Origin: a virus
Lineage: Duplodnaviria > Heunggongvirae > Uroviricota > Caudoviricetes
Length of the DNA stretch: 41,644 nucleotides
IMG/VR virus record: IMGVR_UViG_2617271072_000007
Direction: 5' to 3' (one strand)
Shown here: positions 1 to 41,644 of the stretch, in pieces
Numbering within the stretch: the first letter of the stretch is position 1
Layout of the letters: every line of letters starts with the position of its first letter
Program-made: the position numbers and the translations under genes
The notes under the pieces: generated by a model
Told to the model about the DNA's origin: nothing
The model's database searches: none
Seen by the model: the letters and a program-made list of their open reading frames with translations, nothing else

Positions 1-420
1 ATGAAAACACACATTGATAATATAAAACCGGGACAAATGTTGATTCTCACATTCCCTGTAGGGGATGATAATTTCACATTCTATGAGCAAAATGCGAATG
101 TCATTGCAAAACTAAATGATTCTGCTAGAGACTCAATAATTAACATATACACATATTCACGCTCATTAATACAATCATTTAAAGGAAACAACAAACTCAT
201 TGAGGATTATGAAAAAATCCTTATTGGCATGGCAGACAATAACAAAGATAAAACCATGTATAAGAGATTACATGATGCAAAAATAAATGTAATGGTAGAT
301 TATGCTCAAGGGATAAAAAATATTGATGCAGAGCTAAGAGATGCAGTCAATAAGGGATTCGACATTATCGACCAAGAAGTAAAGTCACTACAAATGAAAT
401 TAAACAAATTAGCTTCATAG
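1..420 (+). CDS. hypothetical AT-rich cargo protein; may be 5'-truncated by the window edge
   Basis: 139-aa ORF starting at nt 1, much lower GC than the phage backbone, convergent with the invertase gene; no recognisable motif. Confidence 0.4.
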   Translation: MKTHIDNIKPGQMLILTFPVGDDNFTFYEQNANVIAKLNDSARDSIINIYTYSRSLIQSFKGNNKLIEDYEKILIGMADNNKDKTMYKRLHDAKINVMVDYAQGIKNIDAELRDAVNKGFDIIDQEVKSLQMKLNKLAS

Positions 421-469
421 AATGCTCCACTCCCTGTTCAATATTTTTACAAGCTTATCAGCCAACCGC

Positions 470-494
470 AGCACGTTCTTGCATACGACGTGCT
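470..494. terminator. putative hairpin between convergent genes
   Basis: 7-bp stem AGCACGT / ACGTGCT with 11-nt loop; weak T tract after it. Confidence 0.3.
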
Positions 495-500
495 ACGGTT

Positions 501-1055
501 TCATTTATCTCCCACCGGAAACCTCTTATACAAAGTCGATATGCCAACATCATAGATGATCGCTACCTTCAGGCGAGGAACTCCTGATGCAATTAATCGT
601 CCGGCCTGTGCCCATTGTTCTGGTGTAAGTTTGGGACGTCGTCCACCAATTCGTCCCTGTGCGCGAGCAGCTTCCAGTCCTGCTTTTGTTCGTTCAACAA
701 TCAGTTCACGTTCCATTTCAGCCAGGGCACCCATCACATGAAAGAAAAAGCGCCCCATTGGGGTACTGGTATCAATTGAATCCGTCAGACTACGAAAGTT
801 GATGCCTCGTTCGCGCAACTCCTCCACCAGCACGACAAGATGCCGCATACTGCGCCCCAGTCGGTCCAGTTTCCAGACCACCAGCGTATCACCTGCCGAT
901 AATGTCCTGAGTAGTTTTTTCAGTCCCGGCCTTTCGGACTTTGTACCGCTTATCTTGTCTTCAAAAATCAGCTCGCATCCTGCACAGTTCAGCGCATTAC
1001 GTTGTAGATCTGTGTTCTGGTCATTTGTTGACACACGTACATAGCCAATAAGCAT
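501..1055 (-). CDS. serine recombinase, DNA invertase (Pin/Gin/Hin/Cin family)
   Basis: N-terminus MLIGYVRVSTNDQNTDLQ with catalytic Ser, VVWKLDRLGRS and C-terminal HTH; RBS GGGAGA before the ATG at 1055; track ORF 501..1091 starts earlier in frame. Confidence 0.9.
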   Translation of the reverse strand: MLIGYVRVSTNDQNTDLQRNALNCAGCELIFEDKISGTKSERPGLKKLLRTLSAGDTLVVWKLDRLGRSMRHLVVLVEELRERGINFRSLTDSIDTSTPMGRFFFHVMGALAEMERELIVERTKAGLEAARAQGRIGGRRPKLTPEQWAQAGRLIASGVPRLKVAIIYDVGISTLYKRFPVGDK

Positions 1056-1121
1056 GGTAGATCTCCCTGACAAAAGCAGGAATGATGCCATTTGCTCGTT
1101 ATTTCTGCATTTTCATAAACG

Positions 1122-1149
1122 TTGGTTTTGGAGAAGGTGCTAACTGGGT
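1122..1149. repeat. left crossover (gix/hix-like) site of invertible segment
   Basis: TTTTCATAAACGTTGGTTTTGGAGAAGG; inverted match to 2919-2946 (about 18/20 in the core). Confidence 0.55.
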
Positions 1150-1417
1150 TATGTTACCTGGAGGAATGATAATTCAGCGTGTTTATCTTGGATTTCCTGT
1201 CGGAACCAATGTAAGACACATAACTTTCCCCCGGTCGTTTACAACAACGAACTATTCAATCTCAATTAACTGGAATGATATCGGTACTGCAACAACTGAA
1301 ACACAATCTCCAGCAAATGTGGCGGTTGTTCATCAAACAAAATCATTAACAGGGGCCAGCATCTGGCAGGCAGGTCCCGGGGGATTTAATGTGGACATTA
1401 TAGCGGTGGGGTATTGA
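1135..1417 (+). CDS. alternative tail-fibre C-terminal variable segment (silent orientation, no own start)
   Basis: Open frame beginning inside the left crossover site with GFGEG, matching GLGEG at the right site in the expressed fibre. Confidence 0.55.
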
Positions 1418-1848
1418 TATGTACGTATGGAGCGCTAAAGCAAATGGCTTTTTCCCCATATCGGAGAAAGAAAAAATTTGAGGCATCAGGTCTGTGGCCT
1501 GATGATGGTGTAATAGTCAGTGAAGAAGAACATAAAAAGTTATTTATGGATATTCCACCAAGAAAACAGATTGGAACACAGAATGGAAAACCAGCACTGA
1601 TAGATATTCCTCAGCCGACCAAAAAGGAATTAATCGCTATTGCTGAAGTTAAAAAATCCCAATTACGGGAAAAAGCTGACAGTGAAATATCCTGGCGTCA
1701 GGATGCTGTTGATGCTGATATCGCAACTGATGAAGAAACTTCAACTCTCACCGAATGGAAGAAATATCGTGTGCTGCTGATGCGTGTTGATACTTCAACA
1801 GCACCCGATATTGAATGGCCTACGCCTCCGGCAGTTCAGGCCAGATGA
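1414..1848 (+). CDS. alternative tail fibre assembly protein (silent orientation)
   Basis: C-terminus [13 protein letters not shown] parallels [13 protein letters not shown] of the expressed assembly protein; convergent overlap with it. Confidence 0.65.
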
Positions 1849-2422
1849 CATCCGGCGCGGTGCTGGTATCTGTTACCGTCACCGCGTCAATGTAATCCAG
1901 CACGGCGTTAAGTCGGGTTGTTTCTGCCTGCGTCAGCTTCCGCCCGGCCTGTAATTTCAGTTGAATCAGACTGATGGAAGCCATTGCAGTATCAATCAGT
2001 GACTGACGCTGTGCTTCTGCCGCTCCTACTGCGGCGCTATGCTGTGCCTCAGTATCGGTCACCCATTTCTCACCATCCCATTTATCGTATAGCGTTAATG
2101 GGGCGATAGTGGTTGTATTTTCAGGATAATCACCCGGTGCTGTGATTTCTTTCGATTCTCCTGTTTCGGTGCTATAGACGATTTCACTGCGATGGTCTGG
2201 CACATATTCCCACGAGTTATAATCTGCAGAACGGCAAATTGCATAACCAGCTTTATATGAGCCGGGAGCATCTAAACAGGAACATGCCGGAATGCCGACA
2301 CCCACAGCAAGATATTCAGTTGATGTGAAAATATATTCCCGTGTTTCACCATCATAGTTATAAACCGTAATATTTCCTGCCTGGGTGGCGATAAATTCGT
2401 TATTTAATACAGCGTAATCCAT
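1820..2422 (-). CDS. tail fibre assembly protein (expressed orientation)
   Basis: 200 aa; start overlaps the fibre stop (TAATG); typical Tfa-like sequence. Confidence 0.85.
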
Positions 2423-3288
2423 TATGCAGCCCTCACAATATACGCAAATGCCAGGTTACGTGGTCTGGTTTCTTTAATTAAAGAGGAGGCATCAGGTGAA
2501 CTCACTGATTCAGCACCATTTCTTCCACCAGTGGTATAAGTAAAAACTCGCTCACTGTTAGACCAGTAATCCACACCAACTGTTCTTGCTGATGAAAAAA
2601 TGGTTTCATCAGATATAACCTGTTCTATTCCATACGGGATATTAGTAACTGACCCCACTTTTGTAGGTATTCCATGATTATGAGAAATTACTGCATGCTC
2701 TTGATTCGTTAATAAAGTACGACCGCTATCCACTCCACGCCCGTCATCCCAGCCACGAATAAACTCACCACGTAAATCAGGCAATTTATTTGTCGGGTAA
2801 GCCTTTGCCAGTTCCGGGTATTCTTCAGCAGAAAAAGCCGCACCATTGCATTTCAACCAGCCTGTTGGCGGAGTGGCTGAAGGCCATGGAACAGGCACAC
2901 CAACAGGTAATGCAGAGCCTTCTCCCAAACCAAGGTTTTCGAGAGCCGTTTTCACCGTGCCGTCCGATTTGATATCGCCAAACGGATTCTTGCGGCTCAG
3001 GTATTCAACAGCAAACCCCGATCCCAGCAATTCAACAAAACCGGGCAGATCACCATTATCAAGCACATCCCGTTGCGTTTTATCACTTACAAACTGGGCC
3101 AGAGCTGCAGCAATAAAGCTGGCCTGCCGAATAACCTTATTGACTTGCGCACTGGAGGCTTTCCCTGCTGTAAATCCAGATAAAAGCACGGGCAACGCTT
3201 CCCATTCCTCCTGCGATATAACATTGGCATTTCGATCCGTTGCAAACGCTTTAAAGTCATTTTTCGCCATCAGAGTAATACTCCCCAT
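2422..3288 (-). CDS. tail fibre protein; constant N-terminal part plus invertible C-terminal part
   Basis: 288 aa; right crossover site lies inside the gene at about 2919-2946. Confidence 0.85.
2919..2946. repeat. right crossover site of invertible segment
   Basis: CCTTCTCCCAAACCAAGGTTTTCGAGAG, inverted copy of the 1122-1149 site. Confidence 0.55.
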
Positions 3289-3327
3289 GCTCCTACATCA
3301 AAACCACTGATGAATTCGTTATCCATA

Positions 3328-3951
3328 TCAAAACCCAAAAAATTTTGAGCCTTCCGATGGGGTTTCCACCGAAGGTGTTTCAATGCCACCCGCCCATACC
3401 CCGGCGGCTTTTACTGTGAGATACCCCTGTTTAATTGCCGCAATTAGCTCACGCGATACATCTGAAATATCAGTATCAGGAAAGACCCAGACCGATATCG
3501 TCATGTCCTGGTTATCGACTATCTGCATTCGCAGCCCGGATCCTGCTGTTGCCGCGTCAAGAATTGCCGGAAGCGAATCATTCCGTCCGTCCCAGTTATT
3601 AATCGCAATCTTCGCTTTAAGAATGACACGATAAGTTTCATCGCTGAGATACATGTATCCTGAATCAGGATCGTATGGTCCCTGCCATACCCCCTGATCA
3701 TATCCAAGCCCGTCGGTATCCCAGCTGAAATAGACACCTGAGATAGGCTGGCTGACAACACGGCTACGTCCGATCCACAATCCCAGAATGTCAAGTTGCA
3801 CACCAACCGCAGAGTCAATATCAAATGCAGTAATCAGCCCTCTGGTGGCCGCCGCAACATCAATAAGCGGCCGGGTCATCAGATCAACATGCGCAAGAAA
3901 TTTAGGTTTGGTGGCGTGGTAGTTCGTGATTAGTTCGGTGTATTTGCTCAT
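3328..3951 (-). CDS. tail/baseplate protein (P2 gpI / DUF2313-like)
   Basis: 207 aa between the baseplate J-like gene and the tail fibre gene; position and size fit. Confidence 0.6.
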   Translation of the reverse strand: MSKYTELITNYHATKPKFLAHVDLMTRPLIDVAAATRGLITAFDIDSAVGVQLDILGLWIGRSRVVSQPISGVYFSWDTDGLGYDQGVWQGPYDPDSGYMYLSDETYRVILKAKIAINNWDGRNDSLPAILDAATAGSGLRMQIVDNQDMTISVWVFPDTDISDVSRELIAAIKQGYLTVKAAGVWAGGIETPSVETPSEGSKFFGF

Positions 3952-5147
3952 GACTCCACCGTTATAACGATATTTTCCGGGGTACAGGACGCAGATTCGT
4001 TGTATCTGATATCAATGTTTGATGACGACAAAGCCCCCGGGGATTTCCCAATCGTCAGTTCCTGAATATCGTAATAGCGTGCATTCCCGCCACTCACCAC
4101 GCCAAGATTCGCCGGTGAGTAAATGCGACTTAAAAGGACCGAATCACCAATCATCAGACTATTGATATAGTCGGAAATAGCCTGCTGGATCTGCTGCCCT
4201 ATCTGTGAGGTATAACCCGTAAAAACTTTTAATTTAATCCGGGCATAAACAGGCACATCACTGGAACGCGAGAATTTGATTACATGGGGATTGCCGTATT
4301 TATCCGGAACCGTAACGGATGTTGTACCGTGAGTGGCTGTCCCCTGGCCTTTATTCCCTCTGATAGCCTGAGCAATATCCGTCACATCACCGCCATCTAC
4401 AATTACAGCAACAGAGTGTGGCGGTAACCCGTTACCGTCCTCCGAACCAGTATCGTTTTCATAGAGTTTGTGGCGGGTTACACCGGTAACATTAGAAACA
4501 GCACCATCCAGTGCTTCAAATGGGGTTATTGATGGCAACGCAACACTTTGCGACTGGCGGATACGTAACTCCGCATCAGTTTCTGCCGGAGTGCCCACAG
4601 TGGCTGCAGCAGGATTGGTTACCGAAACCCAGCCACGGGTTGGCGTATTAATTTCAGTGATAGTTCCAGCCAGCGCCGCCACTGCACCACTGACGGAACA
4701 TGTTGCGGTCACCATCACTGTACCATCCACGCCTACCACCACTGAAGCAGGCAAACGCCATATCACATTATTACTGTCTTTCACGCTGCCATTAATGATG
4801 GTTGTTCCGGCAGTTCCTGTAAGAAGCAAATCAACCGTAGAGTTCGTCGCGCCTTTACGTGAAATACCATTTATTTTCACGTTACTGGTCAGTGCAGCCC
4901 CATAGCCGGTTGCCGGTGAAAAACAGTTGTAGACAGTTATCGCCGTATTATTGGCATCATGAATCGCCAGCGCCATCAGAGCCACCATCTGGCCGTCTTT
5001 GCTGTCCGGTTCGAGGTAGGCATCACTACCATAAATCTGCTGAAAATAGCTAATCAGGGTGCTGAGTATCGTCTGATAATCAGGCGCACTGATCCCCTCC
5101 GCGGTTACCTTTGCAGATAAACCGAGAGAATCAAGGTTCAGAGCCAT
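3948..5147 (-). CDS. baseplate J-like protein
   Basis: 399 aa; conserved position between W-like and gpI-like genes. Confidence 0.8.
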   Translation of the reverse strand: MALNLDSLGLSAKVTAEGISAPDYQTILSTLISYFQQIYGSDAYLEPDSKDGQMVALMALAIHDANNTAITVYNCFSPATGYGAALTSNVKINGISRKGATNSTVDLLLTGTAGTTIINGSVKDSNNVIWRLPASVVVGVDGTVMVTATCSVSGAVAALAGTITEINTPTRGWVSVTNPAAATVGTPAETDAELRIRQSQSVALPSITPFEALDGAVSNVTGVTRHKLYENDTGSEDGNGLPPHSVAVIVDGGDVTDIAQAIRGNKGQGTATHGTTSVTVPDKYGNPHVIKFSRSSDVPVYARIKLKVFTGYTSQIGQQIQQAISDYINSLMIGDSVLLSRIYSPANLGVVSGGNARYYDIQELTIGKSPGALSSSNIDIRYNESASCTPENIVITVES

Positions 5148-5501
5148 TACGCCTCCGATGTAACAGTCGTTATTCCATAAAGAGTGTCGATTTCAGCGGA
5201 AAACATGACACGTCGGGTCGTGGTATCCACCGTCGTATTGAAAGAGAGGATTGATTTAACGCCCTGCGTTTCCAGAATGCGCTTACGGATCGCCAGGTTG
5301 TAGGTTTCCGGCTTCTGCCTGCCCAGCACGGACTGGATCCATGGAGTCCCTTCGGTGGTGTCGAGAAACCATTGCCCATACCACAATTCGAATCGCGTTT
5401 TTTACCGCCTGCGCCACGGCCTCCGGTGAGTTAATCAGCCAGGTGTCATCACCGCTGCCAAAGGTGTAATCACCATCGGCGTCTTCACGTCTGTATCGCA
5501 T
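5147..5501 (-). CDS. baseplate wedge protein (gp25/W-like); frame broken by a 1-nt indel
   Basis: ORFs 5283..5501 and 5147..5386 join into one protein if the A6 run (plus T6 at about 5398-5403) is A5. Confidence 0.6.
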
Positions 5502-6253
5502 CAGTTTACCCCATCGGTATTGCTTCCACCGCGCTGAACACCGCCATGAGTGTGCGTATCATCGATTGGCTTGCCGTTAGCCTTAACGCTCCCCAAGAAC
5601 TCAACAGCACCAATGATTTTTGAAGCCACACCAGAAACAACAGACCCCACCATGCCCCCCATCCAGGTTAACAGGCCATGAATGGTTACTTTCTCAGAAA
5701 AATCAGCCAGAGGGGCAACCACATCAAGACCACCCGGGGCGACAATTTTAATTTTCCGGGTATCAGGATTAAGCTCAAAATAGGTGCTGCCGTCGTCACT
5801 ACGCAACTGTGTGGCACTGGTATTAATACCGCTAATCTTCCTCGCCTGCGACTGGGGACCGACAATACAAAACGCATCCGATAAATCATGCATTCTGTCA
5901 TCGACCGGCTCCTGTATCCCACCGCTCTGCCACCAGAAATCAATACAACGATCGGCAAAAACGACAAGACACTCATCCCCGGCTTTAACCGGAAAAGTCA
6001 ACGTACAGCCTCCGCCGCGCGGAAATACCACTGGCACATCCACCAGCAACGGGTAATTTTTGGTAATGCGGTTACCGTCGTTATCCTTTTCAACCGAACG
6101 GATAGCTGGCTGCACAACCGCCGTCACCGCGTCGGGATCGAATGACTGAACAATGCCAGGCAAGGCGACACGGATCTGGTTCTTTGTTGTTTCCCGTTCA
6201 GATTTGAATGTTTCGGCAAGGTCGCCGCTGCGGGTCTGGTCAGATACTGCCAT
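5501..6253 (-). CDS. baseplate spike / assembly protein V-like
   Basis: 250 aa, follows the hub gene in conserved order. Confidence 0.7.
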   Translation of the reverse strand: MAVSDQTRSGDLAETFKSERETTKNQIRVALPGIVQSFDPDAVTAVVQPAIRSVEKDNDGNRITKNYPLLVDVPVVFPRGGGCTLTFPVKAGDECLVVFADRCIDFWWQSGGIQEPVDDRMHDLSDAFCIVGPQSQARKISGINTSATQLRSDDGSTYFELNPDTRKIKIVAPGGLDVVAPLADFSEKVTIHGLLTWMGGMVGSVVSGVASKIIGAVEFLGSVKANGKPIDDTHTHGGVQRGGSNTDGVN

Positions 6254-6270
6254 TTAGTAGGCTCCAGAAA

Positions 6271-6298
6271 GCAAAAAACCCGCCGGGTGGCGGGTTCA
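6271..6298 (-). terminator. rho-independent terminator
   Basis: Minus-strand stem AACCCGCC / GGCGGGTT with 4-nt loop followed by U6. Confidence 0.7.
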
Positions 6299-6312
6299 TT
6301 ATTGAAGTTTCA

Positions 6313-6552
6313 TTACTGCTTGTTTGCTTCTAACGCTTCAGCTATTCGGCGAAGATACTCATTGTTTTTAAATGAAACCATGATGCACTCAAAGAATATT
6401 CGGCAAAATACAGCACATAACAAAAGCACTAAAGCGCCAGCAGCCTTCCCATTAACAAACGTTATAATGGCGGCAACAACCAGAAGTAACATTGTGATGC
6501 CATACAGAACGTTGATGATTTTTGGAGTTATTAATTTATCAAATCCGAACAT
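6313..6552 (-). CDS. small inner-membrane protein (moron)
   Basis: 79 aa, two hydrophobic helices, RBS AGGAA, followed by its own terminator. Confidence 0.6.
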   Translation of the reverse strand: MFGFDKLITPKIINVLYGITMLLLVVAAIITFVNGKAAGALVLLLCAVFCRIFFECIMVSFKNNEYLRRIAEALEANKQ

Positions 6553-6605
6553 GCGACAAATTCCTTATCGTGAAAGTAGAAGTATCACATTATAATTACG
6601 AGTGA

Positions 6606-6947
6606 TTAATCAACAATCTTTTTGCATGGAAAGGAACCGATGATTTTCGGCGCATCCATGCTGTTCTGCAGCAGTTGGACATTCAGGAATCGCGTTTCGG
6701 TACCAGGGCGACGAATGTATTCAAAGCCGTAGTTGTTACCGTCTTTGGCAGGCATAAGCCCCATGTCTACTTTCAAACCATTGGTACCCAGTTCGGTGAT
6801 TTTTTGAGAGGTAACTTTTTCACCGTTGATTGTCGATAACTCGCCCTGGTTTGCAACCATAGTGTAGCCACCGCATTTAACCGTGAAGCCATCCGCCCAC
6901 GCACTGCACGCAGAAAAGACAGCTAACAGAAAAATAATACCCCTCAT
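6606..6947 (-). CDS. secreted protein or lipoprotein (moron)
   Basis: 113 aa; signal peptide MRGIIFLLAVFSAC with possible lipobox Cys; RBS AGGGGA. Confidence 0.6.
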   Translation of the reverse strand: MRGIIFLLAVFSACSAWADGFTVKCGGYTMVANQGELSTINGEKVTSQKITELGTNGLKVDMGLMPAKDGNNYGFEYIRRPGTETRFLNVQLLQNSMDAPKIIGSFPCKKIVD

Positions 6948-6950
6948 TGC

Positions 6951-8012
6951 TCATCCCCTTTGCAAAGCCGATTGCGTATACAGATCCGCCGCGCCACGCG
7001 CTTCGCACATCATATCCATGTACCACGCCTGGCCCCTTGTATCGCCACTGTACATAATCCCGCGCACAATATAAACGCCATCCGTTGCGATGCTGGCAGG
7101 CTGCGATGTGGTGCCGCTGAGCGTGATATTTCCGTCCGTGTTCTGGTCGGTGATCTGACCACCAGCCATCGCAATATCGTTGTTCGACAACGCGGTACGA
7201 TAGACGGAAGCCTGATCCAGCTGAATGAGCCCGTTAACCCGGATGTTCGGATTAATAAGAGCGCGGACGTTTACGCCGTTGCCGATGGTCTGCTGCGGCA
7301 TGCCAATAAGCCCGGTAGCACTGTTGAGCACAATCGCTTCGTGAACATATTCATTAGTCGCCACCATCTGGCGCTGACCGTCCACGAATTGCCATGTTGC
7401 GCCACATTGCTCGGCTACGTTATCCATTAGATGCCGCGTCATGCCAAAGAGCACCCGCCCCCGGGGGAATACAGTAGCAGGCATTTCAGGCGTCAGGCCT
7501 TCGGTCACACCTTTGGCTTCGAAGTCTTTCATCAGCGCACGGTTCACATCAGCGACCGTGTAACCGGCAGCCAGCGTCTGTGAGGTTATACTGGTGGCAA
7601 AAGCCAGATCAGTATCTGCTGCCTGAATCAGGACGTAGGAATCAACCGGACTGTCTTTTCCTGTGACCGAGTAGCGAATTTCACCGCTGAAAATCAGTCC
7701 GTAGTTGCGACCATCACTCTGGCCCACGTTCGCCGCGTCAACTTCCCGCACTGTCCCGACGTCGCTTGCCGACACCTCCGGCGCGATACCGTCGTAACCC
7801 GCAATCAGACGCACTTTCGAAAACTCCTGCCCGGTAATTCGGTTCACAGTATCTGCCGAAAGGTTATAAATTTTGATAGTCCCTACCCGGGACGCGCTGC
7901 TGATGTTGAACCAGTCGATCGTAAAGGTGACTTTGAAATCACTTAGCTCAATTCCCTGACCGTTCCCGTCCACAAGCTGCAGCTCGAAATGTCTCATCCA
8001 GTTCTGTGACAT
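6951..8012 (-). CDS. baseplate hub protein (P2 gpD / Mu gp44-like)
   Basis: 353 aa, position between tape measure module and spike. Confidence 0.65.
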   Translation of the reverse strand: MSQNWMRHFELQLVDGNGQGIELSDFKVTFTIDWFNISSASRVGTIKIYNLSADTVNRITGQEFSKVRLIAGYDGIAPEVSASDVGTVREVDAANVGQSDGRNYGLIFSGEIRYSVTGKDSPVDSYVLIQAADTDLAFATSITSQTLAAGYTVADVNRALMKDFEAKGVTEGLTPEMPATVFPRGRVLFGMTRHLMDNVAEQCGATWQFVDGQRQMVATNEYVHEAIVLNSATGLIGMPQQTIGNGVNVRALINPNIRVNGLIQLDQASVYRTALSNNDIAMAGGQITDQNTDGNITLSGTTSQPASIATDGVYIVRGIMYSGDTRGQAWYMDMMCEARGAADLYTQSALQRG

Positions 8013-8014
8013 GC

Positions 8015-8317
8015 TTACTCCGTTGATACCAGTAAATGACTGCGCCCGCCCAGGTCAGTTTTCGTGGGATAATCCTGTGTGTTGTCATCACAGACCACCA
8101 ACAGCTTAAAACCAAGTCCCATACAGGCGTACTGCGCCAGCAGATCAGCGCCAGTGACGAGAGGAATACCGGAGATTACCGGCTCCCCTCTGTCATTCAG
8201 CAGGTCCATAATCCAGTAAAGATCGCGCCATATGATGCTAATCCGCCAGGTGACACCACCCAGGACGATGCTGAACTGCTGGTTGTCCGCTGTCAGCGGA
8301 ATTTCCTGAATTGTCAT
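8015..8317 (-). CDS. tail protein, function unassigned
   Basis: 100 aa, translationally coupled inside the tail operon. Confidence 0.45.
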   Translation of the reverse strand: MTIQEIPLTADNQQFSIVLGGVTWRISIIWRDLYWIMDLLNDRGEPVISGIPLVTGADLLAQYACMGLGFKLLVVCDDNTQDYPTKTDLGGRSHLLVSTE

Positions 8318-8904
8318 TAGCCGCCCCCCAGTAATGACGCCACGTTACCCGTGATGCTTTTCAGCAGTGAAGTATCTGGAGGTTTTGTGGTTTTGTTGCC
8401 GCTGTTCTGTACCGCCGAGGTGCTGGCCCCTTCCTTCATATTGGTTTTATCCGCGACGGTAATCTGCTGTGTCCGGGAGATAAGGACCTCCCTCAGGGTA
8501 AGAACGGCGGACAGGACGTTTTCGGTTGTCTTGTCCGTCGTCACTTCCAGCGCCCGGATCAACATGTTGCTGTACAGTCGTTTACCGGTTACCACATCGA
8601 AGGGGATACGGCTTTCCTGCAGATCCAGTAGCTCCTGATACGTCTGCTGAGGACTCAGGCCGAGCAGGCTGGTAGCTGTCAGATTACTGGCAAAATCCAG
8701 CAATGCGCCGCCACCGGCGAAACCAACCTCCATCACCACTTCTGACGGTTTTTTATAGGCATGATCAGCGACAGCAGCCCCGACCTCTACCGGATGCTCT
8801 GTTATTTCAAGCATATCTGTATGCTTCTCTGAAATAACAACACTGGGAACAATCATTCCTATTTTTCTGCTCTGCTGATGAAAAAGTGTAGAGAGAATAT
8901 CCAC
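8317..8904 (-). CDS. tail protein, function unassigned
   Basis: 195 aa, immediately after the tape measure gene. Confidence 0.45.
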   Translation of the reverse strand: MDILSTLFHQQSRKIGMIVPSVVISEKHTDMLEITEHPVEVGAAVADHAYKKPSEVVMEVGFAGGGALLDFASNLTATSLLGLSPQQTYQELLDLQESRIPFDVVTGKRLYSNMLIRALEVTTDKTTENVLSAVLTLREVLISRTQQITVADKTNMKEGASTSAVQNSGNKTTKPPDTSLLKSITGNVASLLGGG

Positions 8905-10891
8905 TAACCCACCCTCACCTGATTACTTCGCATGACCTGAGCATTTGCAGACTGTTGCCGACGTGCAACCTCATTACCGACAGCGTGCGGATCTCCGCCA
9001 CCGTAAATGTGGTAAGTATTTTGCTGATTAACCTCTGTCATTTTGCCACTAATTCCCGCCACGGCAGCCTTATTAATCAGCTCTCGGGAATAGATATTTC
9101 TTCCATTTTCATGCTGGATAATGCTGCTCATCAATGCTGACATGGTTTGCGGCTCGCTCATATTCAGGGCAGCCCGGGGATCCACTCCCAGTCGTTGCGA
9201 TACAGCCCTGATATACGCAGTTGTGTTGTTATTATCAGACGCAGGTGCCCAGGTAGAGATAATTTTCTCCACACTGTTTATTCCCCGTCCGGCGTACAGC
9301 ATTAACTGACGAGCAAGAGCCCGTAATCCATCAAAAGCAGTTTCAAATCTGGCAAATCGCCCGCCCGGGCGTTCAAGAGAAGCCCCTGCCTGACCAGCAA
9401 AATTAAGGTTTCCCGGATTGTTATTCCGTTCTCCTCGTTTCGTAGCCTGTGCATATTGTTCCGGCTCATCATCACCAAACCAGCCGCGTACCGTCCGGCC
9501 CACGCTGCGGGGATCGAATCCCCAGTGCTCTTTAATCCAGTCGGCAGTACTGTTAGCGCTGTCTGTAACTATCGGCATCGCTGACGGATTTTCGCTGCCC
9601 TGATTAAGTATCTGTTTGCCGATGCTGACGGCATCAACCCAGCGGCCATCTTTGATAGCGTTGAGCAGGTCGGCGATCATGTTCAGCATTTTGCTGAATT
9701 CGCCCATCTGGTCGATGAAGTTGCTGAAATCCCACTTCAGGGACCATGATTTGGGGTCAATATTGAGCAGTTTCGCCAGCGCTTTCACCAGGTCGTTAAC
9801 GGTCGTTTTAAGGTCACGAACCATCTTCAGCGCGGCATCAACCTCCGGTTTCCACTTGCCCCAGTCAATCAGGCTGTCGCCGCCTTCCTTCCAGGTCTGA
9901 TAGTCCTCCCACAGGAGGGCAATCCCCGCCGCCAGCGCGGTAATGAGGCCAATCGGCGACATCCAGAACGTACTGTTCAGAATGCGCAGCGCAATCGTCA
10001 GTGCGCCAAACAGCGAGATCAACTCCCGCGTTTGCTTATCCAGCGATTGCCACCAGGTGATGAGGCTTGATGTTCCTTCAATCAGTCTGAAGAACAGCCG
10101 CCCGATAATATCCCCGAGCGCCAGAATGCCTTTTATGGCTTTCGTCAGGGTCTGCTCGATACGCGGGAAGTTGTCCAGGATATGGCGGCGCAGGGTGTCC
10201 AGCGAACCCGCAAGCCCACCCGCAAGATTAGAGCCGATTTTGTCACGGGCCATGCCTGCCATCGCGCTAAACTCACGCAGGGAGGTCATAAATTTGTTGG
10301 AGCTTCTGGCCGCCTCTTCAGCATTGAAGCCGATAGCTTTCGCCATTGCGCTGTACTGCCCGGAGAAACCACCCACACCCCGGCGCATCGCCATAAGGGT
10401 ATTTTCGTCAATGCCCAGCATCTGCGCATACTGGTTAGCCCGGTAATACGGCATGCCGCTGAGCTTCTGGCCTACACCTGTAAAAATAGCGGCCATGTCA
10501 CGCATGTTACCGCTGGCATCCCGTGTCTGTACCCCCAGGCGATTCAGAAATCCCTCTGCACCGGGATTGTTACGAATAAACCGGGAGAGGCTTTCCAGAG
10601 AAGATCGCGCAGCGTCCACGCTGCCGCCAACCCGCGAAACCGCATATCCAATAGACTGAATTCCCTGGACTGTCGCGCCAGTGCGCTGTGACGCCCAGTA
10701 AAGATTATCCAGGCCGGAGGCAATCTTAGCCGTAAAGGCCACCACGGACAGTGCAGCTCCTTCAACGGCCAGTCCCATTTTGATGACATTTGCAGTTGTA
10801 CCGGCGAGGACAGAACCGAATTTTTTGCTCCAGCATCATCCACACTGAAGCCAAGCGAGACGAGGAAATCTTTAATAGTTTCAGCGTTCAT
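8904..10891 (-). CDS. tail tape measure protein; frame broken by a 1-nt indel
   Basis: Start MNAETIKDF at 10891 with RBS GGAGAGAGG; frame switches at the A6 run (plus T6 about 10821-10826) into the 624-aa ORF 8904..10778; an A7 restores one frame. Confidence 0.8.
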
Positions 10892-11522
10892 TATCCTCTC
10901 TCCATTTCTCAATGCGCCGCTGGTTATCCGCTTTTACCGCCAGATGGTCATTCAAGAGAGCAATATCGTACAAATCGACAGAGCCATCTTTAAGTGCTGT
11001 ATAAGGAATTAACCCGGCGTCAACCGGATTGAGAAGGTAGGACAGCCCGTCCGGCAGGCTGTTAAACGTCAGCCCTGTTGCAGGCTCTGCGTCGTGCTGG
11101 TAAGGGATGTAGGCAAAAAAATTTCCCAGCGAATTGGCGACCACCCGCGCCACCAGCTGCAGCATGACCAGCAAGTCAATATCATCAAACATCAGTTCGC
11201 CCTGGGTAAATACCGGCACCCATCCGTCCATATGACGCCGCGATACCACCGCAAGACAGGGATGAATAATCGCATCGGTGTCATCTTCGGTCAGGGAAGA
11301 CAATTCCTCAGCGATACGCGGGAGCATGGTTTCAAACACCGGTTTTAACTGCTCGAATTTCACGGTGTCGATTTTGCCGTCAGCAGGCAAACGGGAGCGA
11401 ATGCTCCCGAAATCTGACATCATTCCTGCCAGCACCGGCAGAAGTTTGCGGGTCACTTTCAGCTGGTCAAAAACGCTGAGTTTTGCCGCGCGATATTTCA
11501 CGCCTTTGATTTCGAATTCCAT
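10881..11522 (-). CDS. tail assembly protein (possible chaperone)
   Basis: 213 aa between tube and tape measure genes. Confidence 0.45.
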   Translation of the reverse strand: MEFEIKGVKYRAAKLSVFDQLKVTRKLLPVLAGMMSDFGSIRSRLPADGKIDTVKFEQLKPVFETMLPRIAEELSSLTEDDTDAIIHPCLAVVSRRHMDGWVPVFTQGELMFDDIDLLVMLQLVARVVANSLGNFFAYIPYQHDAEPATGLTFNSLPDGLSYLLNPVDAGLIPYTALKDGSVDLYDIALLNDHLAVKADNQRRIEKWREDNER

Positions 11523-11525
11523 GTA

Positions 11526-11966
11526 TTAAAACTCCCCGAGAACCTGGTCAATCTTGCCGCAGTCAAACACCCACGGCATCGTATTACCGGTTTTAGCGTT
11601 GGCATTATCCGGTTGTTTCTGGAACGCAACACTACGTGCCGTGATGATGTCGCCGCTGACCTTGTTTCGGATCACAATAACGTTATTCCCCCATGTGGCA
11701 GAAGACTGGCTCTGTGCGTTATACGCCAGCGACAATTTTTTATTTGTCGGTGATGTCTTCAGAAGGTTAACGGTAATCGTCCCGCTTTTATCTGCATGGA
11801 GACTGTGCATCACTTCGCCATCAGCACCGATGGTCATGGTGTTTTTAGGACCGCCCATCGCAACCACAATCCCCTCTTCAGAACTTGCAGAACCGTACCC
11901 GAGGTCAATCGAACCGGTCGGCCCGGTCAGCGTCGCAGTGACATCCATAAAAGAATAGGTAGACAT
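11526..11966 (-). CDS. tail tube protein
   Basis: 146 aa directly after the sheath gene. Confidence 0.7.
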   Translation of the reverse strand: MSTYSFMDVTATLTGPTGSIDLGYGSASSEEGIVVAMGGPKNTMTIGADGEVMHSLHADKSGTITVNLLKTSPTNKKLSLAYNAQSQSSATWGNNVIVIRNKVSGDIITARSVAFQKQPDNANAKTGNTMPWVFDCGKIDQVLGEF

Positions 11967-11976
11967 TCACTTCCCC

Positions 11977-13122
11977 TTAGCGAACAACGTTAATCTGTAC
12001 GTCAGCGTAATGAACCGCGCCCGCAAGTTTTATTGCAGCCTGAATCACCGGAGCCTTACGGGCTTCACGTTCTGATTGTGCCTGTTCATTCAGCGGCTGG
12101 GCGTATACGTAATAACCTTTGGGCAGTGTGTCACCTGATGACAGCTGACCAAGGTCGCCCCCGTTCCATACGCCCGGAGCAATCAGTCCATTCTGAACGG
12201 CCTGATCCAGTGATTTTTCAACATTTGATAACAGTCGGGTAATACCGGCTTCAGTCTGGGGAACTTTCGTGGTGCTGGTATAAAGCAGGTTATAGAGGTT
12301 GGTCTGCACATAATTCTGTAACCAGTCCAGGCCGTGGCGTTCATCAAAGAAATCGCCGTTAGCCATCACTCCCTGCTGGAGGATAGCTGTATCATTCTGG
12401 TAGTACACGAACACATTGCAGTTTTTTGCATCAAGTGCCGATGCCTGGCTGACTGTCAGTGTTTCATACCCGACACCCGGCTCCTGCTTAAACTTGAGCG
12501 TAATCGCGGTATTACTGCCATTGAAATTAACCGTGAATGCCCGGCCAAATGCAGATAACGCAGCGTATTTATTACCCGATGAATACTGAATAAAACTGCG
12601 TGAATATCCGGCGGTTTTCAGTTTTGATGCCAAATCATCGCTGGATGCAGTCTGCAGGCATTTCTCATCGCTTGTCGTAATCGCCAGAATACGGCTTACA
12701 GAAGAGGATTCGATCGCCGCAGCCACTTTCAGCCAGTCTGCATCCGGAATATCTTCATCGTCTGCAATCCCCAGCCCATACCATGAAGTATAATCAAGCA
12801 TGGCATTCACAGCCTGCTCCAGCGTCTCAGGCGTGGCCTGTTCGCTGTCTCCCTTCGTTTTCACCCAACGACCAACAAAAACCTCCTGAGGTTTCGGTGA
12901 TTGTGAGAAAAACACCTGCGCAGCTTTATATTCTGGTGATTCCACGCCAAAATCTTTTCCAATATCTTCCGCGGCAGAATAACGGCGAATGCGCTCACTT
13001 ACCGGAATGATTGTGGACGGGCCGAGAATGAGTAATGCACCAAAATTTCGCCCTGATGCTGCACGCGGCGACATGATCACATCAACATTAACAACGTTTG
13101 ATACAGGCAAGCCCTGTGCCAT
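11977..13122 (-). CDS. contractile tail sheath protein
   Basis: 381 aa, conserved sheath-tube order. Confidence 0.8.
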
Positions 13123-13125
13123 AGC

Positions 13126-13692
13126 TTAATCTCCGAAAAAGATGACTGGTGCTTCCACCAGCGATTTAATACCGTACTCGCGCACAACCTTCCGGCGCAG
13201 ACGCACCGTCATATCGTAGCGGCGGACCCATTGCTGATTAATAAGTTCAGGGAAGGGAGTCAGACCTGTGTAATCGCCAAGAGACAGCCCCAGCGCATTC
13301 AGTGCTGCATTGTTCTGCGGTACAGATATACCGTCACGAAACCGGGACGCATACACCATCCCCGCCGGACCATAAAACGAAGCCATACACTCAATCGTTT
13401 CATGCCGCCAGAGCTGAGAGCCATCATCGGTCTGTCTGGTGAATGCCGGACTGTCATCACCTGACCATCCGATAACCCCAAACGCACACCAGTTCGTTTC
13501 AGCCGGTAGCAGTGGCGGCTGCTCTTTCTGCCAGCGCGGGCGAACCATCCCGGCAGACAGACCGGAAACGTTACGCATCCACTGGCTTAACAGCCTGTCG
13601 AGCGCTTCGTCATAATCCGGATCGCCACTGGTTGGTATTAACCATCCGCGCTCTGTACTGGTGTTATTGCTCAACCGGAGTTCCCCCATCAA
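13126..13692 (-). CDS. neck / tail completion protein (putative)
   Basis: 188 aa, between head and sheath genes. Confidence 0.45.
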   Translation of the reverse strand: MMGELRLSNNTSTERGWLIPTSGDPDYDEALDRLLSQWMRNVSGLSAGMVRPRWQKEQPPLLPAETNWCAFGVIGWSGDDSPAFTRQTDDGSQLWRHETIECMASFYGPAGMVYASRFRDGISVPQNNAALNALGLSLGDYTGLTPFPELINQQWVRRYDMTVRLRRKVVREYGIKSLVEAPVIFFGD

Positions 13693-14053
13693 ACGGCATC
13701 AACTCACAATGCGCCTGAACGAATCCGGCCCCATAAGCTGTATACGGGTCGACGAAGGTCACACGATAATCACGGTCCTGATACGTCACGATATCGGCAT
13801 CAAGGCCAGTCTGTCCCTGCGTCAGTCGCTCAGTCGTCACAATCAGAATTGCACCGCTGATTACCTGCCCTGCCTGCATACGGCGGTTTTCCAGAGAGCG
13901 ATCAACAGTTACGACTCCGGCAAACTGCTTTTTAACTTCACTGTCGCTGCCGATCCCGTCCTCATCCACCGTTTGCACTCGGCGTGTTACCCACAAATTG
14001 AAGTCGCAAAAATCGGGGTCAAAAAGCACATCTGTTACATCAAGAGTCGGCAT
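13664..14053 (-). CDS. head-tail adaptor (putative)
   Basis: 129 aa, position. Confidence 0.45.
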   Translation of the reverse strand: MPTLDVTDVLFDPDFCDFNLWVTRRVQTVDEDGIGSDSEVKKQFAGVVTVDRSLENRRMQAGQVISGAILIVTTERLTQGQTGLDADIVTYQDRDYRVTFVDPYTAYGAGFVQAHCELMPFDGGTPVEQ

Positions 14054-14594
14054 CTTTATCCCTCACAACATGGGTAATAGCTCTGCGATATTGCCCGGTA
14101 TCAATTAATGGTTTCGCCAGTTCGGTTCCCGGAGATTCGCCAGCAGCACGCCGGGCAAGTTCCAGTGTTGCCCCCTTGCGCCCCCGACGAGCCCGGGCTT
14201 CAACAGTGCTGTCAGCAAGCGGCGTAAAGCCGGTAATAGTCATGTAACGCCTGACGCCATTAGCGGCCAGCGTTCCGGCACGGTTGAGTGCGCTTTCTGC
14301 TCCCGCAGCATTACCATCAAGAGCAGCCTGCGCCGCGGTTTTGAGCTGCGGCACCGTCTGCTCTTCTGCCGATTTAACGCCGGGGACCAGGTGAGGTCGT
14401 GGCGGGATGTTCTGCTCTGGTGAGCCGTATTCGTTGAGGTAACCGATGCCCGCATTACCAAACGGAACATCATCCCGCTCGCTGTCTTCCGAAGGGATGC
14501 CGACCAGCACATCTTTTTTGGTTAACGACCTGAGCGCATCCAGAATGGCCTTAGCGTTATCCACCCTCGTTGTTACACCGCTTTTGAAACTCAT
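14040..14594 (-). CDS. virion morphogenesis / head completion protein (putative)
   Basis: 184 aa, position. Confidence 0.45.
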
Positions 14595-14998
14595 AGCTGG
14601 CGACCGCCTGCACCGAACATCGTGATCAACTGATAAAATTCAGCGCCATATCGGGTGTTATTCCAGAAACCTGCATCAAGATTCAGCGTCGCGCTGGTGT
14701 CATAGCTGACGCTTACCTTGTCAACGGACTTTGAGGACTGAACACCATTGGTTGAACCGCCCGGACCACCAGCCAGCATCGCTCTGCTGTCTGCCGCCCA
14801 GAGCGTCATGTAGTGCGCAACGAACAATCCGGCAAAGTACGGAAACAACTTTTTGCCGGTGACGTTTTCACTCAGCAGTTCATCGGCCAGATTCAGACGA
14901 AACTGGATTTGCGCTTCGGGATATTTGGCAGGGTCAGCAAACTGCGGGAAGTCGCGGCGAAAATCACTTACCGCTGGCAGACTTTGATTCTTTGGCAT
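14591..14998 (-). CDS. head-tail connector protein (DUF4054-like)
   Basis: 135 aa, position after capsid genes. Confidence 0.5.
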
Positions 14999-15185
14999 TT
15001 TTTACCTCGTTACGCGCGTCTGTGGCTTTGCCAACGGATACTTCCGCGTGCGCACGAGTGAACCAGTGCGTGGCAACGTCTTCCTCCACAGCATGACTGC
15101 CTTTAACAAACTCGCGCCGTGAACCGTCGGGAAGCGTGAGCACAAACGGGGTATGTACGTGTATTACTGCATTATTTTTTGCCAT
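14964..15185 (-). CDS. small head-associated protein
   Basis: 73 aa directly after major capsid gene. Confidence 0.4.
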
Positions 15186-15227
15186 CGGGTCATCCTTAAT
15201 GGCCCCCGCCAGGGGGCCATGTGGCTG

Positions 15228-16169
15228 TTAAATGCCATCAACGTACGAAATGGTTTCTTTGTACACTGGCTCAACCGCACCCAGCTTGCCGTAGTAAGTG
15301 ACGATCTGATACAGACCGCGATACTGCACCGGCACGCTCTGAAGCGGAACCAGCGGGTAGCGGACGTATTTTTTATCGTTGGTGTACGCAACCATGCGAT
15401 CCTTTTTCCCCACACCACGGCCTTTCAGCCATTTAACCGCGCGGATATTCAGCGGAACACCGTTCTGGTGATAGCTGATGGTGTTGGTCTGAAGATACGT
15501 CAACAGGGACTGGTTACCCGCAGATGAAACGATGATGCTGGACAACAGAGCAAACTGCTCAGGCGGGATCAGCAAATCACGCGGAACCACAGAGTAACCG
15601 GAAGCGGCCCACGCATCAGACAGCACCTGGTTAATGCTTGCGCGGATTTCGTCCGGTGTTGAGGTTGCCCACGTTTTAGCAGCGTTGTTGACAGGCACGC
15701 CGTCCAGGGTAACAAGGCCTTTCAGGTTTAATGCGGAATCGCCAACATATACCTGTTCATCGTTATCCATCTGCCATTTCAGTTGCATACCGTCATACTT
15801 CTGCGTATCAATCGGGCGGCCGACCTGCTGAGCAGCCTGCAATTCTATGACCGTCCAGCCAAGTTCCATCCCCCACAGGTTCAGCGGGTTACCGGATTTG
15901 CCGATATCCACGTTCACGCCAGCAATAGCGGTTGAGTCTTTGCCTACCCAGTTTTTGCCATTCGGATTTGCACCAGTACCCGCAGCGGCGAAGCTGGTAT
16001 TCGTCCAGCTGGAAATGTCATCTGCGATAGAGACATCTTCACGCAACTGAATATCGCGGGTCCAGGTGTACCCCACCAGTGGCAGGTTCAGCGTCTGGTC
16101 GAGTCGCTCCAGCTCCCCGATGAGAAAGGCACCAGAGCTGTCAACGGTTGCCTGATCAAAAGTAATCAT
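15228..16169 (-). CDS. major capsid protein
   Basis: 313 aa, follows scaffold and head genes. Confidence 0.85.
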   Translation of the reverse strand: MITFDQATVDSSGAFLIGELERLDQTLNLPLVGYTWTRDIQLREDVSIADDISSWTNTSFAAAGTGANPNGKNWVGKDSTAIAGVNVDIGKSGNPLNLWGMELGWTVIELQAAQQVGRPIDTQKYDGMQLKWQMDNDEQVYVGDSALNLKGLVTLDGVPVNNAAKTWATSTPDEIRASINQVLSDAWAASGYSVVPRDLLIPPEQFALLSSIIVSSAGNQSLLTYLQTNTISYHQNGVPLNIRAVKWLKGRGVGKKDRMVAYTNDKKYVRYPLVPLQSVPVQYRGLYQIVTYYGKLGAVEPVYKETISYVDGI

Positions 16170-16180
16170 TCGTCTGTTCC

Positions 16181-16687
16181 TTAAATCTTCCAGGAAATTT
16201 CTGCATTGCCGTCAGCATCACCGGCACCTGTGAATTCAGCGTTGGTCAGCACCACATTTTTGCCACTGACTGACGTGGACATGAATCCACCCAGCGGCAC
16301 TTTGATGGATTCATCAGTGGAGACGACAACGTATACCGGGTCGCCTTTTTTGATGGTGCTGGCATCAAAATCAGAACCGAGATTAACAGTCACGTAGCCA
16401 CGCTTCATGGCGTCGCCAGGGAAGTTCTTGCCTGTTCCCACCTGGCGAACCATGTCCGGCTGCGACGTGGTCGGATAAGGGCGCACGTAGATCCCCTTCA
16501 CCTTGTCTGCGGTATCACCATCTGCCAGCGGCACGAAAAAACCGTCATCATCGTATTTACCAGCCAGGCCATAGGCAGCGAAGGCGTTATCGGATTTAAG
16601 GACCACCGGTTCGACGGTTAAGTCCTGCGGGCGAGAGACAGCCCCGGCAATGCCAACAGGCATCCGGTACAGAAATACATTATTCAT
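16181..16687 (-). CDS. head protein (decoration or unknown)
   Basis: 168 aa between scaffold and capsid. Confidence 0.5.
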   Translation of the reverse strand: MNNVFLYRMPVGIAGAVSRPQDLTVEPVVLKSDNAFAAYGLAGKYDDDGFFVPLADGDTADKVKGIYVRPYPTTSQPDMVRQVGTGKNFPGDAMKRGYVTVNLGSDFDASTIKKGDPVYVVVSTDESIKVPLGGFMSTSVSGKNVVLTNAEFTGAGDADGNAEISWKI

Positions 16688-16689
16688 TT

Positions 16690-17913
16690 TTTACCCTTTA
16701 CGGTTTGCCCAGAATTCAGCGTTTTGTTTGTTCAGGGAAGCGATACTGGTCATGCCCATGTTTAGGCGCTGTGCATCGCCGGTGGTGGCGCGGGTGTTTC
16801 GCCCTTTGGCAATCTCAGACACGGCATTAAACGCCATGTCGACCGATTGTTTCGGCAATTTGCGGATATCCGCATCACCGACGATCTGGCGAACCAGCGT
16901 TTTTATCTGCGGAAGCCAGAACCTCGCGTTTTGAACTCGGTCGGTTTCATCTTACGGCTCAGATCGATACCCGGAACGATAACTTCGGCACGCCAGGCTG
17001 AGTCACCAGTAATCGTGGTTTCCTCTTCATCGTCCTCGCCGTCACCGGTCGGATTATCGTCAGGCTTATTATCGTTATCGCCCGTGGCATTTCCTTCCAG
17101 CTTAGCCAGCAGGGCTTTCAGTAATGTTTTGAGGTCATCATCACTGTCGCCGGTTGGACCTCCACCCATCTCTGGTGCTTTGTCCGGTAGTGGTTGCTGC
17201 GGGGACAGGTTGATGTTGAGATTAACGCCCTGCGGCAAATCCCCCTCATCTCCTGTAACCGATGCGGGAGCCGACTCCACCAGTTCGTTCATGGTGTCGG
17301 CATCTCCTGTCTTGATGGCTGCACGCATGCGGTTCCACCAGTTTTTTCTTTTGATTTGCCATTGTGTCTCTGTCTCCAATTGCACAACGATTTCCGGCTC
17401 TGCCTTTGGGGACAAGAGCCACATGGTTTCCGGTAATATCGACCTGCCCGGCTTTACCTGGCTCGGTCTGCTCGTACTCCGCGTCATAGCCGCACGACAC
17501 TTCACGCAGGCCATCTTCGATAAGCTGAATGGCGTTTTCGTCTTTGACGATAAGGTCAGCCAGCATCAAATCAGACTGCTCACCCGTCCCGCGCCGGACA
17601 TTCTGAAGATGCCCGACAGCAAGCTCTTTCCAGTTCTCGGGATTTACCAGCCGCACATTCCCGTTTTCATCTTCAGGATGCAGGATCGTGATGCTCATCC
17701 CTTCGAATGAGGCAAGCGTGGCCGGATGGAATACCTGCTCAGGAGAACGTGTGACGACTATTTCACCGAACTTATCGGGTTTCAGTTTTGGCAGGTCATC
17801 AGCACCATAGAGCTGCTTACCTGTTCGTCCTATCGGCACGTCTTTGCACAGCAACGAGCCGTCAGCCAGCTGGTAGCGGGTTTCTCCCAGCCGGGTATTG
17901 AAAAATATTTCAT
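16690..17913 (-). CDS. capsid scaffold / maturation protein (DUF2213-like); frame broken by three 1-nt indels
   Basis: [13 protein letters not shown] core, acidic Asp/Glu-rich middle; frame changes at homopolymers near 17901-17905, 17342-17347 and 16905-16935. Confidence 0.6.
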
Positions 17914-17927
17914 GGGTTACCTGCGAT

Positions 17928-18701
17928 TCAGGCGGGATAAGATTGGGAGGTGGGAAAAACGATTTCTTTATAACAGCGACAATTCGGGAGCTCGCCAGCA
18001 TGACCTGTCATGCCGTCAAGCGTTGGAGGTTTGCCCCATTCGACAAATTTACCTTCCATTTCCTGATGAGAATGCCTGACGTCACCATCTTCGGCTGTAC
18101 GCCAGATATAACCATTCGAACCAATTGACAGCGCACGCGCCTGATCCAGCGCGCCGGTTGCACGTCCAAGTTCAGTACGGGCAATCAGGTCAGCTCTGGA
18201 CTTTGCTATATCACCCGATGCGGCTATTTCTTTAGCAAAATGTTCCGCTCTCCCACCGGTAACAACAGCTTCTATCGCCCGATTCTGGATGTCGTACACC
18301 CTGTCAGCCGCCTCGAGGGGGAGCGATTTGATGTACTTAACCTGTTCAGCAACGATGGATTTCATCACCTGCCCTGGGGGGGCACTGTTTACCAGATTGC
18401 GTAGCTCACGGCTGATGGTTTTGCTGTGTTTACGCCACTGCTCATCATTCTTGCGCACAATGTCGGCGGTAAAGTTTTCCGCGACCTTTGTCGCCCAGGG
18501 GGTGATGATTTCACTGTAGCGTTCCAGCGCCTCAATAATTTCCGTGATACTGTCATTTGAACCATCGTAGCGACCATTTACGATGTCCCCGACCGCCCGC
18601 GCTATCCTGCGTAGACTGGTTCGATACCGGATTTCCGCCTGACGGTTCCTGCGGTTCGTCATCAGGTTCGCCGATGCCGGGCGGCGCTTCGTCTTCGGCA
18701 T
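17928..18701 (-). CDS. Mu F-like head morphogenesis protein
   Basis: 257 aa; likely true start MTNRRNRQ at about 18662. Confidence 0.8.
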
Positions 18702-20019
18702 TCTCTATGTCCTCGTCGGTAATGGATGCCCCGATGCCGGTTACGTCAGAATTTTCGCGCAAATCAGTCATAGCGGCTTTCAGTGTCATCAGACCATCAC
18801 CCAGCGCTGTACTGATTGCGTTGGTGGTATTTAACGCCACCGTTGAACGATCGACATCAGACATTTGCCAGAGCGGGTTAAACTCAAACGTGAAATCATC
18901 CGGGAGCGGCTTGCCAAGTTCCGAACGATGCATGATGTCCAGTATCCGCCGCACCGGAAGACGTAAACGCCTCTCCTGCAACGAGCTTACCCGGTCGTAA
19001 TAGTTGGCAAGGTCTGCATCGCCGGTAGAAAATCCCTTCGGGGACTGTCCGAACAACCGCACCAGTGGGATACCAACAGCGCCACTAATCTGTTCTGCAA
19101 ACTGTGAAAGGATGTCATCCAGACCACTGAAGCTGTACTGATGGGTTTCAAACTTATCCCGCGAGTCCATGAGAGTCATGCCTTCATTGCTCTGGAACTG
19201 TCGAATCAGGTCAATATTCTTCAGCAACGCTTCATACGCAGGACCACCAAGTGCGATAAGCTCGCGTAGCTTCTCCACGCTGTAGGTACGCAAATGCGCT
19301 TTGTAGACCAGCTGCGCCGCGCCGACAGTAGCGCTGTCGAACGCGGTAAGACGATCCCAGATACGCTCTACAACCGACATTCCCCATTCGTTCTCGGTCA
19401 TCTTCTGCTGAAATGGCAGCGTGACGCCATCAAAGCGAATCAGGCGACTGTGATGAATGCGCCAGGCAGGAATTCCCGTTGCTGTGGTCACCACATCGTA
19501 AAACTCAGGTTTACCCAGGTCCGGCCCCATATCTTTAATGCGGCGGGTCAGTACCGGGTCGATCATCCAGCGGTCGAGCGGGAGAATCCCCTTAAACTTG
19601 CCCTTACCGATGGTTTCGGGTCGCAGCGGGGTCATTGGTGCCTGCCCCTCAATCATGATGAAACCCACCGCGCCGCCGTAGAGGCGCGACCATTTCAGCA
19701 CGTCATTCAGCGCATCCCAGATTTGCAACTCATCCAGTTGTGATTCGAGAATGCCACGATCTTTTGCATCAATTTCCGAAGTGATGCGAATGCCTTTGCG
19801 GGTCATATCATCCGGGATAGCATCGACTGCTTCGCCGATGATCCAGGATGAACGATAGGACCATTCCACCAGCATGCGGTTACGACTGGTGAAATTAGCC
19901 CGGTAGGTGGATGCTGAGTGCTGGTTAGGTGTCTGCATCCCTACGCGGGCAATAAAATTCTCATAACCATCAGCTGTGGCCTGCGCAGTTCGCCGCAGGG
20001 CTTGTTTGTTTCGTGCCAT
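18553..20019 (-). CDS. portal protein (DUF935 / Mu gp29-like)
   Basis: 488 aa, acidic C-terminus, directly downstream of terminase. Confidence 0.85.
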   Translation of the reverse strand: MARNKQALRRTAQATADGYENFIARVGMQTPNQHSASTYRANFTSRNRMLVEWSYRSSWIIGEAVDAIPDDMTRKGIRITSEIDAKDRGILESQLDELQIWDALNDVLKWSRLYGGAVGFIMIEGQAPMTPLRPETIGKGKFKGILPLDRWMIDPVLTRRIKDMGPDLGKPEFYDVVTTATGIPAWRIHHSRLIRFDGVTLPFQQKMTENEWGMSVVERIWDRLTAFDSATVGAAQLVYKAHLRTYSVEKLRELIALGGPAYEALLKNIDLIRQFQSNEGMTLMDSRDKFETHQYSFSGLDDILSQFAEQISGAVGIPLVRLFGQSPKGFSTGDADLANYYDRVSSLQERRLRLPVRRILDIMHRSELGKPLPDDFTFEFNPLWQMSDVDRSTVALNTTNAISTALGDGLMTLKAAMTDLRENSDVTGIGASITDEDIENAEDEAPPGIGEPDDEPQEPSGGNPVSNQSTQDSAGGRGHRKWSLRWFK

Positions 20020-21643
20020 CAGGCCTGTCTCCCTAGCAGCTCCCAGATGTTCAGGGCTGAATTCATTGGGGCATAGTTGATCATCACCGAGTCGGCAAAG
20101 TTTGGCGATCGGGTTCCATCAGGCTGTTTATCAATAACGATTTTTCCCACACCATTAATGGAATAGGTCGGCTGCGAAAGCTCGATGATGAGTTTATCTT
20201 TGAGTGCCATGCTACTGCTGATTGAGATGATTTCGTCCGGGTTGTAAGCCATACCTTCAACCACGGCGCGCCAGGTATTCTGAAAAAAGTTTACGTAACC
20301 GCCACCAGCTCTGGGCTTTGGCGTTAGCGAAGAAGTCCTTGTTCAGACGTGCGGCTTGCCCGTTGTCCCCGCGAACAGCTTCATCATCCGGATCAAATAC
20401 CGCGCCACTACCTCGAAACGGTGTGGCAAGTATTGACGGTCGACGCGCAGCGTTACGCAGTTCGTTGATAGCGCGTGCATCGCCGCGAACGCCAGCGCCC
20501 AGCCCGTCCTCGTCAAAGCGAAACTCTTCGAGGTTGTCCTGTTCGCAAAAGCCGAAAACCTTCTCGACGGACTGATAAATGTCGCTGCCCACACCGGACC
20601 ATTCCCGCACATTTTCCAGGAGGAAGCCATGACGGGTGGAAAAGGCATTTTTGTCCCTGCCTTCATCGGCGACATCCATCGCGCCAAGTCGTTTGCCTGT
20701 TGGCTGGATCCCCAGTTTGATATGCGCATCAACGGCAGCCTGTACCCATTCGGATGGAATCAGAACGCCTTCCGCTGATGCGCTGTAGTTCAGATCAAGT
20801 TCCTGTGCTACCACCACCGGATTATCGATTTTCTCGCATTCCCTGCGATACCACTCTTCATCCTTGCGAGGATCATCCCGCCAGTGGAATGTGAATACCG
20901 GTATCTTCCCGCCATGACGCTTCTGAGCGAACGGGTTAGCCATGCCGTTAACTGAACTCAGGTCGATACGGCAACGCGTCGTTTTGTGACAACGCCGCAT
21001 CAATCAGCAGAGGACGCTGAAGGAATGCAGCCTCATCAACCAGATAAAGCGTGGTACGGTCACCACGACCAATATTATCGCCAGCCTCGCCTTTGATAAC
21101 GGCACCAGTTTCAGGAAACTCAACACGCATATATGGCGCGTGCTTCTTCTCGCTCCACGAACCGCGAAACTCTACAGGTAGCGTTTCCACGAACTTGCGC
21201 GCCTTCCAGAACAATGCTTTCGGGTCACCAGTGCTGTCGACGTATTCCTCTTTACGGGAGCCGAAACCGATAACCATTTCTTTGTTGAAGAGACAAAGCG
21301 AGCAGGCCAGTCCGATCGCGGTCCAACTGAGCCCCATTTCACGGGATTTTTCGGTAATACCATTCTCCCGATTGCTCCAGCGTTCCATAATCCAGTGGAT
21401 CCACTCCTCCTGCTTAGGGAAGAGTAAAAACGGAATGGTCACCGGCAGGCCATAATCAATATTACGCGGGTCCGTTGTCATGCCCCAGTCGATGATGAAC
21501 TGAGCCGGATTAGTTCGGTAAAACTGTTTTAGTGCAGGCAATATTTCAGGATTCTGGCGAATGCGCTGTAGGCGTTCCATCCGCCATTCAAAAACCATCT
21601 GGTAATCAGGATGTTTAAAATCGAAGGGGAATGGTAACGGCAT
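20019..21643 (-). CDS. terminase large subunit; frame broken by two 1-nt indels
   Basis: ATPase Walker [10 protein letters not shown] plus C-terminal nuclease domain; three ORFs join at plus T4 (about 20982-20985) and plus A6 (about 20283-20288). Confidence 0.85.
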
Positions 21644-21645
21644 AC

Positions 21646-22218
21646 TTAGCCCATTATTTTTCTATACGCCTCTGCAGCCTGCTCCGGCGTTAAGTTGGTA
21701 ATTTCTGTTCTGACTGGTCCTCCATCAGCGCCAGTCACTTCATTTTTGACGTTGTCTTTAAACGCCTGAACAGAAACATGACGCCCAAGCAACTCAAGGT
21801 TTTTAACCTTATCAGGCCACTTAATCTTTTTAAGGATCCCGACCATTTCTCTGTCATCTCCTCGCCCCTCAAACATTTCAGCGAGGTTAAATCCACTCAG
21901 GTACCGACGCCACGATTCCGGCCACGCAGACAGAGGCTTAATACTTAAATCGTCCTCCAGGATGTCAGCCACATCGAGCCTGTCGATCTCAACCAGTCGC
22001 ATCAGCACATAATTCGCATCAATGCCCAGTTGATCAATACGCTCCTGCTTTAGCTCGTTGATGCGGGCGCGTATCTCTGGTTTACCGTATAGTTCAGCCC
22101 CCGTAACATGTGCTCGCCTGGAGGCGTAGCCTGCGCGAATAGCTGCTTGTGTAGCATTAAGATCGACAAGAAACTCGCGACAAAACACCTCGTGTTTTGC
22201 TTTCAGCTTCTTAGTCAT
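21646..22218 (-). CDS. terminase small subunit
   Basis: 190 aa, N-terminus [27 protein letters not shown]. Confidence 0.8.
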
Positions 22219-22279
22219 TTTATTTTCCAGTTATCAGGTCATTATCGAAGCCCCTCCAAGAAGAGCTTCTGTAATGCTA

Positions 22280-22804
22280 TTACCGGGATTGTTCTATTTG
22301 TCGGACACCAGCCAACTGGTTATTCGCCTTCTCGATGGCTGCCAACAATGGGTTAATCCACAGAACAGCCTGGCAATATGTCAACGTTCTGGTGGTAGTG
22401 GCACGATCACCGGCTGAGTCAATGTCCCCGGAATCGGCGTGCAATGCGCTGGCGCGTAAACGGTTCGCGTAGTTGAGCAACCCGACAGCAATATCAACAG
22501 GAACAGGGAAATCACAGTTCTTTTCACGGAGCAGAACCTCACGGTATTTGATGACTGTCTTCTCGTGACCGATGTCGACCAGAGAATTTAATCGGCTTGC
22601 GTTTTCTGCTATCTGGTTAAAACGATTGAAGTTTAATGCCTGATTAGCTATCACTTTCCCTTGATATTCAGCTTCACCTTCCGCTTTATCAGCCCGCAAC
22701 TTTTCTGCCTGATACTTGCTGTGGTAATGGTTTGCAGACCAGACGAGCGCCCCAAAGGCAGAGAAGAAAAATGCCGCGATGACAATCTTATAAGTCAGCT
22801 TCAT
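22280..22804 (-). CDS. Rz-like spanin (inner-membrane component)
   Basis: 174 aa, N-terminal TM helix, overlaps the endolysin stop. Confidence 0.55.
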   Translation of the reverse strand: MKLTYKIVIAAFFFSAFGALVWSANHYHSKYQAEKLRADKAEGEAEYQGKVIANQALNFNRFNQIAENASRLNSLVDIGHEKTVIKYREVLLREKNCDFPVPVDIAVGLLNYANRLRASALHADSGDIDSAGDRATTTRTLTYCQAVLWINPLLAAIEKANNQLAGVRQIEQSR

Positions 22805-23264
22805 TTACCACCCCACCAGCATCTTTAAACCTGGAAATCAGGTCACCGATTTTATGTTCATACTGACCGTAACCTGCACCAGGTAACGACGCCCAGATAT
22901 TGCTGCAACGGTCGATTGCCTGACGAATATCGCCACGGTCAATCATCGGTAAAGCGCCACGCTCTTTAATCTGCTGCAGCGCCACAGCGTCCTGACTTTC
23001 TGGCGAAAAATCTTTCAGGCCAAGCTGCTTGCGGTAGGCATCCCACCAGCGTGAAAGAAGCTGATACCGGCCTGCGGCTGTTGATTTAAGCTTCGGGTTT
23101 AGCGTGACAAGTTTGCGAGGGTGATCGGAGTAATCAGTGAACAACTCACCTCCGACGATAACGTCATAACCGTGATTACGTGTCGGTTGTCGCCCGTTAT
23201 CCGTTCCTTCTGACCATGCCACCATATCCAGGAAAGCTTTACGTTGGGAATTTAGTGTCTGCAT
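22788..23264 (-). CDS. R: endolysin, lambda R-type lytic transglycosylase
   Basis: 158 aa, near-identical by recall to lambda R (QRKAFLDM-AWSEGTDNGRQ ... ALPMIDRGDIRQAIDRCSNIWASLPGAGYGQ). Confidence 0.92.
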   Translation of the reverse strand: MQTLNSQRKAFLDMVAWSEGTDNGRQPTRNHGYDVIVGGELFTDYSDHPRKLVTLNPKLKSTAAGRYQLLSRWWDAYRKQLGLKDFSPESQDAVALQQIKERGALPMIDRGDIRQAIDRCSNIWASLPGAGYGQYEHKIGDLISRFKDAGGVVNEADL

Positions 23265-23267
23265 GAA

Positions 23268-23609
23268 TTACTCCTTAGAGCCACCAAACTTGTTACCGAT
23301 TACTCGCATTGCAGCCCCACGAATAGCATCGACACCGATCAGCCCAACACCACCACCAATGGCAACAGAAAGAGATTTAGGCCATCCAACATACTCAAGA
23401 GCGGATGCAAAGGTCAGCGTCAGAGCACCACAGAGCAAAATCTCAAGCGTTTTTCGTTTCCAGCCGCCGCCACCGCCAAAATAGGCAATGCGCAAGCCAG
23501 CCATAACAATTGACATAACCACTGCGCCCAACGGCGTATCTCCACGCCACCAACTTTGTAAGAGTTCCAGTAAGTCAGGCCAGGAATGAGGAGCATTGTG
23601 CATTTTCAT
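23268..23609 (-). CDS. holin with dual-start MKM motif
   Basis: RBS GGAGGTG before ATGAAAATG; hydrophobic helices; directly upstream of the endolysin. Confidence 0.7.
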   Translation of the reverse strand: MKMHNAPHSWPDLLELLQSWWRGDTPLGAVVMSIVMAGLRIAYFGGGGGWKRKTLEILLCGALTLTFASALEYVGWPKSLSVAIGGGVGLIGVDAIRGAAMRVIGNKFGGSKE

Positions 23610-23710
23610 ACTTCCCACCTCCGCCATTACGGGGTGTTGTTGAAAGGCGGGCCCTGCGTATACGCCCGTAGGATTGGGTTATGAGCCGTCCTTCGGTGGG
23701 CCCTGAATAC

Positions 23711-23735
23711 AAAAAAAGTTCGCCATAGCGAACCT
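23711..23735 (-). terminator. rho-independent terminator upstream of the lysis cassette (tR'-like)
   Basis: Minus-strand hairpin GGTTCGC-TATG-GCGAAC followed by U7. Confidence 0.6.
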
Positions 23736-23960
23736 TGTTAAATTTGTTAAAAAAGGAAGTTATTTAACATAATGTACGTTATAGGAACCACACGATCACC
23801 GCTCGCAATAGATTTGCGATGAAAGGCCTATTTAATCAACTTAAGTGGTCCAGAATAGCAAAATTCGAGTGAATAAAAGGTGCATAAAAAAGGGCAAAAA
23901 CTGCATAGCGTTTTTTCGCGACGAAAACCCTGTTTTATTAACTTTTACTGAGAATAGAGC

Positions 23961-23990
23961 ATTAAAAAAGGCCCCCTTGCGGGAGCCTCT
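23961..23990 (-). terminator. rho-independent terminator after the 113-aa ORF
   Basis: Minus-strand hairpin GGCTCCC-GCAA-GGGGGCC (one mismatch) followed by U6. Confidence 0.5.
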
Positions 23991-24054
23991 TCGTGATGAA
24001 CTGTTTTCAACAGATATCAGGCTAATCGGCTTTTTGGAATTCCACAACTATTTT

Positions 24055-24396
24055 TTATCTTACCTTGATGCCTGATGCCGTCAGATGTTTACGACAGTCC
24101 TGAATACCTTCGTTATAACCCGCATCGTAGAAGCTATCCGGCTTTGCCTTCAGCGCAGGAAGCGTCACGCTGGTAGCTCTTCGTTCGGCCAGAACACCTG
24201 CCTGAAAGAGTGTCCACATCAACTGAACTGCTGAATCACAGTAAGTAACATCTTCACTGTACAATTCTCGTTCAATCCTGATGCCAAGTTGAGCCTTCAT
24301 TGATGCGCCAATATTACCTTTGACCTGCAACGACAGGTCTGGGTACCTCTGTTCCATGAAGCTTTCAAATCTGTTGCGAACGCTGATCAGAGCCAT
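24055..24396 (-). CDS. hypothetical protein between Q and the lysis cassette
   Basis: 113 aa, RBS AAGGGAAC, starts about 30 nt after the Q stop. Confidence 0.5.
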   Translation of the reverse strand: MALISVRNRFESFMEQRYPDLSLQVKGNIGASMKAQLGIRIERELYSEDVTYCDSAVQLMWTLFQAGVLAERRATSVTLPALKAKPDSFYDAGYNEGIQDCRKHLTASGIKVR

Positions 24397-24427
24397 CTGG
24401 TTCCCTTACGTGATTGATTGCTGGATA

Positions 24428-24851
24428 TTATGCCGCCGAGCAGCTCCTACGCAAAGTCCTGATAGCCTGAGGCTTTGACTGAACCGACTGATCCATTTCG
24501 AGCACCACATCCAGCATGGCTAAGCAACCGTCAATAAATCCCTCTGCCGCCTGAAGCCTCTTCAGAACGTGGGTGTGAGATACGCCGAGCTTCTCACCCA
24601 TCGCCCGCACGGGCATGGCCTGGACGTAATGCCACTCAAGGAGCGTGCACAGATACGGATCTTTTTTTCTTCAGGCAGCTCATAGCGGAGTTGATGATAA
24701 GACCGTCATTGTCACTGCATTTCAGCCTTCCAGACTGCGTCGCGGGTAGCAGATTCTTAAACCCGGCTGCAACAGGAGGAAAGTAGACGCTACCACCTTC
24801 ACTCGCTGCCCAGCCCCCCCAGCGCTCTAAAACCTGTTGAATATTACGCAT
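24428..24851 (-). CDS. late-gene antiterminator Q (phage 82 / QuuD-like); frame broken by a 1-nt indel
   Basis: MRNIQQVLERWGGWAA ... KRLQAAEGFIDGCLAMLDVVLEMD; two ORFs join if the A7 run (plus T7 about 24662-24668) is A6. Confidence 0.75.
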
Positions 24852-24980
24852 AGCTCTGACCTCTACGTTTTGCTACGAAAAAAAATTTTCTGAGAACTAC
24901 GTCTGTTTATCCGTGGGTGGGATAACGCAGTTCCGATTCGCTTATTACACGCTGTTATGTGCAAAAAATTCCTTGTTCGG

Positions 24981-25154
24981 CCTGTACCAACCTGTACCCA
25001 CCTGTACCAGCTCTTTTCAAACCTTTTCCCCAAGCGACTTATATATATATATGGGGTTCTTAGTAATTAGGTTGGTACAGATGGTACAGTTGGTACTGGC
25101 CTTTAAATTCAATTAGTTAAAATGTACCAACCTCTATTTTGAGGTTGGTACAGG
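24981..25154. repeat. iteron-type replication origin candidate
   Basis: Three tandem 10-bp repeats CCTGTACC(A/C)(A/C/G), a (TA)n tract near 25040-25052, then at least four more copies of the TGTACCAAC core in both orientations. Confidence 0.6.
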
Positions 25155-27327
25155 TTGGGACACCGCCTCAAAAATTCGAGTCATTTTCCCCCCAATTCGC
25201 CTTTGGGCACGCTTATACCCGCAATTTTGCAAAACATTACTAATTCGCATTTCTTCGCGTTTTCCGATGCGGTCAGGATTTAGCCCAATCGCATCACGCA
25301 AAACATCACTTGCGCGTAAAAATTCGCAATTTCGCGGAAGTTCATTAGTCATCAGGTCTGGCGTGTCGAGCCATTTCTCTACCGTTTCAAGCCAAGCATC
25401 CTTGATGGTGTACTGTTCATGGACACTCGCTGCCAGTTGTTCAGCCTCACGGAACTGGATACCCCCCAGACGCTGAAACACCTCACGAGCCTCAGCCCAA
25501 AGTAAAAGGAGATCTCTTTTTATCGCTTTCACGTCGACTTTCGACACTTCCACGGGGAGCCAGCGACGGTTACCAGTCTTGTCCGCAAGGAATTCGTCCT
25601 CATTGGTGGTACCAACGAACACCAGGCGACGAGGAAACTGGGTGGCGAACTCCCGGTATTTCGGGATCCAGTTTTCGTGAGTACGCGTCACAAACGCTTT
25701 GATTGACTCCAGCTCTTTGGTATTAAGTCCGCGCAGTTCACCAATCTCTGCCACCAGCCGACCACGCATTTTTTCGAGCGAGATCATCGTCTTTTTCGGC
25801 AAAAGAGATTTCAGTAAAAAACGCAGGATCAGGGCTCAGTGCCTCCACTCCGGAAGACTTACCGCAGCCCTGCGGACCAACGAGGATCGGCACCATATCC
25901 GCTTTGATGCCTGGCTCCAGTACTCGCCCCGCCAACGCGGTCCACATGAACATAGACACCGCACGGGTATAAGGCGTGTCGGCGGTACCGAAGTGCGTAT
26001 GGTAGAAACATTCGATGCGCGGCACGCCATCCCACTCCAGTCCGTTCAGCCAGGTGATCGCTGAATCGAATGGTTGTTCATCGGCTGCAAGTAACACCAC
26101 ATCGCGAATAAGTTCACGACCAACAGGTTTAAATCCCCGCTTTTCCATCGTGATGCGCAGGCGCGCATAATCCGCATCGGTGAATGCCCGCCATTGTCCG
26201 GATCCTGCAGGGGCAAACATGATTTCGTCGCGGAACTGGTCAAAGCGAATATCGATGTCCACAAAATCAGGGCGTACTACTGCTTTGGCTGCGTTGCTGA
26301 TGGTTGCCTCGATACGCCCCCATTTATCACGCTCGAAAGCAGGCAGCGGTAAAGGTTCCGCCACTTCGATGCTGGTCAGATCTTCGAAATCGTCGTTGCG
26401 GATCCCGATGGCATTCAGGAAATCTCCGTCATCACGATGCGCGCAACTGGCATGCAGGCATTTAAAATGCCCCTGCTCAAAGCCTGCGGTTCCCGCAGGA
26501 AAATAAACTGTGCTTGTTGGATCGCCTCCGCTACTGTGGCCGTCTTCAAACGGACAGCGGATATATCGTTCACCGTTTGCGCCATCCAGCAGCGTCCAGC
26601 CATTGGCATCAAGATATTCAGCTGTATCATCCGTCGCGCCGGGCGTGAATGCTGAACGGTCGCGCATCTTCGTGTTGCCCGCTTCGGTGGTTACCGACAC
26701 AGGGAGTTGTTCAGCCAGGCGCTGCCACAGCGTTTCAAGCTGCTCACCTGTAATAGCCGGAGGTTCATCCGGCAAACCACCGTCCCATTCAATACGCGCG
26801 CCGCTGCTGTGCGTACCACAGGCAACGAACTGCTGCCCGTTCGCCAGCAACTCGATAATGCCCATATCCCCCGCCAGGCGATGGATACGCTTACGGAAAT
26901 CACCATCAACGGCCAGCAGATACAGACACTTATTACTGTTTGCTCGCCAGCGTCGCGGCGGCGACTCACCCAGAAGTTGCACAAGTGTTTTGCGAATATC
27001 TGCCTGAATGTCTTCATCTTCGCTATCGCAGTCCAGCGCCAGCCAGCCATGGCCTGTACGCACGCAGATGCCATAATCCGGTTCATTCGACCAGCGGGCA
27101 AAATCATGCTCAGTAACAACATGCCCGGTCCATTGAGCAATACCGGTGACCTGGCGGTCCCGGTTATAGCGACTCGGCGTCTTACCCAACGCTTTCAATT
27201 TACTATCAGGGGATATGGTCGCACTGGGGTTACATACAACTGGGAGAAGATGAGCAGTCCGCCCCAATACCAGGTCGAAATGAAACCACTCATCAGGCGT
27301 AGCGCCCCATGGTTTGCTATCGGACAT
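25134..27327 (-). CDS. replication primase-helicase (prim-pol N-terminus, VirE/D5-type NTPase C-terminus); frame broken by a 1-nt indel
   Basis: Walker A GPQGCGKSS, Walker B-like VFVGTTNEDE; ORFs 25738..27327 and 25134..25802 join at plus T5 about 25792-25796. Confidence 0.85.
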
Positions 27328-27330
27328 GGG

Positions 27331-27531
27331 TTACACCTTTTGTCTAGCTGTCACTTCCTGAAAAAGTTTTTCTATCGCACGTACTGTAGAAAAGCGAGGG
27401 TCAGAATGAACCCCGGTAAGAAGCCGACTAATAGAAGACTGCTTCACGCCTGCAATTTCGGCAATTTGGTTTTGGGTATACCCTGAATCAATCAAGCTTT
27501 TGACCATCTCTTGTGGTGTTAGTCCGGACAT
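27331..27531 (-). CDS. cro: Cro-like HTH regulator
   Basis: 66 aa HTH (QNQIAEIAGVKQSSISRL), divergent from the repressor, RBS GGAGA. Confidence 0.75.
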   Translation of the reverse strand: MSGLTPQEMVKSLIDSGYTQNQIAEIAGVKQSSISRLLTGVHSDPRFSTVRAIEKLFQEVTARQKV

Positions 27532-27672
27532 ATTTAAGTCTCCACTTTCGTCTATAGCGCAAATTTATACGAAAACGGATTACTCAGCAATACAGCAATT
27601 CTATGTCATCCTAGATTAAAATATCCGATAACGCATAATCACCGTCCCTGTATACAACATGGATGAATCCAA
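27532..27672. promoter_or_regulatory. OR-type operator region with divergent pR/pRM promoters (not resolved)
   Basis: Intergenic between cro and cI; contains GATAACGCATAATCACCG and TATAGCGCAAATTTATACG, related to motifs at the pL promoter. Confidence 0.5.
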
Positions 27673-28348
27673 ATGATTGATACTACCGATATCCTTTCTC
27701 AAAACATCAAGTACCTGATGGACAAAGCCAAGATAAGCTCGATAACTGAGCTGGCACGTCGGTTACAGCTGAACCAACCAACGCTACACAGGCTGGTATC
27801 AGGAGAGGTGAAAGATCCGAAATACGCAACGTTAAAGCAGATCGCCAACTACTTCCACGTGTCACCAATAGACTTGGCAGAAAGGAGCCTTCAAGAAATG
27901 GAGAAAGAGGACGCGACAGGTATAAAAAACGTATATTTCTCTTAGGTTTAATAAAGTACCTGTTTTGGGAAACACTCAGCTAGGCGTTGGAGGACTTTGG
28001 AGCGACACCCAATATTCAGTAGGTAGCAGTGATGGTTTCATATACTGGCCGACAAAGGATGAAGATGCATACGCCCTGAAATGTGTTGGTGATTCAATGA
28101 TGCCTAGAATCAAAGAGGGGGAGTTCGTAATCGTCGAACCCAACCACGACTACACTCCTGGTGATGAAGTACTTGTGGTTACCCGGGACGGTGAGGTCAT
28201 GGTGAAAACCTTCTTGTTCGAACGCGATGGCCTGTTCCATCTAATGTCTGTAAATGAAGATCATCCACCAGTCAGAGTACCACGCGAAAACATTGAAAAA
28301 ATCCATTACGTGGCGGGGATCGCCAAATCCGCGCTACGTATGTACTAA
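27673..28348 (+). CDS. cI: CI-type repressor (HTH plus S24 LexA-like peptidase); frame broken by a 1-nt indel
   Basis: HTH in 27673..27945, GDSMMP peptidase motif in 27965..28348; frames join at the A6 run about 27924-27929. Confidence 0.85.
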
Positions 28349-28378
28349 CCTTTACAGTCTGATAACTTACTTCTGATC

Positions 28379-28408
28379 AAACCGCTCTCCACAAGGGCGG
28401 TTTTCTTA
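28379..28408 (+). terminator. rho-independent terminator after cI
   Basis: Stem AACCGC(TCT) / (GGG)GCGGTT of about 9 bp followed by TTTTCTTATTT. Confidence 0.7.
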
Positions 28409-28432
28409 TTTGCAAAATAATTCATTTTCGTA

Positions 28433-28483
28433 TTGACACAAAATCCCATAACGCATATAAATACGATATCGCATAATTAATGC
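28433..28483 (+). promoter_or_regulatory. pL-like early-left promoter with overlapping OL-type operators
   Basis: TTGACA (28433-28438), 16-17 nt spacer, TATAAAT; operator-like AACGCATATAAATACG and palindrome CGCATAATTAATGCG overlap it. Confidence 0.65.
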
Positions 28484-28497
28484 GTTTTTTTAATACT

Positions 28498-28509
28498 GGC
28501 TCTTTAACA
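28498..28509 (+). promoter_or_regulatory. boxA-like element (nut-type antitermination signal)
   Basis: GCTCTTTAACAA about 30 nt downstream of the predicted pL start; matches the rrn / lambdoid boxA core; no boxB hairpin identified. Confidence 0.45.
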
Positions 28510-28659
28510 AACTGAACCGCGTGACAGGTAAGCCGCAGTACTCCTGGCAAAACGAAATAGCACCCGATGGGATCGAGGTAAGCGCCGAGTCCGTATGCGT
28601 ACGGTAAGCGTAGAGGACAACACCGCGACAAACTGATAAGTCACGCAAGTTGAAACGCC

Positions 28660-28683
28660 CCGACGATGGGGCGCTTAGTTCCT
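28660..28683 (-). terminator. putative terminator of the 174-aa minus-strand gene
   Basis: Hairpin CGCCCC-GACGAT-GGGGCG; on the minus strand followed by UUUC. Confidence 0.45.
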
Positions 28684-28767
28684 TTTGGGGTGGGGTGAAG
28701 ATCAGTCCATTGAGTCAATCCGAAGTTCAGCATCTACCACTACACCACCACCAAAGAGAACTGCTAA

Positions 28768-29292
28768 TCATCTGGCAGGTTGTAACGGTGCAGGAATTTT
28801 GCCACTGACTTCTATATTTCGGGGAAATTTATATTCAGCGGAGCATTTATGACACTTGAGAATTTTATAAGCGGCATTAGAAGTATGGTATTGAAGTATA
28901 GACTTCATACCCGACTCATAGCATGTAGTACAAAGATAATGAGGCTTGAACTCAGGATCGTCAGTAGGCTTCAGTACATAGACCACCGTATTGGTAATCG
29001 GGTGGTACATTTCATAGTTCATTTTCTCACTATCCCAATCCTGTTTCTTTTCAAGAAGGGATTCGAGTTCAACAATGCGCTGTTTAGCTTCGTTCAAAAG
29101 CTCCGTTAGTGCGAATTGTCCAGTACGCGCATCAATTAGTTTATCAAGTAGATCGATAGTTTTACTTTTAACATTGTAATCCACCTGCAACGCATTAACT
29201 TCTTTTGCTAAATCAACAGCACCTTTCAAAGCACCACCAGCACTAGTGGCCGCCTCAGTTATACGCCGTACAAGTCCTTTTTCTTCAGACAT
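28768..29292 (-). CDS. coiled-coil protein with C-terminal C4 zinc ribbon; immunity-region cargo
   Basis: 174 aa; CTTC-x22-CHKC; transcribed towards the pL promoter, antisense to the early-left operon. Confidence 0.55.
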   Translation of the reverse strand: MSEEKGLVRRITEAATSAGGALKGAVDLAKEVNALQVDYNVKSKTIDLLDKLIDARTGQFALTELLNEAKQRIVELESLLEKKQDWDSEKMNYEMYHPITNTVVYVLKPTDDPEFKPHYLCTTCYESGMKSILQYHTSNAAYKILKCHKCSAEYKFPRNIEVSGKIPAPLQPAR

Positions 29293-29420
29293 CTTAATTC
29301 TCTCTAAAACTATAGGGGTAAAGAGATATTAGCCGAATTCTCGCTGTAGGGGTACAGAGAGAGCCATCTCGTCTGACGTGGTTAAAACTGACATCCATGT
29401 AATTGCTGTGTGTAGCCTTT

Positions 29421-29446
29421 GCCCGCCTCAAGTGACGGGCTTTTTT
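29421..29446 (+). terminator. putative plus-strand terminator (tL-like) before the early-left genes
   Basis: Stem GCCCG / CGGGC with 10-nt loop followed by T6. Confidence 0.4.
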
Positions 29447-29505
29447 ATGTCTGAAAGCGCACTCGCAACAGCGCGCTCCCCGATATGAAAAAAGGAATAC
29501 AACCG

Positions 29506-29655
29506 ATGAAACCTGAACACATCCATCGACTGACGGGGCGCGATGTTCTCCGTTATCGCCGTAAAAACTTCGATTTGATGACCGGTCTGGCCGTTGCCAC
29601 TGCGCTCGGTCTGATCATCACTTTCATTCTCCTTGTAGCGAGGACCACAGTATGA
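29506..29655 (+). CDS. small membrane peptide (49 aa); not in the ORF track
   Basis: RBS AAGGAA, Arg-rich N-terminus, C-terminal helix LAVATALGLIITFILLV; stop overlaps the next ATG (ATGA). Confidence 0.4.
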   Translation: MKPEHIHRLTGRDVLRYRRKNFDLMTGLAVATALGLIITFILLVARTTV

Positions 29656-30554
29656 GTTTAGAAACCAGTCTCGAACTTAATAATCAACTTCTGGCACAAC
29701 ATAATGCGCTGCTTGAACGTCTTATCCGCACAATGGCATCAGGTATTGTTATGCATCCTGACACGATTTCACGAGTGCAGGAATGTCGGGATACAGCAAC
29801 TGAAGCTGAAAACATGTCAGCGGCAATGACACTGGATGATCTGGAGTTCAGCGACGTTATCGCACTGGCTGGTTTCTACCCGGTAGCCACCCCTATCACA
29901 GAAGACATGCTGCAACGTGCTGTTGCCTACCGTGATGCTGAAGGCGATAAACGAGTAGTTCAGATTGATGCTCTCGACAGCGCATTACAGGGCGTCAAAC
30001 GAGCCAGGGCGCTGCTTAAACCTGCTCTCCTGGACCTGTCCCGTAACATTCTTAAGTTCTGGGACGACCTGCCAACCATCGGCGAGCGACGTGCTTTTGC
30101 CGAGCAGCTACTTGATGCACCTGCAGATGGGCGTGATGAAGTTAAGCCGAAAAAGGCCAGTAACAAAGATGGAGAACGCACGGGGCCGTTTTACGTCAAA
30201 AATGTATCCGGCACAGCAGCCAGTGAACTCCACACCTTACGCAAGTTGAACGAGATGCTTAAAAAAGGCCATATCGAGATCAACCGTGTTGAGTACCTTC
30301 AGCTGCAGGAAGAATTTGCACGCAAAGACGCAGCAAATTCCAGCCAGAATAATGACGCCAAAGATGACCATACAATTGATTTCGCGGCACTACGCAAACA
30401 AGCTGAAGGGTTGATCCTCCAGTTAGCAAAAGGGGGTTACCGGGCAGAAGCTATTGCAATTCTGGAAAAACAGGGAGCCAGGAAACTTGGTGAAGTAACG
30501 GATGAAAATCTCGCTGAAGTAATCACCCTGGCTGAAAAAGCACTGGAGGGTTAA
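29652..30554 (+). CDS. hypothetical early protein
   Basis: 300 aa, translationally coupled to neighbours, no motif recognised. Confidence 0.55.
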
Positions 30555-30556
30555 TT

Positions 30557-31858
30557 ATGCCAGACGTTCATGCACGACTTTCCCCGTCATCGGCGCATCG
30601 ATGGATGCGCTGCCCAGGAAGTCTGGCGCTGGAGGCCACACAACCGGATAAAGAAACAACTTTTGCAATCGAGGGCACTGCAGCGCACGCGCTTGCTGAA
30701 AAAGTTCTACGAAACAGGCAAAGCCACCCGGAACACTACGCCGGATGCAATGTTTCTATGTTTCTCGGCTCATACCCCCTTCGCGAAAATCCTGATGATA
30801 CATCTGGCCCACAGGTGGATGATGAAATGGTCGAAGCCGTTGGCCGGTATGTTGATACGGTCTGGACTCTTGCACAGAATAATGAACTATTGGTTGAACA
30901 ACGTGTTGATTTCTCACATATAACGGGTGTGGAAGAATCTTTCGGAACTGCCGACGGCATAATCATCGCGGGTAACGAATTACAAATCCACGACCTGAAA
31001 TATGGCAAAGGCGTCCGCATTGATGCAGAACAAAATGAGCAACTACAACTGTATGCTCTGGGTGCGCTCGAACAATTCAGCATGCTGTATGACTTTGAGA
31101 CTGTAAGATTATTTATTCACCAGCCAAGGCTCAACCACGTTTCAGAATGGTCGTTAACCGTACAGGAACTTCAGTCTTTCGGTGAACGGGCACTGGAGGC
31201 CGCAACCAGTGCGATCCTTGTTCTCAATATTGCTGAATGCGAAGGCATTGAGACACTACCGCTGGAAAACTTCATACCTGGAGAAAAACAGTGCCGCTTC
31301 TGTAAAGCAAAAGCTATTTGCACTGCCCAGAAAATGCAGCATTTACAAACAGCGGCCAGCGACTTTGAAGATCTGACAAAGCCTGTCAGCGAAATAATCA
31401 CCAATGCCAGCGCACGTGTACCTCTGTTAACCATTGAGCAGCTTGCGGAGATCTATAGCCAGGCCGACTTTATTGAATCCTGGCTAAAGGCAGTACGGGA
31501 CCGGGTTCATAATGAACTCAATGCCGGACATCCGGTACCGGGGTTTAAACTGGTAACAGGAAAACAAGGTAACCGGGCCTGGAGTGATGAAGAGGCAGCT
31601 CGCGCACTTCTGAAGGACCAGTTCAGGTACAAAACTGAAGAAGTATTCGACTTTAAACTTATTAGTCCCACAAAAGCCGAAAAACTTATCAAAAAGGCCA
31701 GTCCGCGCCGTTGGTCAAAAGTCGAGGCACTGATAACACGAGCTGATGGTAAACCCACCGTCGTTCCCGAGTCAGACCCACGCCCCGCACTCAATATCAA
31801 CCCTGTAAATGATTTCGACGACGTATCCGACGATACGCTAACCGCAGACCTCATCTGA
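30557..31858 (+). CDS. PD-(D/E)xK nuclease, DUF2800 / Cas4-like
   Basis: 433 aa; ADGIII ... IHDLKYGK nuclease motif and Cys cluster [10 protein letters not shown]. Confidence 0.7.
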
Positions 31859-31873
31859 TTTAAGGAAATACCC

Positions 31874-32422
31874 ATGAAACTGAAGCTGAACAATGTTCGT
31901 CTGGCCTTCCCGTCTCTGTTTGAAGCTAAAACTGTAAACGGCGAAGGCGATCCGCGTTTCTCCGCAGTATTTTTAATGTCTCCCAAACACCCACAACTGG
32001 AAGAAATCCGTAAAGCTATGAAGCAGGTAGCGAAGGAAAAATGGGGGGAGAAGTGGGAGTCCATTTATAACCAGCTGGAGAAAAAACTCAATCTGTGCCT
32101 GCATGATGGTGATGAAAAAGCAGAGTATGAAGGCTTTCCCGGCAATTTCTTCCTGAACGCTGCTAACAAAGCGCGCCCAGCTGTTCTTGATCGCGATCGT
32201 TCGCCACTAATTCAGGCTGATGGACGTCCCTATGCAGGGTGCTATGTAAACGCCGTTATCGATATCTGGGCACAGGACAATAATTTCGGTAAACGCATTA
32301 ATGCCTCACTCGGCGGAGTCCAGTTCCTGCGAGACGGCGATGCATTCGCTGGCGGCGGAGTGGCAAGCGCTGACGATTTCGACGATATCAGCGAAGGCGC
32401 TGATGCTGAAGCACTAATTTAA
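31874..32422 (+). CDS. DUF2815-like protein (ssDNA-binding-type partner of DUF2800)
   Basis: 182 aa, N-terminus MKLKLNNVRLAFPSLFEAK, acidic C-terminus. Confidence 0.65.
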   Translation: MKLKLNNVRLAFPSLFEAKTVNGEGDPRFSAVFLMSPKHPQLEEIRKAMKQVAKEKWGEKWESIYNQLEKKLNLCLHDGDEKAEYEGFPGNFFLNAANKARPAVLDRDRSPLIQADGRPYAGCYVNAVIDIWAQDNNFGKRINASLGGVQFLRDGDAFAGGGVASADDFDDISEGADAEALI

Positions 32423-32474
32423 AAAATATTCATCCCCCAGCTACGTGCTGGGGTATCTCATGAGGGAAAGTATA

Positions 32475-33116
32475 ATGTCACAGCCCGTATTAACTAATCA
32501 CCTTAAAACTCAAATCATCAATAACGCACTTGAGAAAGCGGGTATTCCCAAACGTAAATCAGCACTACGAGCTACTCGTGTTGAATGGGCCGAACGTGTT
32601 CGGCTTGCAGCTATCGGGGGCGTAGAGAAAGAAGCTGAAATATTAAAAAATATAAAAAGATTGAATCCATGGTCACAAAAATCCTCTGATTCATTAAAAA
32701 CCAATAGTTCTTTAATTCGAAAAGATTGCTGCATATATCTCAATCTGGCTGGAGCCAGAGCAAACATTTATTTCAATGGCAACTACAGAGGTTATGAATC
32801 AGGAGCCCCCGAGCATATTAATAAAATAGCACCTGCAGAATTTACTCTACTTGGCGAAGATCCTCTGGTAACGGAGTTTTATAGCTTTGATGCTCTCTAC
32901 ACACAAATTAAAAGTGATGAAACCGAAATCATACAGAACGTCAGCGCGGCTCTAAATAAAGTTCGGACAGTAAAACGATTACTGGATGTATGGCCCGAAG
33001 CTAAAGAACTGCTTCCAACAGACGCACCGCCAGTCCCTTTAGCACCAGCAGTACATCGAGAGACATTAAATGAAATGATAGGCCTTCCTACCAATACAGT
33101 GTCTGATACTCAATAA
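32475..33116 (+). CDS. hypothetical protein, AT-rich
   Basis: 213 aa from MSQPVLT with RBS GAGGGA; track ORF 32445..33116 starts at an upstream GTG. Confidence 0.5.
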   Translation: MSQPVLTNHLKTQIINNALEKAGIPKRKSALRATRVEWAERVRLAAIGGVEKEAEILKNIKRLNPWSQKSSDSLKTNSSLIRKDCCIYLNLAGARANIYFNGNYRGYESGAPEHINKIAPAEFTLLGEDPLVTEFYSFDALYTQIKSDETEIIQNVSAALNKVRTVKRLLDVWPEAKELLPTDAPPVPLAPAVHRETLNEMIGLPTNTVSDTQ

Positions 33117-33799
33117 CAAGGGGGATGCTTATTATATGATTTTGAACGTTTTACAATCTCGTTAAGAGGCGTGAAATCAAAATCTCTGAATAACACATCA
33201 GGATACTTCGCTCTTGCTTTATCCAGCAGACCAGTTAAAGTATTTTTTGTGTTACCCAACATTGTATTAACCGCCACTACATGTCTAATTTCTGGAGGTT
33301 TATCTATACCACCAGAAATTGCTTCATTAAGAACCGACGCCAGTGGGGTTTGTCCCTTACTTGTTGAATCCCACAGCGTCATTAACAGACGAGCTGCGTC
33401 TATAAATAGCTTTTTGTCAGCATTTGGCTTGACAGTAATACCAGAACTACCTGAGCCAGAACCGGAACGTTCTATTGCTGCACTGGTATCCGATTTCATA
33501 GGATTAAATAACGGCAGCTCTGTACAACCGATACGCCGAATGAAATCCTTTGCAACATCTCTACCACAGAAAAAAGCCCCTGTACAATTTTCATCAGAGC
33601 GTTTTTTAAATGAAAAACAATAGTACTGATCGGTTAACGGATAACCGGAATAACTGGTTTTAGTTTGTCCAGTAATAAGTTTCAGGTGTGCAACAGGCTG
33701 AATAATAAAATCCCGAACTATCGCATCTTTTATGTCGTTACCACGGTGACAATAATATTCAGGTAATCCATTAGGCTGTCTCTTATTACCCACAGTCAT
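33110..33799 (-). CDS. hypothetical two-domain protein, AT-rich, antisense to the operon
   Basis: 229 aa; Cys/His-rich N-domain, SGSGSGSSG linker, C-domain; convergent 7-nt overlap with the preceding gene. Confidence 0.55.
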   Translation of the reverse strand: MTVGNKRQPNGLPEYYCHRGNDIKDAIVRDFIIQPVAHLKLITGQTKTSYSGYPLTDQYYCFSFKKRSDENCTGAFFCGRDVAKDFIRRIGCTELPLFNPMKSDTSAAIERSGSGSGSSGITVKPNADKKLFIDAARLLMTLWDSTSKGQTPLASVLNEAISGGIDKPPEIRHVVAVNTMLGNTKNTLTGLLDKARAKYPDVLFRDFDFTPLNEIVKRSKSYNKHPPCY

Positions 33800-33860
33800 T
33801 AGTTGTCTCCTTTAATTCATGATATCTAGCATTTAACCATATACCATATGAGGATATTTT

Positions 33861-35924
33861 ATGTCCAATATACTATGGGGCGACCTGGAAACCTATTGTG
33901 ACATTCCGATCAACAACGGTACCCATGCGTATGCCGAAGGCGTTGAAGTGATGCTTTTCGCATGGGCTATCAACGACGGGCCAGTAAACGTGTGGGATAT
34001 CACTGCCGGTGGTGGTATTCCACACGGCTTATACGAAGCAATCGCAGACCCTGAAACCCTGCTTTATTTCCATAACTCTCACTTCGACCGCACCGTTCTG
34101 CGTTATGCAATGCCGCGACTGGCACCGCCAGTCGAACGTTGGCGCGACACGATGGTGCAGGCGCTGGCGCACGGTCTCCCGGGGTCTCTGGGGGAACTCT
34201 GCGAAGTACTAGGCGTCCCGCAAGACAAAGCGAAGGACAAAGAAGGTAAAGCGCTGATCCAGCTGTTCTGTAAGCCACGCCCGAAAAACAGCAAACTGCG
34301 TCGGGCCACCAGTAAAACCCACCCGGAAGAATGGCGGCGCTTTGTTGCTTACGCCGGACTGGATATCGAGGCAATGCGCGAAGTCTATAAACGTCTGCCG
34401 AAGTGGAATTATCAGGGGACAGAACTGGCGCTCTGGCATCGTGATCAGCAGATCAATGACCGGGGCGTCTGCATGGACATGCAACTCGCACGCGCTGCGA
34501 TCGAAGCGGTAGACCAGGAACAAAAGCGCCTGGCAAAGCGTACACAGGAAATGACTGATGGCGAAGTGCAGGCAGCCACACAACGAGACACGTTGATTAA
34601 GCACATTGTTGAATCCTACGGTGTGGAGCTACCAGACATGCAACGCAGTACTCTGGAACGTCGTATTGCCGACCCCGATTTACCATCTGCCGTGAAAGAA
34701 CTGCTGGCTATCCGACTGCAGGCCAGTACTACCAGCACCAGTAAATACAAGGCACTGATGAAAGGCGTAAGCCACGACGGGCGCTTACGCGGTACGCTAC
34801 AGTTCTGCGGGGCGTCACGTACCGGTCGTTGGGCCGGACGGCTATTCCAGCCCCAGAATCTTCCCCGCCCTTCACTAAAACAGGAACAAATAGACGAAGG
34901 CATCGAAGCACTGAAAGCCGGATGTGCAGACCTGCTGTTTGACAATATCATGGAACTAACCAGTTCAGCGTTACGTGGCTGCATTATCGCGCCAACAGGC
35001 AAAAAACTGGTGGTAAGTGACTTGTCGAACATTGAAGGCCGTATGCTGGCATGGCTGGCAGGAGAAGAATGGAAACTGAATGCATTCAGAGAGTACGACG
35101 CCGGAACGGGTTCGGACTTATATAAACTGGCGTATGCAAAAGCTTTCGATATTGCACCAGATGATGTTGATAAACACATGCGTCAGATCGGTAAAGTCAT
35201 GGAGCTCGGTCTGGGTTATGGTGGTGGTGTATCGGCTTTCATCACTTTTGCGCTGGTTTACGGTCTCGATCTCGACGAGCTGGCGAACGCCGCACTGCCA
35301 AACATTCCCCGCGATGTTATCCGCGAGGCGAAAAGCTGGTACGACGAATCGGTTAAACGCAAGTCAACCTACGGGCTTTCTGAACGGGTATTTATCGCCT
35401 GCGACTCACTTAAACGTCTCTGGCGCAGGGCGCACCCGGCGACCTGCGATTTCTGGTACGAACTGGAGCGCACCGTCCGCACAGCAATCGCCACACCGCA
35501 AAAAACATTGTATTGCGGCTATCTTAAAATCCGACGTGATGGCGCGTGGCTGCGCATACAGCTACCATCCGGACGCGCTGTATGCTACCCGTCTCCGGTT
35601 ATCGAAAAAGGGAATATCACCTACATGGGTGTTAACTCTTATTCGCGTAAATGGCAACGACTCAAAACCTACGGCGGAAAGCTGGTGGAGAACGTCACCC
35701 AGGCAGCCGCCCGCGACGTTCTGGCCGGAAACATGCCGCTTATCGAAGATGCCGGTTACAGCATTGTGTTGACGGTACACGACGAGGTGATCACCGAAGC
35801 ACCTGACACAGAAGATTTCAACGATAAAGCGCTTTCCGCGCTTCTCTCCACTAACCCCGAATGGGCACCCGATATTCCGCTGAATGCTGGCGGCTTTGAG
35901 GCGTACCACTACCGTAAGGAGTAA
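33861..35924 (+). CDS. family-A DNA polymerase with 3'-5' exonuclease domain
   Basis: 687 aa; DLETY exonuclease motif, [11 protein letters not shown] (motif A), [12 protein letters not shown] (motif B), VHDEV (motif C). Confidence 0.9.
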
Positions 35925-35931
35925 TACAAAG

Positions 35932-36960
35932 TCACTTAAAATCCCTAGATAACATCTGCGAAGCAGCTGATGCTGTATAAACTCCAGTATGTTTTATTTC
36001 TGCAGCTATTTTGTAGCCATCCTCCTTAAACTGCGTAAGCATTGAGCTTAAGGAACCAAGTTTTTTAGTATTCAACACCATTCTAACGACAGTTCCTTCA
36101 TGATAATGACCTAACTCTATATGCTTCTTTCCGTGTTCATCTAGATATATTGCATGGTCACCGCTACAAATAAGAAAACTACCGCCAAGTTTACATATAC
36201 GGCTGATCATATAAAGGCCAAATCCCGAATTATGCCAAGGATTTCTTGTATTGATTCTCGCCCCCTTAAAATTTTTACTAGAAATAGATGGCATTAACGC
36301 TAACTGAATGGCTTCAGAATCATTATCAGCTTCTATATAAGGGTTCTTCGATAGAGATTTTTTCATTCCTATACCATTATCAGAAATTGTTATTTCAACA
36401 CGGTCATAAGAAGGCCAATACTGTGCACAATATTCAATCACCTTTGAATCACTATGTTCCACAACATTACGCATAATTTCCCTAATAGAAAATGTCAAAG
36501 CATCAATGAGGTCGCCTTCTTCTTGGCGAGCAAGAATCTTTGCTAATTTACCAGATCGTTCCTCAACTATCTCTTGCACCTCAGTATATTTATCGTTAGC
36601 TTCATCTATAACTGTTTGAACACGAAGAATTGTAAATGGAACAAAATTATTATTTCCATCTGTACATCCCGGTTCACGGCCATGCTTTAACCCGAAGGCT
36701 CGAAAGAATGCCATATTTGCGGCATAATCCTTATTCTCATGCCCGCTACAAAAAAGTTTAAAACCATCAATGTTCTTTTTCTGTTTTCGATGGAAGTCTC
36801 GAATATGCTTAGCAACATAAACCATTGTAAATGGTTCAATCCTTCCCATATGCGAAAAATCGATTGTTATTTGCTGTTGACCTGAATGTTTTTCAATTTC
36901 ATTGCAAAAATTAAATATCTTTTCAGGATTACATGAAGAGGGAAATAAGATTCGTGACAT
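35932..36960 (-). CDS. GHKL-type (histidine-kinase-like) ATPase with unknown N-terminal domain; cargo gene
   Basis: 342 aa; N-box NVVEHSDS, G1 DNGIGM, G2 GFGLYM; AT-rich; opposite strand to the operon. Confidence 0.65.
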   Translation of the reverse strand: MSRILFPSSCNPEKIFNFCNEIEKHSGQQQITIDFSHMGRIEPFTMVYVAKHIRDFHRKQKKNIDGFKLFCSGHENKDYAANMAFFRAFGLKHGREPGCTDGNNNFVPFTILRVQTVIDEANDKYTEVQEIVEERSGKLAKILARQEEGDLIDALTFSIREIMRNVVEHSDSKVIEYCAQYWPSYDRVEITISDNGIGMKKSLSKNPYIEADNDSEAIQLALMPSISSKNFKGARINTRNPWHNSGFGLYMISRICKLGGSFLICSGDHAIYLDEHGKKHIELGHYHEGTVVRMVLNTKKLGSLSSMLTQFKEDGYKIAAEIKHTGVYTASAASQMLSRDFK

Positions 36961-37020
36961 ATTAATTCCTTATACTTGTTTTATTTGATACTACCCAATA
37001 AGTGTTAACAAGGCAAATTT

Positions 37021-37308
37021 ATGTCTTATGAACGTGAGAGCCTTATCGAAAAGCACCTCGTCGCTGAAGTGAAAAAGGCTGGCGGTGTGGCCTTTAAGTT
37101 CGTATCTCCCGGTCGCCGCTCGGTACCGGATCGCATTGTTCTGCTACCCGGCGGCCGTCTTGTTTTCGTTGAATGCAAAGCACCCGGCAAAGCACCACGC
37201 GCCGACCAGTTGCGCGAGCACGAGCGGCTGCGCGAGCTGGGCTTTACCGTGGTGGTGCTGGATAGCAAAAATCTGGAGGAAATTATTTTAAGCCGCAATA
37301 AAAGATAA
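37021..37308 (+). CDS. VRR-NUC nuclease
   Basis: 95 aa; PDRIVLLPGG ... FVECK PD-(D/E)xK core; GC-rich. Confidence 0.75.
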   Translation: MSYERESLIEKHLVAEVKKAGGVAFKFVSPGRRSVPDRIVLLPGGRLVFVECKAPGKAPRADQLREHERLRELGFTVVVLDSKNLEEIILSRNKR

Positions 37309-37320
37309 AAGACTTATGCT

Positions 37321-37905
37321 TTAATCCGTATTTTTAACACGTGTTTCGAAACACTCTTTTAATTTAGCTATTTCCTTTTTAGAGGACATAACTGTGAATT
37401 TCATCCCTTTTAAATCATTAACAAATTCAAATTTTGCGCTATTGGACTCACAATCACCAACAACAAAACCACTACCAAATGAATTGAGCAACACTTTAGT
37501 ATTACTACCATCTACCATATAATATTCGTTATTTTTAAATGCAGTAACCTTCCCGAAGGTATAGCTCAATATCAATAATGTCATCACCCCTAAAGGAAAA
37601 GCTGATTTTAGGATTTTTAAATCGATATAATAAAATACGTCTTTATACTCTGCAAGCCTCCCAAACTTTCTAATGCTATCCATATGATGTTCGTGTCTCT
37701 TACTATGGATTGACGCGGACACCGCATTGTGGTAATTCAACAAAAGCAGAGCAAATAATAAAATATCTCCAACACTCATCACAGAGGTTTCGGAGAAATA
37801 ACCAAAAGGCCAATGAAATCCTATTATGTAAAAATTAGGTATTAGCATAACCACTATAAATATAATAAATGGAACATAATATTTCCCTTTCAAATCAAAC
37901 ATCAA
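37321..37905 (-). CDS. membrane protein, AT-rich cargo
   Basis: 194 aa; three N-terminal hydrophobic helices plus about 80-aa soluble domain; likely ATG at 37902. Confidence 0.6.
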   Translation of the reverse strand: MMFDLKGKYYVPFIIFIVVMLIPNFYIIGFHWPFGYFSETSVMSVGDILLFALLLLNYHNAVSASIHSKRHEHHMDSIRKFGRLAEYKDVFYYIDLKILKSAFPLGVMTLLILSYTFGKVTAFKNNEYYMVDGSNTKVLLNSFGSGFVVGDCESNSAKFEFVNDLKGMKFTVMSSKKEIAKLKECFETRVKNTD

Positions 37906-38183
37906 TGTCGCGTATAAGGCACCGAGAAATAAAAACTAAAAAACAAAAGCCATACAGCCGAATACAATAGCGTATTTAAATCTATTTTAATAAAAAAGGG
38001 CTGGATAGCCATAATACGATGCAACACCTTTCTGAAAAGAATATGCCATCGCATAAGCTAAACGCTGAAAAAACAGTTAATAAAGAAACTTGTTTTGTAA
38101 GTATTTTTGCCAGGGGCATACCCGCCTCCGTTAGTTATATATATAGAGAGAGAATTGACACATATTCTACCATAGGTGTATTA

Positions 38184-39578
38184 ATGAATAACATATTCCA
38201 CCCCCGACTTTATCAAAACCTCATAATCAATCACCAAACCGACATTCTGCGCGGCAACATCTGGGCAGGGATGGGGATGGGTAAAACCGTAGCGACACTC
38301 ACCACGCTGGAAGATCTTTTCATGGCTGGAGCAGAAACACACCCCGCGCTGGTCCTCGCGCCGCTACGCGTTGCAGCAAGCACCTGGCCTGATGAAGCTG
38401 TTAAATGGGGGCATCTGCGTAATATTGAGGTACAGCCGATCATCGGTAACGCCAAAGCGCGCTCTACGGCGCTGGCGAACAGCAACGCGAGCGTGTTCAC
38501 CATCAACTACGATAACCTTGTCTGGCTGGTTGAAGAATTGGGAGAACGATGGCCGTTCGGAACTGTCATTCCAGATGAAAGCACCCGGCTAAAATCCTTC
38601 CGGCTGCGAGGTGGTGGTAAGCGCGCGGCGGCGCTGGGCAAAGTGGCGCATAAGTATGTCCGGCGCTGGATAAATCTCACCGGTACGCCAGCACCGAACG
38701 GCCTGGTAGATTTGTGGGGACAATCGTGGTTTGTGGACCAAGGGCAACGTCTCGGGCGCACTTACGGCGCGTTTACCTCACGCTGGTTCAACTCGATACA
38801 GTTTCCGGGACAGAGCTGGACTAAACTGGAACCTTTTGCTCACTCACAGGGTGAAATACAGCGAGCATTAGCCGATGTGACCCTCTCGCTGGATGCGGCC
38901 GACTGGTTCGATATCAAAGACCCCATCCATAACGTAATCCGCGTGGATATGCCCCCGAAGGCCCGTCAGCAGTATCGTGAAATGGAAAAGGAAATGTTCC
39001 TCGAGCTGAATGGCGAAGGCATCGAAGCACCGAACGCCGCGGCAAAGACACTGAAGTGTCTTCAAATCGCTAGTGGTGCAGTATACACAGACGACACCGG
39101 AAGTTGGTCAGAACTGCATGACACCAAACTACAGGCGCTGGACAGCATACTGACCGAAGCAGCTGGCGCACCTGTGCTGGTTGCTTATCACTGGAAACAC
39201 GATCTTGAACGCTTGCTTAAAGCATTCCCTCGCGGTCGTCACCTCGACCAGGATCCACAGACACTGCGCGACTGGAATTCCGGAAAGATTCCTGTTCTCT
39301 TTGCACACCCAGCCAGCGCGGGCCACGGCCTGAACATGCAGGACGGCGGAAATATACTGGTATTTTTCTCACACTGGTGGGACCTGGAGCAATATCAGCA
39401 AATTATTGAACGTATCGGCCCCACCAGGCAGATACAGGCCGGACACAATCGTCCGGTATTTATTCACCACATTATTGCTGCCGACACTATGGACGAAATG
39501 GTGATGGAGCGGCGCAACTCAAAACGAACAGTGCAGGACATCCTGCTCGATGCCATGAAAAAGAGAGGTATAGCATGA
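38184..39578 (+). CDS. SNF2-family helicase
   Basis: Walker A GMGKT, DExx box VIPDEST; start MNNIFHPRLYQ; the 38019 upstream extension is unlikely to be real. Confidence 0.85.
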   Translation: MNNIFHPRLYQNLIINHQTDILRGNIWAGMGMGKTVATLTTLEDLFMAGAETHPALVLAPLRVAASTWPDEAVKWGHLRNIEVQPIIGNAKARSTALANSNASVFTINYDNLVWLVEELGERWPFGTVIPDESTRLKSFRLRGGGKRAAALGKVAHKYVRRWINLTGTPAPNGLVDLWGQSWFVDQGQRLGRTYGAFTSRWFNSIQFPGQSWTKLEPFAHSQGEIQRALADVTLSLDAADWFDIKDPIHNVIRVDMPPKARQQYREMEKEMFLELNGEGIEAPNAAAKTLKCLQIASGAVYTDDTGSWSELHDTKLQALDSILTEAAGAPVLVAYHWKHDLERLLKAFPRGRHLDQDPQTLRDWNSGKIPVLFAHPASAGHGLNMQDGGNILVFFSHWWDLEQYQQIIERIGPTRQIQAGHNRPVFIHHIIAADTMDEMVMERRNSKRTVQDILLDAMKKRGIA

Positions 39579-39775
39579 GCGAGAAACCCGACGATTTACT
39601 CACCCCGGATGAAGTATGCCAAAAGTTAGGTATTACACAGAAAACGCTATGTGAGTGGAATATTAAGCATCGTCATCGGGCTATCCTGGCACCAATTCGT
39701 TTCAGTGCAAAAGTAGTTCGTTATGAGCGCCGCAATGTCGACGCTTTTATTCAAAAGTGTCGCAGCCGGTATTAA
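39575..39775 (+). CDS. xis: AlpA/Xis-type excisionase or DNA-binding regulator
   Basis: 66 aa HTH; start overlaps the SNF2 stop; convergent with the integrase. Confidence 0.7.
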   Translation: MSEKPDDLLTPDEVCQKLGITQKTLCEWNIKHRHRAILAPIRFSAKVVRYERRNVDAFIQKCRSRY

Positions 39776-41175
39776 CCTCGCCGCCGTAGCAATGCCACCT
39801 GCGCAAGTATGCTCCGCTCGTGAGCCTCGAAAGCTTCGCGCTTTAACGCAATCTCTTCCTGCAAAATCTCATCAGAAAAGTCGTAATGTTCTGCCATCGG
39901 GTCATCTGACTTGCTGGAGTGGTGAAGGCAAAGGAGGCTGATTTCCCTTCGGTCTGATCGGGAATAGCCTCTTTCCTTCATCAAGGCAATAACATTGCTC
40001 TTAAGGAATTTACGGCACATCGTATTAAATGCACCGTCTTTCCCTTTAACAGTCCCATCATGTTTTATTCCTTTTACAGCCCCATCCGGGCTGTATGTTT
40101 TCACTAGCTTATCCAGTGATCGTTTTGAAAATGGCTGCATTGGATCACGCGGCTGCAAAAATACATAATCCCTGTTGCACTCAGGAACTGAATCACGCCA
40201 TGCTTTCTGCTCGTCGATAATCCGCCGGATCTCCGGCGTTATTGGCAGGCGGAAAGCCTTTTGTGTTTTCATAGCCCCTCGCATGCCGATAACCCCTTCA
40301 GGATAAACAATTTCGCCAGTCTCCTCGTGAACGTAGTCCCAGCGCAGGTTATGGACATTAATCGGACGAACGCCGGTGATGATCATGAAGCGAACAGCAT
40401 TCTTCTGGTGTACAGAGGTGCAGGCGGCAACATTGAGCCAGAGCCGGGCGATTGACTCAATATCGGTAAAAAGCCGTGTGGGGGTGGGTTTCTGTACGCG
40501 GGAGGAAACATAATCATCTGGCAGACTGGCAGCAACATTGCGACCGTTACAAAGAGTAGGTGCGCAGAACTTCCAGAACCGACGGAGCTCGGCAAACAAC
40601 TCCAGGGCGTTATTGTTCGAGCGAGTGGCGATCCACTCGTCCAGCACTTCCACTAGCCGATTGTATGTTACGTCGCTGAACACCTCACGCTCGCCGAACG
40701 TTGCTTTAATCCGGTCGATACGCACCCCGTAGGTTGTGAAACTGTCCGGGCTCAGCTTCTGCCGGGCGACTTTGGCTTTGAGGTCATCCCGGTACATTTC
40801 CAGCGCTGCATGTACGGACTCTGCCCGCAAGCCACAGTCAGCCATACCTAGCGCTTTTTCGCGCGCCAGCTGGATAGCGAGCTCCGGCCACTCGCCGAGC
40901 TTTTTACCCTTGAGGCCCATCTTTTTTGGAAACTCGGCGTAAAATGTAACCTTACCGGCTTTGCTGAAATCGATACGGAGATAGTTCTCTTTTTCGTATT
41001 TGGAACGGCGAGCCACGCCGGAAGCAGCGAGGATGATTTTGGCGGCAGCAACACAGATTTTCATGTGTGCGCTGGTATAGGGGGGTTTACAGGCGTCCCA
41101 TTTTTCAGATGCGGCTAAAACATCGTCATTATTGGGGCTATCCGGATTATGTGTTACAGTGCGCGGCATTCTCAA
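39772..41175 (-). CDS. int: tyrosine integrase (P4-type)
   Basis: 467-aa ORF; true start may be MKICVAAAK at about 41064; sits at the prophage-chromosome boundary. Confidence 0.85.
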   Translation of the reverse strand: MRMPRTVTHNPDSPNNDDVLAASEKWDACKPPYTSAHMKICVAAAKIILAASGVARRSKYEKENYLRIDFSKAGKVTFYAEFPKKMGLKGKKLGEWPELAIQLAREKALGMADCGLRAESVHAALEMYRDDLKAKVARQKLSPDSFTTYGVRIDRIKATFGEREVFSDVTYNRLVEVLDEWIATRSNNNALELFAELRRFWKFCAPTLCNGRNVAASLPDDYVSSRVQKPTPTRLFTDIESIARLWLNVAACTSVHQKNAVRFMIITGVRPINVHNLRWDYVHEETGEIVYPEGVIGMRGAMKTQKAFRLPITPEIRRIIDEQKAWRDSVPECNRDYVFLQPRDPMQPFSKRSLDKLVKTYSPDGAVKGIKHDGTVKGKDGAFNTMCRKFLKSNVIALMKERGYSRSDRREISLLCLHHSSKSDDPMAEHYDFSDEILQEEIALKREAFEAHERSILAQVALLRRRG

Positions 41176-41374
41176 TCCTTATCTGCGTAGGCGCAGAAAA
41201 CAAGCTCACACATACAAGTCTTTTCTACGGGACAAAATGCAATGTGTTGCGGTTTTGTGTTGCTGGACTGAGTTTATCAAGGTTAAATACACTGGATCAA
41301 CATACAGTAAGTTAATGACAGTAAAGCATACAAACTCGATACAACTTACTGATTTTAAAATGATTTAACGGTAA

Positions 41375-41644
<270 letters not shown>

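Follow-up and report, generated by a model that had tools for sequence, protein, structure and literature searches.

The window, the whole 41,644-nt stretch of tailed-phage DNA analysed here, opens inside a protein-coding gene. An open frame occupies positions 1..420 on the plus strand, with 139 codons followed by a stop, and bases 1-1100 are 100% identical to a locus of E. coli MINF_2E (NZ_LR890651.1), in which the same frame runs 228 nt further upstream to give the 215-aa coding sequence WP_001288820.1 (L001:11773-12420). The start codon of the full gene lies at L001:11773, 228 nt left of the window, and window position 1 falls on internal Met77 of the product. From a frame scan, homologues, dN/dS and a structure model, we assign positions 1..420 (+) to codons 77-215 and the stop of this cargo gene, a share that holds most of the helical bundle of the protein; its membrane helix (~residues 15-33) is encoded outside the window. 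The initial annotation had described a very AT-rich ORF of 139 aa, convergent with the adjacent invertase and perhaps continuing beyond the window; the low GC content (0.31), the opposite strand of pinE and the 228 additional nucleotides in the identical MINF_2E locus agree with this description, and the length is corrected to 215 aa. It had also counted against its own reading the chance that the ORF might be the 3' fragment of an ordinary host or phage gene—the ORF is literally a 3' fragment, since the gene is longer, though not one of an ordinary host or phage gene.

A 139-aa version is also found in some databases, for example as G2583_3093 of O55:H7 CB9615, for which RefSeq gives 215 aa in the same strain. 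A genuine truncation was considered and rejected, both because RefSeq assigns the full 215 aa to these very strains and because the first 76 codons show conservation as well as purifying selection. This selection acts throughout the gene, with dN/dS of 0.08-0.21 for codons 1-76 versus 0.06-0.14 for codons 77-215. The shorter form is thus best read as an old start-codon call, an artefact of annotation and, here, of the window edge.

The protein belongs to a close family of 216 homologues of 215-223 aa that share 62-75% identity across the Enterobacterales, including clinical E. coli, Enterobacter, Klebsiella, Providencia, and Morganella. An exhaustive profile search extended this family to 683 cluster representatives at E values up to 1e-3 (264 at 1e-10), nearly all of them 185-230 aa long; with clusters defined at 50% identity, the superfamily comprises at least 683 clusters. 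The composition of the cargo gene is foreign as judged by its GC content of 0.31-0.33 (0.31 over window positions 1-450), compared with ~0.49-0.5 in the adjoining phage genes, and the gene stays at 32-36% GC in hosts where its flanks range from 40 to 60%. Such a composition invites the explanation that the ORF is a decaying remnant or a spurious frame in AT-rich DNA beside an attachment site, given that low GC yields long chance ORFs and that older annotations are split on the start (139 versus 215 aa). This explanation is effectively refuted by dN/dS values of ~0.07-0.2 with synonymous sites between genera near saturation, by 58 invariant columns among 51 sequences (mean column identity across genera, 78%), by the conserved length of the 683 representatives, and by a confident structure model. 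Because the 216 homologues are of conserved length and dN/dS is low, the coding status of window positions 1-420 can be placed well beyond chance.

Facing the cargo gene is pinE, a serine invertase on the minus strand (501..1055, with the frame open to 1091; Resolvase E=1.9e-51 and HTH_7 E=8.3e-11 in Pfam; pinE in RefSeq), and beyond it an invertible tail-fibre tip/assembly module (1082..2422) made up of a gp53-like C-terminal fragment and two convergent Caudo_TAP genes. The stops of the cargo gene and pinE, at 418-420 and 501-503, converge across a spacer of 80 nt. Folding against shuffled sequences identified a hairpin in this spacer at 464..500 (dG -18.1 kcal/mol, z = -2.75), with 0 of 200 shuffles folding equally well. 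From its sequence and its location between the two stops, the hairpin looks like a bidirectional terminator; a simple terminator scan passed over it and reported no canonical terminator. At the other end of the gene, a TATAAT-like box ~60 nt upstream is kept across genera; a promoter consensus scan of the cargo locus gave chance-level, uninformative output, and an Rfam search of the cassette leader and its flanking repeats (described below) returned no match.

The element that carries the gene is a complete temperate myovirus of ~42.2 kb integrated in yfhL, a site of prophage integration that has already been reported. The attR core, AATTGTGATATGTGTGAA, was read directly from the sequence at 41414..41431, and an identical 18-bp attL core (AATTGTGATATGTGTGAA) lies at L001:11217-11234, 766 nt left of window position 1. 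Extending the locus leftwards, as had been proposed, therefore recovered both the full gene and the prophage end, and since attL lies beyond the gene, the boundary does not fall between the gene and pinE, an arrangement that had been raised as a possible objection. At the right end, the yfhL ferredoxin gene (41384..41644, +; from sequence and annotation) is reconstituted with a 5' end supplied by the phage, whose 16 codons (41384-41431) are near-identical to the native ones, with 2 amino-acid differences. The native 5' end is found at L001:11187-11243, just past host yfhH, and then meets a premature stop; this truncated stub and its promoter at attL point into the 215-aa gene and the ORF of 88-92 aa that lies before it.

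From the integrase end (a tyrosine-type recombinase/integrase annotated at 39772..41175, minus strand), the prophage runs through a replication module (DNA polymerase, helicase, VRR-NUC, and VapE), a repressor with a Cro-like HTH protein, a Q antiterminator, a lysis cassette, head, tail and baseplate genes, and the invertible fibres with pinE; past pinE come the 215-aa gene, an ORF of 88-92 aa, and attL. The lysis cassette (a lambda-family holin, a GH24 lysozyme, and a third ORF) is ~22 kb from the cargo gene, and the immunity, replication, and integration modules are likewise sited away from it; the gene sits between attL and pinE, within the prophage limits yet apart from the conserved functional modules. 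On position, a role in lysis or as a spanin was rejected, given the distance to the lysis cassette.

The small ORF next to attL, ORF92 (88-92 aa; L001:11434-11712, equivalent to window positions -566..-288), lies between attL and the 215-aa gene and matches phrog_17793 (E=7e-44), a family of unassigned function; it is unannotated in MINF_2E and corresponds to WP_001253101.1 in O55:H7 strains. The initial annotation had suspected a partner gene beyond the window, and an upstream ORF does exist, though not as a conserved partner. The two occur together only in 13 near-identical loci of the E. coli type; ORF92 is missing from 38 other loci that bear the gene, and it is present without the gene in two more (L013 and L014). 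An obligate partnership was rejected because co-occurrence is limited to the E. coli-type loci.

The slot itself is variable among related prophages at the same attachment site. A search of 5426 complete E. coli genomes found the 1.2-kb stretch from attL to the stop of the cargo gene in 154, of which 80 have it in full, and the yfhL prophages of L013 and L014 carry different cargo in the same slot, namely ORF92 with a hypothetical protein of 281 aa (WP_001039127.1 at L013:5271-6116, where a truncated invertase adjoins it). In a further locus (L015:4753-5850) the slot holds a trio consisting of a 108-aa ORF, a DUF2335 membrane protein, and a 90-aa ORF. PADLOC found no matches among the alternative cargo of L013, L014, and L015. 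Presence, absence, or replacement at one site and a deviating base composition are among the marks of a moron, and the feature at 1..420 is the 3' two-thirds of a stand-alone accessory ('moron') gene of 215 aa located between the tail-fibre invertase and attL.

These distributions also bear on whether the protein, instead of benefiting the host, serves the phage life cycle or the maintenance of the element, for example as an accessory to lysis or injection, as a regulator of the antiholin type, or as a membrane toxin that stabilises the element. An N-terminal helix followed by a coiled helical domain is superficially like i-spanins and some membrane toxins, and the gene is often found beside toxin-antitoxin pairs. 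Set against this, the gene is not beside the endolysin, the phage has its complete lysis cassette at a separate, distant location, the loci share no antitoxin-like partner, and the gene also occurs in non-phage contexts. Most prophages of this type and attachment site lack the gene, which is therefore dispensable for the phage. We regard a role of this kind as improbable.

The position of the gene had been likened to that of mcrA in e14, and the likeness holds for the slot and fails for orientation and content. In K-12, e14 has the order stfE, pinE, mcrA, icdC (att), so that in both prophages a cargo gene lies between a pin invertase and the att-site end. However, mcrA is co-directional with pinE whereas the 215-aa gene is convergent with it, the attachment site is icd for e14 and yfhL here, and the proteins are unrelated: McrA is annotated in K-12 as a type IV methyl-directed restriction enzyme, and the 215-aa protein is all-helical and membrane-anchored, without a nuclease domain. 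No similarity to McrA, Old, or Tin was found.

Searches against known families agreed with the earlier view that the function is unassigned. The 215-aa protein had no match in Pfam, NCBIfam, PADLOC, PHROGs, or PDB sequences, and is annotated as 'hypothetical' in every source checked; a Pfam scan at E values up to 10 gave just Pgp3_N and Baculo_PEP_C, both at chance level. The initial annotation had looked to PADLOC for a defence assignment of the extended locus, and none emerged: PADLOC-DB v2, whose models include the McrA/type IV, Old, Tin, Abi, PD-, PDC- and Rst- families, returned 0 families for either protein, the 215-aa product or ORF92, with E values up to 10 allowed. Fifty distant members of the superfamily shared no common Pfam or PADLOC family, and Pfam gave no match to named exclusion families (SieB, Imm, RexA/RexB and similar) for the protein or for these 50 relatives. 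In INPHARED no phage record encodes a family member, and our literature search found no paper mentioning the accession of the protein.

Conservation across the superfamily centres on a Gly-rich, hydrophobic N-terminal helix and on E65, Y73, F101, Y126, N139-N140, and Y177; within the N-terminal 76 codons, G24, G28, and G29 are invariant. A Kyte-Doolittle hydropathy window over 19 residues reached at least 1.6 in 90% of 140 superfamily representatives, with a median start at residue 10, and K/R residues were richer on the C-terminal than on the N-terminal flank of the helix in 116 of the 140. This excess, read by the positive-inside rule, predicts a single-pass membrane protein with its N-terminus out and its C-terminus in. 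The structure model (pLDDT 84.9, pTM 0.71) shows a confident long helical bundle whose membrane-distal loop, FPVGDDNFTFYEQNA, is invariant. The closest folds are four-helix-bundle sensor domains of chemoreceptors and kinases, and DUF3829, at identities of just 5-12% and with no Pfam match. Those sensor domains have a membrane helix on either side and occupy the periplasm, whereas in this protein one helix precedes the bundle, for which a cytoplasmic location is predicted; de novo designs also appear among the structure matches, so such bundles recur by convergence.

Across loci, the gene always stands alone, without a conserved partner, and turns up repeatedly in the accessory slots of mobile elements. 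It lies in an islet adjoining HigBA in Enterobacter; in an ICE near CcdAB and IS110 in Dickeya; in a lambdoid prophage, on the same strand and directly after CI and an HSDR_N protein, in Providencia; after a tail-tip gene, ahead of umuDC and an icd fragment, in Morganella; and as the last gene before an icd fragment in a Citrobacter prophage of the Mu-Gp48/baseplate-J type, which is the mcrA position. More distant relatives extend this range, with a 31%-identical relative on SopAB phage-plasmids and on ~29 IncFIB-type plasmids, a 28%-identical relative directly downstream of, and co-oriented with, a prophage HTH repressor, and a 25%-identical relative in plain chromosome with no mobile context. 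In IMG/VR, 21 viral contigs carry the gene, several of them within a few hundred bases of the contig end. The IncFIB-type plasmids, of ~110 kb, comprise L064 (NC_032102.1:85699-86301) and 28 others and hold a relative of ~30% identity; these plasmids, from Enterobacter, Citrobacter, Salmonella, and E. coli, are mostly non-mobilizable and carry phage genes, and are probable phage-plasmids. The distant alignment (A3) proved too diverged to serve in locus scans.

Among the 145 nearest ORFs at 21 non-redundant loci, the recurrent Pfam families were integrase, UmuC with S24 peptidase, SRAP, HTH_3, and tail proteins. Strong PADLOC matches in the same set were to PDC-S25 (twice), PDC-S18, a PifA-like protein, and PD-Lambda-2 A and B; taken as raw counts, these defence-gene neighbours are at most suggestive.

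The homologous loci also delimit a mobile unit. DNA similarity among the other genera reaches ~180-270 nt upstream and ~25-90 nt downstream of the ORF, and in three loci complete inverted repeats of ~95 nt with TG...CA termini lie at both ends: in Providencia (L010:7872-7962 on the plus strand and 8737-8659 on the minus strand), in Budvicia (L034:5746-5834, plus, and 6740-6650, minus), and in an IMG/VR contig (L057:5746-5831, plus, and 6706-6629, minus). Partial or junction-like copies occur in Morganella and Dickeya (L017:6809-6847 and 7723-7662; L008:7775-7846). Immediately downstream of the cassette in the IMG/VR contig, at L057:7161-9299, is the gene for a PifA-like protein, matched by PADLOC over its N-terminal half (E=1.7e-65). 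Extra repeat copies in Morganella and Dickeya (L017:7662-7733 and 8567-8604; L008:6348-6375) flank neighbouring small ORFs of unassigned function, which suggests that prophage and ICE accessory regions may hold arrays of such cassettes.

We also asked whether the flanking palindromes could be integron attC sites, taking as the criterion complementary R''/R' boxes (RYYYAAC ... GTTRRRY) that close the 3' side of a cassette, together with an integron context. The Dickeya junction palindrome ends in GTTAAAC; the box is not kept in the other loci, the repeats lie at both ends as inverted copies bounded by TG...CA, and no integron integrase lies nearby, so the attC reading is not supported.

The repeats instead connect the family to P2-like phages. 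The left cassette end matches ~99 plasmids and 26 phage records, all of the latter P2-like, and in AJ512679/81/83/85 the matched segment is the one annotated as 'left inverted repeat' of the P2 Z-region; in P2-EC45 and P2-EC48, this 'left inverted repeat' can be aligned with the homologue repeats from end to end. In these Z-region records the repeats bracket ORFs labelled 'putative lysogenic conversion'. The source of the records is Nilsson et al. 2004, as cited in Rousset 2022 (PMC9122126), which, in its treatment of P2 variable loci, cites the Z-region work among loci that include anti-phage genes. Like P2 Z/fun cassettes, the homologue cassettes are AT-rich, hold a single gene or a few, and lie beside tail-fibre genes; unlike them, the copy in the window shows no repeats and its host phage is not P2-like. 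A run of nhmmer at maximum sensitivity, with E values up to 10, detected no repeat at the E. coli copy in the window, and no P2-like phage record holds a family member. Because the homologue repeats match those of the P2 Z-region, the family is, on the evidence of these repeats, part of the same pool of mobile single-gene cassettes, although the cassette ends can no longer be seen at the copy in the window. The link to P2 Z/fun cassettes hints at a shared route by which single cargo genes move among phages, plasmids, ICEs, and chromosomes.

With regard to function, the strongest contextual hint is the placement of two independent lineages directly behind a prophage repressor and co-oriented with it, which by analogy would point to exclusion. 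The slot behind the repressor is classically occupied by exclusion genes, such as lambda rexAB, and also by sieB of P22 and lambda. The 215-aa protein resembles the products of these genes in being small and, as predicted, membrane-associated; it differs in having no sequence relationship to them (Pfam, E values up to 10) and in its architecture, with a single predicted membrane helix. From context of this kind, we tentatively propose that the gene encodes an exclusion or abortive-infection factor expressed in the lysogen, an assignment that we hold to be plausible yet short of probable.

In the mechanism that we envisage, the protein would be made in the lysogen, driven by its own promoter, by an operon with ORF92, or by read-through from the yfhL stub. 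Read-through from the host promoter is possible because ORF92 and the gene are co-directional with the truncated yfhL 5' end. The protein would insert into the inner membrane, N-terminus out and C-terminus in, by way of the Gly-zipper-like helix formed around G24, G28, and G29, which may self-associate, and would expose its helical bundle to the cytoplasm. There, the bundle and the invariant loop FPVGDDNFTFYEQNA could bind a component of an incoming phage or the DNA-entry machinery, so that either entry would be blocked at the membrane or the membrane would be perturbed and the infection aborted.

The same anatomy and context—moron slots, AT-rich composition, a stand-alone gene—would equally suit a lysogenic-conversion or fitness factor that alters the host envelope, stress physiology, or host interactions, has nothing to do with phage exclusion, and would be selected for a direct benefit to the lysogen. 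The label given to such ORFs in the P2 Z-region records, 'putative lysogenic conversion proteins', speaks for a factor of this kind, as do neighbours that are often umuDC, SRAP, or arsenic-resistance genes and not defence genes, and the occurrence of some relatives in chromosomes without mobile context. It accounts less well for the two repressor-linked lineages, and no similarity to known virulence, envelope, or stress families was found; on balance, we consider conversion possible but unlikely. If the gene is not a defence gene, it would be an ordinary uncharacterised moron, and the practical lesson would concern the 139-aa annotation, which rests on a truncated start call.

If, on the other hand, phage exclusion is the correct reading, the gene would stand for a one-gene, easily testable defence family that is invisible to PADLOC and Pfam. 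The wider proposal that follows—that at least 683 clusters constitute a new, widespread family of single-gene, single-pass membrane-anchored factors of phage exclusion or abortive infection, carried to prophage ends, slots beside repressors, phage-plasmids, and ICEs on the ~95-bp-repeat cassettes that also occupy the P2 Z/fun hotspot—is one that we put forward more guardedly still, as a possibility somewhat less likely than exclusion by this gene.

Two further observations concern other genes of these elements. In Providencia prophages, a 385-aa HSDR_N protein (type I restriction R-subunit N-terminal domain) is encoded between CI and the cargo gene at L010:6715-7872; PADLOC returned no match for it, and it is another possible candidate exclusion gene. 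In the yfhL prophage, window positions ~28000-39600 (L061:2828-13636 in MINF_2E) encode, besides DNA polymerase, a DEAD/DEAH helicase, VRR-NUC, and VapE, the proteins DUF2800 and DUF2815 and an 'Nmad5 family putative nucleotide modification protein', a replication and modification module that is unusually rich for a temperate coliphage.

Follow-up and report, generated by a model that had tools for sequence, protein, structure and literature searches.

The locus described here raises the question of whether the DNA between the serine invertase gene and the tail fibre gene of an Escherichia coli-type prophage is a switch that still inverts and, if so, which parts of the phage it exchanges. We conclude, with a probability of roughly 0.93, that it is a Pin-type site-specific inversion switch (Hin/Gin/Cin/Pin family) located where the tail operon of a temperate myovirus-type prophage terminates (Table 1). 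Systems of this kind are already known, and the one analysed here is a close homologue of a textbook example.

The window, that is, the whole stretch of 41,644 nucleotides that was analysed (IMG/VR record IMGVR_UViG_2617271072_000007), corresponds to about one whole prophage of approximately 41 kb inserted between yfhH and yfhL. It starts on the yfhH side, inside the gene for a 215-aa hypothetical protein beside pin, and extends to yfhL, a short distance past a tyrosine integrase gene (39772-41175). The prophage encodes a contractile-tail-type module, with DUF3383, DUF3277, baseplate J and DUF2612 proteins, and its own replication module that includes a DNA polymerase, VapE and a helicase. Escherichia phages vB_EcoM-606R2, vB_EcoM-611R5, vB_EcoM-689R2 and vB_EcoM-683R1 match the structural region at 98% identity across 93% of its length, and Salmonella phage SEN34 is 82% identical to it. 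We assign the element to the vB_EcoM-606R2/SEN34 group of temperate myovirus-type prophages, of which it is apparently a complete member. The possibility that the window is e14 itself was rejected on the backbone genes and the integration site: mcrA is absent, and DUF2612, baseplate J, DUF3383 and the DNA polymerase module are present.

Table 1. Features of the inversion locus, in window coordinates
Feature	Position	Strand	Details
pin, serine DNA invertase, 184 aa	501-1055	-	Pfam Resolvase, 1.9e-51; HTH_7, 8.3e-11
Presumed Fis-dependent recombinational enhancer	966-1037	-	nt 19-90 of pin, by homology to the P1 annotation
Stub plus silent gp53-like fibre C-terminus	1082-1417	+	Pfam PF21882 Gp53-like_C, 5e-06; stub (1082-1121) outside the segment, gp53-like end at 1124-1417
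Left (pin-proximal) site	1110-1135		26 bp, TTTTCATAAACG TT GGTTTTGGAGAA; central dinucleotide 1122-1123
Invertible segment	1122-2933		1812 bp, central dinucleotide to central dinucleotide
Silent tail fibre assembly (chaperone) gene	1419-1848	+	Caudo_TAP, 4.2e-35
TfaE-like assembly gene in the expressed position, 200 aa	1820-2422	-	Caudo_TAP, 1.9e-31; PHROG 105, 3.7e-95
Tail fibre gene, present form	2422-3270 (upstream ATG at 3288)	-	Pfam Collar, 2.6e-15; PHROG 3100, 523 and 11303 (tail fibre); constant N-terminal part 2934-3270, variable Collar-type C-terminal part 2422-2931
Right (fibre-internal) site	2920-2945		26 bp, TTCTCCCAAACC AA GGTTTTCGAGAG; central dinucleotide 2932-2933; codons ...ENLGLGE...

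The invertase gene lies just outside the interval delimited in a preliminary description of this DNA, with its 5' end facing the segment, and is transcribed away from it. The ORF as called mechanically reaches 1091, and homology begins at MLIGYVRVST, a stretch containing the catalytic serine motif, in which S9 does not vary when the protein is aligned with PinE, Gin and Cin. Identity amounts to 96.7% with PinE of E. coli K-12, 82% with Cin of P1 and 78% with Gin of Mu; the protein belongs to PHROG 125 (DNA invertase) and matches the Gin structure 3UJ3 across residues 1-181 (E=1.7e-93). Comparison with NCBIfam yielded only sub-threshold matches for Pin, and the fibre, chaperone and stub proteins had no specific model in that collection.

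The 5' part of pin presumably also carries the recombinational enhancer. The reference was the P1 record, in which nt 19-90 of cin are annotated as the enhancer. In pin, the equivalent stretch is identical to this enhancer at 55 of 72 positions, to the same region of Mu gin at 54 of 72 and to that of K-12 pinE at 70 of 72. In a crude scan for Fis motifs (G-N13-C with an AT-rich core), a conserved 15-mer (nt 22-36 of pin) was detected in pin and gin, and none in cin; the scan is too crude for use, so that the enhancer is assigned by homology to the P1 annotation only.

Several searches identified the same pair of recombination sites. The longest inverted repeat within 400-3400 pairs 1117-1137 with 2918-2938 (21 nt, 90% complementary, 2 mismatches). 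Across the whole 41.6 kb, with up to 3 mismatches allowed, this 21-mer occurs at these two places only (0.00 expected from 100 shuffles), and a Gin/Hin-type half-site pattern was likewise detected in the whole window at the same two sites only, against 0.27 expected. Each site is composed of two imperfect 12-bp half-sites and a 2-bp core; the core, TT on the plus strand at the left site and AA at the right one, is the same dinucleotide in inverted orientation. The preliminary description had proposed imperfect inverted sites at 1122-1149 and 2919-2946 flanking about 1.8 kb. The right site and the overall arrangement stand, but the left site had been placed about 12 nt too far to the right: starting at the central dinucleotide, it comprised the inner half-site and coding sequence only and missed the outer half-site.

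The two sites were compared with those of e14, read from the MG1655 record (TTCTCCCAAACCAACGTTTATGAAAA beside pinE and TTCTCCCAAACCAAGGTTTTCGAGAG within stfP), and with gix and cix, taken from the Mu and P1 records. At the right site, all 26 positions agree with the stfP-internal site of e14, and the left site matches the pinE-proximal one at 25 of 26 positions, the single departure being a C-to-A change in the inner half-site. The sites are also similar to gix of Mu (TTCCTGTAAACC-GA-GGTTTTGGATAA) and to cixL and cixR of P1 (TTCTCTTAAACC-AA-GGTTTAGGATTG and -GGTATTGGATAA, respectively), all of which share the 12+2+12 layout. A multi-site shufflon or a Min-type system was considered as well and ruled out, as the window has two sites only.

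The segment between the sites consists of two convergent cassettes, each comprising a fibre C-terminus and a Tfa chaperone gene. The variable part of the present fibre shares 58% identity with StfE of K-12, and the constant part, within its final 30 residues, 90% with StfP; the product of the adjacent assembly gene is 88.5% identical to TfaE. The start of the fibre (M7) was chosen after the RefSeq annotation of relatives. Upstream of the fibre gene on the minus strand are the DUF2612 gene and the baseplate J gene; hence the fibre gene, which contains the right site, closes the series of structural genes in the tail operon.

Inversion at these sites preserves the reading frame. Both sites encode a similar block, GLGEG at the right and GFGEG at the left, in the identical frame (...I-N-V-G-F-G-E-G in the frame of the ORF starting at 1082), and at both, the codon immediately before GGT has the central dinucleotide as its positions 2-3. 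When 1122-2933 was inverted in silico, the fibre end was swapped and an uninterrupted fibre ORF of 216 aa was obtained (210 aa from the annotated start), ending in ...IAVGY. This flipped form is annotated as a 210-aa CDS in E. coli MINF_2E (NZ_LR890651.1), and both fibre forms are annotated as CDSs among relatives. Thus, most of the anatomy that the preliminary description had read from the sequence holds: the ORFs and Pfam domains agree with two convergent sets of fibre C-terminus and assembly gene, the GLGEG/GFGEG block is in a shared frame, the enzyme is of the Pin/Gin type by its domains and closest relatives, and the Mu G/P1 C/e14 P arrangement is present with invertase, sites, enhancer homologue and an in-frame alternative fibre, although the host element is not e14.

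One component of the locus appears broken in the window. The silent chaperone gene is interrupted by one extra A in the run at 1472-1477. The run is A5 instead of A6 in MINF_2E, and the gene there is intact, a CDS of 142 aa. Once repaired, the protein of the window matches PHROG 188 (2.6e-54). Over the 41.6 kb, about 23 homopolymer indels but only about 8 substitutions separate the window from MINF_2E, and these indels split many essential genes, including those for the large terminase, a DUF2213 protein and the tape-measure/transglycosylase protein. Such an indel-heavy pattern with split essential genes points to sequencing error rather than decay, and the silent chaperone gene is probably intact in reality. 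If the frameshift were real, the alternative fibre might not fold.

The inversion that the preliminary description proposed has taken place in nature: public genomes hold the prophage both ways round, with breakpoints exactly at the sites. When 400-3400 was compared in its native orientation with 5426 complete E. coli genomes, no match with at least 80% coverage was found, and partial matches numbered in the thousands. In contrast, the same 3001 bp flipped in silico aligned with MINF_2E in a single piece, at 100% coverage and 99.9% identity. In the alignment of the window with the MINF_2E locus, the flanks (1-1137 and 2918-23405) are collinear and 99.9% identical, and the middle (1117-2938) is inverted and 99.8% identical. 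Polymorphic bases within the half-sites delimit the exchange: relative to MINF_2E, those at 1129 and 2926 move with the segment, and those at 1121 and 2934 remain with the flanks, so that the exchange occurred within 1122-1128 and 2927-2933, 7 bp that contain the central dinucleotide. This is where a serine invertase cuts. In a second lineage, the O103:H2 strains 12009 and 129 have flanks that are 100% identical and differ solely by the precise flip between the two sites.

Among IMG/VR viral contigs, both junction types were detected, at 46 and 2 loci. The Collar-type end is joined to the constant part found here in 59 complete E. coli genomes and to the pin-proximal stub in 938. These figures should not be read as a ratio of orientations, since many prophage types share a conserved pin side, which is not true of the constant part. 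For the homologous P segment of e14, experiments with sequencing and PCR have demonstrated inversion by PinE (PMC4272514, PMC12529663). Both orientations were seen side by side in clonal cultures of K-12, through whole-genome sequencing as well as PCR (PMC4272514), and about one third of the E. coli genomes sequenced are reported to carry the segment inverted (PMC12529663). In a study that surveyed programmed inversions systematically, enrichment was observed for tail fibre genes, tail fibre assembly genes and, among the neighbours of inversion targets, the "DUF2612 domain-containing protein" (PMC9881135); the last of these enrichments fits the present prophage type.

Orientation differences of this sort might, in principle, come from RecA-dependent recombination between short inverted repeats or from misassembly, given that such repeats can mislead assemblers and that the window bears signs of noisy sequencing. 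We consider this extremely improbable. At 21 nt with 2 mismatches, the repeat is much too short to be used efficiently by RecA. The exchange was narrowed to 7 bp that surround the central dinucleotide, as expected of a serine invertase, and two lineages show the same precise flip in complete genomes that are independent of each other. The PCR evidence cited above for the e14 homologue argues in the same direction.

The same comparisons bear on whether the locus is a frozen relic, in which sites, pin and cassettes were inherited and the segment no longer inverts in the source strain, for instance for want of pin expression or owing to the C-to-A change in the left site. The departure of the left site from the e14 site at one position, the frameshift in one chaperone gene and the failure of a simple scan to find a promoter-like site for pin would all fit a relic. 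However, in MINF_2E the variant half-site base is at the opposite end of the segment, so that a site bearing it has recombined since these 99.9%-identical prophages diverged; a site with this deviation from e14 is therefore competent. Moreover, the pin ORF is intact and its product 97% identical to the active PinE, and the frameshift is one among the approximately 23 homopolymer indels typical of sequencing error. A relic thus seems very unlikely. As for the promoter, the simple sigma-70 scan of 380-3400 detected none for pin or for the stub ORF and is uninformative, with 1 match elsewhere against 5.4 expected.

In the Pin-type switch that we favour, the late tail operon on the minus strand would be read from the baseplate J gene through the DUF2612 gene and the fibre gene and across the right site into the adjoining cassette. 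In the present orientation, this would yield a 282-aa fibre with a Collar-type tip and the TfaE-like chaperone. Pin dimers would bind the two inverted 26-bp sites and assemble, together with the Fis-bound enhancer at the 5' end of pin, into an invertasome on supercoiled DNA. Both strands would be cut at the central AA/TT, with a stagger of 2 nt, and rotation by 180 degrees and religation would then turn the segment around. The invertasome, cleavage and rotation steps are modelled on the established behaviour of the Gin/Hin family. After the flip, the constant N-terminus (about 111-117 aa) would be fused in frame to the gp53-like tip, followed by the 142-aa chaperone gene, and only the cassette adjoining the constant part would be expressed from the late tail operon.

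We infer that the Pin of this prophage is the acting enzyme and that inversion would require both the enhancer and Fis. In the O103:H2 lineage, the flip is present although the local pin is frameshifted, so that the local Pin is not necessarily the enzyme that acted. The Collar-type and gp53-like tips presumably bind different receptors and differ in host range. Accepting this, lysates of phages of this group would be expected to be mixtures of two receptor specificities, which is of relevance to phage biology and therapy.

The fibre switch could also be viewed as mainly benefiting the host. According to this alternative, the ORF at 1082/1085-1417, made up of the stub and the gp53-like end, would be produced in the present orientation and act like StfE2 of e14. 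Inversion of e14 P creates StfE2, which consists of the stub and a gp53-like domain, and this protein was reported in 2025 to block the adsorption of T2 and other phages (PMC12529663). In the window, the stub is conserved (16 of 20 residues identical to the K-12 stub), the ORF carries a gp53-like C domain, and AGGA precedes the ATG at 1085 by 4 nt. However, BLASTP of the gp53-like end against K-12 StfP/StfE2 aligned the junction and stub only, so that the StfE2 activity is not transferable; the simple scan revealed nothing resembling a promoter ahead of the stub; and the element has the appearance of a complete phage, its relatives include named phages that form virions, and for such an element the switching of fibres is the simpler purpose. 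We therefore regard a switch that mainly serves the host as unlikely. The two roles are not mutually exclusive.

By analogy with StfE2, the specific version of this proposal would be that the 111-aa pin-proximal ORF (a 14-aa stub plus the gp53-like domain) is expressed in the lysogen and masks an outer-membrane receptor against superinfecting phages. We rate it as quite unlikely; if true, the switch would serve phage host range and host defence alike.

Among known inversion systems, the P segment of e14 is the closest to the fibre switch described here. The gene order is the same, the convergent tfa genes overlap by 29 nt in both, and the segment lengths are similar, 1797 bp in e14 (PMC12529663) and 1812 bp here; the orientation of the window is the inverted state of K-12 e14. 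The two elements share the pin/P cassette only: e14 is a lambdoid remnant at icd, with the DUF2313 protein YmfQ and with mcrA beside pinE. The constant N-terminus of the present fibre is mostly unrelated to StfP, and the gp53-like tip and its chaperone are distant from StfP and TfaP (the chaperones are 32% identical) and represent different alleles.

The layout also matches that of the Mu G segment, with Sc outside and Sv-U and U'-Sv' inside. Mu S is read through its site in the same frame (...Q-N-L-G-L-Q-E...), such that the site encodes Asn-Leu-Gly and the central dinucleotide occupies Leu codon positions 2-3. Mu gin follows the segment with its 5' end beside the site, as pin does in the window and pinE in e14. 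Mu differs in the length of the segment (3 kb), the much longer fibres, the central dinucleotide (GA/TC versus AA/TT here) and the unrelated variable ends. In P1, cixL and cixR share the AA central dinucleotide and have similar half-sites, but cin has its 3' end next to cixL, and the C segment is 4.2 kb long. The Min system of p15B shuffles several ends through six sites, compared to the two sites of the window. Hin of Salmonella, with its hix sites, belongs to the same invertase family and follows the same logic of sites and enhancer; Hin flips a promoter and thereby turns flagellar genes on or off, whereas a coding 3' end is exchanged here.

The e14-type pin/P cassette thus behaves as a mobile module that is also found in a SEN34-like temperate myovirus of E. 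coli, where it flips in nature. Otherwise, the finding is of little consequence except for correct annotation. In RefSeq, the cassette is divided into separate CDSs named "tail protein", "gp53-like domain-containing" and "hypothetical", the lengths of which vary with the orientation, and analyses of pangenomes and prophage types can be misled by this. RefSeq labels the invertase of close relatives pinE.

The stub ORF begins a short distance upstream of the left inverted site, before the invertible segment is reached, and the stub supplies a start codon to either fibre end when that end is in the silent position. The stub is conserved, with 16 of 20 positions identical to the start of the stfE pseudogene of Escherichia coli K-12. 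In RefSeq, the ORF consisting of the stub and the fibre end appears as a separate CDS, the name and length of which vary with the orientation of the segment. Within the segment, the two chaperone genes converge: their products have similar C-terminal motifs, encoded on opposite strands, and the genes overlap at their 3' ends by 29 nt, exactly the same overlap as that between tfaP and tfaE of e14, the cryptic prophage of K-12.

The segment is precisely inverted between two E. coli O103:H2 strains, 12009 and 129, notwithstanding the frameshift (around nucleotide 302) that is identical in the adjacent invertase gene, pinE, of both strains. Either another invertase of the Pin family acted in trans in this lineage, or the inversion is older than the frameshift. 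Action in trans would fit the cross-reactivity of PinQ and PinR, which have been reported to act on e14 (PMC12529663).

At the extreme end of the prophage, the serine invertase gene, pin, is adjoined by a gene for a hypothetical protein of 215 amino acids, whereas e14 carries the restriction gene mcrA in this position. The portion of this protein encoded in the window yielded no match in searches against Pfam and PHROG; the gene may represent cargo, or a moron.

Comparison of the whole window with the 99.9% identical prophage of E. coli strain MINF_2E revealed about 23 differences in homopolymer length, mostly +1, and only about 8 substitutions. Relative to MINF_2E, many ORFs in the window are broken by the homopolymer differences, including the large terminase gene. 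Most likely, these differences are noise from the sequencing or assembly of the window's source, and the apparent pseudogenes in the window are therefore not to be trusted.

Coordinates of features of the prophage and of related loci (window positions unless a locus is named)
Feature	Position	Strand	Remark
Hypothetical protein, C-terminal 139 aa	1-420	+	adjoins pin
Stub ORF, MMPFARYFCIFINV	1082-1121	+	at left site
Chaperone gene overlap	1820-1848
Frameshifted pinE, strain 12009	L056 1602-2155
Frameshifted pinE, strain 129	L057 1602-2155
Homopolymer differences	1476, 3334, 5398, 10821, 11115, 16900, 16929, 17342, 17901, 20283, 20982		examples, versus MINF_2E
Homopolymer differences, continued	24668, 24884-5, 25774, 27929, 28491, 32426, 32659, 37936, 37997		examples, versus MINF_2E
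Tape-measure/transglycosylase gene	8904-10778		split by homopolymer differences
DUF2213 gene	16903-18001		split by homopolymer differences
Large terminase gene	20257-21643		split by homopolymer differences
DUF2612 gene, 3' end			split by homopolymer differences
Replication module	~29650-39600		RefSeq annotation of MINF_2E locus

The prophage has a replication module of its own, comprising genes for a DNA polymerase of the family-A type, a DEAD/DEAH helicase, a protein with a VapE domain, a VRR-NUC protein and proteins of the DUF2800 and DUF2815 types. The prophage also encodes a protein annotated in RefSeq, at the identical MINF_2E locus, as an 'Nmad5 family putative nucleotide modification protein'.

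Follow-up and report, generated by a model that had tools for sequence, protein, structure and literature searches.

Indel events across the prophage

The stretch of DNA analysed here (the window, 41,644 nt) holds an E. coli prophage of ~41 kb positioned between yfhH and yfhL. The genes considered encode tail fibre assembly (within an invertible segment), baseplate, tape measure, tail chaperone, head maturation, terminase, antitermination, replication and repressor proteins, together with cargo such as a low-GC, TfpB-like hypothetical gene. Taken at face value, the window would pass for a cryptic prophage in advanced decay, with damage to 12 genes.

The window was compared base by base with the prophage of E. 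coli MINF_2E (NZ_LR890651.1), and with ~40 further relatives. The two prophages are 99.93% identical over the whole window and share the same gene order, with all genes of the MINF_2E copy annotated as intact. They are collinear except for the invertible tail-fibre segment, whose orientation is opposite in the two. The boundary sites of this inversion were not recovered in a repeat search (seed 9) and are visible only as overlaps between BLAST HSPs of the window and MINF_2E. Apart from the orientation of the segment, the window differs from MINF_2E by 23 run lengths and 2 substitutions, which are the only substitutions private to the window; the remaining three differences are private to MINF_2E. 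Neither large deletions nor IS elements were found in the window in this comparison.

The 23 private indel events (Table 1) comprise 18 insertions and 5 deletions, and 19 of them are located in genes and four are intergenic. An existing run is changed in 22 events, with position 32685 as the single exception, and 21 of the 23 fall in A/T runs. The changes are of one or two bases only, a two-base change being found at one site (24878-24885).

Table 1. Indel events private to the window, with the state of the window given against that of the relatives
Gene or region	Position	Strand	Window vs relatives	Shift	Effect
Tail fibre assembly gene (invertible segment)	1471..1476	+	A6 vs A5	+1	gene broken
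DUF2612 baseplate wedge protein	3334..3336	-	C3 vs C2	+1	shortened, 207 aa vs 226 aa
W-like baseplate wedge / sheath initiator	5398..5403	-	T6 vs 5 bases	+1	117-aa gene broken into ORFs 5283-5501 and 5147-5386
Tape measure / transglycosylase	10821..10826	-	T6 vs 7 bases (T7)	-1	N-terminus lost, 624 aa vs 662 aa
Tail chaperone	11115..11121	-	A7 on + strand, T7 in gene, vs 6	+1	213-aa TAC-DUF6889 fusion, ORF 10881-11522
DUF2213 / head maturation protease	16900..16904	-	T5 vs T4	+1	
DUF2213 gene	16929..16932	-	T4 vs T3	+1	
DUF2213 gene	17342..17347	-	T6 vs 5 bases (T5)	+1	
DUF2213 gene, near start	17901..17905	-	A5 vs A6	-1	
Terminase large subunit	20283..20288	-	A6 vs A5	+1	
Terminase large subunit	20982..20985	-	T4 vs T3	+1	
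Antiterminator Q	24662..24668	-	T7 vs T6	+1	
Intergenic, upstream of Q	24878..24885	.	A8 vs 6 bases	+2	
Intergenic	24919..24921	.	G3 vs 4 bases	-1	
VapE primase-helicase	25769..25774	-	T6 vs T5	+1	730-aa protein broken into ORFs 25738-27327 and 25134-25802
cI-like repressor (HTH + peptidase S24)	27924..27929	+	A6 vs A5	+1	224-aa protein broken into ORFs 27673-27945 and 27965-28348
Intergenic	28485..28491	.	T7 vs T6	+1	
DUF2815 gene	32421..32426	+	A6 vs A5	+1	begins inside stop codon, protein unaltered
Nmad5 gene	32654..32658	+	A5 vs A6	-1	first of compensating pair
Nmad5 gene	32685	+	extra T (CCTCTG vs CCCTG), outside any run	+1	frame regained 31 nt on, 10 residues garbled, ORF stays open
TfpB-like hypothetical gene (low GC)	37931..37935	-	A5 vs A6	-1	
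TfpB-like gene	37992..37997	-	A6 vs A5	+1	
TfpB-like gene	38060..38062	-	A3 vs A2	+1	

The initial annotation had listed at least ten homopolymer indels that break phage genes between 5147 and 28348. The indels are real and the set is larger, with 14 events inside that span and nine outside it (the first two and the last seven rows of Table 1). Length changes against MINF_2E are present at its sites in the W-like gene (5398-5403), the tape measure (10821-10826), the scaffold (17342-17347 and 17901-17905), the terminase (20283-20288 and 20982-20985), Q (24662-24668) and cI (27924-27929). The gene called scaffold is indeed hit, at four sites rather than three, since the change placed near 16905-16935 resolves into two events, and DUF2213 is better called the head maturation protease. 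The primase-helicase is likewise broken, but the T5 run at 25792-25796 to which the break had been assigned is unchanged; the true event lies 23 nt off, within the same zone of ORF overlap. The events within the span that had been missed are those in the tail chaperone and the two intergenic ones at 24878-24885 and 24919-24921. The estimated density of one indel per ~2 kb agrees with the measured density of about one per 1.8 kb over the whole window, and both insertions and deletions occur as described. Confinement to homopolymers applies to all events except the one at 32685.

The probability that an A/T run is affected climbs steeply with its true length. One of 2844 runs of two bases, two of 890 runs of three and one of 282 runs of four (0.35%) are changed, and the counts are 8/107 at five bases (7.5%), 7/49 at six (14%) and 1/2 at seven. 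Runs of at least five bases hold 16 of the 23 events although only 2.6% of the sequence lies in them, far more than chance would give (binomial P = 7e-21). All 16 are among the 158 A/T runs of at least five bases, compared with 0 of 43 G/C runs of this size.

Frame repair and the host flank

The run lengths of relatives had been proposed as a check, and relatives carry the frame-restoring length at every one of the 23 sites. Per site, 1-18 relatives were available for matching, among them the Sanger-era genomes of H10407 and O103:H2 12009 and one isolated phage; only one relative could be matched at 1471..1476. None of the good-quality relatives matched has any of the 23 states of the window. 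Two apparent matches to window states were rejected, one being a misparsed homologue of 89% identity and the other a 1.3-kb contig with run deletions of its own. An error in MINF_2E itself was ruled out, as 8-18 independent relatives, including the Sanger-era genomes and the phage, agree with MINF_2E. The isolated phages vB_EcoM-689R2, 611R5, 606R2 and 683R1 have the same gene order as the window, with ~97% identity over 85% of positions 5000-28500, and all of their genes are intact.

With the 23 runs reset, 49 of 54 proteins instead of 38 match MINF_2E exactly. Eleven broken or garbled genes then encode proteins 100% identical to those of MINF_2E and TerL regains its full length, in line with the earlier observation that the flanking frames carry continuous, conserved sequence and with the earlier reading of the gene content as probably intact. 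An exact-protein look-up found no record of the 529-aa VapE fragment, the 519-aa extended helicase ORF or the garbled Nmad5, nor of the 50-aa, 45-aa and 194-aa fragments of the TfpB-like gene. A 193-aa fragment has exact matches only in other assemblies, and the intact helicase, the integrase and a 63-aa ORF are widespread in the same look-up.

Positions 1-13951 of the window are byte-identical to the draft contig CBWN010000134.1 (GCA_000529855.1), which is thus the source of the window. A literature search on the platform or provenance of CBWN01 / GCA_000529855 returned nothing, its sole match being an unrelated JACBWN accession. The contig extends into the host chromosome, of which ~7 kb on the left side was sampled; acpS, pdxJ, recO, era, rnc and lepB of the right flank lie outside this sample. 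In the left flank, purL has T4 instead of T3 and is split into 376 and 900 aa instead of 1,295, and yfhH has T7 instead of T6 and encodes 266 aa instead of 282. All other strains fetched have purL of 1,295 aa and yfhH of 282 aa. In addition, 0.7-0.8 kb to the left of the window, a T11 run is found in place of T7, together with a garbled 25-nt stretch that contains literal Ns (CACATGNTCANAATNNCAATTTG vs CACATATCACAATTG). The sampled flank holds 4-5 indel events and only 1 substitution. Breakage of purL and yfhH alone is no proof of error, because both genes are dispensable in rich medium. Since the flank has the same defects as the prophage, the lesions are not specific to the prophage.

Origin of the run-length changes

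The comparisons indicate that the frameshifts are almost certainly consensus errors of the one draft assembly rather than mutations. The initial annotation had likewise favoured sequencing error over decay, which is borne out by the errors in purL and yfhH, the N calls, the ratio of 23 indels to 2 substitutions and the privacy of the window states. A base caller or assembler would have miscounted mononucleotide runs, mostly by over-calling A/T runs of 5-7 bases by one, and with genes packed as densely as in a phage genome, every miscount would break or garble one of them. The underlying DNA would then be an intact temperate myovirus-type prophage, essentially identical to the MINF_2E copy.

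The error profile fits flow-based chemistry, and a platform such as 454 or Ion Torrent with low local coverage is the most likely source. Three features favour this chemistry, namely the excess of insertions over deletions, the rarity of substitutions and the presence of N calls. Read errors of 454 GS-FLX Titanium show the same ordering, with insertions (0.54%) above deletions (0.36%) and both far above mismatches and N calls, at 0.09% each (PMC3116506). Miscalls of 454 and Ion Torrent likewise cluster in runs and become more frequent as runs grow longer. Those published values are for reads, whereas the errors of the window are in a consensus, implying low local coverage or weak polishing. 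Among runs of at least five bases only A/T runs are hit, a bias that flow chemistry would not obviously produce and that counts against the fit. The alternative of an uncorrected nanopore or PacBio assembly shares the pervasive single-base run errors that break genes genome-wide, as in the assembly L027 (GCA_029457935.1). In a nanopore consensus, most run errors are usually deletions and N is rare. In contrast, 18 of the 23 events in the window are insertions and the assembly contains Ns. Of the two error sources suggested earlier, long-read and flow-based sequencing, the latter is the more likely.

It is unlikely that a minority of the run changes is real, for which the best candidates are in the TfpB-like gene at 37321-38119, whose product has 265 aa in relatives. 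A neighbouring T6 run of this gene differs in three other assemblies. The variation of this run is restricted to assemblies of doubtful quality, and L027, one of the three, is noisy, with lepB broken into 177 and 167 aa. If the changes were real, the TfpB-like gene would be a slippage-prone, possibly phase-variable cargo gene of the prophage among the artefacts.

The broader proposal that some sites are functional, as programmed ribosomal frameshifts or as contingency runs that make phage genes phase-variable (on or off), is very improbable. In addition to the differences in the TfpB-like gene, it could draw on the event at 11115-11121, which falls exactly on the conserved slippery site GGA AAT TTT TTG of the tail chaperone. 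In the relatives, the chaperone gene immediately precedes the tape measure gene, and its T6 allele has the slippery sequence of the lambda G/GT type (A AAT TTT or T TTT TTG), with a -1 frame that continues for a further 80 codons through DUF6889. The +1 change in the window mimics this programmed -1 frameshift and yields the fusion. However, the programmed frameshift would work on the T6 of all relatives, whereas the T7 of the window would fix the shift in the sequence, with loss of the short product; the extra T is an error and not the programmed mechanism. The other runs are merely 2-7 bases long and invariant among up to 18 relatives. Run length would be variable among close strains at a contingency locus, but no variation among the relatives was found at any of the 23 sites. 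Of the three assemblies with a different run in the TfpB-like gene, at least one is demonstrably noisy.

An equally improbable reading is that of a genuinely decaying cryptic prophage, in which real slippage indels piled up neutrally after function was lost. The window resembles cryptic or defective E. coli prophages in that breaks affect several of its structural and regulatory genes, and the coding sites are unspared, as expected without selection. Real single frameshifts are also known in this prophage family, such as the minor head protein pseudogene of the Sanger-era O103:H2 12009 genome. However, real decay leaves inherited lesions, substitutions, deletions and IS elements that are limited to the prophage, none of which describes the window. 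No lesion is common by descent to any relative (0/23), the private substitutions are only two, and purL and yfhH outside the prophage are equally hit, with N calls as well. Moreover, 23 independent indels would have had no time to arise, because apart from them the window has 99.9% identity to an intact copy.

The least probable explanation is a natural mutator deficient in mismatch repair, with real replication slippage genome-wide. It would account for the hits in host genes, and mismatch-repair-defective E. coli do gain +/-1 indels preferentially in mononucleotide runs at a length-dependent rate (PMC8510543), but mutation-accumulation lines with this defect have ~6-7 substitutions per small indel (6.02 vs 0.85 per CDS; 4,847 vs 790; PMC8510543) and indel hot spots in G:C runs as well (PMC8510543), whereas here the ratio is 2:23 and G/C runs of at least five bases are untouched. 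All known biological spectra run opposite to the 23:2 ratio of indels to substitutions. At one indel per 1.8 kb, a genome would carry ~2,500 frameshifts and could not be viable, and neither the N calls nor the garbled stretch is a mutation.

Consequences for gene content

These findings are of practical and not of biological value. With GCA_000529855.1 as their basis, gene calls, pseudogene counts, prophage-completeness scores and protein clusters would be wrong for about one gene per 2-3 kb, and the 207-aa wedge protein and the 213-aa chaperone fusion are already on record in public protein collections. Two of the errors are traps of a particular kind. The compensating -1/+1 pair in the Nmad5 gene garbles residues without breaking the ORF, and the extra T in the slippery sequence of the chaperone gene yields a fusion protein that looks plausible. 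Judged from its sequence, the prophage is almost certainly that of an intact temperate phage and is probably inducible.

Run-length differences between the window and its relatives

The ORF list of the window shows overlapping minus-strand fragments, paired or chained, where single phage genes are expected. Megablast searches with positions 5000-28500 located the prophage, covered to at least 80%, in 117 complete E. coli genomes; four isolated phages, vB_EcoM-689R2 and its relatives, matched at ~97% identity. E. coli strain MINF_2E (NZ_LR890651.1) gives a 99.9% match over the full length, yet is 10 bases shorter. All genes of the MINF_2E prophage are annotated as intact. They begin with the Pin invertase and the tail fibres, end with the integrase, which adjoins yfhL, and between these comprise baseplate, tape measure, sheath/tube, head, terminase, lysis, Q, VapE primase-helicase and cro/cI genes and a DNA polymerase A replication module.

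Features of the window
Feature	Position	Strand	Remark
Fragmented ORF group	5147-5386/5283-5501	-	ORF list
Fragmented ORF group	10544-10912/10881-11522	-	ORF list
Fragmented ORF group	16691-18701	-	ORF list
Fragmented ORF group	20019-21643	-	ORF list
Fragmented ORF group	25134-27327	-	ORF list
Chaperone-DUF6889 ORF	10881-11522	-	slippery site at 11112-11124
Window-private substitution	6903		G to A
Window-private substitution	20099		G to A, CAAGG to CAAAG, at run boundary
Invertase gene	501-1091	-	Pin/Gin-type, resolvase family
Inverted segment	1117-2938		1.8 kb; boundaries 1117-1137 and 2918-2938
Nmad5 gene	32475-33116	+	-1/+1 pair at 32654-32685
TfpB-like cargo gene	37321-38119	-	low GC (about 37%)
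HTH_17 ORF	39575-39775	+	66 aa, excisionase-like

Base-by-base comparison of the entire window with MINF_2E, as three collinear pieces and one inverted piece, showed 23 indel events (length changes of one base, or two at one site) and five clean substitutions; a few extra mismatches fall within the crossover repeats of the invertible segment, which are imperfect. The initial annotation had counted at least ten indels, about one per 2 kb, of both signs and confined to homopolymers. The comparison extends this to one event per 1.8 kb, with 18 insertions and 5 deletions, and all events but one (22/23) alter the length of an existing run. The sites at 5398, 10821, 17342, 17901, 20283, 20982, 24662 and 27924 are exact. 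Near 16905-16935, where one site had been claimed, two were found (16900-04 and 16929-32), and the primase-helicase indel exists but is located at 25769-74 (T6 vs. T5), the T5 run at 25792-96 being unchanged. Overlooked within the annotated span were events at 11115-21 (tail chaperone), 24878-85 and 24919-21 (both intergenic), and outside it those at 1471-76, 3334-36, 28485-91, 32421-26, 32654-58, 32685, 37931-35, 37992-97 and 38060-62. Family searches agreed with the gene labels except for the 'scaffold', which is DUF2213, related by PHROGs to head maturation proteases.

Polarity was assessed using eight relatives with annotation, among them one isolated phage and the Sanger-era genomes of ETEC H10407 and O103:H2 12009, and about thirty further loci obtained through protein look-ups. 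The relatives carry the MINF_2E run length, which restores the frame, at all 23 sites, with the window as the outlier; mostly 7-18 relatives were matched per site (one at 1471, three at 3334), and they keep this length even at runs interrupted by a substitution. The only two apparent sharers of the window state were dismissed as a misparsed homologue of 89% identity and a 1.3-kb contig with adjacent run deletions of its own. Three of the five clean substitutions are private to MINF_2E and two to the window, so that 23 indel events stand against two substitutions as window-private changes.

The events are in A/T in 21 cases and in C and in G once each. The altered fraction of A/T runs by true length is 1/2844 (2), 2/890 (3), 1/282 (4), 8/107 (5), 7/49 (6) and 1/2 (7). 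Runs of at least 5 hold 16/23 events in 2.6% of the bases (binomial P = 7e-21); window-wide, 16/158 such A/T runs are altered vs. 0/43 G/C runs, and 17/440 vs. 1/185 when runs of 4 are included (Fisher P = 0.03). The bias of the errors is thus A/T-specific.

Repair of the runs and the source assembly

The 23 runs were reset to the relatives' lengths, and six-frame translations were matched exactly against 54 MINF_2E proteins. Exact matches rose from 38/54 to 49/54. The eleven rescued genes encode the tail fibre assembly protein, the DUF2612 wedge protein, the W-like wedge/sheath initiator, the tape measure, the tail assembly chaperone, DUF2213, Q, VapE, cI, Nmad5 and a TfpB-like hypothetical protein. 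TerL regains its full length with one missense difference, and the other four non-matches are attributed to the window edge, the inversion and a MINF_2E-private substitution. The prophage should be treated as intact, in line with the initial proposal of a probably intact gene content.

The 207-aa truncated wedge protein is listed under NCBI GCA_000529855.1, on contig CBWN010000134.1 (127.8 kb), whose locus is byte-identical (reverse complement) to window 1-13951. Its gene calls mirror the breaks of the window: the chaperone is called as a fusion of 213 aa, the tape measure at 624 aa and the wedge as 72+60 aa. Comparison of 6.7 kb of host DNA left of the window with MINF_2E showed one substitution, an added A (A5 vs. 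A4), and further lesions in two host genes: yfhH has an added T (T7 vs. T6) and is called at 266 aa, and purL has an added T (T4 vs. T3) and is split into 376 + 900 aa, whereas all other strains fetched have 282 and 1,295 aa, respectively. In the interval between the prophage end and yfhH, 0.7-0.8 kb left of the window start (14638-14746 of the fetched locus), a T11 run replaces T7, and there is a garbled stretch with four literal N calls (CACATGNTCANAATNNCAATTTG vs. CACATATCACAATTG in MINF_2E); both are direct evidence of poor consensus quality. The event rate of the flank (~0.65 per kb) agrees with that of the prophage (0.55 per kb). Given these lesions in the host flank, the defect is a property of the assembly, not of the prophage.

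The same prophage in GCA_029457935.1 (JAPQMB010000013.1) has many split genes, including the integrase, DUF2800 and Nmad5, and there the essential lepB is split into 177+167 aa; this is evidently a second noisy assembly.

Alternative explanations and sequencing platform

The window-private indels, the exact repair, and the like lesions and N calls in the host flank bear out the initial reading of sequencing error rather than decay. Real decay of the prophage is very improbable: under decay, lesions should be inherited and restricted to the prophage, and substitutions, deletions or IS elements should be present, but none of this holds. What genuine decay looks like is shown by O103:H2 12009, in whose copy of the prophage just one gene, for a minor head protein, is annotated as a frameshifted pseudogene (14023-14758 of the fetched locus), a solitary lesion as against twenty.

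Programmed frameshifting or phase variation, just as improbable, fits one site at most, and the signal there is in the relatives' allele. The tail assembly chaperone of the relatives has an in-frame CTG GGA AAT TTT TTG with the DUF6889 ORF in the -1 frame, a slippery arrangement that fits a putative programmed frameshift of the lambda G/GT type; RefSeq annotates the DUF6889 ORF as a separate 54-aa CDS with a TTG start. The extra T of the window at this site yields by accident the predicted 213-aa fusion product.

A mismatch-repair mutator with run-length indels genome-wide is the least probable, since substitutions exceed small indels by ~6-7 to 1 in MMR-defective E. coli lines (6.02 vs. 0.85 per CDS; 4,847 vs. 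790; PMC8510543) but stand at 2 to 23 in the window, G:C runs are hot spots in such lines whereas those of at least 5 are unaltered here, and a frameshift per 1.8 kb genome-wide would be non-viable. Judged from these comparisons, the frameshift feature is not biological.

No record of how GCA_000529855.1 was made was found in the literature. Its accession series presumably dates from about 2013-14, predating nanopore assemblies. At the read level, 454 GS-FLX Titanium shows insertions of 0.54%, deletions of 0.36%, mismatches of 0.09% and N calls of 0.09% (PMC3116506), the same ordering as observed here, with insertions over deletions far over substitutions, plus N calls. The platform was most likely a flow-based chemistry at low local coverage.

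Variable segments and concealed errors

The inverted segment adjoins the invertase gene, lies in the opposite orientation to MINF_2E and has imperfect 21-nt inverted sites at its ends (AAACGTTGGTTTTGGAGAAGG / CCTTCTCCCAAACCAAGGTTT). It resembles a host-range switch of the tail fibre in its other orientation, with an altered C-terminus of tail fibre ORF 2422-3288. The HTH_17 ORF, which lies between the helicase and integrase genes, is uninterrupted in the window and in most of the relatives; it has a CAA to TAA nonsense change in MINF_2E (window position 39620) and is uncalled in a few further strains; unlike the artefactual indels, the nonsense change is a real polymorphism. The TfpB-like gene, whose product has no Pfam or PHROG family match, contains three errors in the window. 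Among three other assemblies, it is split into 60+193 aa in two, where the T6 at gene position 175 has become T7, and has two run deletions in the contig of the third. Either errors strike this gene repeatedly, as a hot spot, or the run length truly differs between strains.

In the Nmad5 gene, two events 31 nt apart change KKIESMVTKIPDS to KRLNPWSQKSSDS, garbling 10 residues and leaving the ORF unbroken. A compensating error of this type would escape frameshift or pseudogene checks. The value of the analysis lies in flagging the artefact together with two less obvious consequences, the Nmad5 compensating pair and the fabricated chaperone fusion; any gene-level inference from GCA_000529855.1 needs prior correction at the 23 runs.

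Follow-up and report, generated by a model that had tools for sequence, protein, structure and literature searches.

A divergent, putatively exported protein and an exchangeable DUF4282 cassette at the hub-spike junction of a SEN34-type prophage

Introduction

Why should two small genes for apparent envelope proteins, followed by a strong terminator, lie between the hub and spike genes of a phage baseplate operon? An earlier note on this DNA had read the whole insertion as one moron, made up of a 113-aa secreted protein or lipoprotein, a 79-aa membrane protein and their own terminator. We therefore asked which of these elements travel together among related prophages, and what the two proteins might do.

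Results

Layout of the junction

The window (the whole 41,644-nt stretch analysed, IMG/VR record IMGVR_UViG_2617271072_000007) comes from a temperate myophage of the SEN34/Brunovirus type integrated in E. coli, and the interval in question is the variable hub-spike junction of its late (baseplate) operon. A complete prophage near-identical to the window has, ahead of its lysis and late genes, a gene for an antiterminator Q family protein. All the elements that the earlier note described are present, but on the minus strand, in the order hub (8012-6951), gene A (6947-6606), DUF4282 gene (6552-6313), terminator (6297-6266) and spike (6253-5501).

Both flanks are conserved. The 353-aa hub protein upstream matches phrog_196 (E = 2.4e-89) and, weakly, PF22759 (E217_GP41). 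Downstream, the 250-aa central membrane-puncturing spike protein has the PF18352 N-terminal domain (E = 1.7e-44) and a GpV Apex motif, and is 97-98% identical in relatives with other cargo. An identity profile across the hub-A junction places the break in hub homology to relatives with other A alleles about 35 nt before the hub stop codon, near 6985. The two small genes do have good ribosome-binding sites, as had been claimed: GGGGA about 6 nt upstream of the ATG of A, and AAGGAA 8 nt upstream of that of the DUF4282 gene. Plus-strand ORFs of the interval matched no PHROG family, and an Rfam scan of the interval gave no family at threshold, its sole match being a sub-threshold snoRNA, a chance hit.

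The DUF4282 gene lies in an exchangeable cassette

The moron proper is a low-GC cassette of 308 bp (6298-6605, minus strand), which comprises a promoter-like spacer and the DUF4282 gene. Its edges are sharp recombination breakpoints, homology to relatives returning at 6285-6299 and at 6603-6619, and its GC content is 36.0%, as against 54.4% in the hub, 51.7% in the spike and 51.5% in the late operon. Of 5426 complete E. coli genomes, 408 have the hub and 86 the cassette, 84 of the latter at an identity of at least 99%. Thus the cassette shows two marks of a moron in the Juhala/Hendrix sense, as given in PMC3594210: a deviant base composition, and presence in one phage with absence or replacement in close relatives. 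A further mark, a terminator of its own, would be provided by the predicted hairpin and T-run described below. In one locus (L011) the cassette lies on a diverged backbone, with a hub only 51% identical, and is accompanied by a duplicated remnant of the 3' end of A.

A sigma-70 promoter-like site (6589-6616, minus strand) precedes the DUF4282 ATG by 36 nt. It consists of a -35 element TTGTTG (6616-6611), which falls within the last codons of gene A, a 16-nt spacer and a perfect -10 element TATAAT (6594-6589). The match is 9 of 12 overall and 3 of 6 in the -35 hexamer, and the site fails the stricter rule of the scan tool. When the late operon was divided into 120-nt tiles, only 2 of 188 gave any match at this level, one of them with a perfect TATAAT. 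Comparable sites lie upstream of DUF4282 at two other loci (L033 and L015), and a weaker one at L029.

The synteny check that the earlier note had called for gave different answers for the two genes: A is conserved in relatives, whereas DUF4282 is absent from most of them and replaced by other cargo. At the cassette position, E. coli prophages that are close relatives have unrelated genes instead, among them YafO with a partner, a DUF2335 gene, an HMG-box protein and various hypothetical proteins. A wider census of 45 species loci yielded 82 cargo ORFs in 47 clusters. Searches against PADLOC-DB v2 identified a PD-Lambda-1-like protein (E = 5e-83), an Mrr-like nuclease and PDC-S42; other cargo includes toxin-antitoxin pairs, such as Fic with Phd, and YafO. 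In a Photorhabdus relative (L093) the first gene after A encodes a protein of the T4 Imm_superinfect family (54 bits). Most of the cargo has no known function, so that guilt by position is suggestive only. We found no description of this hub-spike slot in the searchable literature.

What might the DUF4282 protein do?

The 79-aa product scores 42.2 bits against Pfam DUF4282 (PF14110; cut-off 27), with residues 2-71 spanning profile positions 2-85 of 86, which places it within that family. It also matches phrog_12129 (E = 8e-48), and RefSeq likewise names it a DUF4282 protein. Hydropathy bears out the two-helix membrane protein originally proposed, with hydrophobic helices at about residues 13-33 and 38-60; the predicted topology is N-in/C-in, with a charged C-terminal tail. 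Two motifs are invariant, FDKLITPKI near the N terminus and RxFFE...FKNNEYLRRI near the C terminus, and they fall on the predicted cytoplasmic side and in helix 2; the periplasmic loop is tiny. A Pfam scan at E <= 0.1 returned only DUF4282 and, weakly (E = 8e-4), the host inner-membrane protein YbhQ, with no match to T4 Imm (PF14373) or to HK97 gp15/YebO. No PADLOC-DB v2 or NCBIfam model matched, and literature searches for DUF4282 produced no paper that mentions the domain.

DUF4282 genes occupy the same hub-spike slot in Pectobacterium, Hafnia and Erwinia. In a Klebsiella siphophage the gene has the tape measure on one side and distal tail genes on the other, and in a Pantoea lambdoid prophage it follows the lysis cassette. 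A terminator follows every copy examined. One copy is chromosomal, free-standing among metabolic genes; such non-phage copies are a counterpoint to the explanation proposed below.

The slot cargo of relatives points to defence, and an exclusion or defence role of DUF4282 is therefore plausible. The most serious competitor, which we consider unlikely, is that DUF4282 serves lysogenic conversion or host physiology, for example as a small protein that regulates a stress system or a transporter of the inner membrane, and has no part in exclusion. With its invariant parts predicted to be cytoplasmic and its loop tiny, binding to a conserved host factor would fit at least as well as the blocking of an incoming tail. 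The free-standing chromosomal copy and the weak YbhQ similarity point the same way, as does the Pfam entry, which has no assigned function and is by annotation not phage-specific. Against this, DUF4282 lies within a prophage in four of the five contexts examined, twice adjoins genes for envelope-crossing parts (tape measure, hub, spike), and shares its slot in relatives with recognised defence and exclusion genes. The two roles may also overlap: DicB keeps phages from entering through its action on a host transporter (PMC6832061).

It is improbable that DUF4282 instead damages membranes, as a holin- or antiholin-like factor or an abortive-infection toxin. Its 79 residues, two helices, predicted N-in/C-in topology and charged tail do have the layout of a class II holin, and toxin-antitoxin genes occur in the same slot of relatives. 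However, a lambda-family holin, an endolysin and a spanin-like gene are already present in the lysis cassette of the prophage; no antitoxin-like gene accompanies DUF4282; and stable carriage at an identity of at least 99% in 84 genomes, together with the chromosomal copies, speaks against this reading. We retain an exclusion or defence role as the preferred reading of DUF4282.

The terminator belongs to the slot

The cargo slot is closed by the terminator (6266-6297, minus strand), whose end is about 20 nt short of the spike start codon. Its hairpin, GAACCCGCC-ACCC-GGCGGGTTT, has a 9-bp stem with six G-C pairs and an ACCC loop, and is followed by the T-run TTTTTTGCTTT, the G+C-rich hairpin and U-tract expected of an intrinsic (Rho-independent) terminator. 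With a predicted folding energy of -18.6 kcal/mol (z = -3.4; 0 of 200 shuffles fold as well), it ranks first among the 26 terminator-like sites that a scan of 20 kb gave, in agreement with the earlier description of a strong intrinsic terminator in the middle of the late operon.

A terminator is present at this position in all 45 cargo-bearing species loci, compared with 1.06% of control tiles, and is absent from five of the eight loci that have A but no cargo. It is kept with different cargos in 8 of 10 relatives. Across relatives the loop varies and the stem pairs are kept, sometimes through changes on both sides; this covariation test is circular in part, a hairpin finder having selected the sequences, and the position and the frequency relative to control tiles are the stronger argument. 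The arrangement of gene plus terminator is thus as first described, but the terminator appears to be a fixed feature of the slot, common to many cargos, rather than something brought in by the DUF4282 gene.

Could the hairpin have mainly another purpose, either as a 3'-end stabiliser of processed late mRNA or as a homology anchor for cassette exchange? Different genera share the sequence ACCCGC...GCGGGT, whose position coincides exactly with the right-hand breakpoint; the left-hand one, too, falls where sequence is conserved, at the 3' end of A, of which L011 has its duplicated remnant. We nevertheless think this hardly likely as the main function, given the full terminator anatomy, T-run included, the variable loop on a stem maintained at times by two-sided changes, and the absence of the hairpin from most of the loci with A but no cargo. 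Either role would in any case be compatible with termination, which we continue to regard as the principal one.

Gene A is a conserved but fast-diverging neighbour of the hub

Gene A starts 4 nt past the hub stop codon and encodes a 113-aa protein of the STY1065/STY2022-type phage family (phrog_3443, E = 1e-47). One A allele carries the RefSeq label "STY1065/STY2022 family", though no NCBIfam model matches A; nor did any Pfam or PADLOC model, and a PDB sequence search gave chance matches only. A profile search of 1.8 billion representatives returned giant PKD/Ig-repeat proteins, at E-values down to 1e-33, which we rejected as A homologs: these scores are sums of many 5-bit repeat matches. Literature searches on STY1065/STY2022, Brunovirus and SEN34 returned nothing about the hub-spike locus.

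A full-length A homolog, at identities as low as 27-33%, lies directly after the hub in 57 of the 64 species loci with any insert, and A homologs are also present at loci with no cargo at all. The gene is missing from six lineages in which the hub abuts the spike, and from one further locus (L008). Gene A is thus not present in one phage and absent from its close relatives, as a moron would be, and the proposal of a single two-gene moron stands for the DUF4282 cassette, with its breakpoints, its 36% GC and its replacement in relatives, but not for A. We searched upstream of A for a promoter-like site and found none, so that A, with a GC content of 46.5%, reads as a late-operon gene. Taken together, the distribution marks A as a lineage-wide backbone gene of the late operon and not exchangeable cargo.

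Its sequence is nevertheless hypervariable in this fixed position. Between relatives whose hub, plug and spike are 96-98% identical, A is only 59-69% identical. We compared A alleles with those of the tail fibre, tape measure, hub and spike, and A tracks none of them, so no partner can be named.

The N terminus of A, MRGIIFLLAVFSACSAWA followed by DG, has the basic n-region, hydrophobic core and AxA motif of a Sec-dependent secreted protein, and residues 1-18 (6894-6947, minus strand) form a predicted signal peptide with signal peptidase I cleavage after AWA. Presequence residues vary freely among homologs, but the pattern is kept: nearly all of 118 homologs have a small-x-Ala motif, mostly AxA, at -3/-1. 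The mature domain of 95 aa (6609-6893, minus strand) is predicted to be a soluble 8-stranded beta-barrel. A first model, of the full-length protein with a shallow alignment, was unusable (pLDDT 50); the model used here, of the mature domain with a deeper alignment, has a pLDDT of 88.7. Two invariant cysteines, Cys25 and Cys108, lie on the first and last strands of the modelled barrel, and the pair would fit a periplasmic disulfide. Foldseek searches of the model against the PDB and viral models gave nothing significant.

The signal peptide of the original description is therefore supported, but the possible lipobox is a different matter. We consider it quite doubtful that the two genes make up one moron, with A as a lipoprotein of the outer membrane or periplasm and the pair hiding the phage receptor as Cor or Llp do. 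The A allele of the window does have FSAC at residues 11-14, followed by Ser; one protein, P0232, fuses an A-related domain to a genuine lipoprotein presequence (LSGC); and Serratia phage Scapp has a "Lipoprotein" to which the model bears a faint structural likeness (TM-score 0.61, E = 9e-3). But FSAC is a poor lipobox, with an atypical Phe at -3 and its Cys already at position 14, and a Cys occurs anywhere in the presequence of only 14 of the 118 homologs. With no conserved [LVI][ASTVI][GAS]C lipobox, and with small-x-Ala kept almost throughout, lipidation is unlikely to be a trait of the family. The presence of A with or without cargo, and the lack of a promoter-like site of its own, also speak against a joint moron. 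Finally, the same A allele is found with fibres only 45-67% identical to one another, so that A does not change along with receptor specificity; this speaks against the idea that it masks the receptor of the phage's own fibre. A periplasmic product of signal peptidase I thus remains our preferred reading of A.

Our hub has only a weak match to the hub family of phage E217. There the hub is gp41, which by the published description anchors the tip, gp43, and the structural proteins mentioned do not include gp42 (PMC10329688). It is very improbable indeed that the two genes serve in the structure or assembly of the baseplate, for although A is conserved and closely spaced beside the hub, DUF4282 is absent from most relatives with 96-98% identical structural proteins, and A keeps an export signal and a cysteine pair, is missing from L008 and from the six lineages in which hub and spike abut, and diverges far faster than any structural neighbour; the E217 description, with a hub that anchors the tip and gp42 unmentioned, points the same way.

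Discussion

We propose that A is a late exported exclusion factor, and that downstream of it lies a dock which here holds a separately transcribed DUF4282 exclusion cassette closed by the terminator; we place about as much belief as doubt in this explanation. The product of A would be exported by Sec, most likely cut after AWA by signal peptidase I, and, once in the periplasm, would form a small 8-stranded beta-barrel held together by a single disulfide. It would be neither a virion part nor exchangeable cargo. Its fast-diverging alleles suggest binding of a variable envelope or foreign-phage target, and if we had to guess, A would be a periplasmic factor, expressed late, that acts in exclusion or against reinfection.

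The dock, ending at the terminator shortly before the spike, could hold any gene or genes, and would here contain the sigma-70-like promoter and the gene for the inner-membrane DUF4282 protein. In the lysogen, the cassette would be transcribed alone, the terminator keeping the transcript out of the spike and wedge genes; after induction, Q-modified RNA polymerase would read through. Because known defence and exclusion genes occupy the same dock in relatives, DUF4282 most likely guards the lysogen, at the inner membrane, against incoming phages, in the way of HK97 gp15 or T4 Imm.

A bolder form of this explanation is possible but rather doubtful: that the junction of SEN34-like prophages is a purpose-built, terminator-insulated defence dock, and that A and DUF4282 represent two undescribed exclusion families, A as a fast-evolving periplasmic beta-barrel, fixed in the lineage and produced late in infection, and DUF4282 as a blocker of DNA entry. 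If so, most of the 47 cargo clusters would be new anti-phage genes. Prophages of this type are carried by about 7.5% of complete E. coli genomes and occur in dozens of species of Enterobacterales.

The notion of a moron, like that of a prophage defence hotspot, is already established, and in this respect the general picture is ordinary. The slot itself, in the order hub, A, cargo, terminator, spike, is precisely bounded and easily recognised across Enterobacterales. Since it holds 47 mostly function-unassigned clusters in only 45 loci, it offers a ready stock of candidate genes for defence and exclusion. DUF4282, a domain with no literature, recurs as cargo in three different prophage slots, and its role is testable. 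Gene A, predicted to be exported, is conserved yet far more divergent than its structural neighbours, a pattern typical of arms-race molecules.

How does the locus compare with known systems? HK97 gp15 (Juhala et al. 2000; Cumby et al. 2012) is a small inner-membrane moron product encoded in the tail operon; it brings about exclusion, and homologs of it occur in bacterial chromosomes (reviewed in PMC3594210). Like gp15, DUF4282 is a small, predicted inner-membrane protein encoded between tail genes in the late operon of a temperate phage, in a self-contained unit with a terminator, a deviant base composition and bacterial homologs outside prophages (YebO for gp15, chromosomal DUF4282 here). 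The two have no sequence relationship, as the Pfam results indicate, and gp15 has been shown to block DNA entry, whereas the role of DUF4282 is a proposal from sequence. The sites differ too: here the tail is contractile and the gene lies between hub and spike, whereas gp15 lies between chaperone and tape measure.

DUF4282 also resembles T4 Imm in being a small inner-membrane protein of similar size, and an Imm-family protein occupies the same slot in the Photorhabdus relative, although DUF4282 does not match PF14373. T4 Imm is the product of an early gene of a virulent phage.

T4 Sp (spackle), Imm and Cor are listed as exclusion proteins (PMC11436027). Further exclusion proteins of the periplasm or envelope are P1 Sim, Vibrio K139 Glo and T5 Llp, and small exported phage proteins of this kind block peptidoglycan digestion, DNA entry or receptors. 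The A product is like Sp, Sim, Glo, Llp and the Cor of phi80/N15 in being small, phage-carried and equipped with a predicted export signal. Unlike them, A has no Pfam match, appears to be expressed from the late operon with no promoter-like site of its own, and has alleles independent of those of fibre and tape measure. As a predicted small periplasmic 8-stranded beta-barrel, A also recalls the periplasmic lysozyme inhibitors PliC/MliC and PhiA, but it does not combine the MliC/PliC family motifs with the barrel fold. A barrel of this type could in principle inhibit the lytic transglycosylase domain that the tape measure of the phage carries; that A alleles follow neither fibre nor tape measure weakens both inhibition of the phage's own tape measure and masking of its fibre's receptor.

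Defence hotspots in P2/P4 prophages and satellites were reportedly described in 2022 by Rousset and colleagues, and the PD-Lambda systems, it is said, by Vassallo and colleagues in the same year. The junction described here shares with those hotspots a fixed site between conserved phage genes, at which unrelated cargo, defence genes included, is swapped among near-identical backbones. It differs from them in lying inside the baseplate operon, with a conserved gene for a putatively exported protein at its head and a conserved terminator that closes the slot.

The hub-spike junction and its prophage

Genes in this region of the window all lie on the minus strand. In order of transcription they run from the tape measure (10778..8904) through a Dit-like baseplate protein (8904..8317), a plug (8317..8015) and the baseplate hub (8012..6951; phrog_196, E = 2e-89) to a 113-aa gene that we call gene A (6947..6606), which starts 4 nt past the hub stop codon. 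A 53-nt spacer separates A from a 79-aa gene (6552..6313; the DUF4282 gene) with AAGGAA 8 nt before its ATG; then come a terminator-like hairpin with a T-run (6297..6266) and the central spike (6253..5501; PF18352, E = 2e-44, plus an Apex motif), with the sheath initiator, wedge and fibre genes downstream. An earlier note had read 6271-6947 as a single moron, comprising a secreted protein or lipoprotein, a small membrane protein and their own terminator. Both ORFs and the terminator were found, on the minus strand. An Rfam scan of this interval gave no family at threshold, and none of its plus-strand ORFs matched a PHROG family.

The phage groups with Salmonella phage SEN34 (genus Brunovirus), with Yersinia phage YP3 and with several E. 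coli phages obtained by induction. The interval is also E. coli MINF_2E prophage sequence, integrated at a site adjoining yfhL, except for one substitution, at 6903. Over its whole length, the window is 99.9% identical to that prophage region (L012, NZ_LR890651.1), yet it differs by at least 22 single-base indels, mostly an additional A or T (for example at 3336, 5403, 10826, 11121, 16904, 20288, 24668 and 25774). These split the sheath initiator (5147-5501, two ORFs), the tape measure start, a wedge gene and the Q antiterminator, and look like long-read homopolymer error or early pseudogenization; 6271-6947 is free of them. The distal tail-fibre segment (1117-2938) is inverted relative to MINF_2E and adjoins a pinE-type invertase gene (about 501-1091); it is a G-segment-like host-range switch, captured in the other orientation. 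The tape measure has a C-terminal muralytic domain, both in the window and in relatives; RefSeq names it 'lytic transglycosylase', the Hafnia homolog is matched by PF01464 SLT, and in one relative it is 79% identical, the other tail proteins there being 96-100% identical. The early region (L012 5828-20267; window about 25000-40400) encodes a DNA polymerase, a DEAD/DEAH helicase, a VRR-NUC protein, DUF2800, DUF2815 and VapE-domain proteins and an 'Nmad5 family putative nucleotide modification protein', a hint that the phage supplies its own replication module and perhaps modifies DNA.

Gene A belongs to the phage backbone

Gene A is part of the lineage's backbone, not cargo. E. coli relatives with other cargo have an A homolog right behind the hub, overlapping it or 0-3 nt away, and the same arrangement is found in SEN34, in Klebsiella phages and prophages, and for homologs of only 27-33% identity in E. 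coli and Kosakonia. We then used the hub alignment as query to fetch 80 loci from species-representative genomes. Hub and spike were both present in 70 of these; 64 had an insert between them. The other six, whose hubs are the most divergent of all, leave no more than 52 nt between hub and spike. Full-length A was present in 57 of the 64 insert loci, fragments in three and none in four. A synteny comparison of this junction, proposed in the earlier note, showed cargo that varies among relatives and an A homolog that stays after the hub in most of them.

Several single loci deserve mention. SEN34 gp20 (L010, NC_028699.1 15497-15835) is deposited as 77 aa, and tblastn at this site gave a full-length 113-aa A homolog of 69% identity; its start codon seems to have been mis-called. 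'Chryseobacterium sp. 18061' (L043, CACSKA010000001.1) has a 91%-identical hub with the same A gene and terminator, suggesting a mislabelled or contaminated assembly. Pantoea stewartii ATCC 8199 (NZ_CP046558.1) contains six different tail-module copies (L041, L051, L055, L091, L092, L094), their hubs 50-93% identical to the window's and their junctions holding nothing, A only, or A plus cargo.

The signal peptide predicted for the 113-aa protein was borne out, whereas its lipobox was not: a basic-hydrophobic-AxA presequence is kept in nearly all of 118 family members, and a cysteine occurs anywhere in the presequence of only 14. Family evidence of this kind suggests a Sec/SPase I export substrate, secreted rather than lipidated; the window's own allele could conceivably carry a lipid anchor at Cys14. 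Of the mature part, two cysteines stay invariant in homologs as distant as 25% identity. No promoter-like site was seen upstream of A, suggesting that its product probably comes from the late transcript. An A-type barrel domain also forms the C terminus (57.8 bits) of a 292-aa protein, P0232, which has a true lipoprotein presequence (VVLSGC) and a 190-aa N-terminal part of unknown kind.

An exchangeable cassette closed by a terminator

The hub-to-spike stretch was recovered by megablast from 353 complete E. coli genomes, with its middle kept in only some of them. In nine relatives read closely, the flanks are conserved in all and the inserts differ: a YafO toxin with a 190-aa partner, two hypotheticals, a DUF2335 protein, an HMG-box protein, three hypotheticals, or an unannotated antisense ORF. 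On the spike side, the match to the window restarts at 6285-6299, just within the hairpin (8 of 10 fetched loci); on the hub side, in relatives that share the A allele, it restarts at 6603-6619, within the final codons of A. The exchangeable unit here is therefore 6298-6605. Its GC content is 36.0%, against 51.5% for the late operon, 54% for the hub and 52% for the spike. Among 5426 E. coli genomes, the cassette occurs in 86 (84 at 99% identity or more) and the hub in 408. As published for morons (PMC3594210), this cassette is present in some relatives and absent from others, deviates in base composition and has a terminator; the moron idea consequently holds for these 308 bp and not for gene A.

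The cassette also occurs on a second backbone, that of E. coli LWY24 (L011), whose hub is 51% identical to the window's. There, a 30%-identical A allele is followed by a non-coding remnant that duplicates the 3' end of a window-type A (4154-4292), and then by the DUF4282 cassette. The remnant is a footprint of cassette transfer through recombination within A. Exchange thus seems to rely on homology at two anchors, the conserved 3' part of A on one side and the terminator/spike start on the other. In E. coli NRZ96606 (L006, about 1356-1781), the slot has no annotated gene, a terminator directly after A, and an apparent antisense ORF for a small protein with a cysteine pair.

Within the cassette lies a putative promoter, TTGTTG-16-TATAAT, its -10 ending 36 nt upstream of the ATG; under the same relaxed rule, only 2 of 188 late-operon tiles of 120 nt contain any match. 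Comparable sites precede the DUF4282 genes of Hafnia and Pantoea, and a weaker one that of Pectobacterium.

The strong terminator proposed for the middle of the late operon proved to be the top-ranked terminator-like site in a 20-kb scan (-18.6 kcal/mol; z = -3.4 vs shuffles). Of 10 relatives with other cargo, 8 have the slot closed by this hairpin, with the stem kept and the loop variable. Stem pairing is preserved despite two-sided changes in 4 of 7 pairs, a partly circular comparison since the sequences were preselected by the hairpin finder. In the census, 53 loci had a clear A gene, 45 with further cargo and eight without. A hairpin with T-run was present in all 45 cargo-bearing loci; its end lies 15-24 nt upstream of the spike ATG in 44 of them and 58 nt upstream in one. 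The eight A-only loci had no terminator (five), a weak hairpin within coding sequence (one), or the terminator in a spacer of about 60 nt (two). The same detector was positive in 1.06% of control tiles from upstream tail genes. We conclude that the terminator belongs to the slot. In the simplest reading it would be an insulator, stopping transcripts from cargo promoters before the spike gene in a lysogen. Lambdoid Q proteins allow late transcription to read through terminators, and a Q family antiterminator is encoded by this prophage just upstream of the lysis and late genes; by analogy, Q-modified polymerase would be expected to read past the hairpin after induction.

Possible roles of the DUF4282 protein and of A

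The two-helix membrane protein was confirmed: the DUF4282 product has two hydrophobic helices and lies above the PF14110 threshold (it also matches phrog_12129, function unknown). We found no mention of the domain in the searchable literature. By the positive-inside rule both ends would be cytoplasmic, with a periplasmic loop of about five residues. Homologs of 58-70% identity occupy the same slot in Pectobacterium, Hafnia and Erwinia, lie between the tape measure and distal tail genes in Klebsiella siphophage-type prophages, and in a Pantoea lambdoid prophage stand past the lysis cassette, the bor position in lambda; one has a chromosomal, non-phage setting. A terminator follows every copy. 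The closest analogue is HK97 gp15, a small inner-membrane protein from a tail-operon moron, with chromosomal YebO homologs, that blocks DNA entry (PMC3594210). An exclusion or defence role is a serious possibility, a little short of even. Its main rival is a role in host physiology through a conserved cytoplasmic or membrane partner. This is favored by the pattern of conservation across genera, in which the N-terminal FDKLITPKI, the R-x-F-F-E closing helix 2 and the C-terminal FKNNEYLRRI are kept and the helix cores and loop vary; it would, however, be compatible with an effect on phage entry.

Gene A stands out by its divergence. Three E. coli prophages match the window at 96-100% identity in plug, hub, spike, Dit, tube, sheath and wedge, but at only 59-69% in A and 43-52% in the N-terminal half of mature A. 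Identity falls off sharply some 35 nt ahead of the hub stop codon and returns over the last third of A. The same A allele is paired with fibres 45-67% identical, and a 62%-identical allele with a 98%-identical tape measure; A alleles and virion proteins, fibre and tape measure among them, show no co-variation. The place and fold of A are conserved, and its sequence is replaced or diversified independently of the virion proteins, a pattern expected of a protein with a variable outside partner. T4 Sp, P1 Sim and K139 Glo interfere with infection of an already infected cell. Our best guess, a tentative one that we hold below even, is that A is comparable to these (Sp is listed in PMC11436027), a late periplasmic factor that may hinder infection of the infected or lysing cell. 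The same independence weakens two ideas: that A masks the receptor used by the phage's own fibre, and that it inhibits the phage's own tape measure. It is very unlikely that A is structural, given the export signal, the absence of A where hub abuts spike, and the description of the E217 hub as directly anchoring the tip (PMC10329688).

A hotspot for defence and exclusion

The 45 cargo-bearing loci contain 82 ORFs of at least 50 aa in 47 sequence clusters, 31 of them singletons, mostly without known function. Those that are recognizable comprise a match to the C-terminal half of PD-Lambda-1 in Erwinia oleae (L096; E = 5e-83), an Mrr-like nuclease in Rouxiella (L059), the candidate defence protein PDC-S42 in Pantoea ananatis (L076), a Fic/DOC-family protein, a Phd-family antitoxin in Yersinia (L079), YafO, T5orf172-type nuclease domains, an EACC1 conflict-system domain in E. 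coli (L024) and a superinfection immunity protein of the T4 Imm family (54 bits, cut-off 27.9), whose gene in Photorhabdus viridis is the first one past A (L093:5920-6210). Because all of these point one way, the slot is, on sequence evidence, a defence and exclusion hotspot.

Overall, the features described in the earlier note are real and its concept right, but its boundary was wrong. The question can be tested directly, since the slot is well defined and comes with two uncharacterized protein families. Defence and exclusion hotspots of this general kind are already known from P2, P4 and lambdoid prophages, and the locus is a further case of this known moron and prophage defence hotspot type, with the functions of its genes predicted.

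Follow-up and report, generated by a model that had tools for sequence, protein, structure and literature searches.

The window, as we term the whole 41,644-nt stretch of viral DNA that was analysed, carries on its minus strand, in the direction of transcription, a VapE-type primase–helicase gene, an iteron-rich gap, the antiterminator gene Q, a gene for a 113-aa protein (orf113), 445 nt of non-coding DNA that extend to the holin start, and the genes for holin, endolysin, Rz/Rz1 and terS. The gap between the end of the VapE gene and Q contains, at 24979-25163, about 10 copies of a 10-bp unit (GGTTGGTACA / TGTACCAACC) that lie in both orientations around a (TA)6 core; this array is probably the replication origin. 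Over 35.5 kb, the window is 99.92% identical to a prophage of Escherichia coli MINF_2E, from which it differs by five substitutions and 22 indels, each of the latter being a single base in a homopolymer run. The indels (at 24668, 25774, 20288, 20985 and 18 other sites) split Q, the VapE gene, the large terminase gene and others; none falls within 23640-24396. Given 22 homopolymer indels against only five substitutions, these differences, the Q frameshift included, are by their pattern assembly errors rather than marks of pseudogenes. Additionally, the segment 1117-2938 is inverted relative to the MINF_2E prophage; as it adjoins a pinE-type invertase gene and tail-fibre genes, it is an invertible host-range segment.

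Q (24428-24851, with its stop codon at 24430-24428) appears in the window as two ORFs, through the extra homopolymer base at 24668; removal of this spurious A/T restores a protein of 140 aa, and the 423-nt gene is intact in the MINF_2E prophage. PF06530 is found in both halves (6.7e-25 and 2.8e-8), which assigns the protein to the Q933W/Q21 superfamily. It is 42-47% identical to the Q proteins of Stx phages, mEp390 and APSE; the similarity to phage 21 Q is marginal (phmmer E = 0.13, residues 8-75), and none to that protein was found at E≤0.01. A Q-family gene thus stands directly upstream, where a Q-dependent late cassette would need it.

The ORF of 113 aa that had been predicted some 30 nt beyond Q is present at 24396-24055, 31 nt past the Q stop, with an ATG start and an AAGGGA Shine–Dalgarno sequence 5 nt upstream. 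Since homologues with 45-86% identity keep the frame together with 26 invariant residues, orf113 is, on comparative grounds, a real gene. A database search retrieved 14 homologues (45-99% identity) that have the C-terminal motif KP..YDAGYNEG; the fuller motif common to orf113 and its homologues reads VQLMW...LP...KP..YDAGYNEG. Precomputed matches place the 99%-identical proteins P0001 and P0002, and all 14 homologues, in PF26207 (Phage_phiTE_015), albeit weakly in some loci, and PGAP labels the 99.7%-identical E. coli genes as 'phiTE_015 family protein'. A profile search of 1.84 billion representative proteins gave 16 matches at E≤1e-3, two of which are repetitive junk. The family is small and catalogued, with no assigned function, and orf113 is a rare gene. 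Neither local copies of Pfam and NCBIfam nor the PADLOC defence-system models gave a match; PHROGs returned only families of unknown function, plus a single 'head closure' label that covers a 52-residue stretch and that we regard as annotation noise. Moreover, there was no match in the PDB by sequence or profile, Foldseek against viral models found uncharacterised proteins only, and the fold searches recognised no DNA-binding or RNA-polymerase-binding fold. The predicted structure is soluble and mostly helical (pLDDT 73), and neither a signal peptide nor a membrane segment was found.

In five independent lineages, orf113 lies directly behind a Q gene of the same type (PF06530), with gaps that range from overlap to 31 nt: these are E. 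coli, Rahnella, a Yersinia ruckeri-type contig and two metagenome contigs, between which the identity of the ORF is only 45-48%. At one metagenome locus (L004), the orf113 start overlaps the Q stop. More distant PF26207 members are located in nin regions (L096) or behind other Q families, one of them in a post-Q moron cluster with HicAB and Fic (L095); in Vibrio phage Pm34, a homologue follows an unrelated antiterminator gene, and in the database protein P0019, what reads as the C-terminus of a Q protein precedes the orf113 domain. Of 5426 E. coli genomes, 62 have the full gene, and a further 32 have an allele with a 286-nt, out-of-frame deletion that retains the promoter region. Four predicted prophages share this deletion; as the 'phage' entries without orf113 are prophages predicted by PHASTER and not isolated virions (bioRxiv 10.1101/2022.06.29.498070), they are no proof that the deletion allele is viable. 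Furthermore, orf113 is absent from all 80 loci with related Q genes that were collected from other species. By this distribution, orf113 is a non-core gene that is absent from most relatives.

Both of the intrinsic terminators predicted ahead of the holin are there, within 2 nt of the coordinates first given, and their U-tracts occur on the minus strand only. The first, T1 (23964-23992), comprises a stem at 23992-23965, with a GC-rich 7-bp core, and a U6 tract at 23969-23964; its predicted folding energy of -19.9 kcal/mol (z -3.96) was equalled by none of 200 shuffled sequences. The second, T2 (23711-23736), has its stem at 23736-23715 and a U7 tract at 23717-23711, and its energy of -10.4 kcal/mol (z -2.4) was equalled by three of 200. 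With permissive thresholds, Rfam gave only sub-threshold, terminator-like matches over T1, and it recognised no family in the spacer that separates T1 from T2 (23737-23963), which is AT-rich (34% GC). Within this spacer, a 67-nt non-coding element (23936-23870) recurs at 84% identity, and in the same orientation, in an unrelated E. coli prophage (CP133811; L092 2001-2067), where it is located between terS and terL. A 21-codon hydrophobic ORF in the spacer was rejected: it lacks a ribosome-binding site, and its Leu-Leu becomes Ser-Ser in relatives. Indeed, no ORF conserved across relatives was recognised anywhere between T1 and the holin.

The leader of the lysis cassette (23610-23707) is structured, has a GC content of 60% and is 100% conserved in relatives. 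The repeats that had been noticed in it were located: GCGTATACGC at 23656-23665, and two copies of CAGGGCCC at 23649-23656 and 23698-23705. In the predicted fold of the leader (-39.4 kcal/mol, z -2.1), the repeats pair with one another through the two GGGCCC copies, modestly above chance, and the GGAGG ribosome-binding site right before the dual start of the holin lies within a predicted hairpin (23634-23613). The holin gene itself, S (23268-23609), belongs to the lambda family (TIGR01594, 7e-40; PF05106), in line with how RefSeq annotates the identical gene; it begins Met-Lys-Met (ATG-AAA-ATG at 23609-23601), with starts at 23609 and 23603. Two starts around a basic residue, together with a predicted upstream hairpin on the ribosome-binding site, are the hallmarks of a lambda S-type dual-start holin. 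This is the first late gene, and is followed by R, Rz/Rz1 and terS.

The original prediction, which supposed that the late promoter should lie between the two terminators, could not identify it with confidence, and the hexamers make the difficulty plain: the best matches to the sigma-70 consensus in the interval reach 8 of 12 positions, and the site favoured by comparison is a poor one, with 3+3 and thus only 6 of 12. Consensus promoter scans produced nothing usable on the minus strand and missed this site. The sole consensus promoter called in the interval is a plus-strand site (TTGTTA-18-CATAAT, 23744-23773), antisense to the late leader and directed toward orf113 and Q, which could conceivably give rise to an antisense RNA.

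Comparison with related phages did supply a candidate. We place the predicted late promoter, pR', at 24047-24019, just past orf113 and upstream of both terminators: a -35 hexamer TTGTGG (24047-24042) starts 7 nt past the orf113 stop and is followed, after 17 nt, by the proposed -10 hexamer TAGCCT (24024-24019), for which the predicted transcription start is near 24012-24011. In terms of this start, T1 extends from about +20 to +48 and T2 from about +276 to +301, such that both terminators are interposed between promoter and late genes, as the switch would require. All five of the orf113 lineages have the same arrangement, in which TTGTGGAATTCCAAA lies 2-12 nt past the ORF stop, followed by a 17-nt spacer, TAnnCT and, 45-65 nt further on, a hairpin with a U-tract; in the window, this corresponds to TTGTGGAATTCCAAA-17-TAGCCT, which overlaps a predicted Q-type-specific element. 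The same palindrome and spacing are found, with TAGTCT or TAGCCT, behind the closest Q genes that lack orf113 (56-64% identical; Citrobacter at 64%, Symbiopectobacterium and Serratia at about 60%), where the site lies within or right after the 3' end of Q.

This layout is shared. It occurs behind about 50 related Q genes, those of 933W and Sakai Sp5 included, and 45 PF06530-type Q loci (among them 933W-type phage PA28, mEp390 and APSE-1) conform to a single order: a palindrome of 10-16 bp, an A-tract, TAnnnT, two bases, TA[AT]GAGT[GT]G and a hairpin with a U-tract, the latter at a distance equivalent to that of T1 in most of them. The pattern used to select the 45 loci itself required TAnnnT; the same hexamer is also present at the fixed distance in class-5 sites, which were found by their palindrome alone, and TAGCCT or TAGTCT recurs in the palindrome class of the window. 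A profile of the 45 promoter regions has the pR' site as its only match in the window (E = 0.078), and has no match there when the two loci of the same palindrome class are left out. Behind the Q genes of Symbiopectobacterium and Serratia (L014-L018), three GGAATTCC-type promoter units stand in tandem (e.g. at 2911, 3718 and 3815 in L014), with a terminator on the last copy.

The position of the start is consistent with mapping data from a Stx phage. In Sakai Sp5, the pR' start was mapped 258 nt upstream of the tR' 3' end (Sy et al., PMC7547250), tR' having been located at +258 by Term-seq (PMC7547250). On the Sakai Sp5 sequence, this distance puts the start 7 nt past TATCAT, the hexamer that aligns with TAGCCT of the window, and makes tR' the second hairpin past pR' rather than the equivalent of T1; by analogy, T2 would correspond in position to this mapped terminator. 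The family consensus TA[AT]GAGT[GT]G spans about -4 to +5. In the window, its place is taken by a diverged form, TATCTGTTG (24016-24008), which matches TAAGAGTGG in position across the 45 loci and is identical in seven of nine positions to TATGAGTTG of a sister E. coli prophage (L090). It is possible that this start-region element acts as a sigma-dependent pause element, with the proviso that TATCTGTTG contains no -10-like hexamer with both A2 and T6.

Overlapping the -35 hexamer and the upstream spacer is the near-palindrome TTGTGGAATTCCAAAA (24047-24032; core TGGAATTCCA at 24044-24035), which we propose as the binding element for Q. The 15-mer occurs only once in the window; an identical copy is found right past the ORF stop in four other loci (L003, L004, L093 and L094), and inside the 3' end of Q in the closest Q genes that lack orf113 (L010 and L013-L018). 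Across about 50 loci, there are seven palindrome classes, each of which is paired with one sequence type of the Q helix-turn-helix: TGGAATTCCA goes with GISHTxVLKxLQ (9/9 loci), TGTAATTACA with GISHN (5/5), TTTACGATCGTAAA with CSDT (5/5) and TTTACGTACGTAAA with CSDG (3/3), and the remaining three classes obey the same rule. Moreover, the two half-sites vary jointly, with GGAATTCC accompanying SHT where GTAATTAC accompanies SHN, and ACGATCGT accompanying SDT where ACGTACGT accompanies SDG. Part of this association could reflect the co-inheritance of neighbouring DNA. The symmetric nature of the changes, and the persistence of the pairing where the promoter is removed from Q by 1-2 kb of other DNA, argue for recognition of the palindrome by Q.

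From the Q stop to the promoter, the distance across loci varies from 0 to 2272 nt, which implies that insertions between Q and pR' are common. In seven loci (L005, which is mEp390, L034, L038, L045, L053, L062 and L079), the Q stop and a palindrome-type late promoter are 0.9-2.3 kb apart, with other DNA in between. On this comparative evidence, the Q–pR' junction has repeatedly received insertions, as a site separate from the better known one between pR' and the holin.

The placement of pR' bears directly on orf113, which had been put forward as late-promoter cargo of the kind carried by Stx phages. The first part of that suggestion holds, in that Q and the lysis cassette are separated by an additional, non-core gene. 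The second does not: a cargo gene should be downstream of pR' in the late transcript, and since the predicted pR' is downstream of orf113, which ends 7 nt short of its -35 hexamer, the gene falls outside the predicted late transcript and, unlike stx, does not qualify as late-promoter cargo. The idea thus falls by a route other than the one envisaged, a late promoter mapping upstream of the ORF. Most simply, orf113 would be the last gene of the early-right operon (cro-like gene, VapE primase gene, Q, orf113), because it ends ahead of the -35 hexamer, because neither a promoter nor a terminator was called between it and Q, and because it overlaps Q in one locus. The presence of distant family members in nin regions and behind other antiterminators fits an early accessory role.

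Two other accounts of orf113 have to be weighed against that of an accessory early gene. The gene might be a functional partner of this type of Q, for example by timing or modulating Q loading, which would account for its fixed position: in the five lineages, orf113 always comes between Q and the palindrome, P0019 apparently joins a Q C-terminus to the orf113 domain, and the Pm34 homologue is again found behind an antiterminator, albeit an unrelated one. Most Q genes of the same palindrome class nevertheless do without orf113, the 32 E. coli genomes with the out-of-frame deletion have lost it, distant members such as that in the L096 nin region are remote from any Q gene, and the protein has no recognisable fold for binding either DNA or RNA polymerase; we therefore think a partnership with Q improbable. 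Alternatively, orf113 might be a moron that is expressed in the lysogen from a constitutive promoter of its own over the Q stop (TTGCGT-16 nt-CATAAT, 24454-24427), with a transcript that ends at T1. No site in the interval matches the consensus better (8 of 12), T1 does follow orf113, the gene is optional (62 genomes have it, whereas many relatives lack it or have it deleted), and the L095 member keeps company with HicAB and Fic. The conservation of the site is uninformative, however, since it lies inside the Q coding sequence; no equivalent is present in L003 or in L004, where the start of the ORF overlaps the Q stop; orf113 matches no defence system; and with pR' lying between orf113 and T1, the gene would have no terminator of its own. 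Such a moron is, in our view, an unlikely explanation, on a par with the Q partner.

As to the promoter, nature has provided the equivalent of a swap experiment. In strain 16F5M1D1, a phage of the same backbone carries a different Q allele, whose stop codon is overlapped by a palindrome of its own (GTGCGCTACGCA), a -10 hexamer TACGCT and the start element TATGAGTTG; from the T1 U-tract onward, its sequence is that of the window. E. coli prophages of the L090 type likewise agree with the window from the T1 U-tract onward and, upstream of T1, have a promoter element specific to their different Q allele. Among the 40 matches listed, which are a spread sample of 145 matching genomes, 11, that of 16F5M1D1 included, match the non-coding interval only from position 87 onward. 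Q, palindrome, promoter and start region therefore appear to travel as one module with its junction at T1, and since the T1–T2 interval is shared by two Q specificities, a promoter located there would have to serve both; this is the strongest argument against a promoter between the terminators.

The position originally expected for the late promoter, in which a Q-dependent promoter such as TTGCGA-19 nt-TATAAC (23806-23776) would fire between the terminators, with T1 ending the early operon and T2 acting as a single tR', is accordingly very improbable: the AT-rich spacer does hold this promoter-like pair (4/6 plus 5/6, by eye), and the mapping in Sakai likewise includes a primary start within the pR'–tR' interval, at the 5' end of the short StxS RNA (PMC7547250), so that a secondary promoter there is possible, but the pair has a 19-nt spacing and a -10 hexamer without the final T, was called by neither scan, has no counterpart in L003, L004, L093 or L094, all of which possess the palindrome promoter, and lies in an interval that contains no element specific to one Q type.

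Overall, we consider it likely that the interval is a late-gene switch of the Q933W type in which a single accessory early gene separates Q from pR'. The early transcript would begin at the cro-like gene, extend across the VapE gene, the origin, Q and orf113, and stop at T1. Before Q is made, pR' would, judging from lambda, phage 21 and 933W, yield only short RNAs, of about 45 nt when ended by T1 and about 300 nt when ended by T2. Once present, Q bound to the palindrome would load onto RNA polymerase paused just past initiation, and the Q-loaded polymerase would pass T1, T2 and the leader to reach S, R, Rz/Rz1, the terminase and the structural genes. The orf113 product would be made alongside Q, as a delayed-early protein and not from pR', and this small, soluble, helical protein would presumably serve a dispensable accessory function in lytic growth rather than act as a toxin or as lysogenic-conversion cargo.

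For the window, it follows that the extra gene is not toxin-like late cargo, that T1 and T2 together would form the double stop that is usual past late promoters of the Q933W type, and that Q is not truly broken. More generally, genes can insert upstream of pR' as well as downstream of it, which changes the time at which they would be expected to be expressed. A by-product of the analysis is a layout of promoter and Q site that is readable directly in the sequence, for the family of Q proteins by which Shiga toxin expression is controlled, such that specific mutations become testable. A broader proposal, to which we give an even chance, is that the palindromes are the Q-binding elements of the whole Q933W-type branch, the Q proteins of Stx phages included, and are read by a symmetric Q dimer according to a simple code (SHT-GGAATTCC, SHN-GTAATTAC, SDT-ACGATCGT and SDG-ACGTACGT), unlike the direct repeat of phage 21, and that the junction of Q and its element has repeatedly taken in accessory genes with early expression, orf113 being an example. 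We found no description of such a code, or of this insertion point, for the Q933W branch in the literature searched.

Another point of comparison is phage 21 Q, which is placed in the same Pfam family by Yin et al. (bioRxiv 10.1101/651190) and for which structures are available (PDB 6P18/6P1A and 6JNX). Two protomers of phage 21 Q occupy a bipartite DNA site within the late promoter, and its action needs a promoter-proximal pause (PMC6606751). The site is a direct repeat between the -35 and -10 elements, with TGAGCA occurring twice and C at -21 and -13 (PMC6606751), whereas that of the window is an inverted repeat located further upstream, at about -32 to -23 by analogy with 933W. Lambda resembles the window in having Q, a constitutive late promoter, a short terminated RNA (6S) and a lysis cassette, with a dual-start holin and a hairpin over its ribosome-binding site; it differs in that its Q is from an unrelated family (PF03589), and in that the window has two terminators, as well as a gene between Q and pR'.

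The resemblance to 933W and Sakai Sp5 extends to the same Q Pfam family (42% identical), the same promoter layout, a first hairpin with a U-tract at about +25 to +50, 200-250 nt of AT-rich sequence and a second terminator. In these Stx phages, pR' is constitutive and is terminated in lysogens (PMC7547250). The specific elements differ: the palindrome is TGGAATTCCA in the window and TACGATCGTA in 933W and Sakai Sp5, the respective start-region elements are TATCTGTTG and TAAGAGTGG, and, judged by eye, the T1–T2 spacer has no sequence similarity to StxS. Furthermore, the window has a gene between Q and pR' that Stx phages lack, and no tRNA or toxin genes past tR'. In the metagenome relative L004, a tRNA-like 3' half (T-arm and acceptor end; 4440-4500) lies between the first and second terminators past pR', which recalls the tRNA genes found at the same position in Stx phages. 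Finally, mEp390 differs from the window in its palindrome class (GCGGTCCGC) and in its inserted gene, which is unrelated and on the opposite strand, yet it presents the same overall arrangement: a Q gene of the same family, foreign DNA, and then a palindrome-type pR' and the holin.

Follow-up and report, generated by a model that had tools for sequence, protein, structure and literature searches.

The replicons of SaPI and PICI elements (SaPI1, SaPIbov1, SaPI5 with its PriRep5, and E. coli EcCICFT073) form the Pri-Rep-ori class and depend on a self-loading helicase of the VapE/D5-like kind. SaPI Reps recognize iterons through a C-terminal winged helix; 6 to 12 iterons are found immediately downstream of rep, and the origins consist of an AT-rich center flanked on both sides by two or more iterons, which face in opposite directions (PMC9371898; the iteron-origin layout of SaPI/PICI is also treated in PMC6092414). 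These Reps bind and melt their origin independently of ATP and load themselves onto it, probably as two hexamers (PMC9371898). The alpha protein of P4 likewise unites a primase, an SF3 helicase, and a C-terminal winged helix, which binds iterons, in one polypeptide, its primase being of the DnaG type and its helicase of the D5_N/COG3378 type (PMC2777425). The P4 iterons occur in both orientations beside AT-rich DNA, and P4 needs a second, distant cis site, crr. The type I iteron of P4 is TGTTCACC.

Lambdoid phages exist in several ori-O types (lambda, phi80, and 82), in which the DNA-binding segment of the initiator and the iterons co-vary as a cassette among mosaic relatives. Lambdoid iterons overlap the coding sequence of the initiator itself; in lambda, they occupy a central part of the O gene and are the target of the N-terminal domain of O, a protein that is neither a helicase nor a primase and that recruits host DnaB through P. 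Lastly, ORF904 of the archaeal plasmid pRN1 has the domain order Prim-Pol, SF3 helicase, winged helix, and an essential cis region is located 3' of the replication gene (PMC2777425, PMC4234260), with no iterons discernible in pRN1 (PMC2777425).

Here, we analyzed a repeat array in a stretch of 41,644 nucleotides of phage DNA, hereafter called the window. A preliminary description of the window had pointed to a likely origin resembling that of P4. Its first part is supported by the conservation of the array and by its co-variation with the wing of the initiator, whereas for the second part the Pri-Rep-ori organization of SaPI/PICI fits better. From the sequence comparisons and a structure model presented below, we estimate at about 85% the probability that the array is the vegetative origin of a temperate E. 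coli myophage and is recognized by the winged helix of the phage's own initiator.

Genomic context of the array

The genes around the array are as follows.

24428 to 24851, minus strand: antiterminator Q, given as context and outside the origin; split by a homopolymer insertion at 24662
25134 to 27327, minus strand: Prim-Pol/VapE (D5-like SF3) primase-helicase, the proposed initiator (PF09250 and PF05272)
27331 to 27531, minus strand: cro-like HTH gene
27673 to 28348, plus strand: cI-like repressor

The window is 99.9% identical to a prophage located beside yfhL/shoB in E. coli MINF_2E, the record of which is annotated with structural, lysis, and replication genes that make up a complete myovirus set. 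The replication genes of this prophage encode DUF2800 and DUF2815 proteins, a family-A DNA polymerase, a VRR-NUC protein, and a DEAD/DEAH helicase. The element encodes terminase, portal, capsid, sheath, tube, and baseplate proteins along with lysis genes and a DNA polymerase, and no homologues of O or P are encoded here. Judged by its gene content, the element is a full temperate prophage and not a satellite island, and it shares only the type of replicon with PICI/SaPI.

Over positions 5398 to 38060, the window differs from the MINF_2E prophage by 5 substitutions and by 21 indels (22 bases), which affect A or T runs in 20 cases and a G run in one (for example, those at 24662, 24878-24879, 24918, 25769, and 27924). 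The initiator gene is split in the window by a 1-nucleotide homopolymer insertion at 25769 and is intact (730 amino acids [aa]) in MINF_2E; relative to the same prophage, cI is frameshifted at 27924 and Q at 24662, and further genes are split by the indels as well. Since the indels sit in homopolymers, the frameshifts in the initiator, Q, and cI genes probably stem from errors in sequencing or assembly rather than from decay into real pseudogenes. Were the initiator frameshift real, the copy of the origin in the window would be without its cognate initiator in cis.

The initiator gene and Q are separated by a gap of 282 bp. A promoter scan of positions 24300 to 25700 found no sigma-70-like promoter, and because none is predicted for Q, this gene must depend on transcripts that run through the array. 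Between the array and the start of Q, positions 24907 to 24925 form a perfect 6-bp inverted repeat, TTATCC-N7-GGATAA, which is conserved in close E. coli relatives and of which each half resembles a half-site of a DnaA box (TTATCCACA). This repeat could be the site of a host factor or of a regulator. In 39 of 72 related loci (L004 to L076), the array is followed by a gene for a 91-aa HTH protein (MPVVATFKTDWFRVINDITRSGIPLQEIA...) that takes the place of Q, which suggests an alternative late-gene regulator in the Q slot.

Nine iterons at the 3' end of the proposed initiator gene

Reading of the sequence and a repeat finder gave a unit of 9 to 10 nucleotides resembling TTGGTACAGG, present in nine copies between 24981 and 25164. 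The array is organized as follows.

24981 to 25010, minus strand: left iteron triplet, three copies of the TTGGTACAGG type with an exact spacing of 10 bp
25011 to 25071, no strand assigned: central core, AACCTTTTCCCCAAGCGAC-TATATATATATAT-GGGGTTCTTAGTAA, the proposed DNA-unwinding element
25072 to 25099, plus strand: right iteron triplet, in opposite orientation and with a spacing of 9 bp, facing the left triplet across the core
25100 to 25120, no strand assigned: second AT-rich spacer (CCTTTAAATTCAATTAGTTAA), 21 bp
25121 to 25164, no strand assigned: third iteron cluster, an inverted pair and a degenerate copy

The left triplet reads CCTGTACCAA / CCTGTACCCA / CCTGTACCAG, and its copies fit CCTGTACC(A/C)(A/G). 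They start at 24981, 24991, and 25001, in agreement with the three perfectly spaced tandem 10-mers of the preliminary description. The copies of the right triplet occupy 25072-25081, 25081-25090, and 25090-25099, in a 9-bp phase. In the third cluster, the inverted pair is formed by 25121-25130 (minus strand) and 25145-25154 (plus strand, a perfect copy) and can fold into a 12-bp hairpin with arms at 25123-25134 and 25141-25152; the degenerate copy, TTGGGACACC, is located at 25155-25164 in the same orientation as the perfect one. The (TA)n tract and the further copies in both orientations announced after the left triplet were also found, although the count of at least four such copies, seven or more in all, was slightly too low. 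Similarly, the array was given the correct start, but its end belongs at 25164 and not at 25154.

The array was said to overlap the 3' end of the primase-helicase gene and to be followed by Q, and this holds: the third cluster spans the initiator stop codon (25134-25136) together with the final 10 initiator codons, and Q starts at 24851 on the minus strand. Because the stop codon is in the loop region of the hairpin, these last 10 codons are written in iteron DNA, which encodes the tail VSQPVPTSK and the stop.

We compared the array with the background of the window. When up to 2 mismatches were allowed, TTGGTACAGG matched 8 times inside 24981-25154 versus 33 times in the remainder of the window (∼41.4 kb; both strands counted). 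At the background rate of the window, ∼0.13 matches are expected by chance per 175-bp stretch, and the motif density of the array (8 in 175 bp) is ∼60-fold the background. For the exact 8-mer GGTACAGG, we counted 6 occurrences in the window versus 0.44 expected, and 4 of the 6 are in the array.

Related loci share the layout and differ in iteron type

Relatives were retrieved with the conserved 23-nucleotide core as the search pattern. This search yielded 73 viral contigs and 3 species-representative genomes (Pluralibacter, Trabulsiella, and Pectobacterium), i.e., 76 loci, every one of which has three iterons, the core, three iterons, the spacer, and one plus two iterons directly 3' of the same gene. 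Three more diverged relatives, namely, Yersinia phage YeP4 and the metagenomic loci L079 and L080, also carry an array directly 3' of the initiator gene. YeP4 is a mitomycin-inducible podovirus with a 73.6% identical initiator; its central sequence is different, and 3 + 3 + (1+2) iterons of sequence GGTTGTCTAG surround TA-rich DNA. L079 and L080 behave like YeP4. Since these three relatives keep the layout, the architecture is independent of the bait. Neither an origin nor iterons are mentioned in the YeP4 paper. The preliminary description had held that an absence of the repeats from relatives with the same initiator would speak against an origin, and the opposite was seen, as the 76 loci and the 3 diverged relatives all carry the array.

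A match was present in 139 of 5,426 complete E. coli genomes, and relatives were found in Yersinia, Pectobacterium, Trabulsiella, Pluralibacter, and Arsenophonus. Loci L081, L082, and L083 are decayed copies, with fragmented initiator genes and a partial array (the hairpin only or one triplet). In the Arsenophonus locus (L082), a triplet of three GGTTGTCTTG copies encodes the QDNQDNQDN tail of a 75-aa remnant ORF.

In the E. coli prophages 22KM0354 and Rb-50, the flanks and the TA core are identical to those of the window and every iteron copy is replaced, with GGTTCCA in the place of GGTACAG. Their initiators are 98% identical to that of MINF_2E over 714 residues, and only the last ∼15 residues differ. 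We distinguished nine iteron types: GGTACA, GGGACA, GGTTCC (the commonest), GGTTAC, GGATAC (mixed with GGTTAC), GGTAAC, GGTCTA, TGTCT, and GGCTAC. Within a locus, all 5 to 10 copies are of one type, showing that the copies switch in concert, and the aligned types have the form (G/T)-TGG, three to four variable nucleotides, then A(G). Five loci (L044, L049, L051, L053, and L064) have hybrid arrays: GGATAC predominates in the outer triplets, GGTTAC is found in the middle left copy and in the hairpin cluster, and the initiator carries the wing VLKVW. These arrays may be intermediates in a shift of specificity; alternatively, reading of the T/A position may be loose.

Phage vB_EcoM-611R5 shares Q and the Prim-Pol half of the initiator and has a helicase half of the DUF5906 type. 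Its cro/Q context is the same, and the position downstream of the initiator gene is occupied by an unrelated array with ∼10 GGTGAC/GTCACC repeats and several TATATATA tracts (L078, 3600-3900), which is presumably the origin of that phage. As the array of vB_EcoM-611R5 differs along with the helicase half, we conclude that the array travels with the initiator and not with the neighboring genes.

Given the hairpin of the third cluster, the array could instead act mainly at the level of RNA or transcription, with an intrinsic terminator or an attenuator separating the initiator gene from Q. On the coding (minus) strand, positions 25152 to 25123 form a 12-bp stem with a 6-nucleotide loop, after which comes UUUUAAC; this was the only terminator-like match of the region, and a 76-nucleotide segment folds strongly (-26.7 kcal/mol, z of -4.6). 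However, the T-tract is absent from the commonest type, GGTTCC, and from GGTCTA, no Rfam family was matched, and RNA pairing accounts neither for tandem direct copies that change together nor for the co-variation with a protein strand that is described below. We consider it improbable that this is the main function of the array; a secondary attenuator role beside the origin is possible.

The central core as a candidate unwinding element

The 61-bp central core contains a 13-nucleotide alternating TA tract, TATATATATATAT, at 25040-25052. It is nearly invariant among all iteron types; 23 of its nucleotides served as bait and are conserved by construction, and the flanks outside the bait, AACCTTTCCC and TTAGTAA, are likewise conserved. 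With respect to duplex stability, the core is among the least stable 0.25 to 0.4% of the window. Within the array, stability is lowest in the 20 bp that start at 25103 (99.9th percentile of the window), and the second AT-rich spacer is not conserved in the GGTTCC and GGTCTA types. The minimum of the window is located elsewhere, at ∼37.5 to 38.2 kb. Since the center of the array is not this minimum, duplex stability backs the assignment as an origin without deciding it.

The position of the minimum would also suit a scheme in which binding of the initiator to the iterons serves autoregulation or copy control only, in a handcuffing-like manner, and replication starts elsewhere; initiators that bind plasmid iterons commonly autoregulate. 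We rate this scheme as slightly less probable still than a terminator. Across the 41.6 kb of the window, with its early, lysis, and structural genes, there is no second iteron cluster; matches outside the array are isolated and at the background rate. Moreover, opposed triplets around a conserved TA-tract core match the experimentally proven origins of SaPI/PICI, and the AT-rich islands elsewhere correspond to reverse-oriented accessory genes.

These AT-rich accessory genes, at ∼35921-36949 and 37310-38107, lie among the replication genes and include the least stable duplex of the window. They correspond to 31327-32355 and 32716-33513 (minus strand) of locus L001. One encodes a GHKL/HATPase_c ATPase with a weak PADLOC match to DrmA, and the other is without a family. 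Prophage 22KM0354 lacks them or has other sequences in their place, which makes it conceivable that they are moron or defense cargo.

Domains of the predicted initiator

In the initiator, Pfam searches identified an N-terminal PF09250 Prim-Pol domain and, in the same polypeptide, PF05272 (VapE) with an E value of 4.5e-60; no TOPRIM/DnaG domain was matched in this protein. The closest solved homologue is the SaPI Rep helicase (PDB 7PDS), which was the only PDB match in sequence and profile searches (phmmer E value of 1e-33 over residues 393-657). The P4 alpha origin-binding domain, 1KA8, was not recovered by the sequence and profile searches of the PDB, so no link to P4 can be claimed at the sequence level.

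The C-terminal part of the initiator was modeled, and two features of its gene are relevant here.

25137 to 25400, minus strand: C-terminal winged-helix domain, aa 643 to 730, covered by the 88-aa model
25164 to 25217, minus strand: codons of the wing beta-hairpin, Y704 to A721, which share mutual information with iteron type

The homologue search returned mostly short fragments of close relatives, resulting in shallow alignments. An earlier model of the C-terminal 142 aa, based on an alignment of 13 sequences, was discarded, as its pLDDT of 55 was too low for use. The 88-residue model of aa 643-730 (20 sequences) reached a pLDDT of 85.2 and a pTM of 0.72. It shows helices at 2-11, 30-38, and 47-59 followed by a beta-hairpin at 62-69/72-79, a topology typical of a winged helix, and Foldseek matches to it were weak, with E values above 0.01. 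Residues 715 and 716 of the initiator correspond to residues 73 and 74 of the model, at the start of the second wing strand and beside the tip of the hairpin. The presumed recognition helix (KREEMRISNVLQNCG) is essentially invariant.

Iteron type co-varies with the wing of the proposed initiator

The initiator (∼730 aa) is almost invariant except for its last ∼23 residues. Among 50 full-length initiators, ∼707 residues have a column entropy of ∼0.0 to 0.45 bits, and higher values are confined to the extreme C terminus. Of the 2.59 bits of information on iteron type, the first and second residues after the invariant G713-K714 account for 2.07 and 2.34 bits, respectively, and Q708 for 1.26 bits. 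The codons of the second wing strand (K714-A721) are at 25164-25187, and those of M715 and T716, the residues correlated with specificity, at 25179-25184. When the five residues after G713-K714 were considered together, they mapped one to one to iteron type in 76 of 76 loci, the variants of the strand being MTRIF, KMRIF, K[CSR]K[VLI]W, VQRVW, VLKVW, [LS]MKVW, QIRVW, and QQRVF. The neighboring octapeptide of the first strand is shuffled between types, KRVQRRVD occurring with four of them and KRAQRRIG with two, which indicates that recombination reaches right up to G713-K714.

The association with iteron type was also followed along the DNA. On the Q side, it falls to background exactly at the left edge of the array, despite the high polymorphism of that flank. 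Toward the initiator, it remains high for ∼55 nucleotides past the last iteron (to ∼25219) and is then zero. The co-varying wing codons are only ∼15 to 50 nucleotides from the nearest iteron, and physical linkage contributes to the association between wing and iterons in a way that is not fully separable from selection.

For more distant homologues, we predicted the pairings before looking at the arrays. The strand MTRIW predicted GGTACA, and GGGTACAG/TGGTACGG were observed; KAKVW predicted a GGTTCC-like core, and a hairpin with GGTGGTTCC was observed, in line with the predictions. In two cases the agreement was partial: KCKV predicted GGTTCC, and three copies of CTGGAA[T/A/C] were found, and QQRVY predicted GTTGTCTAG, and GTTGTCA[T/C] was found. 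The Pluralibacter locus (L084), with iterons GGCTAC/GGCTTC, represents the ninth type and has MT followed by KAW. A code of two residues is therefore too simple, as MT goes with GGCTAC when KAW follows; the complete strand, MTKAW, is still unique to its type.

We also considered other binding partners for the iterons. Cro and CI were candidates because the first two relatives also differed in the immunity region, and they were rejected, since the alleles of cro, of cI, and of the downstream gene (Q or the 91-aa HTH protein) assort independently of iteron type. Indeed, the commonest cro allele (26 loci) is found with seven iteron types, and so is the commonest cI allele. Q was rejected because identical Q proteins occur with GGTACA and GGTTCC arrays, and the other replication proteins because two prophages with different iterons are 99.2% identical from DUF2800 through the DNA polymerase. 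Within the sequences compared, the C-terminal wing of the initiator is the only feature that co-varies with iteron sequence; cro, cI, and Q do not. The least probable alternative, in which the repeats are not an origin but operators for Cro, CI, Q, or another HTH regulator of Q and the late genes, would suit the position of the array between the early operon and Q, the differing cro/cI genes of the first pair compared, and the reliance of Q on read-through across the array, but it can be dismissed given this exclusive tracking by the wing, the allele and Q pairings listed above, and the absence of the iteron motif from the cI-cro intergenic region.

Discussion

The initiator and its array agree with the Pri-Rep-ori class in every sequence-level criterion. 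As in SaPI/PICI, the helicase is a homologous, presumably self-loading one of the VapE/D5-like kind, a C-terminal winged helix is predicted in the initiator, nine iterons, within the range of 6 to 12, are located at the 3' end of the rep gene and begin inside its last 10 codons, and three minus-strand and three plus-strand copies flank an AT-rich center with a TA-tract core. The primase is fused to Rep as in SaPI5, and the paired variants of initiator and array probably correspond to the matched specificity variants of Rep and ori in SaPI/PICI. In contrast to these islands, the host element is a complete 35- to 40-kb temperate phage with a polymerase module and structural genes. The iterons measure 9 to 10 bp instead of 5 to 6 bp, the third cluster overlaps the end of the gene, and the central core is conserved in sequence and not merely AT-rich. 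Furthermore, the presumed variation in specificity is confined to ∼5 to 10 wing residues of a near-identical protein.

The phage resembles P4 in having primase, SF3 helicase, and C-terminal winged helix in one polypeptide and iterons in both orientations beside AT-rich DNA. The closer comparison with P4 ori/crr proposed at the outset fits less well, since the primase is an AEP Prim-Pol and the helicase a VapE protein, unlike those of P4 alpha, and the window contains no crr-like second site; the iteron sequences are also unrelated. The matched variants of initiator and iterons recall the O/ori specificity types of lambdoid phages, which differ from this phage in having O and P. The order of the three domains and the location of the cis region 3' of the replication gene are also those of pRN1, an archaeal plasmid without detectable close sequence relationship.

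We infer that the initiator binds, melts, loads itself, and fires at the array. A single polypeptide, with an AEP Prim-Pol primase at its N terminus, a VapE/D5-like SF3 helicase in its center, and a winged helix at its C terminus, would recognize the 9- to 10-bp iterons through the last of these domains. The invariant part of the iterons (TGG ... AG) would probably be read by the invariant recognition helix and the 3 to 4 variable central base pairs by the start of the second wing strand (M715-T716-R-I-F in this phage); this division between helix and wing is a reasonable inference from the alignments and the model. The opposed triplets may position initiator hexamers on both sides of the TA-tract core, which would melt and let the helicase load itself; Prim-Pol would then prime, and the family-A polymerase module of the phage would extend. 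It is also conceivable, if speculative, that occupancy by the initiator modulates read-through into Q, because the origin lies in the transcript path from cro through the initiator gene to Q and ends in a terminator-like iteron hairpin.

More tentatively, at somewhat below even odds, the five residues of the wing strand may be the main determinant of the 3 to 4 central base pairs that are read. The nine paired strands (MTRIF, KMRIF, KCKVW, VQRVW, VLKVW, LMKVW, QIRVW, QQRVF, and MTKAW) would then define at least nine mutually orthogonal origin-initiator pairs. If so, they would amount to a wing-based code for DNA recognition, with a natural set of pairs on an otherwise identical 700-aa scaffold.

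The class of the origin is already known and will not surprise a specialist; the interesting addition, and the useful part of this work, is the comparative series of paired wing and iteron variants, in which 98% identical initiators differ essentially only in a five-residue beta-strand and each comes with a fully switched array. This series is a ready-made minimal system to study how the wing of a winged helix reads bases, and it could yield orthogonal replicon pairs. For a widespread and unstudied group of temperate phages of Enterobacterales, our analysis places the replication origin and the determinant of its recognition, at the strength given above. If the wing strand does set specificity, its diversification may stop co-resident or superinfecting relatives, or satellites, from firing each other's origins, which opens the question of whether origin specificity diversifies under competition between related prophages.

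Follow-up and report, generated by a model that had tools for sequence, protein, structure and literature searches.

Processive antitermination in temperate phages has two textbook solutions, an N protein acting with nut RNA and the protein-free put RNA. The early leader of an Escherichia coli prophage, contained in the 41,644-nucleotide stretch of DNA analysed here (the window), raised the question of what an rRNA-type boxA does at the head of a phage operon in which no N-like gene was apparent. An earlier note on this stretch had described the boxA, three GGTAAGC repeats and short hairpins in an otherwise non-coding leader, and had proposed either an RNA-based antitermination element or a protein-binding array.

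The gene layout was based on the PGAP annotation of the copy in E. coli IAI1 and on our own searches, which included Pfam and PHROGs. The features surrounding the leader were:

27331-27531, leftward arm: Cro-like HTH gene; further genes of this arm encode a VapE primase, a Q-family antiterminator, and lysis and structural proteins
27673-28348, rightward arm: cI-like repressor (HTH and S24 peptidase)
28379-28403: terminator of the cI-like repressor gene
28768-29292, opposite strand: gene of 174 aa, 3' of the leader
29485 onward, rightward arm: first early genes; after the 174-aa gene this arm encodes a 56-aa membrane protein, a 300-aa protein (phrog_6784), DUF2800, DUF2815, DNA polymerase, a TIR-domain protein, VRR-NUC, helicase and integrase

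The leader, made up of the boxA and a folded RNA domain, formed the start of the early replication operon, which carries replication and recombination genes of a temperate myovirus-type prophage. Early replication operons headed by such a leader were present in prophages of E. coli, Yersinia, Trabulsiella and Pluralibacter. The leader is non-coding, as the earlier note had it, and together with the antisense stretch that follows it remained untranslated for approximately 1 kb in the window. The leader region was found in 104 of 5,426 complete E. coli genomes (approximately 2%), in the chromosome every time, and showed 99-100% identity in 30 complete E. coli genomes among the matches listed, including IAI1, ETEC H10407 and O103:H2 12009. 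Escherichia phage vB_EcoM-606R2 showed 97.6% identity and Yersinia phages YeP4-6 showed approximately 72% identity to the same region. A run of seven T at 28485-28491 of the window was a run of six T in IAI1, and the stretch with this run was 1 nt shorter than in the window in all 30 of the listed E. coli genomes that matched the full query.

The 5' end of the leader contained the following features:

28433-28461, + strand: predicted early ('pL-like') promoter, with TTGACA at 28433-28438, a 17-nt spacer and TATAAA at 28456-28461
28441-28475, + strand: two operator-like 17-mers, AAATCCCATAACGCATA and AAATACGATATCGCATA, 18 nt apart, overlapping the -10 and the start site
28470-28491, + strand: small hairpin CGCATAATTAATGCG followed by a T-run at the extreme 5' end of the transcript, an operator palindrome that is terminator-like
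28499-28510, + strand: boxA GCUCUUUAACAA, exact 12-mer of the rrn consensus

The pL-like promoter was read directly from the sequence and agreed with the consensus at 11 of 12 positions. It was not listed by a rule-based promoter scan, the rule of which demands a T at position 6 of the -10 that is absent here, and it therefore remains a prediction. The identical -10 was retained in Yersinia phage YeP4, and a sigma-70-like promoter was also located 18-50 nt 5' of boxA in relatives with unrelated upstream regions; the promoter is a candidate for the one in use. Control by the repressor through the operator-like 17-mers is likewise probable, and CGCATAAT recurred at 27632 in the divergent repressor/cro promoter region. 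The hairpin at the 5' end was restricted to the immunity type of the window and other types were without it. Overall, the leader may well be the 5' leader of a repressor-controlled early operon and the functional equivalent of lambda pL, a reading in which we have middling confidence.

The boxA itself is a textbook element. The earlier note had placed an rrn-type boxA about 30 nt after the predicted pL start, and this was borne out at 28499-28510, approximately 31 nt 3' of the start expected from the predicted promoter. GCTCTTTAACAA at this position was the sole exact copy in the window, where five other matches had two mismatches each, and it agreed with the gamma-proteobacterial boxA consensus GYTCTTTAANA (PMC5725501).

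A scan of viral contigs for boxA together with a downstream motif produced approximately 80 loci. When the downstream motif alone was used, so that boxA was not required, 76 real elements were obtained and 75 of them had retained the boxA; the exception, L133, is a recombinant without the 5' part. When one genome per species was searched with the junction motif (see below), 35 matches were obtained, of which 33 were due to chance and two, in Trabulsiella and Pluralibacter, were real, both with a boxA. The sole boxA variants, GTTCTTTAACAA and GCTCTTTAAAAA, still agreed with GYTCTTTAANA. The elements fell into four sequence types, the E. coli type, L009 type, L005 type (with a further subtype) and Yersinia type. 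The order was constant, with a co-oriented cI-like repressor, a promoter, a boxA at roughly +12 to +50 and then the domain, and each phage had one element, always at the operon head. On the 3' side, variable small genes that differed between phages were followed by conserved early genes. At least five unrelated promoter/operator regions preceded the element, which is thus a mobile conserved early-leader module and not a part of the immunity region. A tblastn search with DUF2800 for distant relatives was abandoned as the family is too broad.

The domain that follows boxA consisted of these parts:

28519-28646, + strand: conserved folded RNA domain, approximately 130 nt, multi-helix, beginning 8 nt after boxA
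28519-28525 with 28640-28646, + strand: P1, long-range closing helix
28527-28529 with 28632-28634, and 28532-28536 with 28625-28629, + strand: P2, stacked helix
28538-28540 with 28621-28623, and 28542-28545 with 28614-28617, + strand: P3, stacked helix
28543-28561, + strand: near-invariant junction motif CCUGGCAAAACGAAAUAGC, 19 nt
28562-28579, + strand: hairpin Pb, 7 bp, with a conserved bulged A at 28576
28582-28611, + strand: hairpin Pc, variable

A covariance model (R1), the seed of which comprised 12 E. coli-type sequences only, gave exactly one match per locus, including loci of the three types left out of the seed. Scores were 93-115 bits for other types and 32-35 bits for the Yersinia type. 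In the resulting alignment, which was fitted to the model and so gives flattering figures, standard pairs occupied 96.2% of the cells compared with 20-38% when the 3' partners were slid by 1-3 columns, changes on both sides were found in 24 of 38 pairs, the observed values were reached by none of 500 shuffles, and compensatory pairs numbered five of seven in P1 and seven of seven in Pb. The compensatory changes were nonetheless visible in the raw sequences, for P1 as GCGUGAC/GUCACGC versus GCAUGAC/GUCAUGC and for Pb as ACCCGAU/AUCG-A-GGU versus GCCGCGA/UCGC-A-GGC versus GCCGGUA/UACC-A-GGC versus GGCCAAU/AUUG-A-GUC. Within the E. coli type, L055 showed a change from C-G to U-A in Pb. Pc was absent from the Yersinia type. 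Abundant G-U pairs, as in 42 of 44 sequences at one P2 pair, indicated that the + strand is the RNA strand.

The junction motif was identical or nearly so across all four types although the surrounding helices change, and it became CAAAUUGAAAUGGC only in the subtype found via boxA alone. Its CCU pairs with the conserved GAGGA at 28613-28617, while the remainder is unpaired or forms a 2-bp mini-hairpin. GGA motifs were present in the Pb loop of three types as well as in the conserved GAGGA. The boxA lay outside every helix of the consensus fold with a mean predicted unpaired probability of 0.62-0.77, and is thus predicted to stay single-stranded in it. By eye, a pairing of GCUCUUU in boxA with AAAUAGC in the junction motif was seen (6 of 7 positions), both sides of which are invariant.

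As a single sequence, 28468-28700 had an ordinary folding energy (z = +0.71), and the support for the structure is therefore comparative and not energetic; the consensus fold was nevertheless at most 2 kcal/mol above the minimum free energy. RNAalifold on plain MAFFT alignments recovered P1 and one 4-bp helix only, because the types were misaligned, and this was remedied by the single-type covariance model. The domain is very probably a genuine structured RNA. The short hairpins seen previously were real, yet they turned out to be parts of one larger, conserved and covarying fold of approximately 130 nt. A covariance search of the whole window against Rfam release 15 gave no match at gathering level. 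Within 28433-28686 no match with an E-value up to 10 was obtained apart from chance-level matches at the edges (ncr1175 at 28379-28431, E 7; MIR3712 at 28687-28753, E 3.4), and three loci with the other three sequence types gave none up to 0.1, which left the leader without a family match.

The repeats were present as the earlier note had reported, 2 nt off its estimates:

28527-28533, + strand: GGTAAGC, copy 1
28577-28583, + strand: GGTAAGC, copy 2
28603-28609, + strand: GGTAAGC, copy 3

Both strands of the window (83 kb) contained eight copies of GGTAAGC against 3.85 expected, and by these counts three one-strand copies within 83 nt would be far beyond chance. Copies 2 and 3 extended to GGTAAGCG. 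In every copy GG[U] ends one helix, AA is unpaired and GC opens the helix that follows. One other type has GGCAAGC/GGCAATC/CCAACCC at the corresponding positions, a second has GGCCAAC/GGCAGGT/GCTTACG and a third has GGTAACC/AGTCAAC/GATCAGT. In a natural variant, L049, precisely those 26 nt are missing that separate repeats 2 and 3 and correspond to Pc. The repeats are thus a local peculiarity of a single type, possibly left behind by a duplication. Of the two motifs sought in related elements, boxA was conserved and the GGTAAGC arrangement was not.

It is most improbable that the repeats are a DNA or RNA array for protein binding, or that the stretch encodes a small Arg-rich peptide. Three exact copies in 83 nt would suit an array, and an open frame across the domain reads ...LAKRNSTRWDRGKRRVRMR... 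and has a GTG start in L021 and many other relatives. However, the array was ruled out by the absence of the repeats from the other three types and by the L049 deletion. As for the peptide, the window has GTA where relatives have the GTG start and so lacks a start codon, the frame is shifted by a 1-nt deletion in two other types, and substitutions track base-pairing and not codons; the comparative data already contradict both variants. An RfaH ops site was also considered and rejected: GGCGGTAG in the YeP4 leader is a hairpin arm and varies to GGCGGCAGG and GGCGGACAGG, and no ops-like sequence was found in the window leader.

Between the domain and the early genes the following were located:

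28656-28673, + strand: GC-rich hairpin P4, CGCCCC-GACGAU-GGGGCG, with a weak U-rich tail to 28690
29348-29450, + strand: RprA-like small RNA (Rfam RF00034, 46 bits, below the gathering score of 70)
29421-29446, + strand: strong intrinsic terminator of the RprA-like small RNA, 5' of the first early genes

The 3' half of the RprA-like small RNA matched K-12 rprA. Among 79 distinct loci, 51 had an RprA-like core 3' of the element, and in 36 of these 51 the core lay between the element and the conserved 300-aa gene; a terminator hairpin followed the core in the copies read (window, L056, L016 and L127). Compact loci leave no room for another promoter, as seen in L056: counted from boxA, the core lies at +224 and the conserved 300-aa gene at +425, and a small ORF is found in between. 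In the window, no consensus promoter was seen at 29446-29485. The untranslated stretch contained C-rich, G-poor tracts, with a GC skew of -0.37 to -0.59 at 29160-29280. A terminator scan of the operon gave uninformative results near shuffle expectation, and it missed the RprA-like terminator due to its loop-size limit. P4, which the terminator scanner did not call, may represent either a weak terminator or a hairpin of the boxB kind. It was present in two of the four types only, showed no compensatory changes, had a tail that is not conserved and a loop of 6 nt, and lay 145 nt from boxA. A GAUGAU loop like that of P4 was also found in another class of boxA-led phage leaders (L214, L225 and L183).

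The earlier note had seen no N-like gene, and this held for both the window and IAI1. When every open frame of the window was compared with four N sequences by phmmer, the best match (E-value 0.024) was to an open frame located within the DNA polymerase gene; no Arg-rich motif was found in any plausible window gene, Pfam and PHROGs searches of the neighbouring genes gave no antiterminator, and the PGAP annotation of IAI1 named no N. The note had also seen no convincing boxB. Close after boxA there was indeed no lambda-type boxB hairpin with a stem of approximately 5 bp and a GNRA-like pentaloop, the 5' strand of the long-range P1 being found there instead after 8 nt, although further on P4 is a possible boxB-like hairpin that is missing in two types.

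Of the two functions proposed at the outset, the protein array thus lost its support, and antitermination remains the best-supported one because of the position of the leader, the analogy with known systems and the terminator between the promoter and the early genes. With a probability of roughly 50%, the module is an N-independent, Nus-factor-dependent, nut-like antitermination leader. The binding of Nus factors, the antitermination and the part of the folded domain in it are proposed by analogy, as follows. Host NusB/NusE would bind boxA and, with NusG, NusA and SuhB, would form a Rho-resistant RNA polymerase complex of the kind that acts on rRNA operons, on CRISPR arrays and on the suhB leader. 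The folded domain would take the place that boxB-N holds in lambdoid nut sites, and would either strengthen or extend the modification of the polymerase or require the boxA tether for its own folding. The modified polymerase would then cross approximately 1 kb of untranslated RNA, which in the window includes RNA antisense to the inserted 174-aa gene, and pass the intrinsic terminator of the RprA-like small RNA to reach the early genes.

Rho acts on long non-coding RNAs, and for antitermination on rrn operons boxA is sufficient by itself (PMC6614797). Suppression of intrinsic termination is ascribed to lambda N, while N-less Nus/boxA complexes counter Rho-dependent termination (PMC5725501). 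Since in the literature consulted such complexes are credited with countering Rho only, readthrough of the RprA-like terminator would need something extra. It is possible, though held here only tentatively, that the domain is an RNA surrogate for N-boxB that is tethered near the RNA exit channel by boxA-NusB/NusE and contacts RNA polymerase or NusA, so that the rrn-type complex would ignore intrinsic terminators too. Further points against the antitermination reading are that constitutive readthrough is hard to square with an RprA-like small RNA made by termination, that the predicted -10 lacks the usually conserved final T, that the folding energy of the domain is unremarkable, and that in Serratia phage BZS1 and its relatives the boxA precedes a different folded domain (see below).

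Comparison with the lambdoid nut sites (lambda, P22 and phage 21) showed a similar location just after a repressor-controlled early promoter and before terminators, and a similar order, with boxA first and a structured element 7-8 nt on (7 nt to boxB, 8 nt to P1). A scan for boxA with four flanking bases gave more than 120 phage loci, and in L236, L139 and L165 the identical boxA and flank headed P22-like sites with boxB and an Arg-rich N. However, in place of a 15-nt boxB hairpin there is here a domain of four to five helices and approximately 130 nt, with one site per phage and neither an N homologue nor an Arg-rich protein found. The rrn leader (boxB-boxA-boxC; NusA/B/E/G, SuhB and S4) shares the identical boxA 12-mer, a long untranslated structured transcript and a boxA soon before the 5' strand of a long-range helix. 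It needs no phage protein (PMC6614797, PMC5725501), which the proposed reading shares. At the sequence level, the leader has what is described as sufficient for the rrn type, a boxA with boxB and boxC optional (PMC6614797), followed by long structured untranslated RNA. It differs in that, by eye, there was no GU-rich boxC downstream and no conserved hairpin before boxA, in that protein-coding phage genes are driven, and in that an intrinsic terminator lies in the path, for which no documented case with N-less Nus complexes was found (PMC5725501).

Like the put RNAs of HK022 and HK639, the domain is a folded RNA directly after pL in an N-less phage, which in the proposed reading would act in cis, and a put-like action (RNA-only, through the beta' zinc-binding domain of RNA polymerase and without the need for Nus factors) would account for readthrough of an intrinsic terminator. 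Put RNA has a length of approximately 70 nt and two stem-loops; the text of PMC9378689 makes no mention of a boxA. Membership of the put family was rejected, as the architecture differs and R1 scored 5.8 bits or less on the HK022 immunity region and 10.1 bits or less on that of HK639, below 11 bits on both. In HK022 no match to the boxA consensus was found near pL or pR, and none was visible in the putL sequence of HK639. In the proposed reading, the leader also resembles stand-alone boxA elements, which are 5'-proximal in untranslated RNAs and depend for their function on host Nus factors only, as in the suhB 5' UTR (PMC5725501) and in CRISPR array leaders (PMC7665894). The suhB boxA has no described downstream fold, whereas here a specific fold was coupled to boxA in 75 of 76 copies. 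The nearest case in the literature is that of the mEpimmI phages, which are Nus-dependent and non-lambdoid with an N-like protein and ordinary nut sites; identity with them was rejected, as they are siphoviruses with N-like Gp17 and boxA/boxB nut sites. In the literature searched, no description of the boxA/domain element was found. The new part is the fixed coupling of boxA to a conserved multi-helix RNA in N-less phages.

Among the other explanations, a minor but real chance belongs to a domain that functions as a non-coding RNA in its own right, for example as a decoy or sponge for a protein, as a regulator or as a signal for processing. The boxA would then only shield an untranslated, slowly folding RNA from Rho and keep the 5' strand of P1 attached to the polymerase up to the emergence of the 3' strand, in the manner proposed for the leader-trailer helix of rRNA. 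That transcription also reads through into the early genes would be incidental. The closing of the domain by a long-range helix whose 5' strand starts 8 nt after boxA would suit such a tether, and the promotion of RNA folding by Nus factors appears in passages of PMC5725501 and PMC10250234. The 19-nt near-invariant junction and the conserved bulged A resemble a specific binding surface, with the GGA motifs of the Pb loop and of GAGGA in addition. Serratia phage BZS1 and its relatives shared the 5' leader and boxA, after which came an unrelated domain (9 nt after boxA, with a 9-bp long-range closing helix, z = -2.44). Because the same boxA is followed there by a different domain, the domain might be exchangeable cargo and no part of the antitermination signal. 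However, no candidate partner or target was identified, the element was never found away from the operon head and had one match per locus, and a free-standing RNA of this kind should possess a conserved 3' end proper to it, while P4 and the tail vary across types.

A classical nut-type site, in which a small, unrecognised phage protein binds the domain or P4 with its GAYGAU loop, is unlikely. Related collections do contain boxA leaders with a simple boxB and N genes, the GAUGAU-loop hairpin lies close after boxA in L214, L225 and L183, and non-lambdoid coliphages may encode divergent N-like proteins away from pL, as with Gp17 of mEp021 (PMC11893012). Against this stand the negative searches described above for an N homologue, an Arg-rich motif and an antiterminator, the variation between phages of the genes directly 3', and the absence of P4 from two of the four types and of covariation in it. 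More doubtful still is a riboswitch-like or attenuator leader, in which the junction would bind a small ligand or host factor and choose between readthrough and termination at P4. This picture is fitted by a junction of several helices whose unpaired nucleotides are highly conserved and which is located in a 5' leader, and by the U-rich tail after P4 in the window, but the expression platform varies, with at least five unrelated P4 tails and P4 missing in two types. In addition, no mutually exclusive pairing of the P1 3' strand with P4 was evident, no Rfam riboswitch matched, and the genes on the 3' side are for phage replication and variable small accessory functions, with no metabolic pathway.

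Overall, the element joins a host-factor handle, boxA, to a large conserved RNA fold without N. If the fold does not act in antitermination, it is still an uncatalogued structured phage RNA, the folding of which may depend on the Nus machinery. If it does act, it would offer a simple and genetically tractable system for the reprogramming of a Nus-modified polymerase by RNA, and could show how far the rrn-type complex can be pushed. Should the domain prove to be a surrogate for N-boxB, it would represent a third, hybrid route to processive antitermination in addition to N/nut and put, one in which RNA acts together with Nus factors and a phage protein is not involved, and it may be one of several such domains, the BZS1-type domain being another. 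Finally, a wide variety of phage leaders were found to begin with the rrn-consensus boxA, which points to a wider and as yet unsurveyed use of the host Nus complex by phages.

Two copies of the boxA-led element departed from the usual arrangement. The L049 element (6497-6621, minus strand), from a related viral contig, carried a natural 26-nt deletion exactly between the second and third GGTAAGCG repeats which takes out the hairpin Pc. This deletion implies a dispensable Pc and a slippage-promoting effect of the GGTAAGCG repeats. In L133 (~10700-10900, minus strand), a Yersinia-type element was found with unrelated sequence in place of the boxA and the 5' strand of the long-range closing helix P1. 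This was the sole element without a boxA among 76 and is a recombinant or decayed copy.

A second folded domain, unrelated to the one in the window, was identified in the Serratia phage vB_SspM_BZS1 (L137, 3540-3680) and in some 15 viral contigs, among them L166, L138 and L155. The boxA and 5' leader ahead of it were shared with the L005 type, the domain was closed by a helix of GUCACCCAG:CUGGGUGAC, and its folding z-score was -2.44. An Rfam search with this domain produced no match and no covariation was visible in it, the set of L137 and these contigs being too uniform to reveal any. No obvious N gene, encoding the lambdoid antitermination protein, was found downstream of the domain.

A scan for GCTCTTTAACAATCAG (loci L138-L254) produced at least 120 matches, some of which are expected by chance, and showed that an rrn-consensus boxA stands at the head of many differing phage early leaders. 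These included leaders with a classical boxB and N, leaders that have the hairpin CACCGC-GAUGAU-GCGGUG and lack an obvious N (L214, L225 and L183) and further classes such as CAAAGTCGGAACAGCACATGAAACC... The variety of boxA-led phage leaders looks unsurveyed.

The following features were also present in the window:

25769, 27924 and 28485: homopolymer runs each longer by one inserted nucleotide than in E. coli IAI1
28768-29292, minus strand: gene of phrog_1244 encoding a coiled-coil protein of 174 aa, located after the leader and ahead of the RprA-like RNA
29348-29450, plus strand: chimeric RprA-like small RNA, from a partial match to K-12 rprA and an Rfam RF00034 hit below the gathering score
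~35278-36039, plus strand: gene for a TIR-domain protein, from the PGAP annotation of IAI1

One homopolymer insertion splits the VapE primase, leaving a 529-aa ORF compared to a 2,187-bp gene in IAI1, another interrupts the cI-like repressor with a stop at 27943-27945, and the one at 28485 extends a T-run of the leader to T7. Across 25600-29500, the eight closest E. coli genomes were also 3 nt shorter than the window, except one of different length. The three insertions are probably sequencing artefacts or slippage and not true pseudogenes. In addition, the 286-nt intergenic gap between primase and Q contained several imperfect GGTACAG / TGGTAC copies (~25080-25170), which may be iterons or an origin; the sequence there differs from IAI1 by many indels.

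The two accessory genes are insertions in the early operon; neither Yersinia phage YeP4 nor compact loci such as L056 carry the coiled-coil gene. In L016, L080, L127 and others, a cassette forming a long, imperfect hairpin (CAGTGAATTAATCAAAGGCTTCGGGCCTTTTACTAATCCACTG) recurred between the small accessory genes immediately after the element, with two copies in L080; this cassette may act as a terminator, processing site or weak promoter.

Finally, the RprA-like RNA matched the 3' half of E. coli K-12 rprA over ~24 nt (ATTGCTGTGTGTAGCCTTTGCCC) and the terminator hairpin, while its 5' part was unrelated. Its RF00034 scores were 46 bits in the window and 55 bits in L056, neither reaching the gathering score of 70. 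Of the 79 related loci, 51 carried the RprA-like core downstream of the leader, and no description of such a phage RNA was found in the literature searched. The phage-borne RprA seed could be a mimic of the host sRNA or a competitor to it.

Follow-up and report, generated by a model that had tools for sequence, protein, structure and literature searches.

Organisation of the locus

The stretch of DNA analysed here in its whole length of 41,644 nucleotides (hereafter the window) is a prophage carrying baseplate genes, a DNA polymerase, a primase, a Q antiterminator and a cI/Cro switch. Related phage records are named vB_EcoM, and in E. coli IAI1 the prophage is integrated next to yfhL. The following features were located around the gene under study, which we call rip1 after the family to which its product is assigned below.

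27673-28348, plus strand: cI-like repressor gene (HTH and S24 peptidase), read as two ORFs owing to an additional A at 27929
28379-28403: terminator after cI, between cI and pL
28433-28461, plus strand: putative pL (TTGACA-17-TATAAA), overlapping the operator-like sequence ATAWCGCATAW at 28448 and 28466
28499-28510, plus strand: boxA-like element of the pL leader, GCTCTTTAACAA, matched exactly nowhere else in the window
28656-28673, both strands: GC-rich hairpin CGCCCC-GACGAT-GGGGCG, read from the sequence where transcription of rip1 and of the pL leader would meet
28768-29292, minus strand: rip1 coding sequence; the product has amphipathic helices at the N-terminus, then a long helix, and a beta domain with four cysteines in its C-terminal half
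29310-29353, minus strand: two direct repeats ACCCCTAYAG (29353-29344 and 29319-29310), 34 nt apart start to start, hallmark of the sieB/rip1 cassette
29326-29356, minus strand: predicted rip1 promoter, with a -10-like TAATAT at 29331-29326 and TGTACC at 29356-29351, homologous to the annotated P22 sieB promoter
29357-29392, minus strand: distal part of the cassette, TTTTAACCAC-N10-GTGGYT and flanks, conserved between rip1 and sieB upstream regions
29401-29446, plus strand: backbone element akin to the 3'-terminal part of the sRNA RprA of the host, with an intrinsic terminator (stem 29421-29440, T-run (T6) 29441-29446)

The initial annotation had described a 174-aa gene converging on pL, and the ORF, cI, the putative pL and the terminator are all present as claimed. 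The ORF listing gives rip1 as a minus-strand ORF of 174 aa with the N-terminus MSEEKG. A profile search over 1.84 billion cluster representatives returned 2708 proteins with E-values up to 1e-3, of which 1097 reach 1e-10 or below, the protein is matched by phrog_1244 with an E-value of 2e-43, and identical or near-identical copies of the gene occur in 26 of 5426 complete E. coli genomes. Given these thousands of profile matches, the phrog_1244 match and the genomic copies, we consider 28768-29292 to be a real gene and more than a chance ORF. Over the 1151-nt rip1 query region the 26 genomes are 98.6-99.9% identical to the window, and the ORF is intact. The GC content of rip1 (0.39-0.42) is below that of the surrounding early genes (0.47-0.55).

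The proposed CxxC-x22-CxxC motif was confirmed, being formed by C121, C124, C147 and C150. In an alignment of 25 diverse Rip1 homologs, including those of HK446, HK620 and JBD30, these four cysteines and Y93 are the only invariant columns. An AF2 model built with 13 homologs (mean pLDDT 77.5) comprises helices at residues 3-16 and 21-34, a long helix at 39-92 and a small C-terminal beta domain bearing the cysteines. The N-terminal half is thus helical in the model, and the Pfam coiled-coil match to the protein is weak (E 0.004). The top helical hydrophobic moment, calculated on 18-residue segments as a weak test using the sequence only, was found at residues 5-24 (0.49), compared with residues 7-24 (0.42) in HK446 Rip1. 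When identity was split by domain, no clear excess divergence appeared in the C-terminal domain. An internal start codon of the Esc type was also considered for rip1 and was rejected, the internal methionines not being conserved across the family.

Identification of the gene product as Rip1

Searching the PDB with phmmer, we detected chain L of entry 9oox, the ring interacting pore 1 protein (Rip1), with an E-value of 8.4e-45 over residues 3-159 of 174; the corresponding profile E-value was 1.8e-66. The entry contains the Rip1 of phage HK446 bound to the T6 small terminase, and the sequence of its chain L is identical to HK446 gp37. A tblastn comparison gave 47.5% identity between the window protein and HK446 Rip1. 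The AF2 model was compared with the PDB by Foldseek, which recovered chains M and L of 9oox (E 2.7e-11, probability 1.00) with a TM-score of 0.60 normalised to the target over 123 aligned columns, and nothing else significant in that database.

Scans of the protein with Pfam, NCBIfam and PADLOC (2023) returned sub-threshold noise; since none of the three has a model for this family, there is no independent curated threshold for it. PF14163, the Pfam family of SieB, did not match the protein even at E<=10. The features expected of a Rip1 were found, namely homology over the full length, the fold, the four cysteines, an N-terminal amphipathic helix (by the weak test above) and a prophage-encoded single gene. 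From these comparisons and from the model we estimate at about 85% the probability that the gene belongs to the Rip1 family of single-protein, prophage-encoded abortive-infection defences. A defence role for the gene at 28768-29292 is probable. The gene is a new copy within an already published family, and the published understanding of that family is unchanged by it.

The four-cysteine motif and the position next to the immunity region could suggest a transcription regulator with a zinc ribbon, like DksA/TraR or Ogr/Delta, that acts in induction or late expression, a likeness that had been put forward for checking. No DksA/TraR or Ogr/Delta match was obtained with Pfam at E<=10, where the seven families listed were weak coiled-coil and miscellaneous matches, and NCBIfam gave only noise. 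The sole significant matches, in sequence as in structure, are to Rip1, and the cysteines sit within a larger beta domain that is conserved with Rip1. A regulator of this type is hardly credible. On the Rip1 assignment, homology instead places the putative zinc ribbon in the domain by which a ring of phage protein is gripped.

Promoter region upstream of rip1

The approximately 100 nt upstream of rip1 (29293-29392) align column for column with the sequences preceding sieB in P22 and lambda and rip1 in HK446, HK620 and Pantoea. The P22 record annotates both the sieB promoter and the sieB RNA start within the aligned region, and transferring the latter by alignment predicts a rip1 mRNA start near A29319. 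The window and the 606R2, IAI1, HK446, HK620 and Pantoea loci all have exact ACCCCTAYAG pairs, equally far from the start codon. These 100 nt are far better conserved than the protein itself, the HK620 hkaP product being only 27% identical. Relatives with other slot contents place the boundary of the cassette at about 29386-29394. Among the compared loci, matching sieB/rip1 promoter regions were located at L136 2145-2258, L137 370-482, L002 3900-4000 and L003 2912-3012.

A scan of IMG/VR for the repeat pair yielded at least 120 loci, and 118 downstream ORFs of at least 40 aa were considered. Among the matches listed, the downstream gene was SieB-like in 88 of the 118 cases, matched the Rip1 profile in 27 and was of another kind in 3. 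The 27 Rip1-type ORFs, again among the matches listed, correspond to 11 distinct sequences that are 26-100% identical to the window protein. Three of the four SieB-like seeds tested match PF14163.

A generic sigma-70 scan did not call the rip1 promoter. The proposal that rip1 is expressed in the lysogen finds its best support in the homology to the sieB promoter. We also considered that a hairpin hiding the ribosome-binding site might lie upstream of rip1. This candidate was dropped, as RNAalifold applied to five rip1 upstream regions gave one compensatory pair only and the conservation is better explained by homology to the mapped sieB promoter. The sieB/rip1 cassette offers a practical marker for further lysogen-expressed defence genes.

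The repressor side, pL and its leader

Three copies of the operator-like sequence ATAWCGCATAW are present in the window, where chance predicts 0.1; two of them overlap the putative pL and the third lies at 27628 in the cro/cI intergenic region. The putative pL was missed by the promoter scanner because its -10 element ends in A. In a relative whose repressor differs, the equivalent site, about 50 nt ahead of boxA, is occupied by another promoter, with TTGACG; in prophages with a different immunity module, homology to the window starts exactly at boxA. This onset of homology and the different upstream promoter in relatives support the placing of pL at 28433-28461 and the view that the early-left operon begins with the boxA leader.

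We take the boxA-like element to resemble the rrn-type boxA consensus. It is followed within 130 nt by three GGTAAGCG repeats, at about 28527, 28576 and 28603. The ORF listing contains no N-like ORF from pL to rip1; a possible role of the boxA leader (28499-28685) is N-independent antitermination. The leader segment 28470-28700 has a folding z-score of 0.75, no more stable than shuffled sequences, and no Rfam match.

The hairpin at 28656-28673 is still in conserved backbone, the allele breakpoint following shortly at 28685. As a candidate terminator for both directions, it would form the 3' end of rip1 on the minus strand and a first stop for pL transcripts on the plus strand. The scanner left it uncalled because the T-runs on either side are just under its threshold.

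The terminator at 29421-29446

The hairpin and T6 at 29421-29446 were correctly noticed in the initial annotation, where they were tied to rip1 as the stop that pL transcription would meet after running antisense through the gene. The terminator element is kept in relatives without rip1, in which homology to the window resumes at 29386-29394, so that the hairpin belongs to the phage backbone and not to rip1. Early genes start at 29485, beyond the hairpin and T6. These genes begin 40 nt downstream with no obvious promoter between, so pL transcripts probably must pass the terminator. Likewise, the boxA after pL suggests that pL transcription is antiterminated and reads through 29421-29446 rather than stopping there.

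At gathering thresholds, Rfam gave no match anywhere in the window. Below threshold, RF00034 (RprA) matched positions 29348-29450 with 46 bits for a gathering threshold of 70 (E 6e-5), and a similar sub-threshold RprA match of 50 bits was obtained in the related phage 606R2. Besides those in the window, the positions recorded for the element are L001 5049-5162. The real similarity to RprA is limited to the last 46 nt, which are 82.6% identical to the annotated rprA in 5421 E. coli genomes. Before the hairpin, the stretch AATTGCTGTGTGTAGYCTTTGCCC agrees with the rprA of K-12 in 23 or 24 of its 24 nt; in the stem, one pair has both partners changed. A literature search found no relevant paper on a prophage-borne RprA-like element.

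Allelic variation of the slot and recurrent antisense placement

Three phages whose flanks are 97% identical to the window diverge from it over 28686-29254, where they carry a 189-aa Rip1 homolog that is 44% identical to the window protein. Among the 5426 complete E. coli genomes, the flanks were found in 148 and the rip1 allele of the window in 26, other genomes carrying the 189-aa allele. In still other E. coli genomes, the interval from 28673 to about 29390 is filled by 280-330 bp of unrelated sequence containing small plus-strand ORFs. Alleles with 44% identity amid flanks with 97% identity are the pattern that would be expected of a defence gene under diversifying exchange. The natural set of alleles on near-identical backbones (174-aa, 189-aa, empty slot) should be useful for finding the determinants of ring recognition by Rip1.

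In related prophages lacking rip1, the small slot ORFs include L009 626-835 and L010 666-860, both on the plus strand. One of these slot ORFs, of 64 aa, has its own CxxC...CxxC.

In every context examined, rip1 is on the strand opposite to that of its neighbours. Its position in the window, antisense a little way into the early-left operon, is found again in HK446, in HK620 and in Pantoea and Edwardsiella prophages. In HK446 it is convergent with N and overlaps its 3' end. HK620 hkaP lies between N/hkaQ and cIII, with tL1 annotated inside hkaP, and the Pantoea homolog directly follows the N-peptide gene. The Edwardsiella homolog converges on cI at a distance of about 500 bp, and that of Pseudomonas phage JBD30 is antisense between a small-terminase-like gene and the large terminase gene. 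The positional logic of the initial annotation fits this real family pattern, given the opposite-strand placement in all contexts examined.

The Rip1 homolog of Edwardsiella ictaluri (L011 2406-4525) is 76% identical to the window protein and has no promoter repeats of the sieB type. It directly follows, on the same strand, a 510-aa gene with a faint ORC/CDC6-like ATPase match, so that the two genes may be co-transcribed.

A Rip1 fold could also serve mainly the cycle of the resident phage, for example by sensing its own rings to time lysis or to control packaging. The family does react to rings of the packaging machine, the resident phage encodes a small terminase (21646-22218) and a portal (18553-20019), and the Pseudomonas homologs lie between terminase genes. 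Such a role is nevertheless improbable. The gene runs opposite to all lytic operons in every context examined, its predicted promoter is that of the lysogen-expressed sieB, and it is dispensable or replaceable, near-identical backbones having other alleles or none. Moreover, the phage has its own holin and endolysin.

State of the prophage and other accessory segments

Compared with the IAI1 prophage, the window has single-base insertions in homopolymer runs at 27929 and at about 20 other sites (for example 11121, 15203, 17342, 20283, 20982 and 25774). The cI-like gene is intact, with 224 aa, in both 606R2 and IAI1. We rejected the split cI as the sign of a dead prophage, the pattern of indels pointing to homopolymer sequencing errors, and the interruptions of cI, the primase, the large terminase and head genes probably reflect sequencing or assembly error and not decay.

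This bears on whether rip1 might be an inert passenger, with no current function, in a decaying prophage. That the repressor, the primase, the large terminase and several head genes are all interrupted relative to the E. coli IAI1 prophage would agree with it. Nearly all these interruptions, however, are +1 homopolymer changes, the signature of sequencing error; the rip1 ORF is intact and recurs in 26 genomes at 98.6-99.9% identity, and its family is conserved with invariant cysteines. An inert passenger is therefore very improbable, and we retain rip1 as a functional defence gene of the Rip1 family as the favoured interpretation.

Two further segments, 32423-33860 and 35913-37020, differ from the IAI1 prophage and contain minus-strand genes inside plus-strand operons. 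The first contains, at 33110-33799, a gene for a 229-aa minus-strand protein with no family match. In the second, the 342-aa product of the minus-strand gene at 35932-36960 contains a histidine-kinase-like ATPase domain and is weakly matched by PADLOC as DrmA-like; the IAI1 prophage has a TIR-domain gene at the position of this segment. Both segments look like additional accessory or defence slots.

Proposed mode of action

A review (PMC13434031) summarising Patel et al. (Nature 2026) describes Rip1 as prophage-encoded and harmless by itself. Among mutants escaping it, those of Pseudomonas phages are altered in the portal and those of E. coli phages in the small terminase, and 12 Rip1 protomers encircle the 11-mer small terminase ring (PMC13434031). 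Its N-terminal part consists of amphipathic helices and its C-terminal half touches the ring; the assembly is a pore, as seen from liposome dye release and from holes in cells, and the infected cell dies ahead of phage maturation (PMC13434031). A 2026 Nature Communications article (PMC13601566) and a meeting report agree with this account. The mechanism of the family is late-acting abortive infection by pore formation, which is neither entry exclusion nor regulation.

Applied to the window, this suggests the following course. In the lysogen, rip1 would be transcribed leftward from its own sieB-type promoter (29356-29326), starting near 29319, as homology to the P22 sieB promoter indicates, and by what is known of the family Rip1 alone would be harmless there, for which the persistence of intact copies in 26 complete E. 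coli genomes is indirect evidence. On late expression of a superinfecting phage, its small terminase or portal ring would template a ring of Rip1 protomers, contact being made through the C-terminal four-cysteine domain (approximately residues 93-160), if the window protein behaves like the HK446 Rip1-T6 structure and the rest of the family. The N-terminal amphipathic helices (approximately 5-34) and the long helix (39-92) would then form a pore in the inner membrane, by analogy with the HK446 structure and the family, and the cell would be expected to die before progeny assemble, as published for the family. When the resident prophage is induced, derepressed and boxA-modified pL transcription would run antisense through rip1 and may lower its expression; silencing of rip1 by pL transcription is plausible.

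The initial annotation had anticipated a lysogen-expressed exclusion or regulatory factor. The membership of a defence family, the sieB promoter cassette and the recurrent placement favour the defence part of that expectation, but exclusion at entry and a regulatory function do not agree with what the family does.

More speculatively, Rip1 and SieB might be interchangeable cargoes of one mobile promoter cassette that inserts antisense in the early-left operon. With no N gene here, the cassette would lie between the boxA leader and a terminator that mimics RprA at its 3' end; on induction, antiterminated transcription from pL would switch Rip1 off and so spare the phage's own lytic cycle, and the transcript end could release an RprA-like, Hfq-binding RNA. 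Taken as a whole, we hold this scheme to be doubtful.

The assignment provides a likely function for a "hypothetical protein" of E. coli IAI1, ETEC H10407 and O103:H2 12009, the rip1 product being left unannotated by Pfam, NCBIfam, PADLOC 2023 and PHROGs v4.

Comparison with known systems

HK446 Rip1 is the closest characterised relative. The two proteins share about 47% identity over nearly their full length and the architecture of helices followed by a four-cysteine beta domain, and the two genes share the promoter cassette with its ACCCCTAYAG pair and a convergent placement in the early-left region. They differ in context, since HK446 rip1 directly follows the N gene of a lambdoid siphovirus, whereas the window phage has no N between pL and rip1 and a different backbone, that of the vB_EcoM-named phages, with baseplate genes and its own DNA polymerase and primase. 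The window protein also has a 15-residue C-terminal tail that is absent from HK446 Rip1, and 47% identity is too low to carry the specificity of the HK446 trigger over to it.

The homologs of Mu-like Pseudomonas phages (JBD30 gp30, DMS3, D3112 orf25) are about 30% identical to the window protein (E 1e-13), retain the conserved cysteines and are likewise encoded by a single opposite-strand gene. Unlike rip1 of the window, they lie between small-terminase-like and large terminase genes and not beside the immunity region. The sieB-type promoter repeats were not found in the JBD30 locus. HkaP of HK620, a distant member of the family annotated as a 'putative superinfection exclusion protein', has 27% identity (E 4e-4), the invariant cysteines, the promoter cassette and an antisense slot in the pL operon; it differs by a much more diverged protein and by the presence of tL1 inside the gene.

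The SieB proteins of P22 and lambda (PF14163) resemble Rip1 of the window in their antisense early-left position and in the shared promoter region. SieB is described in PMC10883804 as a lysogen-expressed function that aborts superinfecting phages. It is an unrelated membrane protein, so that the shared cassette concerns regulation and position and not membership of a protein family. In P22, sieB has an internal Esc product and a sas antisense RNA, a precedent for antisense control at such a locus; no equivalent of Esc or sas was found at rip1 of the window.

The comparison with lambda had initially been made with rexAB. RexAB is, like Rip1, a prophage-expressed abortive-infection system of the immunity region acting on the membrane. 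It is composed of two genes between cI and pL, on the cI strand and co-transcribed with cI, and has no sequence similarity to Rip1. As a positional analogue rexAB is off by one slot, and the lambda layout and promoter alignment fit sieB instead. In lambda, sieB is found past pL and N in antisense orientation and shares its promoter element with rip1 of the window; given this shared upstream promoter region and the antisense position beyond pL, the lambda counterpart of the locus is sieB and not rexAB.
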